This document shows, one piece after another, positions 1-64,000 of a DNA stretch of 64,000 nucleotides. Each line of letters opens with the position of its first letter. Positions within the stretch are counted from its first letter, which is position 1. Source of the stretch: Callorhinchus milii (taxonomy: Eukaryota). Position numbers and translations under genes: made by a program. The stretch is from assembly GCF_018977255.1 (NCBI RefSeq), contig NW_024704742.1:65412001-65476000 (forward strand). Reading direction: 5' to 3'. Below the pieces are notes generated by a model, which ran no database searches, was not told where the DNA came from, and saw nothing but the letters and a program-made list of their open reading frames with translations.

Positions 1-260
1 TTCTTATTAATGGAGTAAAGTACAGGACCATAAAACATATTGAGTAGTAAACATAGGGAACAGGCTCCCTAAGGAGACAGTGGAAGCAGAAAATGTTGTT
101 TGTTTCAAGAACAACTTAGATAGATTTCTGCCAGAAAATAATATCTCGGGATACAGTATATAGTTTGGGACACGACATGTCAAGTGACTGCCAGTGGAAG
201 TGATGGTGGAAGACGAACTAGATTGTTCTTGGTCTTCTTTCGCCTAGCAAATTCTTATGA
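1..260 (+). mobile_element. CR1-like LINE 3' end (related copies at ~20240-20390 + and 33045-33430 -)
   Basis: WNRLPKETVEA..FKNNLDRF motif and shared tail CTTGGTCTTCTTTC.CCTAGCAAATTCTTATG. Confidence 0.75.
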
Positions 261-1989
261 TCCTAATTGTGATCTGTGTGTGTGTGCGCACGCGCTTGTA
301 TATATCTGTGTGTGTGTGTGTGTATGAGGGCAACTTTGTGTGCATATGTTTTGCCTACAAAATAGAAAGTTGCAAAACAAAATCAGTAAATCACTGTGAA
401 TCCTGTGAAACGTTTTAAAAGGTCTTGCGATAAGGGGCAATACCAAAGGGTTATTGTAACTATTATGTGTGTATGTCTGCACGCTTTTTGTGTCTGCAAG
501 TGTAAAATCAGGAGCAAACTAATCAGATGTTAAAATGCGAAACAAGGGCGTATATCTGTCTACTTGTGTGTGAGAGGAACAGCAAGGCTGGGGGGGAAAT
601 ACAACCCCCCCTGTGAGCTATTTTGTTGTCAGTATTTCCAGATAACTTGCGTTGAGTTGTGACAAATCCTTTCTCCTCACAACATAAAAACACAGATGGG
701 ACCAAAAGTTCTTTTCTACCCTCCGTTTCCATTCCCCCCCCACCAAAGAAGTACTCACCCCACCCACCCCAAGCCAGCGTATTGCTAATTAAATTGGGTC
801 CTGAGTAAAGGAATGTATCTGGCTGTGCGTGTCATGTTAGGTCGTCTTGTTAACTTTTGGGTGTTTTTTGCACTAAACAGGCTGGGAGAAAGTCTGAGGT
901 GAGGTCCTCTCACACAGCTGTTCCCAGGCCATCCATCCGCTGTAAAACATGGCTGTGATGATGGGTGGGGGTTGGGGGTGAGAGGCGCAACAAAGCACTG
1001 AGCCGAGCTCAGCAAAGGTACAAAGAGAATACTCTTCCTTCTATCCCTGCATAAGTAAAGCATTCTGGGATGCTACCCTGCGTGAGGGGTGCTATATAAG
1101 TGCAAGTTGTTGTTGTTTGTAGGATTCAAACAAGCCATGGTTCCTTGTTCTACCGATAACTTGCACTTACATAGCTCCTTCCACATAATAATAATTGTTG
1201 CATTTGATATAGCACTTTATTATGTAATTGAGACATCTCAAAGGGCTTCACAGAATTATTGTAGAGTGGATTGATTTGTGTATTTTGTTGGCAAAACACT
1301 GGAGCCAATTGTACTAGTTAATTAAACACCTCAAAACACGTTACTGAGGTGTAGCGGGAGCGTGAACAGGATGGGAGGTAGCAGGGGAAAGAGGGGGATG
1401 AGTGAAGGCAGAGATAAGAGGGACATTTTTAAAAAGGGTTTTGACAGCAGAGAGGTTTTTAGAGAGCAGAGGACAGGTGACTGAAGGCTTGGCTTGCCCA
1501 CTGCTTAACGTTGCAGGGGGCATGAAGCAGGCCAGCCACGTGTTTGGCAGAGCGGAGGGAATTGGGGCATGGGAGGGGGGAGGTGCTGGAGCTTGAAGCC
1601 ATTTGACAGTTTCTCTGATGGGAGGGGGGAAGGTTAATTGAGCCTGGATGAGCGAGGCTGGGTGGACGATGGGGGTGATGGGCTTGCGGAGTCTGGTATG
1701 GGAACAATTGTTCAGCACCTTGGGACGCCCTTCCGGCATGAAAGGCGCTTTATAAATGTAGTTTTGTTTTTATTGCATTGTGTGTTTTTTTCATGTACGC
1801 TTTTCCGCAATTCTATGTGGGTTATAAATACATTTAAATAAGTAAACAAACAAACCACCTCAAACTGAAAGGAGCCGAAAGAAGAAAGGAAAAGGGGTAG
1901 TTGCAGTTTGGCTGCTGCCCCTCTCGCTGTAAGAGTGGTCAGGTCAGTTTCTGTCTGCCTGTGCTGTGTGCCACCCAGAGCACTGACTC

Positions 1990-2290
1990 CACTGACTCCC
2001 CATCCCCCAGAGGATTGAGTTCAGGATCCTCGTCCTTTTAAATCCCTCCCTGGTCTTGCCTCACTCTGTGGCCTCCTAGAGCCTAACCAACCTGCCCGCT
2101 CCCTTTGCTTGGCAGTCGCTGGTCTGCTTCATGTCCCCTGCTCTGCCCTCCCCAATATTGACAGTCAGACTTTCTATCCACTCTCTACTCTGTGGAACTC
2201 CATCCTTCACCTCGCCCCTCCCATCGCCTCCTTCAAGGTCCGTCTCAAGATCTTCCTTTTGTCCGTGCCTTCGTTCATTTTTCCTTCCAC
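1990..2290 (+). mobile_element. L2 LINE 3' fragment
   Basis: LH.LPIPQRIEFRILVL..TLWNS motifs shared with other L2 copies. Confidence 0.8.
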
Positions 2291-4330
2291 CCCCGCTCTT
2301 GGCCCCATCCATCCAGCACTGCAATGAAGTGCCAGCTTAGTTTGTGAGTTTAAAGTCTTGATGTTGGCTTCTATTCACAACCTTTTGCTTGCAACCGGCT
2401 GATACCTGGCTCTGCATGAAAAGCTATAGCCATTGTGTGAAATACAAGGTTTTTTATTGTTTAGAAATGATTGGGATCTAAAATGCGATGTTCCTCATGG
2501 GGTTTAAGTGTGAAATGCGGGATTTCTAACTGGATACTTTGAAGCACAAGGAGCAGATTTGAAGTAGATTTGGAGTTGTAGTTCATTGGGGTTAAAGGGT
2601 AGGGAGAAAAAGCGGGGGAGTTGGAATAGGATTTGAAAGCTCCTAGTGGGACGCTGAGACCGGCTCAGACACGATGATCTGAATGGCCTACCCTTTGCGT
2701 ACAGTAAGCTCTCCTTGATTCTACAATTGCGTATTGGATGCAATTTATGGAAATCTGGTTTAGAAAGATGATTTCCTTCTGACTTGAGTTTGCTGAAGAG
2801 CTCAGGTATGACCTGTTAAGTCGTCTTTGGTATCGCTTTTGGTCACTAAATTGGTCGTGTTCTTCACATGATTAAGGTTAGGGAGGGGAAAACCAGTCAG
2901 GGTTCCTGCTCCTGGTCCCTCCATAGCATCATTGAGTCCTGTATCTCAGTGCTTAGAGCACTTGCCTCGCAAGCGAGAGACCTGGGTTTGATTCCCGAGC
3001 AGGAGGAAACGGGCAAGTTTCCTTACTCCACACTCCTCTGTTTACCTAGCAGTAAGTAGGAACCCGGTTGTTAGTCGATTGGCGGATTGCTTTTCCGGGC
3101 GTAATAATTCCTTCAAAAAAAATTGGTCACTCAATCCAGGACTGTTTGGAGCTATATCAAATGCAAGGATTATTATTATTATTATTATTATTATTATCAC
3201 ATCTACTGATGAATCACATAGTCTAAGCAGACATTCCACTCAGTGCTACATTGCTGGCGGTGCTGTGCTTCAATTGAGATGTTAATTGAGGTCCCATCTA
3301 TGGGGGAAACGTGGGAGCACAGCAATGTCCCATAAACAGCTGAGGAGTGAGTGACCAATTTTTCTTAGGGGATTGTTGACCCGGACACTGGTAGAAACTC
3401 CCTTCTCTTTTTGAATAGTGTTATGGGATCTTTTAACGTCCACCAGACCAAGCACAGACAGGGAGCTCGGTTTAACCTCTCATCCGAACGATGGGAATGA
3501 ATGTTGGTTATGGTGGTGATGGTTATGAGGGTTGGGTATTTATGGTGCTTCAAAAAAAGCAGGACAGTGGTGAACGAGTAGCAGAGCCTCTTTAGCAGTT
3601 TGTTCTGTGTGGGCCAAACTGATGGCACGTCTGCTCTGGTTACAGAAGGGCAAAGCTGCGGCTGTATCTTGAACAGCTGAAGGAGCTGGTTCCCCTCGGC
3701 CCGGACTGCACCAGACACACCACGCTGAGCCTGCTGAAAAGGGCCAGGAGTCACATCAAGGTAAGACAGCAGATCAGGGTTTAAAATGAGGAAAGGCAGG
3801 CGGTGAAGGGGGAGAGACGTGGTGTGGGAGAGAGAGAGAGACAAAAGGAAGGATGAGGGAGAAGGGTCAGGAATGTGTGTGGGAGTTCCAATGGAATTCC
3901 CCATTGACTTAACAGGAAAATATACATCACTGGGGAAACCCAGGCAGTGTTGTGTAACTGGAAGTGCTCTGGGTGGCTCACAGCACTGCCAGACGGGAAG
4001 TGACCTGACCACTCTTACAGCGAGAGGAGCAGCAATGGTCCTGGCCACGTACACGAGTCCCCTGTTGACCAGAGCGGTTTAGCTCCCGTGCTCCATCCAA
4101 TGATGCTGCCCAGTGCGAGGAACAATGTGAATGAACAAGGCCTCCTTTCCAACCCGGTTCTGCACCTTGTGAATGTTGTCAGGTTAAGGTTGTGGGAGTT
4201 GCTCTGATCAGCAGAATGTTTGCAGACCAGACGCTGTCGTTTGAGAACATGAGAGTCTTTGCTGGACCCGTAAATGTTGATTGGGGGGAGGGGGTGGCCG
4301 AGATTCCCTCAAAAAGTTACTAACAGCTGT

Positions 4331-5410
4331 AACAATAACAACAACAAAATTACATTTGTATAGCGCCTTTCATGTCGGGAGGATGTCCCAAGGCGCTGGT
4401 CAGTCAGTTACAGATCCAAGCTGAGGGTCAAGGGCGGGAGGGCAGGGAGATTCAAAACACGGTCGAAGAGGAAGGTCTTGAGGTGGGTCTTGAAAGTGGT
4501 GAGGGAGGGGGCGAGATGGAGGGTCTGCGGAATAGAGTTCCAGAGGGTGGGCGCAGAGTGGCAGAAGGCCCGCCCGCCGATAGTGGGGCGAGCAAGGCAG
4601 GGGATGTGAAGCAGACTGGAGTCCACTGAGTGGAGGGTGGTAGGGGGTTAGGAGGTCGGTGAGGTAGGGGGGAGCAAGACGGTGGAGGGCTTTGAAGGCG
4701 AGGACCAGGAACTTGAACTGTATCCTCTGTGTAATGGGAAGCCAGTGGAGTCGGGCGAGGATGGGGATGAAGGGTCACAGAGTCTGGTGCGGGAGAGGAC
4801 ATGGGCTGCAGAGTTCTGGATGATCTGCAGCCTGTGGAGGGAGGAGTTGGGGAGGCCGACAAGTAGTGAGTTTGCAAAGTCGAGCCTCGAGTAATGAAGG
4901 AGTGTATGAGGGTTTCGGCGGCCTGCGGTGTGGGACAGTGTCGGAGCCGGGCGACGTTGCGGAGGTGGGGGAAGGCAGAGCAGGTCAACAGGTTAGTTGA
5001 GGATCAAACAATACCCCAAGTTTCCGGAGTGGCTTAGCATGATGGAGTGTGCAGCCATGGAGGGGGATGCTGTCAGCGCCTGAGGTGTGGAGGCCCTGAC
5101 GGGAGCCAATCAGGAGAGCCTCGGTCTTGTTGAGGTTCAACTGAAGAAAGTTAGCTCTCATCCAGGACTTGATGTCTGACAAGACATTCTGTCAGGACAG
5201 CAGTGGTCCTGGAGTCCAGAGTGGAGGCAGAGAGGTAGAGTTGGGTGTCATCCGCATACATGTGGAAGTTGACCCCATGTCTGCGGGTGATGTCACCGAG
5301 AGGGAGCATATAGATGTTGAAGAGGAGGGGACCAAGGACAGAGCCCTGAGGAACGCCACACGAGATGGTCCAGGGGCTGGAGGAGAAGCCGTTTGAGGAG
5401 ATGAAGTGCA
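4331..5410 (-). mobile_element. L2-clade LINE, 5'-truncated, degenerate RT C-terminus and 3' tail
   Basis: [36 protein letters not shown] motifs; (GTT)n tail; frameshifts. Confidence 0.92.
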
Positions 5411-5684
5411 GGCAGTGTGAGAGGTACAATCTGAACCAATCAAGGACAGCCAGTAAAGAAAGTGCCTGGGAACCTTTAAAGAACCTGGGATACCTTGGGG
5501 AAATTGTCCAGAAATAGTTGCCGAGTCCAAAACTAGAGGGTGCAAATATAAGATTACCAGCAGCAGATCTAACAGGGAAGTTAGGAGGAGCTTATTCACA
5601 CACAGGTTGGTGAGGATGTGTGTGGTTGAAGCCAAAAGGGTCAATGTATTTTGGAGAGAATATGATGCATACATTAGGGATAAC

Positions 5685-5935
5685 ACCAACAACAATACAT
5701 TTGTATAGTGCCTTTCACGTCGAGGACTTCCCAACGCGCTGGACAATCAGTGTTTCGGACCTCAGATGCGAGTCGGGATTGGGGGGGGTGGGGGGTAAGA
5801 GGGTGACCAAACGCATGGTCGAAGAGGAGAGCCTTAAGACGGATCTTGAGGGAGACAAGGGAAGGGACGAGGCGGAGGGACTGCAGGATGGAGTTTCGGA
5901 GGGTGTGGGCAGCGTGGCAGAAGGCCTGCCTGCCA
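5685..5935 (-). mobile_element. L2 3' end nested in a CR1-like 3' fragment (~5530-6030)
   Basis: AACAACAATACATTTGTATAGTGCCTTTCACGTCG tail; flanks resemble the CR1 end (GGGCTAAATGGCCTCTTT). Confidence 0.7.
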
Positions 5936-6127
5936 AGAGGAGAATAGAAAGTTCGTGTGGAGATTAAGCATCAGTACGGACGGTTTGGGCTAAATGGCCT
6001 CTTTCCCTGTCCTGTCGCTCTGTGTGACTTTCGTGTAATAATTTCACGATTCCCGTTGGTGAGGTGTTCTCAGAGTTCCGGAGCGCTTGCCTTCAACCGT
6101 GACGTTGTCTCTTTGTGACCGGCACAG

Positions 6128-6296
6128 AAGTTGGAGGAGCAGGACAAGCGGGCTCTGCACCAGAAGGAGCAGCTGCAGAGGGAACGCCGGTACCTGCGGA
6201 GGCGGCTGGAGCAGCTCTCTGTGCAGGGAGTGGAGCGTCTCCGCACCGACAGTCTAGGCTCCACCATCTCCACCGATCGGTCTGACTCCGAGCAAG
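6128..6296 (+). CDS. MXD4: MXD4 (MAX dimerization protein 4) penultimate coding exon, leucine-zipper end
   Basis: cag|AAG acceptor and G|gtac donor; encodes [56 protein letters not shown], closely matching MXD4 [30 protein letters not shown]. Confidence 0.93.
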
Positions 6297-6864
6297 GTAC
6301 CGGCCATCAAACCCCAGTGTTACACTTACACATCCAGCTGACTCCCAGTCCTTCACAGAGGAGAGTGAGAGCCCCAGCTGGGGGAAGGTAACCAAAGGTG
6401 GGGAGGGAGGGGTTGAGTCAGACAGACTCTGGGATGGAGTTGCAGAGAGTGAGTTGATCACTGCTGAGTGGAGGGAGTGATCAGAGCGTTAGGGTGGGGA
6501 TGAACTTGGACCTGATTCCCTGGGGGGTCGGGGGGTGGTCTGTGGGGCTAGTGCAGAAGAGGACAAGGCTCACTTCAGCTGTCTGCAAAGAGGGCAAGTT
6601 GGTCAAGATGACCATATGAGGAATTTCAGAGCTGGGGCTTGGTTTTCAGAGAGTGTTCCCTCACACAAGATCAGCTGCTTTAGGTGGGAATATGTCCCTT
6701 AGATCCAACAACTCTGCATTTATACAGCGCCTGTCACACAGGGCAACATCCCAGAGCACTTGATACTGATTTCACCATGAAGGGGGTGGTGATGGTTTCT
6801 TCTGATCTCCAGCTCTATTGATGTTCTGTGCTTGTCTTCCCTCACCTACCTCTCACGTTTGCAG

Positions 6865-7019
6865 AAGCTGACGTGGACATTGAGGGGATGGAGTTTGTGC
6901 CGGGCGAGCTGGACAGTGTGGGCAGCGGGAGCGACGCTGACGACCACTTCAGTTTCCGCAGCAGCTCGAGCGACAGCGGCTACGCTGATTCCCGCACCAT
7001 CACACCGCGACTCTCATAG
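6865..7019 (+). CDS. MXD4: MXD4 last coding exon
   Basis: Pyrimidine tract + gcag acceptor, phase-compatible (G|AA=Glu); ADVDIEGMEFVPGELDSVGSGSDADDHFS..RLS-TAG matches the MXD4 C-terminus VDIEGMEFGPGELDSVGSSSDADDHYS. Confidence 0.93.
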
Positions 7020-10000
7020 CACCCGCCCACAGCCTCCTCCTCCGAACCTACACCAGACCAGGACCACCCCACAACCGAGGGCACTTAAAAAAATAAAAGA
7101 AAAGAGGAAAAAGAAGAAAGTGGGAAAAAAAAGGAAAAGAAAACATCCGGTCTCTCTCTCTCTCTCGATGTTAAAAAAAAACTGCCACTCTTCCTGGGAC
7201 GCTCCCTCCACGAGTAGCTCTTGCCTCGCCCAAGGCCCCTCTCGCACATCTTTGCAGCCTCCTCTTCACCCCCCCCACCCTGGATCAGCCCGACACCGAC
7301 TGACGCCTCTGATCGGGATTGCAAAGGATGGTGTGATTGGTGCTCTGCGATTTTAAAAAGAAGAATGAAGAGGAAAAAAAAAGCCAGCTCTAATGATTAG
7401 CCATACATGTAGCGTATTGATTGTTTCTATTTCACTCTTTTGTTTCTCTGTCCTTTTGCCCCCCCCCACACGCCCACGCATGGTTGCGTTCTCTCCTACT
7501 GTGGCGATTTCTGACATGAAGTTATGACTGGTGCCAAACCACCGCCCCCCCCCCCCCCCCCAAATACTCCCATGCTGTTTCGGCACGGAGGGGTTGGGCC
7601 GAGTGACCTGTGTGGTTGTGTTTGGGCAGGAGTGAGATTGTCTCCCCTCAGCTAATCTATTTGCAAGGCAGATCACTCCACCCGCTCATGAGGGGCTGGT
7701 GGGGGAGTGGGAAGTGTTTCTTTTTTTTCCCTCTCCCTGTTGTTTATCAAAACGTTTGCATTATATATATACATACATATATATTTTTCTTTTAATTTAG
7801 AGCATTTTAAGTAAAAGAACAGTATTGTAATTCAGGCTAAGTGGACAGTATGTATGTTTTTGTTGTCTCCTTGTAATCTACAGGAGTTGGTAAGTGTTAT
7901 ACAGGATAGTCTTAACCACAGGAAAAAAACGCTCCCACGGTGTGCGGCAAAAAAAACATGGCTTACGCTTTAATCGCCGATTATACACCCAAATACATGG
8001 CAGTTTTGATATATGTAGTTTGAACTGCTTATATCGGCTTATATTGAAATAATAGCAATATGGAATACATTTTTTCACGATCAGCTTGGGTTTAGTCATT
8101 AGAGCATGGCTTACTATTACTATTACAATGGACCAGTCTTTTCATTACATTCTCAAGAAAGGTCTCTTTGAAAGGAAAACACACGCAAAAAAAAAAGTAC
8201 AAAAAAGGTTAGTCAAGTAATTTTAGCCAGTGTAGTCTAAATTTCCTGTATCAAATTTTGTATTATATTTTCCTAAATGTTATCTAAAAACCATGCTTGT
8301 TGGGGTTGGGGGTGGGTGGGGAGGGAGGGAGGGAGGGAGGGAGGGAAAGATGATACAAGACCCAGACTGGAGTCTCAGGGACTCACACTTTGCCATTGTC
8401 ATATTGTGCCTTGGTCACCATTTACTCGAAGCTCTTATCATCCTCCCAATCGCTGGCATGTACGTCCTTCCCTTGCCCGTACAACTCGAGTGGATAATGA
8501 GACTAATCTCATGGCAGCTCTCGCTCGTCCTTGTTTTGCACTCTTGCCTTCTTGCTTGGAACTTGCCAGTGAGGCGGGCGACACAACTGCGGGTCACGTG
8601 ACCCGGACCCTTCAGCCTCCCCAATCTTGTGGTGGGGGACAGGTCGAGGGTCAGACTATGGCAGCTGAATAAGAGAACCTTTTAACAATAACAAGTCCTT
8701 TTGTGTATTCGCAAGTTCCAGCAACGGCTAATATAGAAGTTTAAAAAAACACACAAAGTTAAAACTCTCCTTGCGGGGAAAATAGCACAGCAATATTTCA
8801 AAATGGTGTTTGGTTGTTGGACAGCAGAGATGTTTCGGTAGTGTGTGTGTGTGTGTGTGTATGTTTGTGTGTTTTGTTGCTACAAGCAAGCATTCATTTC
8901 CAAATCATGGAAGCAATATTTTTCTTTGATTATCATCAACACACGTACGTGACTGTTAAAATAGGATCAAATATATTTAAAGAAAAGAGAAATGTTTGCA
9001 GTTCAATTCTTGGTGAAAAACACTAAGATTAAAAAAAAATAGTGATGCTGTTTACTGAAAGTGAAACTCTTGCACAGACCTCCTGTTTATAACCAAACAC
9101 GAATGTGGGGGGTGGGGGGGAACGGGGAAGGGGAGAGCAGAGTGGCTCTCTCGCCCACACTAAGTGTGCAGATGCATAACTCCCAAACATTAATGTTGGT
9201 ATGTTTTTTAAAAAAATGTAAATAAATTGATTAGCCCCTTTCACATGGCATTTTTCTGGCACAAATGTTCAAGATTAATACAGTCAGACCTGTTCAAGCA
9301 ACTACCTCCATTCAACAATCACCCCCTGTTAACAATCACCCATGGAACAGCCCGGTTCACACACCAACGAGCCCAGACTCAGATGCCACTTTGGCCCAGT
9401 CCCCCTGAGAGGTGGTTGAAAGCAGGTTTTACTGTATTTTAATAGGCGTTTTACAAAGAAAATTGCAGCTGAATGTGTTTTCAGCGGTGACCCTGGGATT
9501 GCTGGTGCAAACGCTGTATTCGACTGTATCATGTTGCATGATCTCTAGCTCAAGCATTTGAGGGCTTCCTATGACCGAATGAAGGTTTGAACCTTTAAGG
9601 ATAAAGCTTTTAATGCTTCTGGCTCCCTCTTTTAATCGACTAGGACTAGTCAGGAGCTCGTGGGACCAGGCGGGCCTGGGCAACGTTAATTTGTCCAGTA
9701 TGACAAATGCTGGTGTCGGGTTTTATTGGGGCAGAAGGAGAGAGAGGTGGCCTAGTTGCCCACCCTCTTACCCCTCCCCTCCTCCCAATCCTCTTCACTC
9801 ACCTTGTTACATGAACATGGAGGCAGACGGGAAACCCAGGCCTCTGTGCCATTCCCGATCTGGCTGCTGTAGTGTCTTGGGAATGTGACTTAATTCTCCG
9901 ATGTATCGTAAATGTTTCCTCTCTAAACCTGAAGGTTTTAGTGGTGGGTAGAAACTTGTCCTGTTGAAATTTGTGAATTGCAGCCTGTGTACATGGTGTT

Positions 10001-12020
10001 AGTACACTAATCGTTAGATACCCGGTCAGACCCTTCTCATTATAATCCTCACTGAGGAGGAGGCCAGTCAGCCCATTGTGCCTGTTTCGTGCCAGTTCCT
10101 GCACCTCTTTAATTTCATTCCTCTGCTATCTGGCCTTCTGGAGTGTCTTTAACCATAGTGGATTTTGCCTGTTGCTGGCACCTAAATTATGATGGTCGGA
10201 TTGAGCAATGCGCATTAAACAGTGCCTCCTCGCCCTCCTGGCTAGGTCACACTTGATGTGCACACTGGGCATTGCAGTGGCCTCCACTTGGACCGCTTTT
10301 GGTTACACGCACAACAGTCCAGAGCACCCGCCCATGTGACCCGTCATATCTTGAGTGTACGTTAGATCTACTTTTGATACAAGTGTCCTGGGCCTTGCTG
10401 GAGACGGGGTCGGATTTGCATCAGACTTGGGACAGTTTAATATCACGGTGAGTGTTGCATAGGAACCGGTACTGACCGACTACAGAGTCAAGCCTGTCAT
10501 TTAAGTGAGTCTTGGTGGCGGCAGATCAGATCAATAGGGATAACAAATGTGGGATGAAAATCACAGTATAATGGTGTCAATACATTGCTGGAGTTTGAGC
10601 ACTGCCACTGATACTCGCAGATTCTCAGACCAGGCAAAGTGGCCTGAGTTTGTGCACCACCCCATTCCAAGGTGCTGACATTATTTTATTCCTTGCACCC
10701 TTTTCCTACCAAATTCCCGATGCCGCACTGAAGCTCCCCATTGGGTGCTGGACAATATCGTCCTTGGACACGACTCCCTCTGATGATCAGGCCTGACCCA
10801 AGACCGAGTGCAAACATTGCCTGAGTATTTCTTCAGCCGTTAAATACCACTTGTGAGGGAGACGTGTAAACCTCAAACTATTATCACTCAGGAGTTATTA
10901 GTCTCTTTTCACCCTTCCAATACCTTCCCCACCTATCCCCAGAACTTTTGGAAGAAATTCCAAAATTAACCAGCTAAACATAGACTTGCCTCGGAACTTC
11001 CATAAGAAACCCACTTACCTAACCCTCACCTGCAGATGCCTACTGTTGCATTAGATCTCAGAAACCCAAACTGGAGGGTTCATGTGACAAAATCTATAGC
11101 ACTTAGAAGAGTTAACGTCAAATCCCCACAGCCATCAGACTAGGGTAAATCTAGACTAGCAAGTGCGTTACCAATTGATTTAGTCTAAATTGGGTGTCCG
11201 ACGTGGCGACTGCAATGGAAAAAATCATGTGGAAGTGATGTGCTTATGTTTTAATTCCCCTCGATAATAGGAGTTTTTTTTTTAGCAGCTGAGTAAAATA
11301 TTTTGGGAGAAAAAAAATGTACGTTTTATATTTTGAAGAAGGTCCCCTACAGACCAAAACTGTTTTCACATATTGTACGTTTGATTTACCGCAATGCTTT
11401 TCTTTTTGCTTTGGATGTTTCTGGTTTATTGTTTATGAAGAATAATATCGGCCTACTCTGATAACAGCCCATTGGTAATTACTAGGCCTTTCAAGAAGGT
11501 GGAACATTGCTGCAGTGTTAATTTGTACGCTCCTTGCTAACTTTGCTTCTGATTTTCTTTTTAAAAAAAATGTTTGAAATGTCACCCACCAAGTATTAGC
11601 AGGCAATTCAGTTCTGAATTGGAATCCATAGATTCCCTTGATTTTTTAAAATTTCCAATCTTCCCTCAAAAAAAATAGCATTCAAATTGCGAGGTGTCAC
11701 CAAGCGAGTTGAGAGTAGAAGCTGAGGCAACTCCCAACTTCTGTTGAGCAGATTCCTTTTCTCTGATGCGAAGCTGTGGACATACAACAGTGGGCTTTGT
11801 GAATGGCTTGAGGTACACTGGATGGGTTCTGTGCCAGAGACCTGTGAATATGTATTGTTAAGGAGCTTTTTTCAGTATAAGAATGCTTTATAGCTCCTAA
11901 GATGTATAATATAAGTTCACACATACGTGGTGCTGGCTACTATTTGTAGCACGCTGAAGGTAATGTGTTGTATCATTCTTTCATTGTAATATAATAAAAC
12001 ATTTTTTTACATCATTTGAT
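7020..12020 (+). other. MXD4: Putative long MXD4 3'UTR ending near AATAAA at 11993-11998
   Basis: ~5 kb without recognisable SINE/LINE copies, AATAAA followed by U/GU-rich tract; repeats resume at ~12090; alternative AATAAA at 9221. Confidence 0.6.
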
Positions 12021-13519
12021 TTGTGCTCGTGTTTCGTGATTATTTAACTCGCCCACGTTTGAATCAACTCTCTCAATGACTAATCAGTCTGTCCTGGAAT
12101 GTCAGCCTAGACTATATGCGTTCAAAGCCCTGACGTGGGGCTTGAACCCACAACCTTCTGACTCAGAGGTGAGAGTACGACTGAGCCATGTTGATACCTA
12201 GCAAATAAATATGCTAATAAGACTTCAAACTGGTTTGTACTCTAGCGTTGATAGAGGGGGGAATATGAAGTTAGAGAGTGAAGTTAATAGCTGCTCTTTC
12301 CCTCGCCTCTGGTGAAGCTCAGCTGGGAATTTCTTAATTAAGAAATTAGTAAGAAATACTGTGAAACGAGCCCCAACTTTTATCGAGTTCCTTGCTGATC
12401 AGTGCCAATTCTATTTTTGCCACTGCAGTTTCAATGATGTAATCTGTAGACATTGCTGCAGTGTCACCAACTGCAGGGAAATGAAATACAATTTAACGCT
12501 ACGGTACCAACACCTTAAACTCTTGTCAGGAAAGGCTACAATTTGTATCCCTCAGATTTCTGATCTTTGTATTTCCCTTGGCATTTCCCGATCAGTGATT
12601 TCTCCCCCACTCCCCCAGCAATGATTTAGCATAGTTACAGGATTCGCTTTGGCTTTGCACATTCTTCTCAAATTATTTGCTCAGCTGGGTGCTTTCCCCA
12701 GGGACAATCCCAACAGGCTGTTCCTTAGATGGCAAAAGGCTACAGCAGATCACAGCTTAAAAACCAGTACAAAGAGCCGCCTATAAGGTGGTCATTAAAG
12801 TCTGGTCTCACTCCAGCTCCTGGCATTAAATGCTGAATTAAATACTGGCCTGGTTTTGCACAGAGCAAACAAAAGCTACCACTTCTTTGGATTTATTGTT
12901 TAATTTTGAACAATTTCAAATATCCTGTTGATCAGCAATGGCTTCTTCCCCTCGGTGACAGAATCACCTATTACTTGGGTCAATAGAAAAGTGTGGAAAT
13001 ATTTGCCCCAAATTGCGGGGAGATTTGCAAGCCTTCGGAAAATTGCGGGGGTGTTTTTGACAAATTTTGCAGAAAATGGTGGGGAGTTGATTGGTGCTAT
13101 TGAGGTACATTTTACTGCCAACCTCCATTTTTTCACTTTATTGATGGAAACAAAACATGAGGAAATAACACAAATTAGATTGTTGCAAAAAAATATGAAT
13201 TGCTTCTTTAACAAAAACTGGGTGACCATTTTTTTTGGGGGGTGGAGGGGGTACACCAGCTCGGCTACAGGAGCTCTTAGAGTCCAGCACCGCACACAGA
13301 CCCAGAGAGACAGCGACATACACTCACAGACACAGAGAGACACTCAGAGAGACAGAGAGCGACACGCACACTCACAGACACAGAGATACACACTCAGACA
13401 CAGACACAGTGAGACAACACTCAGACACAGATATACACACTCACAAACACAGACTTACAGACACAGAAACACATACAGACAGGGACAGAGACACAAACTC
13501 ACTGACACAGAGAGAGACA

Positions 13520-16290
13520 CACACTCACAGACACAGAGAGCGGCACTCACTCACAGACACAGAGAGCGGCACTCACTCACAGACACAGAGAGCAGCACAC
13601 ACTCACACACACAGAGAGGCACACACTCACAGACACAGAGAGCGGCACAAACTCACAGACACAGAGAGGCACACACTCACAGACACAGAGAGGCACACAC
13701 TCACACACACAGAGGCACACACTCACAGACACAGAGAGCGGCACACACTCACAGACACAGAGAGAGGCACACACTCACAGACACAGAGAGGCACACACTC
13801 ACACACACAGAGGCACACACTCACACACACAGAGAGGCACACACTCACACACACAGAGAGGCACACACTCACAGACACAGAGAGCGGCACACACTCACAG
13901 ACACAGAGAGAGGCACACACTCACAGACACAGAGAGCGGCACACACTCACAGACACAGAGAGGCACACACTCACACACAGAGAGAGGCACACACTCACAG
14001 ACACAGAGAGGCACACACTCACAGACACAGAGAGGCACACACTCACAGACACAGAGAGGCACACACTCACACACACAGAGAGGCACACACTCACAACACA
14101 GAGAGGCACACACTCACACACACAGAGAGGCACACACTCACAGACACAGAGAGGGCACACACTCACACACACAGAGGCACACACTCACACACACAGAGAG
14201 GCACACACTCACAGACACAGAGAGGCACACACTCACAGACACAGAGCGGCACACACTCACAGACACAGAGAGAGGCACACACTCACACACACAGAGAGGC
14301 ACACACTCACAGACACAGAGAGGCACACACTCACAGACACAGAGAGGCACACACTCACAGACACAGAGAGGCACACACTCACAGACACAGAGAGGCACAC
14401 ACTCACAGACACAGAGAGGCACACACTCACAGACACAGAGAGGCACACACTCACAGACACAGAGAGGCACACACTCACAGACACAGAGAGGCACACACTC
14501 ACAGACACAGAGAGACACACACTCACAGACACAGAGAGACACACACTCACAGACACAGAGAGCGGCACTCACTCACAGACACAGAGAGCGGCACACACTC
14601 ACAGACAGAGAGGCACACACTCACAGACACAGAGAGAGGCACACACTCACAGACACAGAGAGAGGCACACACTCACAGACACAGAGAGAGGCACACACTC
14701 ACACACACAGAGAGAGGCACACACTCACAGACAGAGAGAGCGGCACACACTCACAGACACAGAGAGGCACACACTCACGGACACAGAGAGGCACACACTC
14801 ACAGACACAGAGAGGCACACACTCACAGACACAGAGAGGCACACACTCACAGACACAGAGAGGCACACACTCACAGAGAGCGGCACACACTCACAGACAC
14901 AGAGAGGCACACACTCACAGACACAGAGAGGCACACACTCACAGACAGAGAGAGGCACACACTCACAGACACAGAGAGGCACACACTCACAGACACAGAG
15001 AGGCACACACTCACAGATAGAGAGAGGCACACACTCACAGACACAGAGAGCGGCACACACTCACAGACACAGAGAGGCACACACTCACAGAGAGCGGCAC
15101 ACACTCACACACACAGAGCGGCACACACTCACAGACACAGAGAGAGGCACACACTCACAGACACAGAGAGGCACACACTCACAGACACAGAGAGAGGCAC
15201 ACACTCACAGACACAGAGAGAGGCACACACTCACAGACACAGAGAGTGGCACACACTCACAGACACAGAGAGGCACACACTCACAGACAGAGAGTGGCAC
15301 ACACTCACAGACACAGAGAGTGGCACACACTCACAGACACAGAGAGGCACACACTCACAGACAGAGAGAGGCACACACTCACAGACACAGAGAGGCACAC
15401 ACTCACAGACAGAGAGAGGCACACACTCACAGACAGAGAGAGAGGCACACACTCACAGACAGAGAGAGGCACACACTCACAGACACAGAGAGGCACACAC
15501 TCACAGACACAGAGAGAGGCACACACTCACAGACAGAGAGAGGCACACATTCACAGACACAGAGAGAGAGGCACACACTCACAGACACAGAGAGAGCGGC
15601 ACACACTCACAGACACAGAGAGAGGCACACACTCACAGACACAGAGAGCGGCACACACTCACAGACACAGAGAGTGGCACACACTCACAGACAGAGAGAG
15701 AGGCACACACTCACAGACACAGAGAGTGGCACACACTCACAGACAGAGAGAGGCACACACTCACAGACAGAGAGAGAGGCACACACTCACAGACAGAGAG
15801 AGGCACACACTCACAGACAGAGAGAGGCACACACTCACAGACAGAGAGCGGCACACACTCACAGACAGAGAGAGGCACACACTCACAGACACAGAGAGGC
15901 ACACACTCACAGACACAGAGAGGCACACACTCACAGACACAGAGAGAGGCACACACTCACAGACACAGAGAGAGGCACACACTCACAGACACAGAGAGAG
16001 GCACACACTCACAGACACAGAGAGAGGCACACACTCACACACACAGAGAGCGGCACACACTCAGACAGAGAGAGGCACACACTCACAGACACAGAGAGAG
16101 GCACACACTCACAGACACAGAGAGAGGCACACACTCACACACACAGAGAGCGGCACACACTCAGACAGAGAGAGGCACACACTCACAGACACAGAGAGCG
16201 GCACACACTCAGACAGAGAGAGGCACACACTCACAGATACAGAGAGCGGCACACACTCACAGACACAGAGAGAGGCACAAACTCACAGAC
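13520..16290 (+). repeat. Minisatellite, ~24-bp unit GGCACACACTCACAGACACAGAGA (22-28 bp variants), roughly 110 units
   Basis: Directly visible tandem array; gives HTLTDTER / REAHTHRH / GTHSQTQR repeats in translation. Confidence 0.97.
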
Positions 16291-16629
16291 AGATACACAC
16301 TCAGAGACAGAGAGAGAGATACACACACCCAGAGAGACACACAAACATAGACACAGAGAAACATTCAAAGACACAGAGACACACACAGAGACACACCCCC
16401 AGCACTGGCGTGCCAGCCTAGATTATACACTCAGAAACACAGACACAGAGAGACATACATTCTCAGAGAGACGCACACTCACAGACACTCACAAACACAA
16501 AGAGAGAGACACATACGCACACCCACAACCAAAGAGAGAGACACATGCATTGACATTCACACAAACAAACACACAGAAAATCACTACAGCAGGGCCTTCG
16601 AGTAAAGCCCATTTGCCATTAGATCATTA

Positions 16630-16784
16630 TTTGGGGAGAACAAGTTTGCAGGGCTATGAGGACTGGGGGTGATGGGGGAAGGGGGGAGTGGGATTGATTT
16701 GGGTAGCTCTTTTAGAAGAGCCGACACAGATACGATGGGTCGAATTGCCTCCTTCTGTGCTGTATAATTCTATGATTCTATGAT
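16630..16784 (+). mobile_element. CR1-type LINE 3' tail inserted in TIR element copy 1
   Basis: ..GATGGGTCGAATTGCCTCCTTCTGTGCTGTATAATTCTATGATTCTATGATT end; absent from copy 2. Confidence 0.7.
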
Positions 16785-19700
16785 TGCTGCTTGCGCCGCA
16801 CTTGCACTGCAGTAGCCATCCCACCCAGTGACGTCAGGTAAACAGCTGAGGCCCGTGGGCCAGAAACTACATTTATAGTGGGTTTATAGCGGATTCTGCA
16901 GGAGAAGTGCAACCACATTTTTCTACTGGCCCTAGTAGAATTACCTCACTCGTAATGTCCCATTCTCTCCCCACGTTTGCTGAAAACTACAGACGCCTAT
17001 TTCAAATACTTTTTTTGTGTTGATCTTTTATACAGGATTGTGCAAACTGATGCTTACAAAATGCTGTTTGTAAGCATTGGACCGCACAATCCTGTGCAAA
17101 ACCACATCAGATGGAATACACTTTTATTTTGTGCAGCACGTCAAGCCATTTTATGTGAATAGCGTCATATGATGTAAGATACTGTGAAAATCTTGTGATA
17201 CTTCCAACATTTAAGAGGAGCGGGACAAGAACCTCACAATGGCTTAGGTTGAAAAAAATGTTGCATTTGATGTTTGTGGGAGACTTCCGTGTGCAATTGT
17301 CTGCCGCGTTTCACCAACAAAATAGACAGTCAACTCACTTTGTAGTATGTTCTGTGAAGTGCTTTGACACGTCTCAACAACGTGATAAGTGCTATATCAA
17401 ATGCAAGAATTATTATTATTATTATAGTACCTCTCACATCAGGAGAACTACTTCGCAGAATATAACAACAAATTACATTTTACAGTGTAGTGACATACTG
17501 TGAAATGTCACTAAATTTATTATATACTGTGAAATGTAGCGACTATGTACATTGTAGGGAAACGCGGCAACTGATTTGCACACAGCAACAGCCACAATCC
17601 ACCAAGTGGTGAATGACCAATTTTACTTGGGGAGGGGGATTGTTGGCCATGTCACCAGGAAAAACTCCTTTCTCTTTTAAGAATAGTGCCAAGTGATCTT
17701 TATAATGTTCACCTGAAAAGGCAGACAAGACCTTGGCTGAATCGCAGTCTCATTTGAAGGATAGCGCCTCCAAAAATTCAGCACATCCCCAGCACTAGAG
17801 TGCCAGCCGAGACGAGTTCAAAGTACCCAGGTCAGATTTGAACACACGACACTTTGACTCAGAGGAAAGAGTCAAACTGACAGATAAACTGAGCTAGACC
17901 AATGCACACATTCTAGAAGTGGTTTGGGAGCTAGTGAGTTCTCTAAGCCTCGGCTGGGACAGGGGCAATTGGTCTCATTCAATGTTCCTGACCTAAGGCA
18001 GGAAACAATCCATCCAGAATTTCCTAACCACTATCCAGACCAAGAGGACATAATGCTGGATTTACTGCTCTGAGGAGATGTATGACCTTCACTAACCAAG
18101 ATGAAACAAGAACAATTTGTTATTATACCCCCTGCCCCCACCCCCAATGAAACACGTTACGGGGGGGGGAGGGGTCAAAACAGACTGTGCAGTCTTTAAA
18201 TGAGCTAAGTGGAAATATAGTGCAGGACTATAGGGTTGTACACAATGTAGCTGTGGAATTCCTGAACAAATATTTACTTTCCTTCCTGCTGAATATAGAA
18301 TAGAGACCAAGGGCAACACCCACTACAAAATGATTATTCAATTTAGGCTTTCCCTTTTACTAAGACACTGAGTGAAATTTGGAATCACAATGTCTCAGAA
18401 GCCATCAAGCATAATATGCTAAATGGGTATCAAGGAACACTGGGCACCATTTATTTTGTAATTAAAGGAGTACAACACTGACATTTCACTTAGCAGGGTG
18501 ATATGGTTGACCTTCATTGCAAATTAGAAAAGTTATGGTGGGAGTTCTGGCGTTTTAAGAAGCGAATGAATATTTTAGACAAGTCTTGAAAAGAAAGGAC
18601 ATTGTAAGTAAACGTGTGTCTGTGGCGTGAGACAAGAACCACAAATTAATACTTTGAGAAGTTTGTTCAATATTAAGATTTATACAAAATAATTGCCATT
18701 TTTGAAGAGCCTTCATGACTGCAATTTTTAGAACAATCCCTTATATTACAAAATATAAAAATGTTATTACAGGACTGATGCGGAAACAATAGATCAAATA
18801 CACACTCATTTTTAGTACCTCAAACTGTTCACTTTGAAACGTTAATTTGTAAAATTGATTCTCAAAAGTAAAAAGCCATTTCTGCAACTCACAATTCTGA
18901 GGCCTGAAATTCCACCCATTCTTTACCTCTGAAAATTTAAATCGAGTAAAGTTGTGAACAATACCACCTTTGTTTGGAAGCTGGTACCTTTTCACAACTG
19001 TGGAAAACTGGCTTCTAAATTAAGTCTATATTTAAGAATTGTTCACAAATCTGTGATGGCTTAAAATTTTAATAATACTTGAAATTGATATTACGTTGTT
19101 GAGACATCCCAAAGCGCTTCACAGAATGTACTGTAAAGTGAGTGGATTGTATATTTTGTGGGCGAATCACCACAGCCAATTGCGCACAGCAATGTCCCAC
19201 AAACAGTCGTGGACTGAGTGACCACAGACAAAATGGTGTCACAAACAGGGCAAGAGCAGGTGAAATTTCAGGCAGAGAAGTCTGGCAGAGAGGCAAAAGA
19301 TTTCCTCTTAAAGGTAAACAATTGACTTATACTTATTCATGAATAAGGGAATAAAAAAAATCCAGCATCTTCATTTACAGTACTAAAAAGTTAGACCAAC
19401 AAACAACAAAATATTAATTTTCTTTACTTGCTAAACTGGTAACCACCCAACCAGTTTAACACTGAATGTGCATCGAAAAAGAAAAAAAAGGGTCCCACGA
19501 ATTTGAATGCCTTGTTCTATCAGCACTTAACAAAATGCTGCTGGTCATAAGACTAGACTCATCAAGCTTCAACCCCAGAGTCAACATCCTGTTTGAATTT
19601 CATGGTTTTTTTTTCTTTATTACTTGAGTAAAATTACATTTAATAATTTAAATTGGAACAAAACATTGAAAACCAATTCATTCTAATGAAATCTTGAGGG

Positions 19701-19967
19701 GGGTTGGGGGGTGAAAATCATACTGAAATCTTCTGGATGTCCTTTGAAAGATGATTGCAACCAGCACATTTTAAGTAAAGACTTTTCACCTTTCAGAACG
19801 CTTAAAACTTTCAGGGAAGATTTTCTGTAAACCTTGAAATGAGATAAGTTGAAAGACAGTTTATAGAGAAGCACGCAAAATTTCAGATGTAAGCTTGGAA
19901 TAAATTTTAAAAATTATATCGAGTTCAAGACAGATTAAAAATGTGCCCTGCATTATTTTTCTCCATC

Positions 19968-20107
19968 TCAAACAAACTGCTTAGACTTTTTCGGAGCAGC
20001 TTTGGATGCCAGATCCTTTGCCTTCTCGGTTGCTGCAATCGCAGTTTCTTTTGCTTTCCCTGTAGCCTCTTTTGCCGTTTCAATTAAAGTCCTCGAAGGC
20101 AGATCCC
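19968..20107 (-). CDS. PRELID1: PRELID1-like coding exon 5 (last; LEA-like AKEA/KAKE repeats)
   Basis: CTCAG acceptor; (G)DLPSRTLIETAKEATGKAKETAIAATEKAKDLASKAAPKKSKQFV-TGA; the five exons sum to 651 nt = 216 aa + stop; candidate polyA signal at 19616-19621 (minus). Confidence 0.94.
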
Positions 20108-23079
20108 CTGAGTTGTTTAAAAAAATAATTTACTCACCGAAACATTTGTATTGTCAATAACACACACAATAATAACTAAAGTACATTTCATTTTGCCAAG
20201 TATATACATTTTCCTGGACATGAAGAAACACCTCAAAAAATCTTAGAATTACTCAAAATTAACAATCTAGGAAATAATATCTCAGGATACAACATATAGT
20301 TTGGGACACAAAATGTCAAGCGACTGCCAGGATGGTGGAAGGCAAACTGGATGGATCTTGGTCTTCTTTCATCTAGCAAATTCTTATGTTCTAATCTCAG
20401 GCAAACCCAAACCTCTATCGTCATGAGTTGAAGCAAATTGTTTGAAGCGTATTCCTGTGGGTACCTGGCTGATCAGCAAATGAGATAATGCACTGCCTTT
20501 TAACCCGTAAAATGTCATCTAACGACTACCCAAGCAAATTAAAACAAGATGCACATTTGAAGCTTTTAAATTGATTGTAGAGAAATAAACCTGTGGATAC
20601 AATATCTATTGTAAGTAAACTATTGTTTACTCCTGTAACTCACAGCCAGCCCAAGCTATTACCTGGCTGGTAATAAACCCATCTTAAAACAGATGGTTCC
20701 TGGATAGAATAAATGTTCTTGCCTTGGAAAACTCAAGAGTACAGTGACTCTTCACTGTTATTGGGGCAGCCAAGTTCAGGTGTGATCTCTCATTGCTCTA
20801 ACGTACATTGAAGAGAGGTAAATCATTTACTATTTTTCTCCTCCCCCCCCCCCCCACTCCCCCACTCCCATCTAGGCGAGTGCATTGATCATTACGTCTT
20901 TCCCCTTTGAGACTTCAAGATAAAGACATAGTTTCCACATATTGCATTCACACCTTATACATCGTCCTTCAACTACTTTTCTAAAAACAATATACAGATT
21001 ATATTGCAAATTGCAGACTCCAGTGACATGGGTTTCTGACCTGTTCCCTGAGCCTCTCCAACCATGAAAACCACAAGTGACAATATTTTGCATTTTTTGC
21101 TTGGTTACCATTGGGCATTTGAGAGCACCTATGCAGCACTTTAGAACATATGTCAATAGAGAAGGCTTGCATATTTTGAGGAACGAGTGGGCACGATGGG
21201 CTAATGCTCCTTCTGTGCGATCTTATAAGATCTTGCCGTATGGGAGAAACTCCCTTCTCTTTATGAATAGTGTAATAGGATCTTTAATATTCATCTAAAC
21301 TGGCAAATAAAACTAAGCAAATAAAACTAAGACTAAGCAATGCTCGCTCAGCACTGCACTTGTGTAATCAGCCTAGATTGAGCTCAAGTGCCTACGTGGG
21401 GCATGAAACCAAAATCTTCTGAGCCTGAGGCAAGAGTGTTACCAATAGAACATCCAATTCAAGCTACCGGTGAAAACTGTCAAATTTCACGTAGGTTTTA
21501 AACTCCTTAAAACAGATAGTGTAAATTATCAAATGACATAAAGGTGAATGAATAACAACACAATTAGGGCTACATGATTTATTGTAGTTTACCAGAATAC
21601 CACTCAATGATTGAGCCATAGAATTTTCATTACCCAGAAGTATTTTGCAATGTCATTTTTGCAAGATATGCAACTTGCCCCTGCAGGTTACTGCTGCTTC
21701 CCCAAACAAATTTGGAGATGTTTCCCAGGATACAATAGCATACTATGTAATGCTTAAGGGTTTGTAACTGTGCAAGCTGGGTTGTAAACATGCAGGGAGA
21801 GAATCCCTATAATGTACCTTTTCCAAATGCGTTTATACTTAATGCAATGAATAGGTACAGTCCTTCGCTAAATTAAATGGTGGGCAAAAAAATTATTTAG
21901 GATTTAAAAGTATCATAAAATACTGTTGTTCCACACACAGTATTTCACATCACACAATTACACTAAGTAATGCAGATCACCACTTTATTTAACTGCATCA
22001 AATTTCAGAACCATAAAGACTAGTACTAAATAGCCAAACAGCAACGTTTATATAGTCCTTCACATAGAATAGTACATCAGAATGCTGGTGTGTAGCTTTG
22101 GTGCACAGAAGGGCATAAACTTTAATCATTTTGATCACAAAGTGTGCCTATCTTACATGTTGACTACCTTTTGAGCCTCTATTGTACTCCAGTCTATAAA
22201 ATGGGTCATTGCAAAACAGTCATCTTTCTTCCATTTGACAATGTACACCTCACAAGAACAATCACTACAAATGACAGTAATTATTGTAAAGCATGTTTAA
22301 GGAGCTGATATTATGGGCCTTACAAAAACCCAAGTTTTTTCAGCATGCAGTCAATTAACAAAACGTTAATTTTGTGCTCTCAGGGTCAAAAGCAATGGAA
22401 CGTTCAATTCTGGTCAATACCGTTTGAAAAATCCTATCCATTTGGCACCCATGTGTGGCACTGCATCAGGGCCACAATGTTTATGATCCCAGGGTCAGTG
22501 AGGTCCTGCCTTGCTTTACACTGACCACTGCAATAACATTGGTGAACCATGATGGAGATGATCTGCCCCTCCATCAGGTAAAGGAAGTTTAAGTTTGCTA
22601 TTCTCAGCATAATCAGACAAAATAATAATAATAATCCTTGCATTTGATATAGCACTATAACCTTGTTGAGACGTCTCAAAGCGCGTCCCAAAATATATTG
22701 TAAAGTGGATTGACCTTGTTTTGTGGACGAAATAAGTAAAGCGTTCTGGGATGCTACCCTGTGTGAAGGGCATTATATAAATGCAAGTTGTTGTTGTAGT
22801 AAAGAAAATCAGACTCAGCACAATTGAATATTTTGTACTCAACTCCTCTCCCATTAATATTATTTTAAAAAGATGGATAGGGAGAAATTTTAGATTTACT
22901 CTATTTATGTAACATTTTAAAGCATCCACTTGGTAAATTGCTGAATTTAGTCTCAACCTGGAAGTTTATTTTCTGCTGTTATCAAAAGAACATCAGATCC
23001 AGGTGGAATTTCTCTCTGAGAATTGTGCAATTTTATGCTTCTCACCAAAGGCACATTTCCCAAAGTTTATACTAATTGA

Positions 23080-23274
23080 AACAGAAACAGAGAGAGCTGG
23101 GAACACTCAGCAGGTCAGGCAACATTTATGGAGAAAGGAAAGTGAGTCAACGTTTCAGGTCCAAAACGTTGAATTCACTTTCCTTTCTCCATAGATGCTG
23201 CCTGACCTGCTGAGTGTTCCCAGCTCTCTCTGTTTTTGTTTCAGATTTCCAGCATCTGCAGTATTTCATGTTTT
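23080..23274. mobile_element. Penelope-like element remnant forming a ~165-bp inverted repeat, with 15-bp target-site duplication
   Basis: Arms 23077-23155 / 23165-23243 near-perfectly complementary; GATGCTGCCTGACCTGCTGAGT..CCAGC..TCAGATTTCCAGCATCTGCAGTA motif; flanks GTTTATACTAATTGA / GTTTATATTAATTGA. Confidence 0.75.
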
Positions 23275-23725
23275 GTTTATATTAATTGAGTTGCTGTACT
23301 AGATTATGCTAGTCATCTTCCCCACCGGAGCTCACTACAAGTATTGCACCCTAGGAGTGTAGCCCACCCATGGGAGTGTGGCCGATCAGTTTACAATGGG
23401 CAATAACTCTCGACTCTTGTCTGCACTTCCAGCTATAAAAAGACTGCAGTGAACCTTGGAATCTGGAAAGCTATTCCCCTCATGATTTGACTGACCTACT
23501 TCATTCATTGCTCCTTCACCCCTAGAGGGTTATGCAGTTTCACTGCTCAAAATTTCTGCTTTCTGGCTGCTCATTTTTTAATATTCTTTCTAAAGTATGG
23601 GGTCTTGACAAGCATACCATGCAGGAAACATGGGGGGGGGGGGGGGGAAACAGACATTACATTCATTATTGCTCAGGCAGGCGACCGAAAGGATATGATA
23701 AAGAGAGGTTAAATAATCTACATAC

Positions 23726-23804
23726 CTTGTAAATTAGTAATAACATATTCAAGTCCTTGTGTTGCTTTTATCTGATTTCTTCTAAACCGGGCTAGCCCAA
23801 ATTC
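23726..23804 (-). CDS. PRELID1: PRELID1-like coding exon 4
   Basis: TTTTCCTCAG acceptor, G|GTATGT donor, 79 bp; EFGLARFRRNQIKATQGLEYVITNLQ(G). Confidence 0.94.
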
Positions 23805-24449
23805 CTGAGGAAAAAATGATTTGAGTTTTCAAATATGCATTGAACTGGGGTAATAAATTGATAGGTCATCATTTAACTACAGTAATCAGTGGAATCTTTT
23901 CATTGAACTGAGTAATACAGACAGTAGCCTGGCAGACTACCCTGTGCTCACTTTCCAGTGCTGAATCTTTATAAACAATATTTATAAACAAATGCTGTTT
24001 GTATTTTGGTTTGCTATCATATAGAAGGAGTCCTGCCGTGTGAACGTTAAATTTGCATATGATTAACAGTTCTGGAGGTTTACTCAAAGCTAATCTTCTG
24101 CCATTTTATTTGGATCTTCTTTCATAAAACCCATAATCCCACAGTACCACATAATGCATTTTAAACTGCATTCTTCTCTCAGATCTCTCTAAAAACCTCA
24201 AACTTTTTGCAGACAATTTTTTCAGATTTATTTCCATCAATTTAGAATTTTTTTCAAAATTCCAGTGGTGCTAGGGAATCATTTGATCACCGTTAGTCAT
24301 ACCTACTATTGGTATTGTCTGCCCAAATGTACAATCATAGCACTAAGCACTTATTAGACAGCACTGTAGAATACAGAGACAAATTAATTGCAACATAGGT
24401 GACTGAATAATAATATATTAAATATAATAATAAGCAGGTTAAGTAGCAT

Positions 24450-24795
24450 ATATGGAGAAAGGAAAGTGAGTCAATGTTTCGAGTCCACAACCCTTCGTCA
24501 GAACTGGGGCATGTTGGGAGGAAGAGGCTTTTAAGGACTAAGAACTAACAGAGATGGGGGGGGAGGCAGGGCAAGGAAGACAAAGGAGAAAATGGGGTAG
24601 AGAACAGGGGATGATGGGTTAAAGAGGGGTTAATGATGCAAAAGAAAGTGGGGGGATTGCAATAAAACAGGTAGACCAGAGAGAGGAAACAAAAGTTCTG
24701 ACTCTTTCCTTTCCATAGATGCTACCTGACCTGCTGAGTATTCCCAGCCACTTCTGTTTTCGTTTCAGATTTCCAGCATCTGCAGTATTTTGTGT
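24450..24795. mobile_element. Penelope-like element remnant (inverted terminal segments) carrying a hammerhead-like motif
   Basis: Same terminal sequences as 23080-23274; minus strand has CTGACGA-AGGGTTGTGGACTC-GAAACATT at 24469-24505. Confidence 0.68.
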
Positions 24796-24802
24796 TTTGA
24801 CT

Positions 24803-25156
24803 ATAATAATGATCCTTGCATTTCATATAGTGCATTATCACTTTGTTGAGACACTTCAAAGCACTTCACAGAATATATTGTAAAGTGACTGTATTTTGTA
24901 GGCAAAACAAAGCAGCCAATTGCACATAGCAATGTCCTACAAAAAATTGCAGATTGAGTGATGAAATATGTTAATTTTTGAGGAGGGATTATTACCCCTG
25001 GCAATCGACTAACATCCGGGATCCTAATTACTGCTAGGTAAGCAGAGGCATGTGGAGTAAGGAAACTTGCCTTAGGCTTTGCCCTGCCTGGGAATCAAAC
25101 CTGCGTCCTCTTGTTTGCGAAACGATCGTGCTAATCACTATGCTACAGGACTCCAC
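24803..25156 (-). mobile_element. Older, longer SINE subfamily (also 2933-3200 +, 34305-34460 -, 40535-40700 +)
   Basis: Same tRNA head plus an extra CTCTG.TTACCTAGCAGTAA..GTTAGTCGATTG segment. Confidence 0.8.
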
Positions 25157-25775
25157 AAATGATTAGTTGCATTCATAGAAACTATGTATGTCCTTAATGA
25201 TCAAAGAAATTACGCCACAAAAGGAGGCAGAGACATTAAATCTATGCTGAATGCTTTAGCACCTTTACTTAGTTTTATACTCTAATTCAATGCCCTGCTA
25301 CTTAGCAATAATCTTGTTTATCCTTTCTCTTCAAATAGCTTGATAATTAATTTCACTGCAAATAATTAATAGAAGTGAAATAAATGCAACTTCCCAACAC
25401 AGGAATCAAACTTAGGGCCTTAAGATCTTCAATCCAAGATATCATGGTATGTGATCATGGCATCATATGTTGATGTTCTCGAAGTATGAAGAGAGACATT
25501 TGCAAGCAATCTTAACTGCTTTGAAAGGATCTAAAGTTTACTTTGTAAATCTGACCAGTTATCTCTTGAACCAAGTTATCACACATCAATTTTGTGTTTA
25601 CTAACATATTGTACATTATCAGAACCTCATTTGAAAAGATATGGTTCAACCTAGGTTTTTGAACTAATATTCTTGTCTGCAAAATAGCTGTAATGGAAAC
25701 TACGCAGGGAAAGCTACATTTTCCACCAATCTCTTACTACAACAATGTTTACTAGGCAATGTAATTCGGTGTTAC

Positions 25776-25889
25776 CTGAATTGCTCGTGAAAAGCCAAAT
25801 ACGTTTGATGTGATCCATGCCTCTCGCTGCACTTGGGTCCACGTTTGATTGTCTTGATTTATACTATATACACATTTCTCTTCTACAAT
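25776..25889 (-). CDS. PRELID1: PRELID1-like coding exon 3
   Basis: TTTCAG acceptor, CAG|GTAAC donor, 114 bp; IVEEKCVYSINQDNQTWTQVQREAWITSNVFGFSRAIQ. Confidence 0.94.
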
Positions 25890-25956
25890 CTGAAATTAGT
25901 GAACAGTATCTTAAAACAAATCCATCTCAAAGCGCTTCACAGAATATACTGTAAAT

Positions 25957-26279
25957 AATAATAACAATAATCCTTGCATTTGATATAGCGCTTTTCACGT
26001 CGGGAGGACGTCCCAAAGCACTTCACAGAACACACTGTAAAGTGAATTGACTGTATATTTGTGGGCGAACGCGGCAGCCAATTGCGCACAGCAATGTCCC
26101 ACAAACAGTCGTGGATTGAAAATGACCAATTTATTATTGTTTTTGTTTTTTTGGAGGGATTATTATTAGGCTCTGTGTGGAGTAAGGACACTTGCCCAAG
26201 GTTTCGCCCTCTGTCTGGAATTGAACTCAGGTCTCTCACTTGCAAAGCGAGTGCTCTAACCACTGAGCTACAGGACTCC
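25957..26279 (-). mobile_element. tRNA-derived SINE (tRNA-Ala-like head, Deu domain, L2 tail, (ATT)n), short subfamily
   Basis: GGAGTCCTGTAGCTCAGTGGTTAGAGC A-box, GAGTTCAATTCC B-box, TGC anticodon, GGGACATTGCTGTGCGCAATTGGCTGCCGCGTT core. Confidence 0.92.
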
Positions 26280-27317
26280 TGAAGTGTGTAAAGTGTTTTA
26301 ACTGTGTTTTGTGGGTGTAACACGAACAGCCATGGAGCGAGTGACCAATTTTATTTGGGGGTTTGTTGGCCAGGACACCAGGAGAAACTTTTTATTCTGT
26401 GCTCACTGGATAGGGGGAATGGTGCAGATACATTTGAATCCTATAACTCTTCTAATACTAACGAGTGACATCAGCAACAACCTGACAACCAGAAACTCTG
26501 ACCGGAAATTATATTTATAACACAGGAGTCTGATTTTATGCACCCAAACCACTGAATTACAACCGACTAATGTACTTAATGCAGCACACAGGCAGGTTGA
26601 TCAAGGCCTTCTGAATCTTTTCGGATGTAAACCCTAGACTGTCCAGTGCCTTGGGACTGCCTACCAATGTGCAAGGCATATATACAATATATATTATATA
26701 TAATATGTATAACATATATGCAATTTATTTTTTTTAAAAAAGTTAGAAATGTTTTGGCTTATCGAAGTTGTCTAGTCCCAGTGATCTCTCCGCAAAGTGG
26801 CACCGCATTGGGTTACTCCTGAAATTTTCACCATGGTGATTTCGAAAACTATTGTGCATGAAGAAAGCTCACTTTGTGGTTACAGAAAATATCAGCAAAA
26901 ATTGCTCAACTCCACACACTCTGGGAGCACTGCTGAAAATAACCAGTAGCATATAAATGCAAGACATTGTAATAAGTCATTGTAGAGAAAGAAAAATATT
27001 CCTATGGAATTTTACAAATGTGGTTCTATAAAATACATTTCAGAATAAAAATATTATAATAAACATTCAATGAGTTAATAAATACTGTATTTGCATTTTT
27101 ACAGTATCTTTGATGTAGAAATCCTAAAACGCTTCATAGACACTCCTAGTTTCCTTGGTGGGGGAGGTGAGGGGGAGAAGGGAGAGGTAAGCGGGGTCTC
27201 CTTGGAGCTGAACAGGCTCCAAGGCGACATACTTGGCAACAGAATGTCAGAATCGAGCCAGCCCTCTGTGGCGGTCTCGGTAGTCCGGTTCCTGATCCCA
27301 GGCAGGTTCACATTATT

Positions 27318-27497
27318 CCAGGGCACTGATGATGACAGCACAGTCAGCCTGGCTCATCGGTAGGACCTGGAAGGGCAGACCAGTCACTGGGGGCAGGGAG
27401 TCATCCCACTCAGCTCCTGTTAATCACACAGGCCAAAGCCCTAATGGGTAGGGTGGTCCTAGCTGGACAAGCAGCGGGAAAGTTTGTAGACAGAGCC
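27318..27497 (+). repeat. Unclassified interspersed repeat, second copy at 63842-64000
   Basis: CCAGGGCACTG.TGATGACAGCACAGTCAG ... GGGTAGG.TGGTCCTAGCTGGACAAGCAG.GGGAAAG shared. Confidence 0.8.
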
Positions 27498-27575
27498 TTT
27501 TGGATACCACACTGAAAAAAAATGATCTCATTCAATGAATAGAGAGTATCCTTTGTAGGAAAAGGCAGAGCTTAC

Positions 27576-27801
27576 CATAAGACGAGTGTGGTTCACATTC
27601 CATGTTAAAGTGGCAAATGTTTTATCTTGAAGATCGACGACAGAATCCTCAATCACAAAGACCGAGCGTGCCAGGTTAGATGGGAAGATCATCTCTGCCC
27701 AGCGAGGCAGGCGGTTAGTCTTTGTGAAAAGACGTCTAGATATCAGTTTACCATCAGATGTCACTTCACGGTAAACAACATCTTCGGTTAATACGTGTTT
27801 A
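27576..27801 (-). CDS. PRELID1: PRELID1-like coding exon 2 (PRELI/MSF1 domain)
   Basis: TTTTCAG acceptor, ATG|GTAAG donor, 226 bp; KHVLTEDVVYREVTSDGKLISRRLFTKTNRLPRWAEMIFPSNLARSVFVIEDSVVDLQDKTFATLTWNVNHTRLM. Confidence 0.95.
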
Positions 27802-28744
27802 CTGAAAACGAGAAGAGCGAATTTAAGAGCCAAGCTCACTTCCCGAAAAAGAACATTTCCAATTACACAGAACATATTTAAATATTGCTCTATCAGTGGC
27901 TGAAAAAAGCAGATTGAGAATAAAAATGGGTTTAGTATGATTCTACAAAAGGAAACCTTTATCCTCACAAAATTAAAACAAATTCAGAGTAAAATGAAGA
28001 AAAGACGATAACAGCTTCCAAGACAAGTTCAAACAGAAGTTAGTGAAACAGGCAGAGGAGTAACAAACAATATACAACTCCAGCAGCGTCAGCTATTCCA
28101 TCAAACATGCCTTCTCAAACAGTGCCTGCCATGAGCCACCACAATAATAATCCTTGCAATTGATGTAGCGCCTTATCACATCGTTAAGACGTCTCAAAGA
28201 ACTTCATAGAATATACTGTAAAATGGATTGACTGTGTATTTTGTGGGCAGTGTCCCACAAATAGTCATGGATCGAGTGACCAATTTTTAATTTTGGGGAA
28301 GGGGAGGGATAATTGCCCCAGAAAGTGAGCTTCCAGCAGAATGGACACCACCAGTTTCTGTCTTCTGCAGACCTCTCAGCTACTGTTCCTTAAATAATTC
28401 AAAAAAATATTAAAAGTAACTAATGATAAAATCCCCAGAAATTATATGGAAAAATAGTATGTAATCACTAAAGTACAGATTAAACCACATTTGCTAAAGT
28501 ACGGTGTTACACAGCATTATTCCCTTCCAATTAGAGCAACGTGGAGTTCACATATCATTTTTAGTCCAAAAATGGACACAGTTCAAATAGGTGGTAAAAG
28601 GGAACAAAGCCCTTATACATGGTTTAAAGTACCATCACGAGATTTCAGTGTCTATTGAAGTCAAATCATTACTGGCACAGCCCAGTTAGTTCTCCTTGAT
28701 TTACCCATCTTGAAAGCACGGAAAGGGTCTTGTTACGTTTTGCA

Positions 28745-29180
28745 CCCTCGCCCGACTCCACTGGCTCCCCATCCCCCAGGGGATCGAGTTCAAGATCCTC
28801 GTCCTCACCTTTAAGGCCATCCATGGCCTTGCCCCCTCCTATCACTCTGACCTGCTGACTCCCTACCAACCTGCCCGCTCCCTCCGTTCAGTGGGCTCTG
28901 GCCTGCTCCATGTCTCCCGCCCGACCCATCCTACCATCGGTGGCCGGGCTTTTAGCCTCTCTGCCCCCACACTCTGGAACTCCACCCCACGGACCCTTCG
29001 CCTCGCTTCCTCTCTTGCCTCCTTCAAGGTCGGTCTCAAGACCCTTCTCTTTGACCGTGGCTTTGGTCGCCCTCCCACCTCTCTGCCTTCCCTCACCCCT
29101 ACAATACCCCTCCCCCATGCTCGGGCCCCGACACCTGACTGTTCAGCACTTTGGGATGTCCTCCCGACGTGAAAGTGCGG
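28745..29180 (+). mobile_element. L2 LINE 3' fragment
   Basis: LHWLPIPQGIEFKILVLTFKA..TIGGRAFSLSAPTLWNS; tail CACTTTGGGATGTCCTCCCGACGTGAAAG. Confidence 0.88.
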
Positions 29181-29333
29181 TCAAACGCTCAACTATGTCC
29201 AAATAAGTGGTAAACTCACCAAAACAGTTGAAGAAAAACAGCAGAATTTCAAAATGTAAATACTTCACTGTGGGTGCAAATATTTTTTTAAATAAGACAA
29301 TGGTCACGCAATGCTGCCAAAGCACAGACTCAC

Positions 29334-29425
29334 CTGAAAGGGTTTGGATATCTTTGCCAAAATGCAATCACTACCTGGTCCCATGAGCTCTTGAGAGTGG
29401 ACAGATCAAAGAAATACTTTACCAT
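29334..29425 (-). CDS. PRELID1: PRELID1-like coding exon 1 (exon incl. UTR 29334-29479)
   Basis: ATG at 29425; MVKYFFDLSTLKSSWDQVVIAFWQRYPNPF-AG|GTGAGT; 92 bp; matches PRELID1 MVKYF..SSWDQV..AFWQRYPNPY. Confidence 0.93.
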
Positions 29426-32400
29426 AGCTCCCACCTCAGCCTTTCAGGCTATTGATTCAGGAATGAATTACAATATCACCTAGAAAATGAATGAACAAAA
29501 TAAGCATACAATCAAATAATACATAAGGTTGTCTGTTCACTGTGAAGAGGTCCACAGTCCATATTCACTGATATACGCAATACATTTAACACTCCCTAGA
29601 GAAAAATAAAACATTTCTGCCCTTGTCTAGTTAATCTTATACCATATTCAGACAAGGATCACTTCTTGTTGTTGGGAGNAAAAAAGCCTCTAATAATCTC
29701 TACAATAGACAAAAGGTGTTTTCAGTGACTTCTGTTTTTATGTCAGATTTCCAGTATCTGCAACACTTTGCCTTCTTTTTATATAATCTGTTGTGTCGCT
29801 GGGTAACTCCCTACCCTGGTGGCACACCAGCAATTAGGAACTTGCACCAATCAATCTGTGCACCACTCGATATATGACTTCTATTCTATAATGAAGTTAC
29901 ATGCAGTCAGCCTTGCGAATTACCCAAGATGTGCGTTTATTAGACCCGATGGACAAATGTGCTGTACAGCATTTTGGGGAACTTTCTTTTGCTATGAGTG
30001 CAGATTTAGAGATATCAGGTGCCCACACACTCAGGACAAGATCACAAGATTGGGTTGGACGAAGAAGACCCTTCTGCCCATTTGATCTAATCGAAAGCAG
30101 GGTTAAAGAGGAGGGTCTTGAGACGGGCTTTGAAGGAGATAAGGGAAGGGGTGAGGCAGGGGGCTCTGGCATGGAGTTTCAGAGGATGGTGCCAGAAAGG
30201 TTGAAGGCCTGACCGCCGATCATGGAGCAGGTGGGGTGGGGAGCTGAGGGCAGGTTGGTAACATTAATTAATGTGCAAGTCACTAAATTGCATTCATTAA
30301 ATCAAACTGTAGCAACATTGTGGTGCTCATATGTGGGGAAAAAAAAGTTACACAATATTGAGCCGCTATTGATATACTTTTCTGCTGCAGTTGAACAGCC
30401 ATGAGCAAAAAGAGCCTCCATTTCTGGCAGTATACTTCGACGCAGCATCTGGAGGGCTGGTAACGGTGCCCACTCCACATCATTCAAATCAGACCAGGAA
30501 AAAAAAAGCTCTATTCTGGCATTCTGTGCATGGACAAACAGATGCCAGTGGTTTATATAATAAACTATTAAAGAGCCGGCCGGCCACACCATCAATTTTT
30601 AAATGTTGCTCTATTCAAAGTTCAGAGTTGAGTGTTTTTTGGGGGTAGAGATTAAGGGAGAGAAGAGCCCAGTATTCTTACCCCCCTCCTCTGGTATTAA
30701 CACTATAATATTTGTGAGCCATCTCCTCCACAGTTGGTCAGCAATGGGGCCTCAGTGAGGCTCAGATTACACAAGACATTTGGTGTCGATCTTCAGTGTG
30801 GAAGTACAGTATTAATGTAGCATTAGTTCATCCCCTCAAATCATGCCTACTTACACTACCAACATCAGTACTTCACCCGAGCTAAAAAGCTCTCTCCAGA
30901 CACATTTGCAAAGGTCAACATTTATAACTGCACTGCTGGATTTTTCAAAGTTCAAAGAAGAATATGAAAAGAGTATGGGGGGGGGGGGGGGAGAAGAGGG
31001 GAGGGAGTGAGCAGGAGAGTGGGATTAGACTAGATGGCTCATGTGGAGAAAAGAACACCAGTGCAGATTTAATGGGTCTGTTTCTGTATTGTAACATTAG
31101 TAAATTCAATTGGTTTTATTACAAATGATAAATTAAGTCTCTTGTTTAATGAGTGAATTGAGAGCTGGTAGAAACAAAAACAGCATTTGTAAAATGCTAT
31201 CATTCATGCAAGATTTCCTGACATACAGGTTTTTACTCTGACCTTTCTAATTCAGGCCACGAGTTAGAAGTGGACAAGTTAGAAGTGGACAAATTCAAAG
31301 CAGCTAGCTAGGTATGCGTTGGGCAAAGCAAAGCTATTCATTTCACCCAGTTTTAGGCTAAATTCTTGACAAAGATTCAAAGCAGCAACTCCCTCTGAAA
31401 ACTGGAGTCATGGAAAAGGAAGGCTTCAAAGAGGTTACAGTTGCTGAACAGGAATTCCGGACTTGCTCCACAACAGCATCAGCAATAAAAAGCTTTTTGA
31501 AGGGAGTTGGCAGGCAAGTCACAGTAACTCTGCACAGAGAATGCAGACCCAGCTGTACCATGCAAACAACAAAAGAGAAAAGGGCAGATTCCTGATTCGG
31601 GGCTTGGCAACAAGACAGGAATGAGATGAAAATAGTGTAAGTGGGTGTAATACAATGGACAAGCTATACTGAATAAATGGGCTTTTCACAGGTGCATGCC
31701 ATGGACTGGCACACTGTACCTTCCCGCATAAATAGCTCAAGCCCAGATTTTCTCTGCTGGTTATGAAGATCCTATATTATTATTATTATTATTATTTAAT
31801 GAGTTTGGGGCTGAGACCACTGCATAAAATGGTCTGTCCACAAATGGGAACTTTCTCGGGACAGTTAGGGTAGGAATTGGGAAAATGTAGTGCAAACCAG
31901 TTATGAAATTCAAGTTAATCAACATATTGCAGCAGACTATATAGAGCTAATTGCCATTTCCAACCTCAACTATACTGGATGCTCCCAAAACTTGATGCGA
32001 AATGTGCAAAATGCTTCCTTTTTTTTAAACCAATATCTTTTCCCTCAATAAGGGCAAATATTCTACCAAAATATGATTACAACCCCACAAATTTTAAAAC
32101 CAATACATCAACAGATTTTGCCTCCAAATTATCTCTCTCATCTGTGTACTGGAGCACTTTTATTATTTTACTCAGCTGGACCTGCTTGGGCTAACAACCA
32201 TTTCCCTTTCTTAGCCACAAAAGGGACTAGCATATTGTTTGGTGTTAAAGCTCAGGAAATGATTCTGCATAGTAACTCACAGATTGACGTCATCTCAAAA
32301 TATAAATAGAAAATATTTCATTAACAGCAGCCTATCAAGTCATTTCTGGGAAAACTTCACCAAATGAAATAACACTCGCCTTGAAGGTTTTTTGTGAAGC

Positions 32401-34612
32401 TGGTTCATACCCTGTGGTTATTTGACACAAATCTTGTGTGACAGACACATTTATTAAACTAGTTTGGTTTAATAAACCAAATTGATTTTAAATGTAATCT
32501 AGATTTTCATTAAATCCATTGTGATCTAAATAACACATATTATATTTCTATGAATGTGTTCTTTCTTCCTTTTGATTCTCTTTCCCTCATCTACATTTTG
32601 TTTTTGAGGAGCAAAATGGCCTATTTTCTGCACTCAATGTCATCATCCAGCACTCCCAGAACTTAAAGCTGACAGGAACACACACTGATCGCACCGTATG
32701 ACATCCCATTTCCAACAACACCACTAACCCCATTTCCAACAACACCACTAAACAACTTGGCACTTGTAAAGTGCCTTAAACATAAAATATCTCAAAAGAT
32801 TTTATGACAGAATTGATATGAAATGGGAGTGAATTTTTAAAATATATACAGGCAACGTCAAAGACGGGTTTTAAAGAGTTTTAAAGTCAGGGGTGGAAGG
32901 CACAGGGTGAAGGGGCAGGTTGAGCTTATGAAGGGTGAACAAGAGAGTCCAAAGAGGAGTGCTGGAGAAATCTAGTATTCAGGAAAGCATGGGTGCAAGT
33001 TCTCGCTGAGGAGAGGGTGAGGTAGGGACATGAAGAGGCATAAGAACATAAGAATTTGCTAGGCAGAAGAACACCAAGGTCCATCCAGTTCGCCTTCCAC
33101 CATCCTGGCAATCACATGACACGTGTCCTAAACTATACACTGTATCCTGAGATATTATTTCCTAACAGGAATCTATCTAATTTGCTCTGGAGAGAAATCA
33201 CCACTTTCTGCGTCCACAGTCTGCCTGGGTAGCCTGTTCTATACTCACTTACTGAAGTAGTGTTTCCGCAGATTTGTTCTGAATTTACCCTCCTTCAATT
33301 GCAGGCTGTGTCCTCTGGTTCTACTTTCATTACAAGATAAAACAGCTTATCATGATCTACGTTATCTATTCCCTTTAGAATCTTAAAGACTGTAATCATA
33401 TGGCCCCTCAACCTGATCATATCACCACTCAACCTTTCATCTCCAGAACCTTCCAAGCAAAGTTCTGAAGACGGAGGACTACTCGCAACAGAGTGGAGAG
33501 TTTGTGAACCTGTTTCACATAAGACCATTAAAGGCAGCAGACAAAATAGCCTTTCATGTAATCTGTTTACGGTGGATTTTCACTGAGGTCCCACACTTGA
33601 CAGATTAGTGTATTAACCGACCATTACCATGTATTCTTTATTATTTATTATTTTAACCTTTCATCCCTTAATGGATAGGATGCTCTTTAGACCCTTCTTT
33701 TATGTAACATAGGTAACAAGCACCACCATTTCAACTTGTACTAAAAGATAATTTTCCCATCTGTATGTGGTACATATAATTTATTAGATTGCTATAAAAT
33801 CTACAGTTTTATACACAATTTTGTGACAAGCAAGTCTGGTGATGTACCTTACAATTGTGCTTTTGCTGGTTGATATAACAGTAGTAGTACAACCAATACA
33901 TCAGATTTTACTTATTGTACTTGCTTTTGATATTATGTAGCTTAAGAATTTTGAACTAACCCATTGTATAGTAATTTGTTTAGTAGATATAACTCCTTGA
34001 AAATATAGCTAAATATAAACTACACATTATTTACAAAAATGAAAGCACTGTAAGGAGCAAGTTACAGCACAATGTTCATTTACTGAATGCATTGGTTAAC
34101 TAGCAAATTAGCCAACAACCTTGCATAGTTAACATGCTCTTTCTAATTATTAAATGCAATTTAATGCATGTGGGAGTGAACTCAAAAGAATAAGGAAATT
34201 CACCACAGACTGGAAGTGATCCTGAAAAAAATTCTTAGTAAATATAATTTCCCCCCACCCCCCAAACAAATTGTTCAATAGTCACATAGATAGTGGAGTC
34301 CTGGAGTATATTAGAGAAAAGTGATCTGCCAATCGACTAACAACTGGGTTCCTATTTACTGGCAAGTAAACAGAGGCACTTGGAGTAAGGAAACTTACCT
34401 AAGGCTTTTGGCCTACTCAGGAATGGAACCCGGTTCCTCTTGTTTGCGAGGCTAACCAATACGGGGAACAGGCCTCTACAAGATTTGAGATGATTATCAG
34501 TTCATCAATTGGTGCTGATTTCAATCTCAGACCCATTGGAAAGGTGGCAGGACAGTATTCTGATCCTCTGATTCACCCAATTGAAATTGCTCCCTTCCCA
34601 GGAGGGTTGCCT

Positions 34613-34894
34613 AATAATAATAATCCTTGCATTTGATATAGCGCTTTTCACGTCGGGAGGACGTCCCAAAGCGCTTCACAGGGTGAACGCGGCAGCCAAT
34701 TGCGCACAGCAATGTCCCACAAACAGTCGTAGATTGAAAATGACCAATTTATTATTGTTTTTTTGTTTTGGAGGGATTATTATTAGGCGTGTGGAGTAAG
34801 GAAACTTGTCCAAGGTTTCGCCCTCTGCCTGGAATTGAACTCAGGTCTCTCACTTGCAAAACGAGTGCTCTAACCACTGAGCTACAGGACTCCA
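34613..34894 (-). mobile_element. Same SINE, internally deleted copy
   Basis: Near-identical to the 25957-26279 copy but lacks the CACAAATATACAGTCAATTCACTTTAC segment. Confidence 0.9.
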
Positions 34895-37207
34895 CTAAGC
34901 AAAGATACATTTGTTTTCAAAATAAAACAAAAACAGAGAATAAAATAAAACACTTGTAATGCAAAAATCTGGAGAACTACTACTTACTATTGGCTACATA
35001 ATATTAAAGAAAGAAAAAAAAATTCAATGGGGGAGTGGAGTGTCCTTTCACCAGGGCTGTTGCCTTGGAGCTGAGCCAATGCAGGGAGCTGTGTCTGCAA
35101 ATTGCAGCTCCTTTGCCGACAGAACCAGTTTCCCCATTGGCATGTGATAGTATATGCCCCAAGAAAACATGTACTGTACCTCTAAAGAGGCAAGGACTAC
35201 AATTTGAATGCTTATTTGAAGAAATATATGTTAAAACCATTACCCAATGGTCCCCCCTACAACAAAGCTACCTGGACTGTCCAAGCACTCTGAGACACAC
35301 TTTTTAAATCACAAGCTCCAGAGTAATATTTCTTGTCTTTACTCAAGTATCCTTACTCTTTTCCGAATGTAAAAGAGCATGCTCGACATCCGAGGCTGAA
35401 ATTTTACCTAGCCTGCAAGACCATTTTATCTTTACATTTAAAAATCGCATAGAATTGTGGAAAAATTCTTAATTCAGTCTTAATTTAAATACTGTGTTTT
35501 CACAGATCATAAAAATAAAGAGCTTCAAATACAAGACTGAATTTGAGAATTTGCCCTAGATGAGATAAAATTGTGGACCTCAGGTATTAAGATTCTGCTA
35601 ATGCTGCTCTGCAGATGGAAAATGAAGCTGGTTTGGGCTGTTATGCACGGAATTTCCTTCCATTAGCAAAGAAGTGTTGGCTATTTGTGCCTGAACTCAC
35701 TATGTGAGCATTGATCCACATCCTAACTTTAATGTTATTCCATTTATTTTCAGCAATTTGTCCTAGTTACTCTTTCAAAACTTTTTATAGTTCCCTATTC
35801 TATAATTGGTGCTAGTATTTTGTTCCACATCTCTATCATCCTTATATTAAAAAAAATTAAACAACAAACTGCATTCATACAGCACTTTTCACGTCGGGAG
35901 CATGTCCCAAGGATTCAGGAGGGAAGTGAAGGCGCAGTCAAAGAGGAAGGTCTTGAGACCTTCAATTTCAAATTCAATTTCTTGTGCACAAATTGGCTGC
36001 CTCGTTGGCCCACAAAACGTATAGTCACTGCACAGTACATCCTGTGAAGCCCTTTTGGACGTCCCCCGATATGAAAGGAGCTGCATCAAAGGTGAGGATT
36101 GCACGATCTCTTGTGCTCAAGAGTAACCAATTTAATTGAACTTTCATAGTTACATGGAAACAGAATGTATAATTGCTATAAAAATGCTTTATTCTGATTT
36201 AATTAACTTTAAGATCAAAGTATAAAAGGTGTTTTTATAATATTATTTACTGCCAGAATAGCAGAATACAAAAACAACAAAAAAATACACCAGTATGTCA
36301 CAGTATACTGTATTTATACAGGATTTAGGCTATGATGCCTACAGTACAAAGAGCAATTTGGTGTCCTGACAGATGAGGACAGCCTTTGTGTGGCCCCAGC
36401 TTTGCAGATGAACAGCTGCTGTTGACAGCTTTTGTGTCCTTGCATATGCGGTTACTGTGATGCTGTTAAGCCATGAAGTGCTATACAGTACACAACAACT
36501 TCATGGATTATTCAGTACCTGTACAGAAACAAAACTACCTACAATTATGTTTTTAAAGTCAGCCAGGTGTCTTGACACAGGTGGAAAACCACTGTCATGT
36601 TTAAGAGCCTCCAAATCAAATACTCAGGATTCCCCATTTGTCTGGTATGGACAGACACTCTCCCCAGAGGGAACCGCCCTGATTACCAAATCCCAAAGAG
36701 TTTAGGTGCAGGTTGTTGTTGGGAATTACTGCAGTTTAATCAGCGAAAATCATGCAGCTTGTGTGCAGATGATTGACTCAATTCTAATATGCTATTGCCA
36801 AGAATGTCACCGTGGAACAAACTCAGTTCCCCTCTCTCATAACTCACCTGGTGCTTTAAGAGTATAAATGCAACATTAGAATTGTATTCACAATGTTGGA
36901 CATCATGCCACAAAATAGACAGGTACAAAAAACAATTGCAATGTGGTTGTTTTAAATATAAAGGGCATGAACTTTAAAGATGATCAGATTTACTGAAGCT
37001 TTACAAGCTGGAAAGACTTAAGCTTTGTAGGCTAGAAAAAAAAGTAGCTTAAGATATAGACCATTAATGGTAATAAAGAAGAACAAAAACTCGGGTTTAT
37101 ACAGTATTTCAAAGTAAGACTAGAAAATACAAATGTATATTAAACACATTTAGAATCAGGAAAATACTTCTTTACTCAGAGGGATAACGATTTTGAGCAA
37201 GTTATAG

Positions 37208-38970
37208 TCAACAATAACAACTTGCATTTATATAGTGCCCCTTACACAGGGTAGCATCCCAGAGCCCTTAGCAGGGACGGAGCACGACTCCGAGCTGGGG
37301 GAAATGACCCTAGGCACAGTCAAAAAAGCAAGATCTTCAGGCACGATCTGAAGATGGGGAAGTAAGGGGCAAGGCGGAAGGATAGAGGAAGAGTGTTCCA
37401 GAGTTTCGGGACGTAGTGCCCGAAAGCCCAGCCATCGATGATGAAACGGAGGGCATGAGGGATGTGCAGGAGGCCGGAGCCAGTCGAGTGGAGGCAGTGG
37501 GTTATGGAGTAAGCAGGTTGGAGAGGTAGGGAAGTGCCAGGGCATAAAGGGATTTGAAAATGAGTGGGAGGATCTTGAAATCGATCTGTTCGGCAATAGG
37601 GAGCCAGTGTAGTATGGCTAGAAATAGTGTGACAGGAGTATGGAGTTTAGTAATAATAATAATAATAATAATCCTTGCATTTGATATAGCGCTTTTCACG
37701 TCAGGAGGACGTCCCAAAGCGCTTCACAGAACACACTGTAAAGTGAATTGACTGTATATTTGTGGGCAAACGCGGCAGCCAATAGCGCACAGCAATGTCC
37801 CACAAACAGTCGTGGATTGAAAATGACCAATTTATTATTGTTTTTTTTGGAGGGATTATTATTAGGCTCTGTGTGGAGTAAGGAAACTTGCCCAAGGTTT
37901 CGCCCTCTGCCTGGAATTGAACTCAGGTCTCTCGCTTGCAAAGCGAGTGCTCTAACCACTGAGCTACAGGACTCCACGTCCTATGGGCGAGTATGGGCGA
38001 GTATGCGGGCGGTGGAGTTTTGGGATCAGTTGGATCTTGTGGATGGTGGAGCTGGGGAAACTGGAGAGGAGGGCATTTGAAAAGTCGAGTCGGGAGGTAA
38101 CAAACGCATGGACGAGTGTTCGGCTGTGTCTGGGATAAGGTACTGTCGGAGGCGGGCACTATGGTGGAGATGGAGGAAAGGGGTCCTGGTCAGGGACTGG
38201 ATGTGGGGAAGGAAGGACAGCTGTTGGTTGAACCCGATGTCTAAGTTACGCATTGGTTTGGTGAGTCTGAGAGCTAAGCTGGGGAGGTTGAAGAAGTCAT
38301 ATTCGCAGAATAGAAGATGTTGACGGGAGCCAAGGAGTATTGCTTACATCTTGTCGACATTTAGTTGCAAGAAATTTGCCCTCATCCAGGCCTTAATCTT
38401 TGCCAGACAAGACGAGAGAACATTGGCGGACCTGGATTTGCAGTTGGAAGAGAAGTAAATTTGTGCGTCACCTGCACTCATGTGGAAGTTTACCCCGTAC
38501 CTACGGATGACATCGCTGAGAGGGAGCATATAGATGAGGAAGAGGGGGCCAAGGATGGAGCCTTGTGTACATCTCAGGTGATTGGGTGGGGGCGGGAGGA
38601 GAAACTGTTTGAAGATACAAAGTGAAGGCGGTTTGTTAGACAGGCTAGTGCAGTGCCACTAAGGTGGATGAGGGAGGAGAGGCGGTGGAGGCGGATGGTG
38701 TCTTCAACTGTGTTGAACGCGGCAGAGAGATCCAGGAGGTTGAGGAGGCAGAGGGAACCCTGGTCACAGAGAGAGATGTCGTTTGTGACCTTGACTGTGA
38801 GCTATGGGCAGAGCAGAAACCAGACTGGAGGGACTCAAGGAGGGAGTTAAGGGAGAGGTGTGAGCAAACCTGCTTAGCAACAACGCATTCCAGAGGTTTG
38901 GCAAGGAAGGGCGGGTTGGAAATGGGACGGTAATTTGTAAGGTTGGAGGGGTTCAGGATGGGTTTTTTGA
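37208..38970 (-). mobile_element. L2-clade LINE fragment interrupted by a young SINE
   Basis: [51 protein letters not shown]2 3' tail at ~37210. Confidence 0.9.
37651..37977 (-). mobile_element. Same SINE, full length, inserted into L2
   Basis: Near-identical to other copies; long (ATT)n tail. Confidence 0.93.
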
Positions 38971-39474
38971 GTGACGACAGTGGTCAAATAGAGCTCAAAA
39001 CATTGGAGCTATTCAAAATCTAATTAGATTACTGGTTGGGAAAGTTGATGTATTGGAAGGTACCTTAAAGCAGATGGGGGTTCCCAGACCTTTCATAAAT
39101 TCATATAAAAAAGACTTACAAAATAAATTTCCACGCAGATTTGGAACTCTGAGTAGTTTGGTTTGGAAAACAAAGGTTTTCTTGTGTATCAACTCAACCA
39201 ACTGACCAAAACAATAATAATACTTGCATTTGATATAGCATTTCAGAGGAATATGTGAAGGTCATGCTGTCTGCTATTCACTGTATTCACCTGCTTGATC
39301 TGTTCTATGTGCTTGTATTTAGTGAGTCACCTCACTTTCTTCTTCAGCAATTCCCTCAATTTAAGTCTAATTATCACAATGCTGCATAATATTGTAACGT
39401 ATTAATCCTTATATTTTATATAGCACTTAGAATGTCAAAGGCTTAAAAGTGCTTTACAGGAAATTGCTATCAAC

Positions 39475-39975
39475 GACAACAACTTGCATTTATATAGCGC
39501 CCAGTGTTACAGAACACTTCACAGTGGTGGAGTCTGACAACGAGTCAGGAGGTGACCATAGTCATAGTCAAATAGGAAGGTCTTCAGGTGCGACCTGAAG
39601 TTGGGGAAGGAAGGGGCTGGCGGAGGGCAAGGTGAAGAGTGTTCCAGAGTTTCGGGGCACAGTGGCTGAAGGTGCGGCAATCAATGGTGGACATGAGGGA
39701 CATGCAGAAGGCCAGAGCCAGTAGAGCAGAGTCAGCGGGTTGTGGGTTAAGCAGGTTGAAGGCGTAGGGAGGTGCCAGGAATGAAGGGATTTGAAAAACA
39801 GGTGTGAGGATCTTGAAATCACTCCATTCAGTGATAGGGAGCCAGTGGAGCCTGGCTAGAACCGGTGTGATGGGGGTTTAGTACGGGTGAGTATTCGGGA
39901 GGCAGGGTTTTGGATCAGCTGGATCCTGTGCATGGTGTGGAGCTGGGAGATCGGCAAAGAGGACATTTGAGAAGT
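39475..39975 (-). mobile_element. L2 LINE 3' fragment
   Basis: Homologous to 37208-37640; L2 tail ACAACAACTTGCATTTATATAGCGCC. Confidence 0.8.
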
Positions 39976-40499
39976 GGTGACGAGCAGATGGGGCCTCGGT
40001 TTAATGTCTCATCTGAAGGCAGCACGTCTGACAGTGCAAAACTCCCCCCAGCACTCCCCTGGAGTGTCAGCCGACTTCGATACTGTTGAGTTCAAAGTCC
40101 AAAAGTAGGGTTTGAACGCACAACTTTCCGACTTGACTCAGAGGAGAGAGTTCTAACCAACTGAGGCCAGGGCGATATAGTATACAGAGTTAATAATGTC
40201 CACAATCATCCTTGCATTTGACATAGCGCCTTATCACGTTGTCTAAAAGTCTCAGTGAAAGTACTTCACGGGATATACTGTAAAGAGGAGGGATGGTGTA
40301 TTTTGTGGACGAAACGCAGCAACCAGTTTGCGCGCAGCAATGTCCCACAAGCAGCCCAAGGATGGAGTGATTAACCAATTTTATTTGGGTGGGGGGGGAA
40401 GGGGGGTTGAGAATAGATAAATAGTTGGCCAGGACACCTGGAGAAGGGCACTGAGAAGGTGAACGAGGAGAAAGTACAGTCCTCTGCGGAACGAACGAT

Positions 40500-41048
40500 C
40501 TGTTCCTCTCCTCCTTTTAAAGAGCAGCTCCTTTGTGGAGTCTTGTAGCGTACTGGTTGCAGGCGCTCACCTCCCGGGTCCGATTCCAGGGCACGGGCGA
40601 AACCTCGGGCAGGTTTCCTTACCCCACGCGCCCGTTGACCCAGCGGCTCGGTGCGAACCTGCCGCGCCAGTTGACCGGCGGATGGCTTTTCCGGGGGCAA
40701 TTAATGGCTCGGGGACGCCGCTCGGCGTGGAGGGCGCTATACAAGTGCAAGTCGCCGTTAAAAGGTGCCGTCGCCGAACCCAGGACGGTTTGTGGGGGAC
40801 ACCGCCGGTGCGCGAGGGGCGCACCCACACAGAAAAAAAACCCCCACTGTCCGCTGTCGTCCGCGAAGCGCTTGGAGACGTCTTGGAAGACATGATAAGG
40901 CGCTCTATCACAGGGGCAGTGCTGCTGCTGTCTGGAGGTCAGGGCGCCACACGGTTGACCTACAGACGAGTGACACCGCCTCCCAACTGAACTCAGAGAG
41001 GGAGAGAGAAAAAAAATTTAAAACTCACCAAAGCCATAGCCGCTCGGC

Positions 41049-41086
<38 letters not shown>

Positions 41087-42110
41087 CTCGCTGTCCCGTC
41101 CCCCCTCCCACCAGCGCCGGGAATGGATTCCCACTTCCCTTTCCTAACCGTCTTGAAGCCGCGAGCTGTCGCCATGCGTTTTAAATAGGAGGGGCGGCGG
41201 CGAGTCCCAGTTCTCTCCTCCTCCTCCTCCCACCGCCGCCGCCGCCGCTGTGAGTCACACCATCCGCCGCTCCGGCCATCCGGGGGCCGCCGGAAATCAA
41301 ACACGCGTTTGTAGCCCAAAGTCCAGCGGTGACTCGCCCCAAAAATAGCCCCAATATGATGGGGTCCCGATGCCTCTACGCGAAGTGGCTGTGGAGTTTT
41401 GGGGGTTTGTGCTCTTTTCTTTTTGTTGAAACGGTCGTAAGAAAAGGCATTGGGGGAGGAGCGAGAAGACGACGTTTTAGAGGGTACGGTTTTATTGTGT
41501 TTTTGACCCCCACCCGCCGGGTCAGAAAAGAAAGCGCCCAAAGTGGGCGTGAAAGCCGCCCAATCCGGCAACGTTGGGTCACCAGCTCTTCGCGGCCGTT
41601 AGGGGGCGCGCTGTGGAGACTCCGGTCCTCCGAGGTGACGTCTCAAATCACGTGTGTGTGTGTGTGTGTGTGTGGTGGGGGGGGAGGGGACGGGGACCGG
41701 CGGATGAGGAAGTGCCCTCTTGTCCAGAACGCCGCTGAACTTGTCGTTGGCGGCGCTTCACTATTTGAAATGAGCCGTCGGTTGGTGGGAGAATAAGAGA
41801 GGGAACCGCTCGCGCGTGTGCGCGGCCGCAGCTGTGACCGCGACACCGACAGCGTCAGGACCCAGAGGAGCTGTTAGTGACCGCGCCTCGGGCTGTCTGT
41901 GGGGAGAGGAGAGGGTCGGCACCAGGTACTCACTCACTCACTCGCTCAGTCACTGCTCCCATTTCATTTTCACTGCGGACCTTTTTTATTTGTTTTATTT
42001 GGCTCTTCAGCGGAGGCTCTGTGACCTGTCGCGTGCGGCTCGGGGCCGCCGACCACTCCACACGGCGCCGTTTTTATTTCCTCTTAAATAAGTGGCAGTT
42101 AACGGTCTGA
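40500..42110. promoter_or_regulatory. CpG island / bidirectional promoter for PRELID1-like (-) and HAUS3/POLN (+)
   Basis: Only CpG-dense stretch of this size in the window; CCAAT 41560-41564, TGACGT 41636-41641, CACGTG 41649-41654, CHR-like TTTGAA 41764-41769; candidate + strand donor CAG|GTACT at 41925. Confidence 0.8.
41029..41300 (-). other. PRELID1: Putative upstream first exon of the PRELID1-like gene
   Basis: Strong donor TTG|GTGAGT at 41029/41028 within the CpG island; the ATG exon has its own acceptor (TTTTCTAG before 29479), so an upstream exon is needed; 5' end uncertain. Confidence 0.6.
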
Positions 42111-42157
42111 GATTTTGGCCTCTCCCCGGTTTGGTTTTTGGGGCCTTCACTCTTCTC

Positions 42158-43168
42158 CTCTGTGTGTGTGTCTGTGTCTGTCTGTGTGTGTGTGTGTGTG
42201 TGTGTCTCTGTGTGTGTCTGTCTCTGTGTGTCTCTGCCTCTGTGTGTGTCTGTCTCTCTGTCTGTGTGTGTGTGTCTCTGTGTGTGTGTGTCTCTGTGTG
42301 TGTCTGTCTCTCTGTGTCTGTGTGTGTGTGTGTCTCTGTGTGTGTCTGTCTCTCTGTGTCTGTGTGTGTGTGTGTCTCTGTGTGTGTCTGTCTCTCTGTG
42401 TCTGTGTGTGTGTGTGTCTCTGTGTGTGTCTGTGTGTGTGTGTGTGTGTGTCTCTGTGTGTGTCTGTCTCTGTGTGTCTCTGCCTCTGTGTGTGTCTGTC
42501 TCTCTGTCTGTGTGTGTGTGTCTCTGTGTGTGTGTGTCTCTGTGTGTGTCTGTGTCTCTGTGTCTGTGTGTGTGTGTGTCTCTGTGTGTGTCTGTCTCTC
42601 TGTGTCTGTGTGTGTGTGTGTGTGTGTGTCTGTCTCTCTGTGTCTGTGTGTGTGTGTGTCTCTGTGTGTGTCTGTCTCTCTGTGTCTGTGTGTGTGTGTG
42701 TCTCTGTGTGTGTCTGTCTCTCTGTGTCTGTGTGTGTGTGTGTCTCTGTGTGTGTCTGTCTCTCTGTGTCTGTGTGTGTGTGTGTCTCTGTGTGTGTCTG
42801 TGTGTGTGTGTGTCTCTGTGTGTGTCTGTCTCTCTGTGTCTGTGTGTGTGTGTGTCTCTGTGTGTGTCTGTGTGTGTGTGTGTGTGTGTGTCTCTGTGTG
42901 TGTCTGTCTCTCTGTGTCTGTGTGTGTGTGTGTCTCTGTGTGTGTCTGTCTCTCTGTGTCTGTGTGTGTGTGTGTCTCTATGTGTGTCTGTGTGTGTGTG
43001 TGTCTCTGTGTGTGTGTCTCTGTGTCTGTGTGTGTGTGTGTCTCTGTGTGTGTCTGTGTGTGTGTGTGTCTCTGTGTGTGTCTGTCTCTCCGTGTCTGTG
43101 TGTGTGTGTCTCTCTCTGCCTCTGTGTGTGTCTGTCTCTGTGTGTCTGTGTGTGTGAGTGTGTGTGTG
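42158..43168 (+). repeat. Compound (TG)n/(TC)n minisatellite, ~1 kb, with higher-order repeats
   Basis: Directly visible; marker TCTCTGCCTC recurs at 42231 and 42477 (246-bp period) and ~43113. Confidence 0.95.
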
Positions 43169-44089
43169 GCCTCCACTGGTGGTAAGTGGCTCCCGAGGTC
43201 GTCCTCTCACTGCAAATAAATAATCTTTGCGTTTCTCATAAAGTCGCAGTATCTGTAGTGAGTGTAATTTGTAAGGAAGCCAGGACACAATTCATTTTGT
43301 GCACAGTACGCTTCCCCCCCCTCCTTTTCGAAGACTAATTCCCCCCAAATAAAATTGGTCATTTGACGGATGTTGAGTTTATCTGGAGGCTGTCGGTCAG
43401 GACAAACAACCACTTGCCCTCATTTAGCTTCTTTCACATGTCAAAGCGCTTCCCAGAGGCAATATGGAAATTTGGGGCGAGGATTTCAGGAGAGTTATCA
43501 TCCTTGTAGTTGGTAGTGCCTTGGGATTATTTATGTCCATCTGAACAGGGCCCATGGTTTAGCATCTCCTCCAACAACCCATCACACCTCAAGCACTACG
43601 TGCTCTGGGTGCAAAGTGGTGGAAATCGTTACTGGTCAGACGTAGCGGATGTGATTTGTGACTGGGATGAGGGTTGTCTCAGTACTGTGGGAAACCAACT
43701 TGTAGGGAATGATGGGAGAGAAAGAGTATAAGAAGCTGGGCCATCAAGACATCTTGGGAAAGGGGTCAAGGAGGGATGTGGTAGATTTTGTATGAGGGAT
43801 GGCGAAGGGGGAAATGTGTTTGAAGGTGCGACGGAATGGGAGGACTGGAGGTGGAGCAAGCAGAGGCAGCTGAATAGATGTTATTAACTTTGGACACCAG
43901 AAAGTTCGCGACCGTATATTTGGTGCCAGAGATGAGGAGGGCAGGAGCGTGGGAAGGTTGGGAGGAGGTAGTCAGTGGTCGAGATGAGAAATGAGGACTT
44001 GGCTGAGCAGACAGAGAGATGGTGGGTGGCAAGATCTGGACCACATCAAAACTCACCATTTATGGATCGTTAAGCGATATTCGATTCTG

Positions 44090-44360
44090 GAACATAGGAA
44101 CAGGACTGGGCCTTTGAGCCTGTTTTGCCATTTGATTAGATCATGGCTGATCTGTACCTCAACTCCATTTATCCGCCTTTGCTCCATATCGCTTGATACT
44201 CTTACCGAACAAAAATCTATCGACCTCGGTCTTGAAAATTTGAATTGATTCCAGCATCCATAGCCTTTTGGGGGAGAGAGTTCCAGATTTCCAATACCCT
44301 TTGTTTGAAAAAGTGCTTCCTGATTTCACTCCTAAATGGCCTAGATCTAGTTTTAAGATC
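44090..44360 (-). mobile_element. CR1 LINE 3' fragment
   Basis: LKTRSRPFRSEIRKHFFKQRVLEIWNSLPQKAMDA..FKTEVDRFL. Confidence 0.85.
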
Positions 44361-44844
44361 ATGTATGGTCTGATGCACAGACTTGGGACAGAGTATCAAG
44401 TGGCCTGGCAGAAATGGGAGACAATTTGGGATTGTTAATGACGAGATGAATTTGGAGGTGAGGTCGTGAATGAGGAGCTAGATTGATGGATACATTGACG
44501 TCAGGCAAGTGAGGAGAGAGAAATTCAGAGGACTTGAATTGAGGATGTTTGAGGGGAACAAGGTGCAGATAATTCTTTTTACTGCATTGTATTATTGGGC
44601 AATTTTCCCATTCCAATTGATTCATCTTCACAATATTGCAAGAAATGTGCATTTGTAATATTATTAAAGTTTGTTAGGCAGTAAGAAAAATGTTTTTGTA
44701 TGTCTATGTGCAATTTGTAGAGTTGCTGTGGTACAAACTTGACATGAAATTGCACCTAAATGTTAATAACCTTAAATATATAAGTAAACTGCTGATAACT
44801 CGACACTGACTTAACTTGTCACTACCACTTAAGTTGCCATGCAT

Positions 44845-45051
44845 AATAATAATAATAATCCCTCCAAAACCAAAAACAATAAGAAATTGGTCATTTTCAA
44901 TCAACGACTGTTTGTGTGACATTGCTGTGCGCAATTGGCTGCCGTGTTCGCCCACAAATATACAGTCAATTCACTTTACAGTGTGTTCTGTGAAGCGCTT
45001 TGGGACGTCCTCCTGATGTGAAAAGCGCTATATCAAATGCAAGGATTATTA
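44845..45051 (+). mobile_element. 5'-truncated SINE copy (similar truncated copies at 55150-55359 + and 58245-58400 -)
   Basis: Starts at TAATAATCCCTCC; Deu core and L2 tail. Confidence 0.88.
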
Positions 45052-46150
45052 TGCAGTCTATCCCGGCAAAATGTTAATAAAGGACTCTGCTTTACTTGTC
45101 ATTGTACATCTAATGTAACTAGTCGCATTCTCGAAATTCTTGAAGTACTTAAACAATGTAAAATTGATCAGGTAACTTGTCCTATCAGATGGTGTCTTAT
45201 ATGACAGTGGCCTCCTGTGACTGCACTCGGCGGAGGTTTTGCATGCGTGCTCAGATGCATCGCAGTGGCCCCTAGTCTATTGGAGGGCTGCTCTGTGGCC
45301 TACTGCCCTATCCTGTGACAGCTCATGGCCCTCCAATATGCCAGAGGCCTCTGCGATGTATTTGAGCATTCTCACCCAACCTCCACCGGGTGCCTACACC
45401 AGTCACAGAGCCACTTTGTAGACCTATCCGTAACTTGCCACTCTGGATAACTTGCTGATGAGCTCTCTTCCCTCAGAGTGACGAGTTATCTGGAGTTTAC
45501 TGTAGTCACAAACATTGTCTTAGCATTTTGCGGGCAATGTATCGCAGTCTGCTACAGTGTGCATTTCTCTTTTTTAAAAAAAACATTTAATCATGAAACT
45601 ATTCAAAAATCGAAAGGCGATATGAGACTTGTCATTTTACAAAGTGTGCCTCACTATCTTTATTTTCTGAAAAGGAGCATTTAGCAGTCTTCTCTGTGAT
45701 AAAGGTTACTGCTGCTGGCCAGAATTGTAGCTATTTTGAGTGTGTATACTCCAGTTGAGTTTCTTATCGAACAATGCTTAACTTTACAGAGGTCATGCAT
45801 CTAGTGTTTTTTGCAAATTGCAAAAATTCTGTTGTGCTAAAATCTATGGAAACTTACCAATATTGCATTTCTATAATGGGTCTTTTTCCCGCCTGTTCTC
45901 TAACTCTACACTAGGAATAGGCAAATCAGTGGAATTTGAGTTTCATTTAGATTGGGTAATATCTCCAGATTTTAGTAAAGGATGAAGAAATTGGGTCTAT
46001 ATAGCATATTTGGACTATATTTTGAACTTACACACTGAGGAAATAGCACCCAACGTACAGCTTTTTTAAAAACTTTTGTGAATATTTTGTTTTACATCTT
46101 CTTTGGAAGAAATTATAATATGATAAAATACATTCTGTATATTCATCCAG

Positions 46151-46278
46151 GTTTCGGCACAATTTTAAAGCAACGTTTGACAGGATTCGTATGAATTAAA
46201 ATCCAAGCTAAACATCAAATGAGTTATTTTAAGCTAACCATTCAGTGAATTTTAATGCCTCAGAGAAAGGTTATCCCG
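46151..46278 (+). other. HAUS3: Candidate non-coding 5'UTR exon of HAUS3 (possibly shared with POLN)
   Basis: ttcatccag acceptor, CCG|GTGAGC donor, then a ~96-bp intron to an acag acceptor at 46374 upstream of the HAUS3 ATG. Confidence 0.4.
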
Positions 46279-46461
46279 GTGAGCTTTGGTTTGATTTTAG
46301 GAATGCTTCTCTTTTGTACTATGTAAATACTTTTATGTTAACTCTTTATCGTTTCTGCTTTGGGATTAAAACAGATTTTCAGCATTCCACTGTGGTGCGA
46401 TTGGATATTTTAAGACTCCCTTGGTCAGAGTCTTAAAATAAATCATAGTTTGATTACCACC

Positions 46462-47376
46462 ATGAGCGGTGGGAAGATATTTGTAGAAACACTAAAGAAA
46501 ATTGGTGAGCCTAAAGCAACTCATCTGGATGGGGAAGATTTTGATTGGTTGTTTGACAGCGGAGATAAAAAGACATTTCTGGAATGGTTCTGCAAAGGTA
46601 TAAATGAACAGAATGTGTTAACCACAGAAGAAGTGGATGAATTTGAAAAACTTAAAAAATCTGGGAAATCTCTATTTGATCAGAAAGCCTTAGATCCAAT
46701 CTTGCAGACGTATCCTAAAGAATCTGATTCAAAATATGGTGACCTGGCAGAAATATCAGGTGAGGAATTAGAAGAAGAAGTAAAAACATTACAGTCACTT
46801 CGAAATCTTAAAATCCAGAGACGAAATAAGCAGCAATTAATGACTTCAGCAATCCATCTTGTACCACTGAAGGATGAAAAGGATGAAAGTACCAAACTGT
46901 TAATAGAGACACAGGAGCAATTGTCTGCTGAGAATGCCAAATTAAATGCTATTCTGTTGAAAATCATTGAAGGGGTGCAGCAGTTGACTGTTTTGTACTC
47001 AAATATTGGATCAGAAATGAAAGCAGGCCAGCCTAAAGTCTTTCTGTCACAACTTCTATTGAACAATTATCTGCAAAAGGAAGAACAATGCACAGCAGCT
47101 CTCACAGCCTACACAAAGAAGCAATTTTTTGAAGGCATAGTGGAGCTGGTCGAGAGTTCGGATGTGGACAAATTTCAGCTGGTGGATTTAAGTTGTCAAA
47201 CATTGCTGGAAGAGAGTAATGAGGTACGCAGGGAATATCAGCAACAGATGACCAGACTCCAAGCAGCATACACAAGTGGCAAGCGCCAGTTAATTCTGGC
47301 AAAAGCCAAAGAGCAAAGCACCAAAGCTGGTGTTCAGTATGCGGAGAAGATTTTCTCTCTAATACAAAAGAGAAAG
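46462..47376 (+). CDS. HAUS3: HAUS augmin-like complex subunit 3, coding exon 1
   Basis: Kozak ACCACCATG; MSGGKIFVETLKKIGEPKATHLDGEDFDWLF..FLEWFC..NEQNVL matches the HAUS3 N-terminus; AAG|GTAGG donor; 915 bp. Confidence 0.95.
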
Positions 47377-48356
47377 GTAGGTCATTTTTTAAAATAATAA
47401 TATTGTAGCTGGTTATTTTGGGATGGGCACAGTATCTGTGAAGATTTTGTAACTTAATTTGCCTATAAATGCCTGATAAATACTATTGTCTCTTGAATGT
47501 TATTCCATGAAACCGCTCTTCTGGTTGTTTCTTCCGAGGCACCTATTTCAAATGAATATTATTAGGAAACTAGGAAAAAATTTACGTAACACCAATACCT
47601 GTGGCAGTGCATTTGTTGACTATTGTGAACAACATCATTCGAACTAGATAAGCAACAATAACTGCTACTTATCTAGTGGTGTTTATGTAAGGTAATGTTT
47701 AAAAAATGCTTTTTGGAGACTGAGTAGGGGCGCTGAGCACAGAGTGAGGAGATAAAAGGGAGTAGGGGAGATTACCAAAGATGTAGTCAAAGAGGTTGGT
47801 TCGTAGAAGGGTTGTCGAAGCAAAAGAGAGGATGCTTATATACCCTCCTCATCCCAGAGCCTCTAACTCTACTCATGGCTACTCATCACAAATGAGTTGC
47901 TTGTATTTAGTTTATGTCCATAACAACATACATTTATATTTAATCTCATTCTGTGGAGTTCTGTGGGATAATTTATGTGCACTAACTTAATATAAGCACT
48001 ATATGAATTTAAATAATTTTCTCACTTTTGCGCCCCCTCACCCTGCCACTGGCACACTTAAGGTTGCTTATTTTGGTAAGTAAATAATGCTTTCAGATAC
48101 ACCAAATAAACAGACAAAATGTGCACAGCTTCAGGGATTTAAAATCTGTTTTAGAACAGACACCAACTCCCACAGGGGGCAATCAACAGTTGGAACGAGT
48201 TACAAAGAAGGTGGTTGGATGGTTGAGGCCAGGACACAGGACTTATAGTATTTTAAAACAGCTTGACACTGTTATAGGAAGCTAATAGGATTCTGGAAGT
48301 ATGGTCCTTCTTGCAGTCTTTTTGATGTTTAACTTTGTAATTTTTTTAAAAAATAG

Positions 48357-48790
48357 GTGAATGATGGAGAAAAAGAAACCCAAAGCGAAGGTGTTAAATG
48401 CCTGAAAGAGATAAGCTGCCAAGTGGAACAGCTGATTAATAAAGAACTGCCCGACTTGATTGTTGAGAATGCACAACTCTTAAATATGCCTGTAGTAAAA
48501 GGCAATTTTGACCTTCAGGTGACTCGACAAGACTATTACACCTCTAAGCAGGATGAAGTAGCTCGCCAGCTGATCAGACAGAAAACCCGTTTTGAACTAC
48601 TTCAGCTAGGATATGAAATGGAGTCACGAAGTCACAGAGATATCCATTGTGTGCTTGAAAACCTTACTCAGGAGCTTGAGCGGATCAGGAATGAGCTTGC
48701 CCAATGTTTGAAGGTACTGTCTGATCAGTGTCTCGTGCAAAGCAACAGACAGCGGAACATCATTGATTCAAGAGATACTTCTGCTATCAG
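48357..48790 (+). CDS. HAUS3: HAUS3 coding exon 2
   Basis: tag acceptor, AG|GTAAC donor; ..ENAQLLNMPVVKGNFDLQVTRQDYYTSKQDEV..LIRQKTRFELLQLGYEME.. is the conserved HAUS3 core. Confidence 0.95.
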
Positions 48791-50099
48791 GTAACATTAA
48801 GGTTAACATTCTGGAATAGAAATGTAATTGACACCTTTGTTGCATGTACTGTATTTTTAAATGATATACATATATTATATATATTGTATGAAATATAAGT
48901 CATTCCCTTATATTGTTGGATTACTGTAATGTCATTGGCGCATGTGTCATACACATACCATTAATAAATGGTAGTCTTGTGGGTCATTGAGTTGCTGCCA
49001 ATGTCACTTCCTGTCACTGGTCGTGTTTGCTAGTAATGTTGGTGGCGACCAATCAACCAGAAGTTGAATTTTTATTTAGTGTGGGGGGTGGGGGGGTCCG
49101 CTGGTTGCACTTTCTTTTGAAGCAGGTTAGCATTTTATGGACCCTAATTTATAACCCAGGTTCTGCTGTGCTTCTAAATGCAGCAATGAAGCAATAAATA
49201 CATTAGATTACTAATATGCTGTCACATTATTCCCCTTAAAGTTGCTTATCTTGCAACAGTAAGTGAATTCATCCTCTAAGGAATTATATTGAGTAAAACT
49301 CAGATTCCTTTTGTTTCCTGCCTTGAAGAAGGTTAATGGAGGAGAGGTGCTTCTCTTAACACTGGGAGGGGAGAATACATGGCATAATTTTTAGACTCAT
49401 CAGGAATTGAAAATAATAATCATAAAAATCCTTGCATTTGATCCAGCGCCTTATGTCATTGAAATGTCTCAAAGCGCTTCACAGAATGTGCTACAAAGTG
49501 GAGTGACTTGTATTTTGTGGGCGAATCTCGGCAGCCAATTTGTACACAGTTTCCCACAGACGGCCATGGGGTGAGTGACCAATTTTATTTTGGGGATTTT
49601 CAGACAGGATGCTGAGGAAAACTCCCGTGCCATGGAATTTTACCTGAACAGTCAGATCGGTTTAATGTCTCATCTGAAGGATGGCGACCCTAGAAATTCT
49701 CTTCTCTCCTACAAAGTGAAAGGCACAGCAAATTCTCAATTCAATACTTCCAACAATTCAAATTTAGCAGATTAATAGGGACAGCAATTTTATTCAGCCA
49801 CCTTAGTGAGCTATTAGAGAATAAATTAAAAAGGACAAATTAGTCTTAATTCCCTAGATAAAATTCCACTTTTTCTAAGGGATTGTTGCCCAGCAATTGC
49901 AAAAATCCTTAATTATTGTGTGCTATGTTTACATGAAATCCAGCTCCAGTATTTTGCTCTTTCCCTTTTTTCATCTTGCTTTTTCAAAGCACACCCAAAC
50001 AAACACTAGTCAACAAAATAGGAAAAATGAATGCTCCATGGCTGCGGTTTAATCTCTTTAGAGCACTTTTGAAATGTGATTTTTGTTTTCTTACTTCAG

Positions 50100-50325
50100 A
50101 CTGTGTCAGATTTTGGATGGAGACAACAGAGAACAGCTATTTAGAACTTATGATCACTTGGAAGAACAAGGCAAAATGTTACAGAATGAAGCTGCCTCAT
50201 TGCGGTACCAGTTGGAGAAGAACAGAAGTGATGAATCCTATCTACGGTCTTCCTTGGAATCAGATATAGAGCGACTTCGTTGTGTGATGTATTCTGGGCC
50301 AAAGCAGCTTTTACTTCATTCTGAG
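50100..50325 (+). CDS. HAUS3: HAUS3 coding exon 3
   Basis: cttcag acceptor (AG|A=Arg), GAG|GTAC donor; LCQILDGDNREQLFRTYDHLEE.. Confidence 0.92.
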
Positions 50326-50462
50326 GTACACAAATTATATTTTTAGTCTATTTAAAAATTGTGTTAAAGTTTACACTTCTGAGTATAGTGACATTAATGT
50401 TTAAACCGTAGATGGCTGAAGCTTTTTACAATGGGGGGTGGGGAATGAATTTGGCCAAGCAA

Positions 50463-50641
50463 TACTTCAATCATTCTCAGCGCTAGGCATCGTCGGGCTC
50501 AATGTCCTCCAAATCATCAACAAGCCAACAGCATCCACTGTTGCTTACGGCCTGGACAGGAATGGCAGGAGGGAGAGGATCATCTTTGACTTGGGTAGCA
50601 GCACTTTTAACAAATCTACCCTTGCCATCGTTGACAATGGT
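50463..50641 (+). pseudogene. HSP70-family (HSPA1/HSPA8-like) ATPase-domain fragment in HAUS3 intron
   Basis: YFNHSQR*A then frameshift to [40 protein letters not shown], versus HSP70 [47 protein letters not shown]. Confidence 0.88.
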
Positions 50642-51254
50642 GGAAGCTTTTTACTTCCACCATCGTTACGATTTGTATTACTCGATCTTAGTTATGATTA
50701 TAATAATATTAAAGTTTCATGGAATGCTGGGCCAAAAATAAATTAAGTTTAATATTTGTTACGTTAGGATGCTGTGAACAGCAACAAATTAATAATAATC
50801 CTTGCATTTGTTTATATAGGGGCGTCCTCCCAACGTGAAAGGTGCTATACAAATGTAATTTTGTTGTTTCATGTTGGGAGGAAATACTTCCCTCCCCTCC
50901 ATGTTGTCATTGGGGCGGGGGGGCACTAGCCATTGATTTTCCCTTTAGATATCTTATATCGATTTGATAATGTTGTAGCTAGAGGCACTTGGCCTCAGGG
51001 AGGCTCAAGGAGAGGAGCCTGCCCCTTATTGGCTATCGTAGATGTCACACATCAGGGAGGTAGGCTCTGGGCTGGTCTGAGTTGTCCCCAGGTCCACCAG
51101 CACTTGCAAATTCTTGCAAGTAAAATCTTATCTATTTTTAATGAAGTACTGTATTATGGGTTTATTTAAACATAGAATTTTATTAACTAAAATAGTTTAT
51201 CATAGAATCATACAATATTACAGCACAGAAGGAGGCGATTTGGCCCTTGGTCCT

Positions 51255-51890
51255 TGGGGTACCTCGCTCTCACCTGGTTACCTGCGGGATACTTCACTCC
51301 AAAAGCCGCTGAAACCTTGGTCCATGCCTTTGTCACCTCTCGGCTGGAGATTATTCAGATGCCCTCCTCGCCGGTCTCCCCTCCACTGCCATTCATAAAA
51401 TCCAGGTCATCCAAAACTCTGCCGCCCGCATTCTTACCCGCACCAAACTCCGCTCCCTGATTACCCCAGTCCTTGCCAGACTGCACTGGCTGCCTGTCCC
51501 AGAGAGGATCGATTTCAAGATCCTCACTCTTGTCTTCAAATCCCTCCACTCCTCTGCACCCCCTACCTCTCTGACCTCCTCTCTCCTCACAACAGTCCCC
51601 GTTGCCTTTGCTCCACCGGGTCTGTCCTGCTCCTTGTCTCCGAATCCTCCGCTCCACCATCGGCGGCCGTGCCTTCAGCCACTATACCCCAAGGCTCTGG
51701 AACTCCCTTCCTCACTCCCTTCGTCTCACCCCCTCTCTTCCTATTTTCAGGTCTTGGCTGAAGATCTTTCTTTTCGACCACGCCTCTGGTCACCTTCCTC
51801 CCCCTGGCTCGGCCCCGGGATCCGTTACTGAGAAGCGCTCTGAGATGCCGTCCGGCGTGGAGGGCGCTATATAAACCCAAGTTGTTGTTG
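51255..51890 (+). mobile_element. L2 LINE 3' portion nested inside a CR1 3' end (51195-52045, minus)
   Basis: AAETLVHAFVTSRL..LHWLPVPERIDFKILTL..TIGGRAFS; (GTT)n tail; CR1 tail CATAGAATCATAC..ACAGCACAGAAGGAGGC on the left resumes as GCCAGCTCTTTGGAAGAGCTACCCAATC on the right. Confidence 0.85.
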
Positions 51891-53015
51891 CCCTTGCCAG
51901 CTCTTTGGAAGAGCTACCCAATCAGTCCCACTCCCCTGCTCTTTCCCCATAGCTTGCAAATATTTCCTCTTCAAGTATCTATCCAATTCCCTTTTGAAAG
52001 TTGTTATTGAATCTGTTTCCACCACCCTTTCATGCAGTGCATTCCAATTTAGTTCAGATATTTATTCCTCGCTCTTTTTACATGCTGGTTTTATACTATG
52101 TGTTTCACCGCTAACTTTAATAATTTTGGATCAAATTATTGTGATAAGTGCAATAAATTAAGGTTGAGTAATGCAAATCATGCTGGAGTCCTACGTAAGG
52201 AATAATTTTGGAATCATCTTGACATTTTGATTTGAGATAGTATAATTCTACAGTAGTCCAGGAGCTTTCAAGATTATATTTCAAACTGTTTGAGAGTCAA
52301 CCTTGCAGTTGTATAAACTTACCCTGGTACAGCATGGTTTCAGTTATTGTAAGGATTATGGATCTGCTGCATACTGAAATGCTACACATGTGTGGCTTTC
52401 AGCGCTGATGAACTAGCTCATATATTGATGAACGACTGGACCATGTCCCCCCTCCCTCGCTCCATTTCATCTGGCTCACCTGCTCCCTCCATAACCTGTA
52501 AATGTTATGTTTGGTCTTTGGAAGGGAAACACAAAAATGTTGCTTACCAAGCAGATGCAGGAGGCCTCCTGGTATCTGGCAGTGCCCAACAACCTCTGGA
52601 AACCTCTGAGAATGGTTGCCAGCTTCCTGAGTACATGCATACAGGTACAATGAGGCAATTCTTGAGGGTTGCTCCAGTGTTGTATCAAGGACATTGTTGT
52701 GATGATGGTTGGAGAGTTGGCAACATTTGCATCATAAGATGTTATATAATAGAGCCCAGTCTCATGAAATGAGCCTCTGCTTCAGTTACTAGGGAATGAC
52801 GTGAAAGGCGCTATACAAATGTAATTTGTTGTATCCATAATGTAAATTTCCACTAATTTGCCTCAACCAGACAAGAGAAACTATACGTCTTTCCTATATT
52901 GGGGTGACCAAAACTGGACACAGTATTCTAACTGGTCTTACTATTTATTAATTAGTTTAGCATTACCTCTTTTGTATTCTAATCTCCACATGCATGTATT
53001 TCTTTTGTCTTGTAG

Positions 53016-53249
53016 AATCTGTCAGGCTCCTTCCAAAAATTGGAAAGCCAATTGCAGAAAGTCACCCAGATCCTTATGGATATTGACAGTGAAATCAAGC
53101 CAAAGCGTCAGATTTTGGAGAGCAACTTGCATCTTCAACATGAGAGAAATCTTTATATCCATTTCTTTCAAAATCCTGACAAACTGAAGGAAATCGTGGA
53201 GGGTCTGGAGAAAGAAGCTGAAGCTAATGCCATTGGATTAAAAAGTTGA
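53016..53249 (+). CDS. HAUS3: HAUS3 last coding exon
   Basis: ttgtag acceptor; NLSGSFQKLESQLQKVTQILMDI..ERNLYIHFFQNPDKLKEIVEGLE..KS-TGA; total CDS 1809 nt = 602 aa; AATAAA at 53536 and 53584. Confidence 0.93.
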   Translation, partial: NLSGSFQKLESQLQKVTQILMDIDSEIKPKRQILESNLHLQHERNLYIHFFQNPDKLKEIVEGLEKEAEANAIGLKS

Positions 53250-54089
53250 TGTGTAACCTCTAAGAAGAAACAATGATGGTGGAAAATGTACATAAAGCTT
53301 TTTGTATAATTATCTGGAGCTGAATAACTGATCAGAGCACAGTTACAGCTTTTGTTTCAAAATCATCAAAATTCATGTATTACAAAAAGTTGAATTGTAA
53401 TTTGTCAGATACATCAACTGATGAAAGAAAAAATTAAGGAAATGTAAATGGAGCCTTTGTATTCTCACATTTGTCAATGTTTGTACGATGTTTCTATCCT
53501 TATGGTATTTGTATTTATCTTTGGATTTTGTAGAGAATAAAATCCAGATCTGTTCTACAATAGATTTGCACTTAGTGAATTGAAATAAAGCCACAGATTT
53601 TTATTGTGCTAAATACAATATACAATACAAAATGACATTTGTATAGCACCTTTCATGTCAGGAGGGAGTCCTAAGGTGCTGGTGTTTATGTGGTGAGGAT
53701 TAATCTCAAAGGAGCAGACAAGTTCTAATCCATTTGGTCTTTTTTAGTGAAATCCACGATCTCCTTGTCTCTCACTCTAAAGTCAGGAACGTCCTTATTG
53801 GACAAGCAATGGGAATCTTACAATTGCATTTGTACTGATAAGATGTGTGGGTTTATCTAGTTTACATAAAGAAATAAAGAAGTGTTTTTGATGCTGTCTA
53901 AAGTCCTGGTTTCTTCCAGCCTGCATCTGTGTATTCCGACCAAGTGACACTTTGTGGGACAGCAGAAACCATTGGAGAAGTGGAGCTTTGGTGTGAATAT
54001 GCAATTGGATATTTATCATCAAGCAATTGTTTAACTTTAAGGAGAGTAGTGTTCAGGTGATAAACTCTCACTTGTATGACAACTGGAAG

Positions 54090-55090
54090 TGGGCCATTTA
54101 GCTCTACTCTGGCATTTTATAAATGTATGTTAATGCTTACCTTTCTAATTCCATTTCCTAAATTTTCTTCCATCGTCCAAGTATCTATCTCCATCTTAAA
54201 TAACCCAATACTTCCTCTGGACTTGTCAGAGCTATTTCCACATTCTCACATCCCTTATGTGAAGAAAATATTTCTGTATTTGTTTTGATTTTGTTCCCTC
54301 ATTCTAGATTTATCTAGTAAAATGAGGAATGGTTTCCTATTAACCTTGTTAATCCCCTTCTTAATCTTAAAATCCTTACTCATCTCACCCCTTAACTTCC
54401 TCACATCCGGTAAATATTATTGATTACCCCCCAATGCTATCAAAACAGTGGTCTTTCATCCCAGATACAAGTCTGATGAATTGGTGCTGGATATCTTTAT
54501 AAATTGAGATGTGAAAAACTGATTATTCAAAAGGTGATCTGACCAGCGTTCTCTAAATTGCATTACTCTTTACGTACTTTCAAATTCTAGACCTCTTGTA
54601 ATAACACTGAGCATTTCATTCTATCATTTCTGCTTTCTGTACCTCAAAAGTGGCCTTTAATGAAATAACTGTGGACCCCTCTCCCTTCATCTATCCCACT
54701 CCACTGAGAATGGATTCCCCACTGAATAAATTTCCATCTGCTGATCTGTACAAGATATGCTATCTTTTTGCTCCGTTGTCTGCTACGTTGAACTTTATCT
54801 ACTTTTATATCCCTTTGCAATGCAATTTTCTGCTTCCTTCACAAAATTGTATCTCCTAAATTATTGTCATCTTGAACAAACACCACTTGTCAGTCCCCAG
54901 TTAGACATTTTTTATCTGAACTCCGCCTTGTTTCCAGTTAATTTTCTATCTATGACACTAGCTTGCTTTTCATTCATTCAATTAATTAATTAGAAGAAAC
55001 AATCTTTTATGTGAAACCTGGAAAATAACTGCAAGTCCTTGTAAATGTAATTGATTATTTTCTTACCTATCAAACTTGGTTCTGTCATAT
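54090..55090 (-). mobile_element. Old degenerate CR1-like RT fragment
   Basis: Residual CR1 3' motifs (TATCTATCT..TTCCACATTCTCAC..TGTGAAGAAA) and RT-like downstream sequence. Confidence 0.5.
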
Positions 55091-56081
55091 ATGATCTACA
55101 TTTCACAATACCCTTGGAGTTCCATGATCTGCCTTTTACAGACTGATCATTAATAATAATCCTCCAAAAAAAAACCCAAAACAGTAATAAATTGGTCATT
55201 TTCAATCCACGACTGTTTGTGGGACTACTGTGCGTAATTAGCTGCTGCGTTTCGCCCACAAATATACAGTCAATTCACTTTACAGTTTATTCTGTGAAGC
55301 GCTTTGAGACGTCGAGAAGACGTGAAAAGCGCTATATCAAATGCAAGGATTATTATTATGATCAGATCACACTTAATTCCAGTGCTAAATTGCTTTTTCT
55401 ATAATGATGGATTCTAGTAACATTTAATCACTAATGTTAAATTTACTGGCCTATAGTTAAGGGGCATCCTCGTTATAATACAGTGGTTTAGATTCATAAA
55501 CTCAGAGCCTTGTGTTGAAACAAACGTGACACTAAATGTGAAAATATTGGCTCTCTTCCCATTTACTGGGTCGTTGCTGATGTCATTTCCCGCATGCTGT
55601 GCACATAAACACAGCACAGGAAGCCCTATATTTGATTTGTTCCTTCCTGTCTTGAATAATGATTTTTATAGTTGTTCTGATCGTCTCGTATTATCCACAA
55701 ATGCAGAGAGTTTTTAAAGTATAACTAATTCCCTTATCTTTTTTTAATAAACATTCCTGGATGGAATGTTTCAAGGCATGGAGACTTCTGTGTCTGCTTC
55801 CCTGCGGTACCATATGTTCTGCGAAGATTAACCCTGGTTCCTTTGTGGAACGTGATTCAGTCTAATTGGGTTTAAGGGGGGGAGGGTGAGCTTGTACACC
55901 AACAAAAAAATCATGTACTGTAAAGATTAATGCAAAATATTCATTTAGCATGGGTGTGAGAGTGGACGTTGGACCTCAGTGAAAGTTTGACCTTCCATTT
56001 TCACTACCTTGCTAAGGGAAAGCTTAATCTGATTCCTTCTGTAGTGAATTTGATGTGTGGAAAATCATCAGGTGTATAATA

Positions 56082-56179
56082 CAGGGTGATCAAAAAGTTG
56101 GGAAGCTACCCTATTATCTAAAAAATTTTTAAAGACTTATTAGGCATTGTAATAGTATCACAATTTTTTGGTCACCCTG
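56082..56179. mobile_element. 98-bp Tc1/mariner-type MITE
   Basis: TA|CAGGGTGATCAAAAAGTTG ... CAATTTTTTGGTCACCCTG|TA: TIRs plus TA duplication. Confidence 0.8.
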
Positions 56180-56629
56180 TACATGAATGTGCAGTACCAC
56201 TTGTTACTTTAAGTGTAGTAAGTTCAATTCATGTTCAATAAAATGAAGAAAAAAATCTTCTTGTGTGGTATGTAATCATGAATTGCCAGCTTTAATATTA
56301 CTCTAATTGATTATATGGATTATTGGATATTTTTAGGGCACTTGTAATACTGTTTAAAAGTCACTGCCCTTAAAGTTTCCTTAATGTATGAACTCCTTTG
56401 TTGTTTATTGTTGAATTGTTAAGTGTTGTGTATAATTCGGTCAGGATATATATATTTAAAGCACTGGTCAAATTGATTTATGGTTTCTATGAATAATTTG
56501 CGGTAAGGAAATGCTAGTTTTTCTAGCCATTTTGTGCTTGTATTCTAAGTAAGGTCAAAGGACAAAACCAGAATACTGTTGGATCAGTAATTTGTGTTTT
56601 TTTTATTTGGTTAGTAACCTGGACGAGAG

Positions 56630-56765
56630 ATGGAGCACAGAGAGCCTTATAGTTATGTTGGACTGGATCTTTACCACAAGCACTTATCTACACGTGCTCA
56701 GCAGATTATGAAAGCCATTCAATATGACCATAAAAGAATGCAAAACCCAGGAAAAGCCAAATACA
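56630..56765 (+). CDS. POLN: DNA polymerase nu, first coding exon (exon from 56615)
   Basis: ttag acceptor, A|GTGAGT donor; MEHREPYSYVGLDLYHKHLSTRAQQIMKAI resembles POLN [28 protein letters not shown]; lies just 3' of HAUS3 as in other vertebrates. Confidence 0.82.
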
Positions 56766-58550
56766 GTGAGTGGTCACAAGAGGGCACTGTGGTTAACCAA
56801 ATAGTTTTTCACCTGCAGAATGTATTTATTTCCTTTAGTCATTTTTGATTTTAAGCGGTTATTCCACCCCCGGAAAGAAATATCTGATTTCAATGAACTG
56901 CCACTGTATAACCCAAATCATTTTCCATCAATACACATTTATTCTAAATATTATTGGTTGGGTGTCAGGGTATAGTTCAATAACGCAAAAAAGATTATTA
57001 TTTTTCTGCAATTGTTCTCTTAAACTAGTGAAACAAAGAACATTTGCCATGATCATTAATTTTTTTAAGCTGTTGGATTTTTATTTTGTTCTGACATGTA
57101 GAAACCCATATTTAAGAGTATCCAATCAGAGTTCCACATACCCATATCACCTATTGAAATTTCCCATTTGTCTGGAATGGAGTGTGCAATCTCCTTCTGG
57201 AGGGACAGTCCCAAGTTACCTAATTCCAGAAAGTAATAGGCACAGGTTGGCAAAAGCCAAGGCTTAAGAACTCCAAAATGTGAGTTGAGGTCCTGTTGGA
57301 GTTTCATTAGCTACAGTTGGATAGCTTACCTTTGCGAGGTCTGTTCGGCAAGCTTCCCATTGCTTATCCAACCAAAAACATCCAACATGTTGGAGCTTTG
57401 GCTTGCAGGCATAACAGTAGCTGAGTGGGAAGAATGACTGTTTCCATTGATTTGATTATTTAATGAAATCCTGTTTAAAATAAAATGTGGCTATGTTCAG
57501 CAATTGATTCAAATCTTTAATATCGAGAAACTATATCAGAATGAATAGATAAATACAGCTACACAAATTACACTAAAAACAAGAGTGTTTAGTTGGATCT
57601 GCAGTTATTCAAATGTTACACATAAAATTATGTTATTAATCTACCACATGGTAGAAAATCTGAGTAATTACAATACATGTATTGAACCACTCATTTAAAC
57701 TCAATAGAAACAATCTGAAATCTATCAATATACTGTTATTTTGATTCTACAATGCATTTGACAGATTAAAAAACATTAAAATAATGATTGTTACTGGTAA
57801 CTTAATTAGCCCTTGTACTAATACAGTACTGAGCAGTCATTTGATTTAGTGCCTTATTACATTGAATCATCTCAAAGTGCTTTGTACAGTGGGTTACTTT
57901 ATAACTGCAGCTTATTTTAAGCAGCAGCTTCCCACAAGCAGTAAAAGCAATTTTTTTTGTGTGTGAATTTTCGATGTGGAGGTATTATTGGACAGGTCAT
58001 TCAGAAATCTCTCTACTCTTTGTCAAAATAGTGCTATGCGATCTCCAACACGCACTTGGATTACTTGGTAATGATTCCATGAAAATTATTTTTCAGCTGT
58101 TTATTTTCACTAATAGGTTTGCTCTATATTTGTGCTCTATATTTCAAGACCTTTGTGTTGTGAGCCTTTGTTAGATGTGCATCATATGTTTCATTTTTGG
58201 GTGTGTTAAAACATTTGACTGAAAAAATGCAGTTCCATTTTTTATAATAATAATCCTTGCATTTGATGAAGCGCCTTATCACGTGGTGGAGCACTTCATA
58301 GACAATATTATAAAGTGAATTGACTATATATTTTGTAAGCAAAACGCGGCAGCCAATTGCGCACAGCAGTGTCCCACAAACAGTCGTGGATTGAGTGACC
58401 AAATGTAAAAAAATTGAAGTCTCCAATTTCCAAAACATACGTGTCTTGTTTTTTAGACTTGCCCGCAGTATACCTACCATGTGCAAATGTTATTATTTGA
58501 ACAGTGCACTGAACTAAAATTAGCTGAATGTAACGCAAGATTTTTTTTAG

Positions 58551-58633
58551 ATCATTGGAACCATGATATGGAGGAAATAACCACAGATGGATGTAACAGG
58601 AGGAAGACAGGAACAGGTGCAGTGCTTCAGGAG
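58551..58633 (+). CDS. POLN: Candidate POLN second coding exon
   Basis: T8-AG acceptor, phase-1 compatible (A|AT), open purine-rich frame HWNHDMEEITTDGCNRRKTGTGAVLQE, GAG|GTAGA donor (alternative donor at 58659); poorly conserved region. Confidence 0.45.
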
Positions 58634-59374
58634 GTAGAATATTGGCAGAATGAAGAAAGGTGAGATGACGTTTATTCACTTTTTTTTAATCAAACATAAG
58701 GTAAGGTTCAAATTGGACACATTAATTCTTGTTCACAAGCAAAATATTCAGTGTCTAGTTGACATGCCAATACAGAAAATATCACAATGACTCTGTGTCA
58801 TATCTGGAAAATGCTTGGACTTCTAAATTGCTGCACTATTTTACTAAATGCTTTTATTGAAGCGTACGTAAATTCAAATAAATCTAAAACATGTGCTTTA
58901 CTTGAAGCATATTGTTAAAATATATTTTTCTTAAATTTCTTTATGTCGTTTACAAAATACGGAGTCATTATACTTTACAGGATATCCTTTGAGACGTCTC
59001 CCTGACGTGAAAAACTCTCCGACAAATGTAAGAGTTTTTTTTATTCCCTAGTCTTCCAAGTCTTCATCCAGGACCTTGCCCAAGTGGCCACTCTCACATG
59101 TGAGTTTTGACAAGTGTTGCTGTTCAACCACAGGAGACATCACAGGCAAGCAAGATGTCATTTGTTGCAGTATAAAATAGGGGGTACTGCAAAAGATCTT
59201 TGAAATGTAAATACATTAAGTTTAAACATTCTTGGGTTGGCTCTTGGATGGTGAATTGGACCACCTTATGATTTTTAATGTTATCTTTAGAACCAGTTGA
59301 CTCCTGGCTCTTTAACAGTGAGATGAAGGTTATTCATCTGTGGGTGGTATCACGGCCAGCCAAATCATAGCCTT

Positions 59375-59545
59375 ATCCAACATCAGCACACATGCTCTGG
59401 ATATTATCCCTGGCTGGTGTTTCTTACTCTCCTTAATCTAGGAATATTAAGATCAATTCCAGCCCCCGACTGAAGTCGTGGCTCAGATTAATAAATCATC
59501 GCAACCCAGAATTCACACATACCTTTCTGTCAAGTGTGGCCTAGT
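59375..59545 (-). mobile_element. Ancient LF-SINE-like fragment (related pieces at ~2870-2915 and ~17945-18040)
   Basis: AGGGAGGGGAAAACCAGTCAGGGTTCCTGCTCCTG-type motif, recognised from memory as resembling LF-SINE. Confidence 0.45.
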
Positions 59546-59564
59546 GCTGTGGGGGTGGGTATTA

Positions 59565-60733
59565 CCTGGGCCAATAGAGAAGTGCGGCCACATCTTTTCC
59601 GTGGAATCCGCTACAAACCCGCTTTAAATGAAGTTTCTGGCCCGCAGGCCGCTCGCTGGTTACTTGACATCACTGTGGGCGGGGTGGCCCAAGCGGCAAA
59701 TGAGCTTCACTGAGAATCCCCACTGTTGGTGATTGTGTGTATCTGTGTTTCTCTAAGTGTCTGTCTCTCTCTGAGTTTGTGAGTGTCTGTGTGAGTGTGT
59801 CTCTCTCCTCTGTGTGTTTGTGAGTGTCTGTGTGAGTGTCTGTGTGAGTGTGTCTGTGTGTCTTTCTCCTCTGTATGCATGTTTGTGAGTGTGTCTCTTC
59901 TATTTGTGGAGTCCTGTAGTTCAGTGGTTAGAGCATTCGCTTTACAAGCGAGAGACCTGAGTTCAATTCCAGGCAGGTCAGGGCGAAACCTTGGGCAAGT
60001 TTCCTTACTCCACACACCTAATAATAATCCCATCAAAAAAAAACAATAATAAATTGGTCATTTTCAATCTACGACTGTTTGTGGGACATTGCTGTGCGCA
60101 ATTGGCTGCCGCGTTCGCCCACAAATATACAGTCAATTCACTTTACAGTATGTTCTGTGAAGCGTTTTGGGACGTCCTCCCGATGTGAAAAGCACTATAT
60201 CAAATGCAAGGATTATTATTATTATTATTATATGTTTGTGTGTTTCTGGGTGTCTCTGTATGAATGTATGTATGTGTGTCTCTCTGTCTGTCTGTGTGTA
60301 TATATCTTTGTGTCTATGAGTGTCTTTCTCTGTCTCTCTCTGAGGATGTGTGTCTCTCTGTGTCTATGAGTGAGTGTCTCTCTCTGGGTCTATGTGCAGT
60401 ACAGGCCCTGGGAGGTAGGAGGTGGTGAGCTCCTGTAGCCTTGCTGGTGACCCCCCTATCCACCCAAAAAAAAGGGCCAACCCAGTTTATGTTAAAGAAG
60501 TAATTAATATTTTTTTTGCAACAATCTAATACGTGTTATTTCCTTATGTTTAGTTTGTAACAATAAAGTGAAAAAAATGAGGTTGTTAGTAAAATGTACC
60601 TCAATAGCACCAATCAACCCCCTGCAATTTTCTGCAAAATTTTTCAAAAATGGCCCCACAGCTTCCCAGGGGATTTTCAAACCTCCCCGCATTTTTTAGC
60701 AAATATTTCTGCACTTTTCTATTTGATCCAGAG
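59565..60733 (-). mobile_element. Non-autonomous TIR element copy 2 (short CA/GA tract, interrupted by a SINE)
   Basis: TA|CCTGGGCCAATAGAGAAGTGC ... GCACTTTTCTATTTGATCCAGAG|TA; shares GTTGATTGGTGCTATTGAGGTACATTTTACT and GGGCCAGAAACT.CATTTA.AG.GGGTTT.TAGCGGATT blocks with copy 1. Confidence 0.78.
59906..60231 (+). mobile_element. Same SINE, full length, inserted in TIR element copy 2
   Basis: GTGGAGTCCTGTAGTTCAGTGGTTAGAGC ... GCAAGGATTATTATT. Confidence 0.93.
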
Positions 60734-60809
60734 TATTACCCACTAAAGTCAAGTATCAGGGTAGCCCATTGTGCGTTTTAAATATAATACATATTTATTG
60801 TGATAATAT

Positions 60810-61105
60810 AGTATTTGATATAGCATGTCTTCTAGACCTCTCAAAGCGCTTCACAGAATATGCTGTAAAGTGAATTGACTGTATGTATTTATGGGCGAAA
60901 CGCGGCAGCCAATTGTGCACAGCAATGTCCCACAAACAGATGTGGTTTGAAAATGACCAATTTATTATTGTTTTTGGTTTATGGAGGGTTTATTATTAGG
61001 CGTGTGGAGTAAGGAAACTTGCCCAAGGTTTCACCCTGCCTGGAATTGAACCCAGGTGTCTTACTGCAAGGCGAGTGCTCTAACCACTGAGCTACAGGAC
61101 TCCAC
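60810..61105 (-). mobile_element. Same SINE, near full length
   Basis: Reverse complement of the family sequence, ending GCTACAGGACTCCAC. Confidence 0.9.
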
Positions 61106-61809
61106 CTTCCACGCGATGGAAGTACAATATAGTATAGTGTGAATTTCAGAATATTTTTTTTTAGGTTTGCAGAAATGAAGAATTAAGGGAAAACTGTTTA
61201 GTGAAAATGTTGTCGTGTATAAAATGTTATTTATAGTTTGTGCTTTGATAGGAAACTTAATGGTATTCTTATCTGTCAGCTTTCTAAATTAGGTTTTCAT
61301 TGACAGCAAACACACACTGTTAGCCAGTGGAAGGTAACACGCATTGGGATGACCTAAGGCATAAATAATATGAATAAAGAATGCACATTTTAATTTCTCT
61401 AAAATCTCTTCATCATTTGTGAGTAGAGAAATGAGTTGTTGGGGCACCTCATCTATAATTTATGGTTTCTTCAAATACTGACAGCATCAATAACAGCCAT
61501 TAGCCATTATCTGTTGTAATCTGCACAACAGTTTTAGATTTATAAGTCTTATTTCTGATCTGCTTTAGTTGAAAATCCACATACCTCAAATTATCATTTT
61601 AATAAGATGGGCAATCTGGTGAGTCATTGGCTTCCCATTGCTATATGTTCTGCTCAGCATGTACTTGTACCTGTGCTTTTGCTATAATTCTGACGAGCCT
61701 ATGAGTGGCTGATTTGGAAAAACAACAATTGACATTTGTAAAGAACCTTTCACATTGGGAGGATGTGTTAAAACATTTCATACAGCTGATTGGGAATCCG
61801 AGTGGATGA

Positions 61810-62005
61810 TGGGGGGTAAGAAGATGTGGGAGTGTGGGTAAGAATATTGGGGAGGGTAAGAAGATAGGGGGATAAGAAGATGGGAGGGGTTAAGTCGTTG
61901 GGGGTAAGAAAATCGGGGGTAAGAAGGTTTGGTAGGTAAGAAGATGGGGATAAGAAGATTGGGGGGGTTAAGAAGATTGGGGTGGGTAAGAAGATTGGGG
62001 CGGAG
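61810..62005 (+). repeat. G-rich ~18-bp tandem repeat (GGGGTAAGAAGAT..) inside an L2 3' remnant
   Basis: About ten degenerate TAAGAAGAT-GGGG units; L2 tail at ~61720-61780. Confidence 0.75.
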
Positions 62006-64000
62006 GGAAAAGTGATCGATAGCACAATTGAAAAGATAGTTCTTAAAGTGGGATGGTCCATCCAAAACGTTTGCATGATTAGCAAATTGTTGTTATGAAT
62101 GTAGTGTAGGTTGCATATGTAACAATAATAATTCTTGCATTTGATATAGTGCCTTATCACATATGCGCATATATATACACAGTGCACTTTAGTTGTGGTT
62201 ATCAATTTCATCAACTCCATTTTTGATCATTATAATGGGACCTTGGTTTTGAGAACTGATCATCGTACATAAAGGAAAACAAAGAACAGTAATGATTAAA
62301 GACCACTGAATATAAATATAAACTGAAAGAAGTTTTTTTTCTTCTGTTCCCATATCAAAGGTAAAGTTTAAAACTCATAGCCCTTCCAGATTTTCAGTTG
62401 TATTTTAACTGACAGCATCAATAAAAGCCATTGTACATTATGTGTTAACTAAGTCTGAACCCATTATGCCGGTTTGAACCTGTATGCAGAAATTGTGTTA
62501 CAGTATTAATACCTTTCTTGTGACTGTTGACATGTTGTCCATTGCACAATATGGATTGTATCAATAGGGATACACCCGGCTGACAAGAAAAAAAACTCTA
62601 GGATGTTGAAATAGAGATAGACAGATACTTGGGTCGTATAGAGGAATAAAAGGATATAGCAAAAGTGCGGGTCATGGGATTTAACAATCTGCCAAAATCA
62701 AATAAACTGGTGGAACAGCTCAATGGTTGTTTGATCCCCTCCTGTTTCATATGTTCCCATGTTGTTGGACTAGCATGATACATCAGCAGTCCACAGTTGT
62801 CTTATTTTAAGAACTCAGGCACAAAGAAAAAAAAATATTTTGCCCAATTCATATGATGCAACTTATTCAGTGTTACCCACTATGCTTTTCTACAAAAAAC
62901 ATAGCCTCTTGCAAATTTGTTTCAATGGAAATTATCCCAGACTTAATGTGAAGCATATGTTATCCTGTTTCAACCTGTAAATGGCTCAGAGCCACTAAAT
63001 CAATGTGCATTATAGTAGCTGGCATTATTCATTGTTTTCTCATCAGGAGGTATCAGCAGTGTCAATATGTTTGTGCTTGTGTGGATGTGCACTAGTGTCA
63101 GTGTGGGTTTATCAAACCTGTCTTAAAACAAAATAGAATTTAGAGTACAGTTATGAAATTCTGATAAATGTATGTTCTATATTTGAGCTATATTATTATA
63201 TATTATTCAACTGATGTTACAACACCCTTCATAAGAAATTTATACATTTTGTTTTTTATTTTGTCCCAGCAGAACACAGAAACGTTTAAAACTGAACAGG
63301 TGTACTTCATTCTTTACATTTTGCCTCGCTCATGACATCCATTGAGTGGCATTTGTGCTGAACTGGCTGACTTCTAAGTCTCTTAAGTCATTAGGTCACC
63401 ATCAATGTCACTTCCAACTTTGCACCTGTGTATCAAACAGCAAGATGGCAGTGATTCAATAATAATAATCCTTGCTTTTGATAAAGCTCCTTAACATGTC
63501 GTTGAGATGTCTCAAAGCACTTTACAGGAGATATTAAAAGTGATGTGACTCTATTTTGTTAATAAATGCAGCAAACAATTTTCGAGCAGCAATGTTCCAT
63601 GCAGTTTTATTTGGGGGAATGTTGAGCAAGACACCGGATATAATCACAGCCTCTCTGATCTCAATCCCTCCAGAATAAGCACATCATTTGGAGTGCTATT
63701 TTTACTCCTAATACATTAAATTTGCTCTAAAAAGTGTATTTATGATTATATACTGGATACAAATGCAATACTCTGTCATTTGCTTTCTTCATTTCATATT
63801 TCAGTTTAAATTTAATAGCACTATGGCAAGTCCGCAGGACTCCAGGGCACTGCTGATGACAGCACAGTCAGGTTGGCTCTTCAGCAGGATTTAGAAGGTC
63901 AGACCAGCACTCAGCTCCTATTAACCCTGCAGGCCAACACCCTAACGGGTAGGATGGTCCTAGCTGGACAAGCAGTGGGAAAGCTTGCTAGACAGCGCTA

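Follow-up and report, generated by a model that had tools for sequence, protein, structure and literature searches.

The PRELID1-like gene and its neighbors

The window analyzed here, a stretch of 64,000 nucleotides from the chimaera Callorhinchus milii, belongs to a locus with the order FYVE gene, MXD4, PRELID1-like gene, HAUS3, and PolA gene. Read on the minus strand, the PRELID1-like gene has a coding sequence of 651 nt that yields 216 amino acids without an internal stop, and all four introns have GT..AG borders. Coding exon 1 (29334..29425, 92 nt; ATG at 29425-29423) was placed by its open reading frame, GT donor, and upstream AG, and the 5′ UTR occupies the same exon up to an acceptor near 29479. 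Exon 2 (27576..27801, 226 nt; PRELI match of 69 bits) encodes residues 32-106, including H33, R54, K58, and the omega loop. Exon 3 (25776..25889, 114 nt) encodes residues 107-144, including E110, and is joined in contigs to exon 4 (23726..23804, 79 nt), which encodes residues 145-171 in helix α3, with R150, N154, the clade-typical Q155, and K157. Exon 5 (19968..20107, 140 nt including the stop codon), recognized from the reading frame and contigs, encodes an Ala/Lys/Glu-rich tail. The spliced contigs also cover the 3′ UTR (19400..19967), at least as far as the compared stretch extends, and AATAAA occurs there at 19616 (minus strand). With Pfam PRELI (PF04707; cut-off 27) the protein reaches 166.5 bits, which identifies it as a PRELI/MSF1 member; it is identical to database record P0003, 'prelid1a [Callorhinchus milii]'. 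Reading frame, splice borders, and Pfam score thus bear out an earlier note's description of an intact five-exon PRELI-domain gene with canonical splice sites.

Transcript support consists of intron-skipping contigs and covers exons 3-5 only; the 'RNA' label on the runs is a guess, and no run is recorded as RNA. In three of four public runs (X1, X4, and X5, from two studies), exons 3+4+5 or 4+5 form consecutive parts of one record with the introns skipped, and in run X2 exons 3 and 5 share a record with a gap of 79 letters, the length of exon 4. Further upstream, an unstranded CpG island (40600..42200; GC 0.57-0.63, CpG o/e 0.88-1.06) may serve as a promoter shared with HAUS3, and could contain a non-coding first exon with a candidate donor at 41028 on the minus strand. 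It is on this candidate exon, in the island at ~40.6-42.2 kb, that the right end of 41300 previously given for the gene depends.

The left neighbor is MXD4, whose last three coding exons lie at 3646-3760, 6128-6296, and 6865-7019 (plus strand), with the earlier exons upstream of the window. Its exon matches 'max dimerization protein 4 [C. milii]' at 100% identity; the names MXD1, MXI1, and MXD3 do not occur among the best 120 of its 363 matches. The two genes are indeed oriented tail to tail, as had been reported, but their stop codons are ~13 kb apart (7019 vs. 19968). On the other side, HAUS3 is encoded by four exons (46462..53249, plus strand; PF14932, E 1.6e-64). An exon at 56630..56765 (plus strand; no Pfam match) is probably the first coding exon of POLN, which we take it to be from its resemblance; DNA_pol_A exons lie further along the same strand (C1:65.59-65.61 Mb).

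Two PRELID1 clades in jawed vertebrates

Phylogenetic trees divide jawed-vertebrate PRELID1 into two clades, A and B. Clade A comprises the window gene and copies from shark, coelacanth, bichir, sturgeon, and gar, as well as the teleost copies called 'prelid1b'; both clades are found in shark, coelacanth, sturgeon, gar, and teleosts. The split has an SH-aLRT of 99 in the unrooted tree. A more careful tree, rooted with invertebrate-type outgroups, supports vertebrates at 100/100, clade A at 94/75, and clade B at 90/61, and in all 200 bootstrap trees the A/B label changes a single time; the outgroup branches are long, neither clade is starred, and root support (94/75) is moderate. Across 224 rows (95 from clade A and 129 from clade B), all 19 proteins named 1b fall in A, while all 35 teleost 1a proteins and all 44 tetrapod proteins fall in B. 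The window gene is the ortholog of teleost prelid1b: it groups with the proteins named 1b, and species order is kept within the clade. Among the matches listed (best 120 of 148 and of 524), no clade-A copy appears in the 44 tetrapod rows, no lungfish PRELID1 appears at all, and the only bichir copy belongs to clade A. No cyclostome sequence was identified in the tree or among the representatives, of which 10 of 150 were looked up.

It is a different chimaera gene that groups with tetrapod PRELID1 and teleost prelid1a. A short contig of the assembly (C1510) carries another PRELID1 that is closer to the human protein, with exons 3 and 4 equal in length to those of the window gene (114 and 79 nt) and 36 of 64 residues identical over both. 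Exons 1-2 of this copy were found nowhere else in the assembly, leaving the window gene as its sole full-length PRELID1. The earlier note had proposed looking for another PRELID1 beside MXD3; the second PRELID1 exists, but MXD3 was not found in the assembly. Two MXD exon queries each returned three loci (C1, C28, and C7), in a lossy search that does not prove loss; the C28 and C7 loci are presumably MXD1 and MXI1, which they resemble. The best MXD profile hit on C1510 has an E of 1.2 (control loci, 1e-7 to 1e-16), and the 7.3 kb beyond the stop codon of its PRELID1 are without an MXD exon. With MXD3 not found and no MXD exon in that interval, a mirror-image MXD3 block is not seen in this genome. 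The window gene is nonetheless not the only PRELID1 present, and its neighbor is MXD4 rather than MXD3; neither of the outcomes that the note named as refuting its reading is observed.

Origin of the MXD4-linked copy

In Tetraodon, a second Prelid1 has been described in linkage with MXD4; its region is paralogous to that of MXD3 and Prelid1, and an origin by genome duplication was proposed (McFerrin and Atchley 2011, PMC3177325). The two regions share pairs of MXD, ZFYVE28-like, and PRELID1 genes, and ADD paralogs are likewise linked to the MXD family (PMC3177325). In our comparison of 13 taxa, the record lengths for MXD4 and the clade-A protein agree in five and disagree in the other eight (seven ostariophysan teleosts and Albula); in Aldrovandia the two have adjacent locus tags (AAFF_G00274100 and G00274110). 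The tree and AU tests, with moderate root support, date the duplication as older than the split between cartilaginous and bony fishes and younger than the invertebrate outgroups.

Trees, AU tests, and neighboring genes support an ancient MXD4-linked paralog that arose before sharks and bony fishes diverged and was not seen in tetrapods. We consider it highly probable that the window gene is an intact clade-A PRELID1 paralog that is likely an ohnolog of human PRELID1 from early-vertebrate genome duplication, that tetrapods likely lost, and that is predicted to be a TRIAP1-bound carrier of phosphatidic acid (PA). An ancestral block of FYVE gene, MXD, and PRELID1 would have doubled, giving MXD4 with the window gene and MXD3 with PRELID1. 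The human regions 4p16 and 5q35 are a pair from the second round of jawed-vertebrate genome duplication (2R), and for this reason 2R is the most likely event, a conclusion we hold with reasonable though lesser confidence. The idea that the MXD/PRELID1 pair predates the duplication and that this lineage kept one copy is likely correct in its first part; the copy is not special to the chimaera lineage, since it is the ortholog of teleost prelid1b and is kept by most of the jawed fishes sampled.

It is conceivable, if quite improbable, that the pair arose instead by segmental duplication of a small region in the stem lineage of jawed vertebrates. Timing by itself cannot separate the two mechanisms, and the MXD3 side of the block was not found in this genome; against this, the pairing of three gene families across both regions and the MXD-ADD linkage (PMC3177325), together with the unbroken FYVE-MXD4-HAUS3-PolA order here, argue for duplication on a larger scale. 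Far less credible still is that the window gene is the true ortholog of human PRELID1, moved beside MXD4, or a duplicate specific to cartilaginous fishes or teleosts. The NCBI name of the protein (XP_042199025.1, 'PRELI domain containing 1a') and its standing as the sole full-length copy would fit a translocated ortholog, but AU tests, under the model used, reject that grouping (p 0.0025) as well as a single chondrichthyan clade (p 0.0077) and a single teleost clade (p 1.5e-63), and tetrapods group with the C1510 gene instead.

Origin by whole-genome duplication, the preferred reading, is in its core already in print for Tetraodon (PMC3177325). This was the sole relevant paper in our literature search, in which 'prelid1a' and 'prelid1b' returned none, a blank that may reflect coverage. 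PRELID1, MXD3, and MXD4 are not in the supplement of an ohnolog database paper, the web database of which may list the pair.

Predicted function and divergence

The window protein matches the human PRELID1 structure at E 1.7e-80, compared with 6e-21 for Ups1 and 2e-16 for PRELID3B, placing it in the PRELID1/Ups1 subfamily. It has the residues R25, H33, K58, E110 (E108 equivalent), and K157 (K155 equivalent), whose roles in PA head-group binding or specificity are described in PMC6408443, PMC4532887, and PMC7447767. K58 and the E108 equivalent are the main specificity residues tested, and K58 limits transfer of phosphatidylserine (PS) (PMC6408443). K58 and H33 occur in all 95 clade-A rows and E110 in 87, the other eight being gaps. 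The acyl-chain contacts of Ups1 (PMC4532887) align to V78, V80, M106, and V108, which are the same in human. The chimaera genome contains one TRIAP1-family locus. Because the known PA residues are kept, the window protein is likely a second PA carrier, as judged from its sequence; it would be imported into the intermembrane space with TRIAP1, dock on the outer membrane through its omega loop, bind PA through R25, H33, and K58, and, at the inner membrane, release it to be made into cardiolipin. No report of lipid transfer by a clade-A protein was found in the literature searched.

Exon 4 had been described as diverged. As a whole it is not unusually so, with 15/27 residues identical to mammal compared with 22/38 in exon 3; between the clades, however, divergence does peak at residues 152-171 within it (scan-corrected permutation p 0.042). 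Q155 occurs in 88/95 clade-A rows and 0/129 clade-B rows, F30 in 28/34 A rows with Y30 in 22/22 B rows, and between-clade differences at 155, 162, and 169 are spaced at seven residues. M68 lies in the omega loop of all seven cartilaginous clade-A rows. Omega-loop charge or hydropathy was rejected as a clade marker, with no clear difference between clades (charge 1.59 and 1.68), and hydrophobicity is even higher in the shark clade-B loop.

The clade-wide presence of Q155 in helix 3 may point to divergence, and it is possible that the same ancient paralog has changed its job: early fixation of Q155 and F30, with other substitutions in helix α3 and loop L2, could have altered lipid selectivity or membrane docking, such that jawed fishes would have two biochemically different PRELID1 carriers, of which the MXD4-linked one, handling other lipids or another membrane, was lost by tetrapods. 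The clade-typical residues, their spacing, and the 152-171 peak are consistent with such a change, as is the contact of helix α3 and loop L2 with the membrane in Ups1 simulations (PMC7447767); M68, too, sits in a loop whose hydrophobicity affects the choice between PA and PS (PMC6408443). Yet K58, the E108 equivalent, and the acyl-chain contacts are unchanged, loop charge is alike in the clades with the shark clade-B loop more hydrophobic still, a search of three papers found no passage about position 155 or its Ups1 equivalent, and age alone predicts a few fixed differences. We therefore regard a changed job as unlikely. Most likely the window gene and the other copy do much the same work, or what sets them apart is expression and not the lipid carried.

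Implications and comparison with known PRELI proteins

A second PRELID1 beside MXD4 is real and largely known. It is common for ohnologs to be retained in fishes but lost in tetrapods, and with the MXD4-Prelid1 link already in print the result will seem tidy rather than surprising to a specialist. It does correct the history of the family: the teleost genome duplication did not produce prelid1a and prelid1b, which are an older pair; human PRELID1 is the member of that pair that survived; and chimaera and bichir records called 'prelid1a' are 1b-type. In fish models of PRELID1/TRIAP1 and cardiolipin, a second carrier could mask knock-outs, and Q155, F30, and M68 offer a natural variant set for lipid-selectivity rules. 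Bichirs may have lost the clade-B copy; if so, and if the two carriers do differ, bichir and human 'PRELID1' would be hidden paralogs, and a comparison of zebrafish prelid1a and prelid1b knock-outs would be one between ohnologs 450 million years old, not between teleost duplicates.

The closest known counterparts of the window gene are teleost prelid1b (Danio rerio NP_001018515.1) and its gar equivalent (W5M2R6), which belong to the same clade and share Q155; the clade-A copies of teleosts are labeled '1b' in databases, whereas the chimaera and bichir members are labeled '1a'. Those genes are from bony fishes and the window gene from a cartilaginous fish, which places the pair before the shark/bony-fish split. 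The second Prelid1 of Tetraodon is MXD4-linked like the window gene (PMC3177325), whereas in cyprinids and milkfish 1b and mxd4 are on records of unequal length.

Human PRELID1, a TRIAP1-bound PA carrier (PDB 6I3V, 6I3Y), is a paralog and not an ortholog. It aligns with the window protein without gaps over residues 1-172 and is identical at R25, Y26, H33, R54, K58, R61, P63, W65, E110, R150, N154, and K157, but has Y, R, V, and F where the window protein has F30, M68, Q155, and L162. PRELID1 overlaps MXD3 (PMC3177325), whereas the window gene lies beside MXD4 and HAUS3 without overlap of coding ends. The PS carriers PRELID3A and PRELID3B (SLMO1/2; yeast Ups2) share PF04707 and likely the TRIAP1 partner, but are far more distant (E 2e-16 to 7e-14); separate loci on C2 and C18 of this assembly are presumably of this type. 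Unlike these PS carriers, the window protein retains K58, the residue that limits PS transfer (PMC6408443).

Gene structure and genomic neighborhood

The PRELID1-like gene between MXD4 and HAUS3 (window position G000:C1:65,412,001-65,476,000, that is, contig C1 of genome assembly G000) is real. The earlier note had described an intact PRELI-domain reading frame of 216 amino acids, and this description is confirmed: five minus-strand coding exons (29425-29334, 27801-27576, 25889-25776, 23804-23726, and 20107-19968) are separated by four introns, all GT..AG, and records from sequencing runs skip introns. The protein scores 166.5 bits against the Pfam PRELI profile and is identical in sequence to database protein P0003 (XP_042199025.1, 'PRELI domain containing 1a [Callorhinchus milii]'). 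Splicing was checked with contigs from four runs in two studies, which may be RNA, mapped over 19400-26600; in this region, spanning exons 3-5, introns are absent from the contigs at the predicted boundaries. Single records in runs X1 and X4 join exons 3, 4, and 5 directly, a record in X5 joins exons 4 and 5, and one in X2 carries exons 3 and 5 with 79 letters between them. A CpG island at 40.6-42.2 kb presumably contains the first exon.

The left neighbor is MXD4 and not MXD3: it is 100% identical to a record of that name, and the names MXD1, MXI1, and MXD3 are absent from the best 120 of its 363 matches. A FYVE-domain exon lies ~44 kb ahead of the first MXD4 exon, and HAUS3, with DNA polymerase A exons beyond it, lies to the right of the PRELID1 gene. 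This FYVE-MXD4-HAUS3-PolA order agrees with what we take to be the human order, ZFYVE28-MXD4-HAUS3-POLN. The previously proposed tail-to-tail arrangement holds as far as convergent orientation is concerned, but the coding ends do not overlap, because the two stop codons are ~13 kb apart. The true MXD4 N-terminal exons (L040:4425-9309, an assembly stretch upstream of the window) match bamboo-shark protein P0372; the older C. milii model P0370 begins with translated intron sequence. Long simple-repeat arrays, CA/GA-rich and GT/CT-rich, occupy 13300-16400 and 42150-43160 and yield spurious reading frames of 350-1150 aa, and a short stretch of a HAUS3 intron (50480-50640) looks like a decayed HSP70-type fragment.

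Two ancient PRELID1 clades

Jawed-vertebrate PRELID1 splits in two in a 57-row tree (SH-aLRT 99). Clade A unites the window gene with six sharks and rays, one coelacanth copy, bichir, sturgeon and paddlefish, gar, and teleost 1b, a breadth that leaves retention specific to one lineage, as the earlier note suggested, unsupported. Clade B contains a second chimaera gene (contig C1510), a catshark copy, the other coelacanth, sturgeon, and gar copies, bowfin, teleost 1a, and tetrapods. A mixture-model tree of 37 rows hand-picked from the matches, with ten distant outgroups including sponge and flea, places the root between the two clades, each of which is moderately supported (A 94/75, B 90/61); a single label change was recovered in 200/200 bootstrap trees. 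Three alternative topologies were rejected on the 37-row set: teleost 1a and 1b as one clade (AU p 1.5e-63), all cartilaginous copies as one clade (AU p 0.0077), and the window type as the tetrapod PRELID1 ortholog (AU p 0.0025).

A FastTree of all 224 matches listed, labeled by source names (rows lacking a name carry no label) and with lungfish not placed, puts 44/44 tetrapod rows and 35/35 teleost '1a' rows in B, and 19/19 '1b' rows in A. Clade A is thus likely absent from tetrapods as judged from these sequences, though not proven to be so because the matches are the best 120 of 148 and the best 120 of 524. Bichir proteins P0014, P0499, and P0500 (Polypterus, Erpetoichthys), named 'prelid1a', fall in clade A; no bichir clade-B protein occurs among the matches listed, and reciprocal loss of PRELID1 copies between bichirs and tetrapods is possible. 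Eels (Conger, Anguilla) carry, besides prelid1a, two clade-A copies on different chromosomes (P0025, P0063, P0029, P0054), probably the true teleost-duplication pair.

MXD4 and a clade-A protein lie on records of equal length, compared by eye and indicating a shared chromosome rather than adjacency, in five of the 13 taxa compared. These are Hemitrygon, Polyodon, Conger, Aldrovandia (where the locus tags are adjacent), and, at the level of clusters, Alosa. The lengths differ in the other eight (six cyprinids, milkfish, and Albula), which could reflect either small scaffolds or reciprocal loss following the teleost duplication. Separation of prelid1b (P0024, P0058) from mxd4 (P0428, P0423) on records of differing length in milkfish and Pseudorasbora suggests that copies were reciprocally lost once the teleost genome had duplicated.

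A second PRELID1 in the chimaera genome

A PRELI profile search of G000 gave 12 matches. The window gene is not the sole PRELID1, since exons 3-5 of a second, human-type gene lie at L032:1543-4482 on C1510, an unplaced 11.8-kb contig; searching the assembly did not recover exons 1-2 of this gene. Exons 3 and 4 equal those of the window gene in length, with 36/64 residues identical across both. Position 146 is Cys, as in catshark copy P0226, where Phe is usual. A 5'-truncated, intronless, frameshifted processed pseudogene of this gene (L087, G000:C3:83,567,481-83,567,640, minus strand) retains the exon 4-5 junction without an intron, at 85% identity across 322 bases; the C1510 gene therefore shows a sign of transcription.

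The earlier proposal to look for another PRELID1 beside MXD3 was borne out for PRELID1 but not for its neighbor: two queries of G000 gave just three MXD loci (C1, C28, and C7), MXD3 not among them, and an MXD profile search had no match on C1510. MXD3 may have been lost in this chimaera or may be missing from the assembly. About 5.5 kb past the C1510 PRELID1, in the expected place of MXD3, is an Ig V-set-like exon, apparently in two frames (L033:8132-8487, plus strand, about 9980-10335 on C1510; Pfam E 0.002, below cut-off). Other distant PRELI-domain loci occur at G000:C16:10.909 Mb, C20:8.877 Mb, and C13:2.155 Mb; two of them resemble the SEC14L1/SEC14L5 type, and one may be PRELID2.

Predicted function and divergence

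Residues 1-172 of human PRELID1 and the window protein form an ungapped alignment (E 1.7e-80); the match to PRELID3 is far poorer. Papers on PRELID1 and its yeast counterpart Ups1 describe residues that bind or select phosphatidic acid (PA) (PMC6408443, PMC4532887, PMC7447767). The window protein keeps all four phosphate residues (R25, Y26, H33, and K58), both entrance residues (R61 and K157), E110, and the acyl-chain positions; K58 and H33 occur in 95/95 clade-A rows of the 224-row set from the matches listed. It would likely shuttle PA across the intermembrane space and feed cardiolipin synthesis, with binding, localization, and transfer all predicted. The genome has one TRIAP1-family locus, and TRIAP1, the partner of PRELID1, would therefore serve both paralogs.

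Sub-functionalization, which the earlier note had linked to a diverged exon 4, finds mixed evidence. Identity to a mammal is 15/27 in exon 4 and 22/38 in exon 3, and omega-loop charge is alike in both clades; on the other side, between-clade divergence across six lineage-matched pairs reaches its maximum over residues 152-171 (p 0.042, corrected for the scan), and Q155 is found in 88/95 A rows versus 0/129 B rows among the matches listed. Positions 155, 162, and 169 differ between clades at helical spacing, and most clade-A rows have F30 instead of Y30. Position 155 is not mentioned in the portions of the Ups1/PRELID1 literature consulted. A real biochemical difference between the two PRELID1 types seems unlikely.

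Probable origin by genome duplication

We take 4p16 and 5q35 to be a pair from 2R, the second early vertebrate genome duplication, and on that basis the PRELID1 pair probably arose in 2R. The earlier note's reading of the window gene as a genome-duplication ohnolog is supported, and its main inference is already in McFerrin and Atchley (2011; PMC3177325). That paper links Mxd3 to Prelid1, and Mxd4 both to ZFYVE28 and, in Tetraodon, to 'the second copy of Prelid1', and treats the Mxd3 and Mxd4 regions as paralogous products of the two vertebrate genome duplications; 2R is described, in PMC7269912, as a jawed-vertebrate event preceding the shark/bony-fish split. UniProt already names a gar clade-A protein 'PRELI domain containing 1b'. 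Our literature search found no paper with this tree, cartilaginous or coelacanth members, or a tetrapod loss; a web database (PMC13450315) may list the pair. Beyond the published account, this study shows how far the clade extends, with members in teleosts as well as in cartilaginous fishes; it also rejects the teleost duplication as the source of prelid1a/1b and points to the misnaming of chimaera and bichir records.
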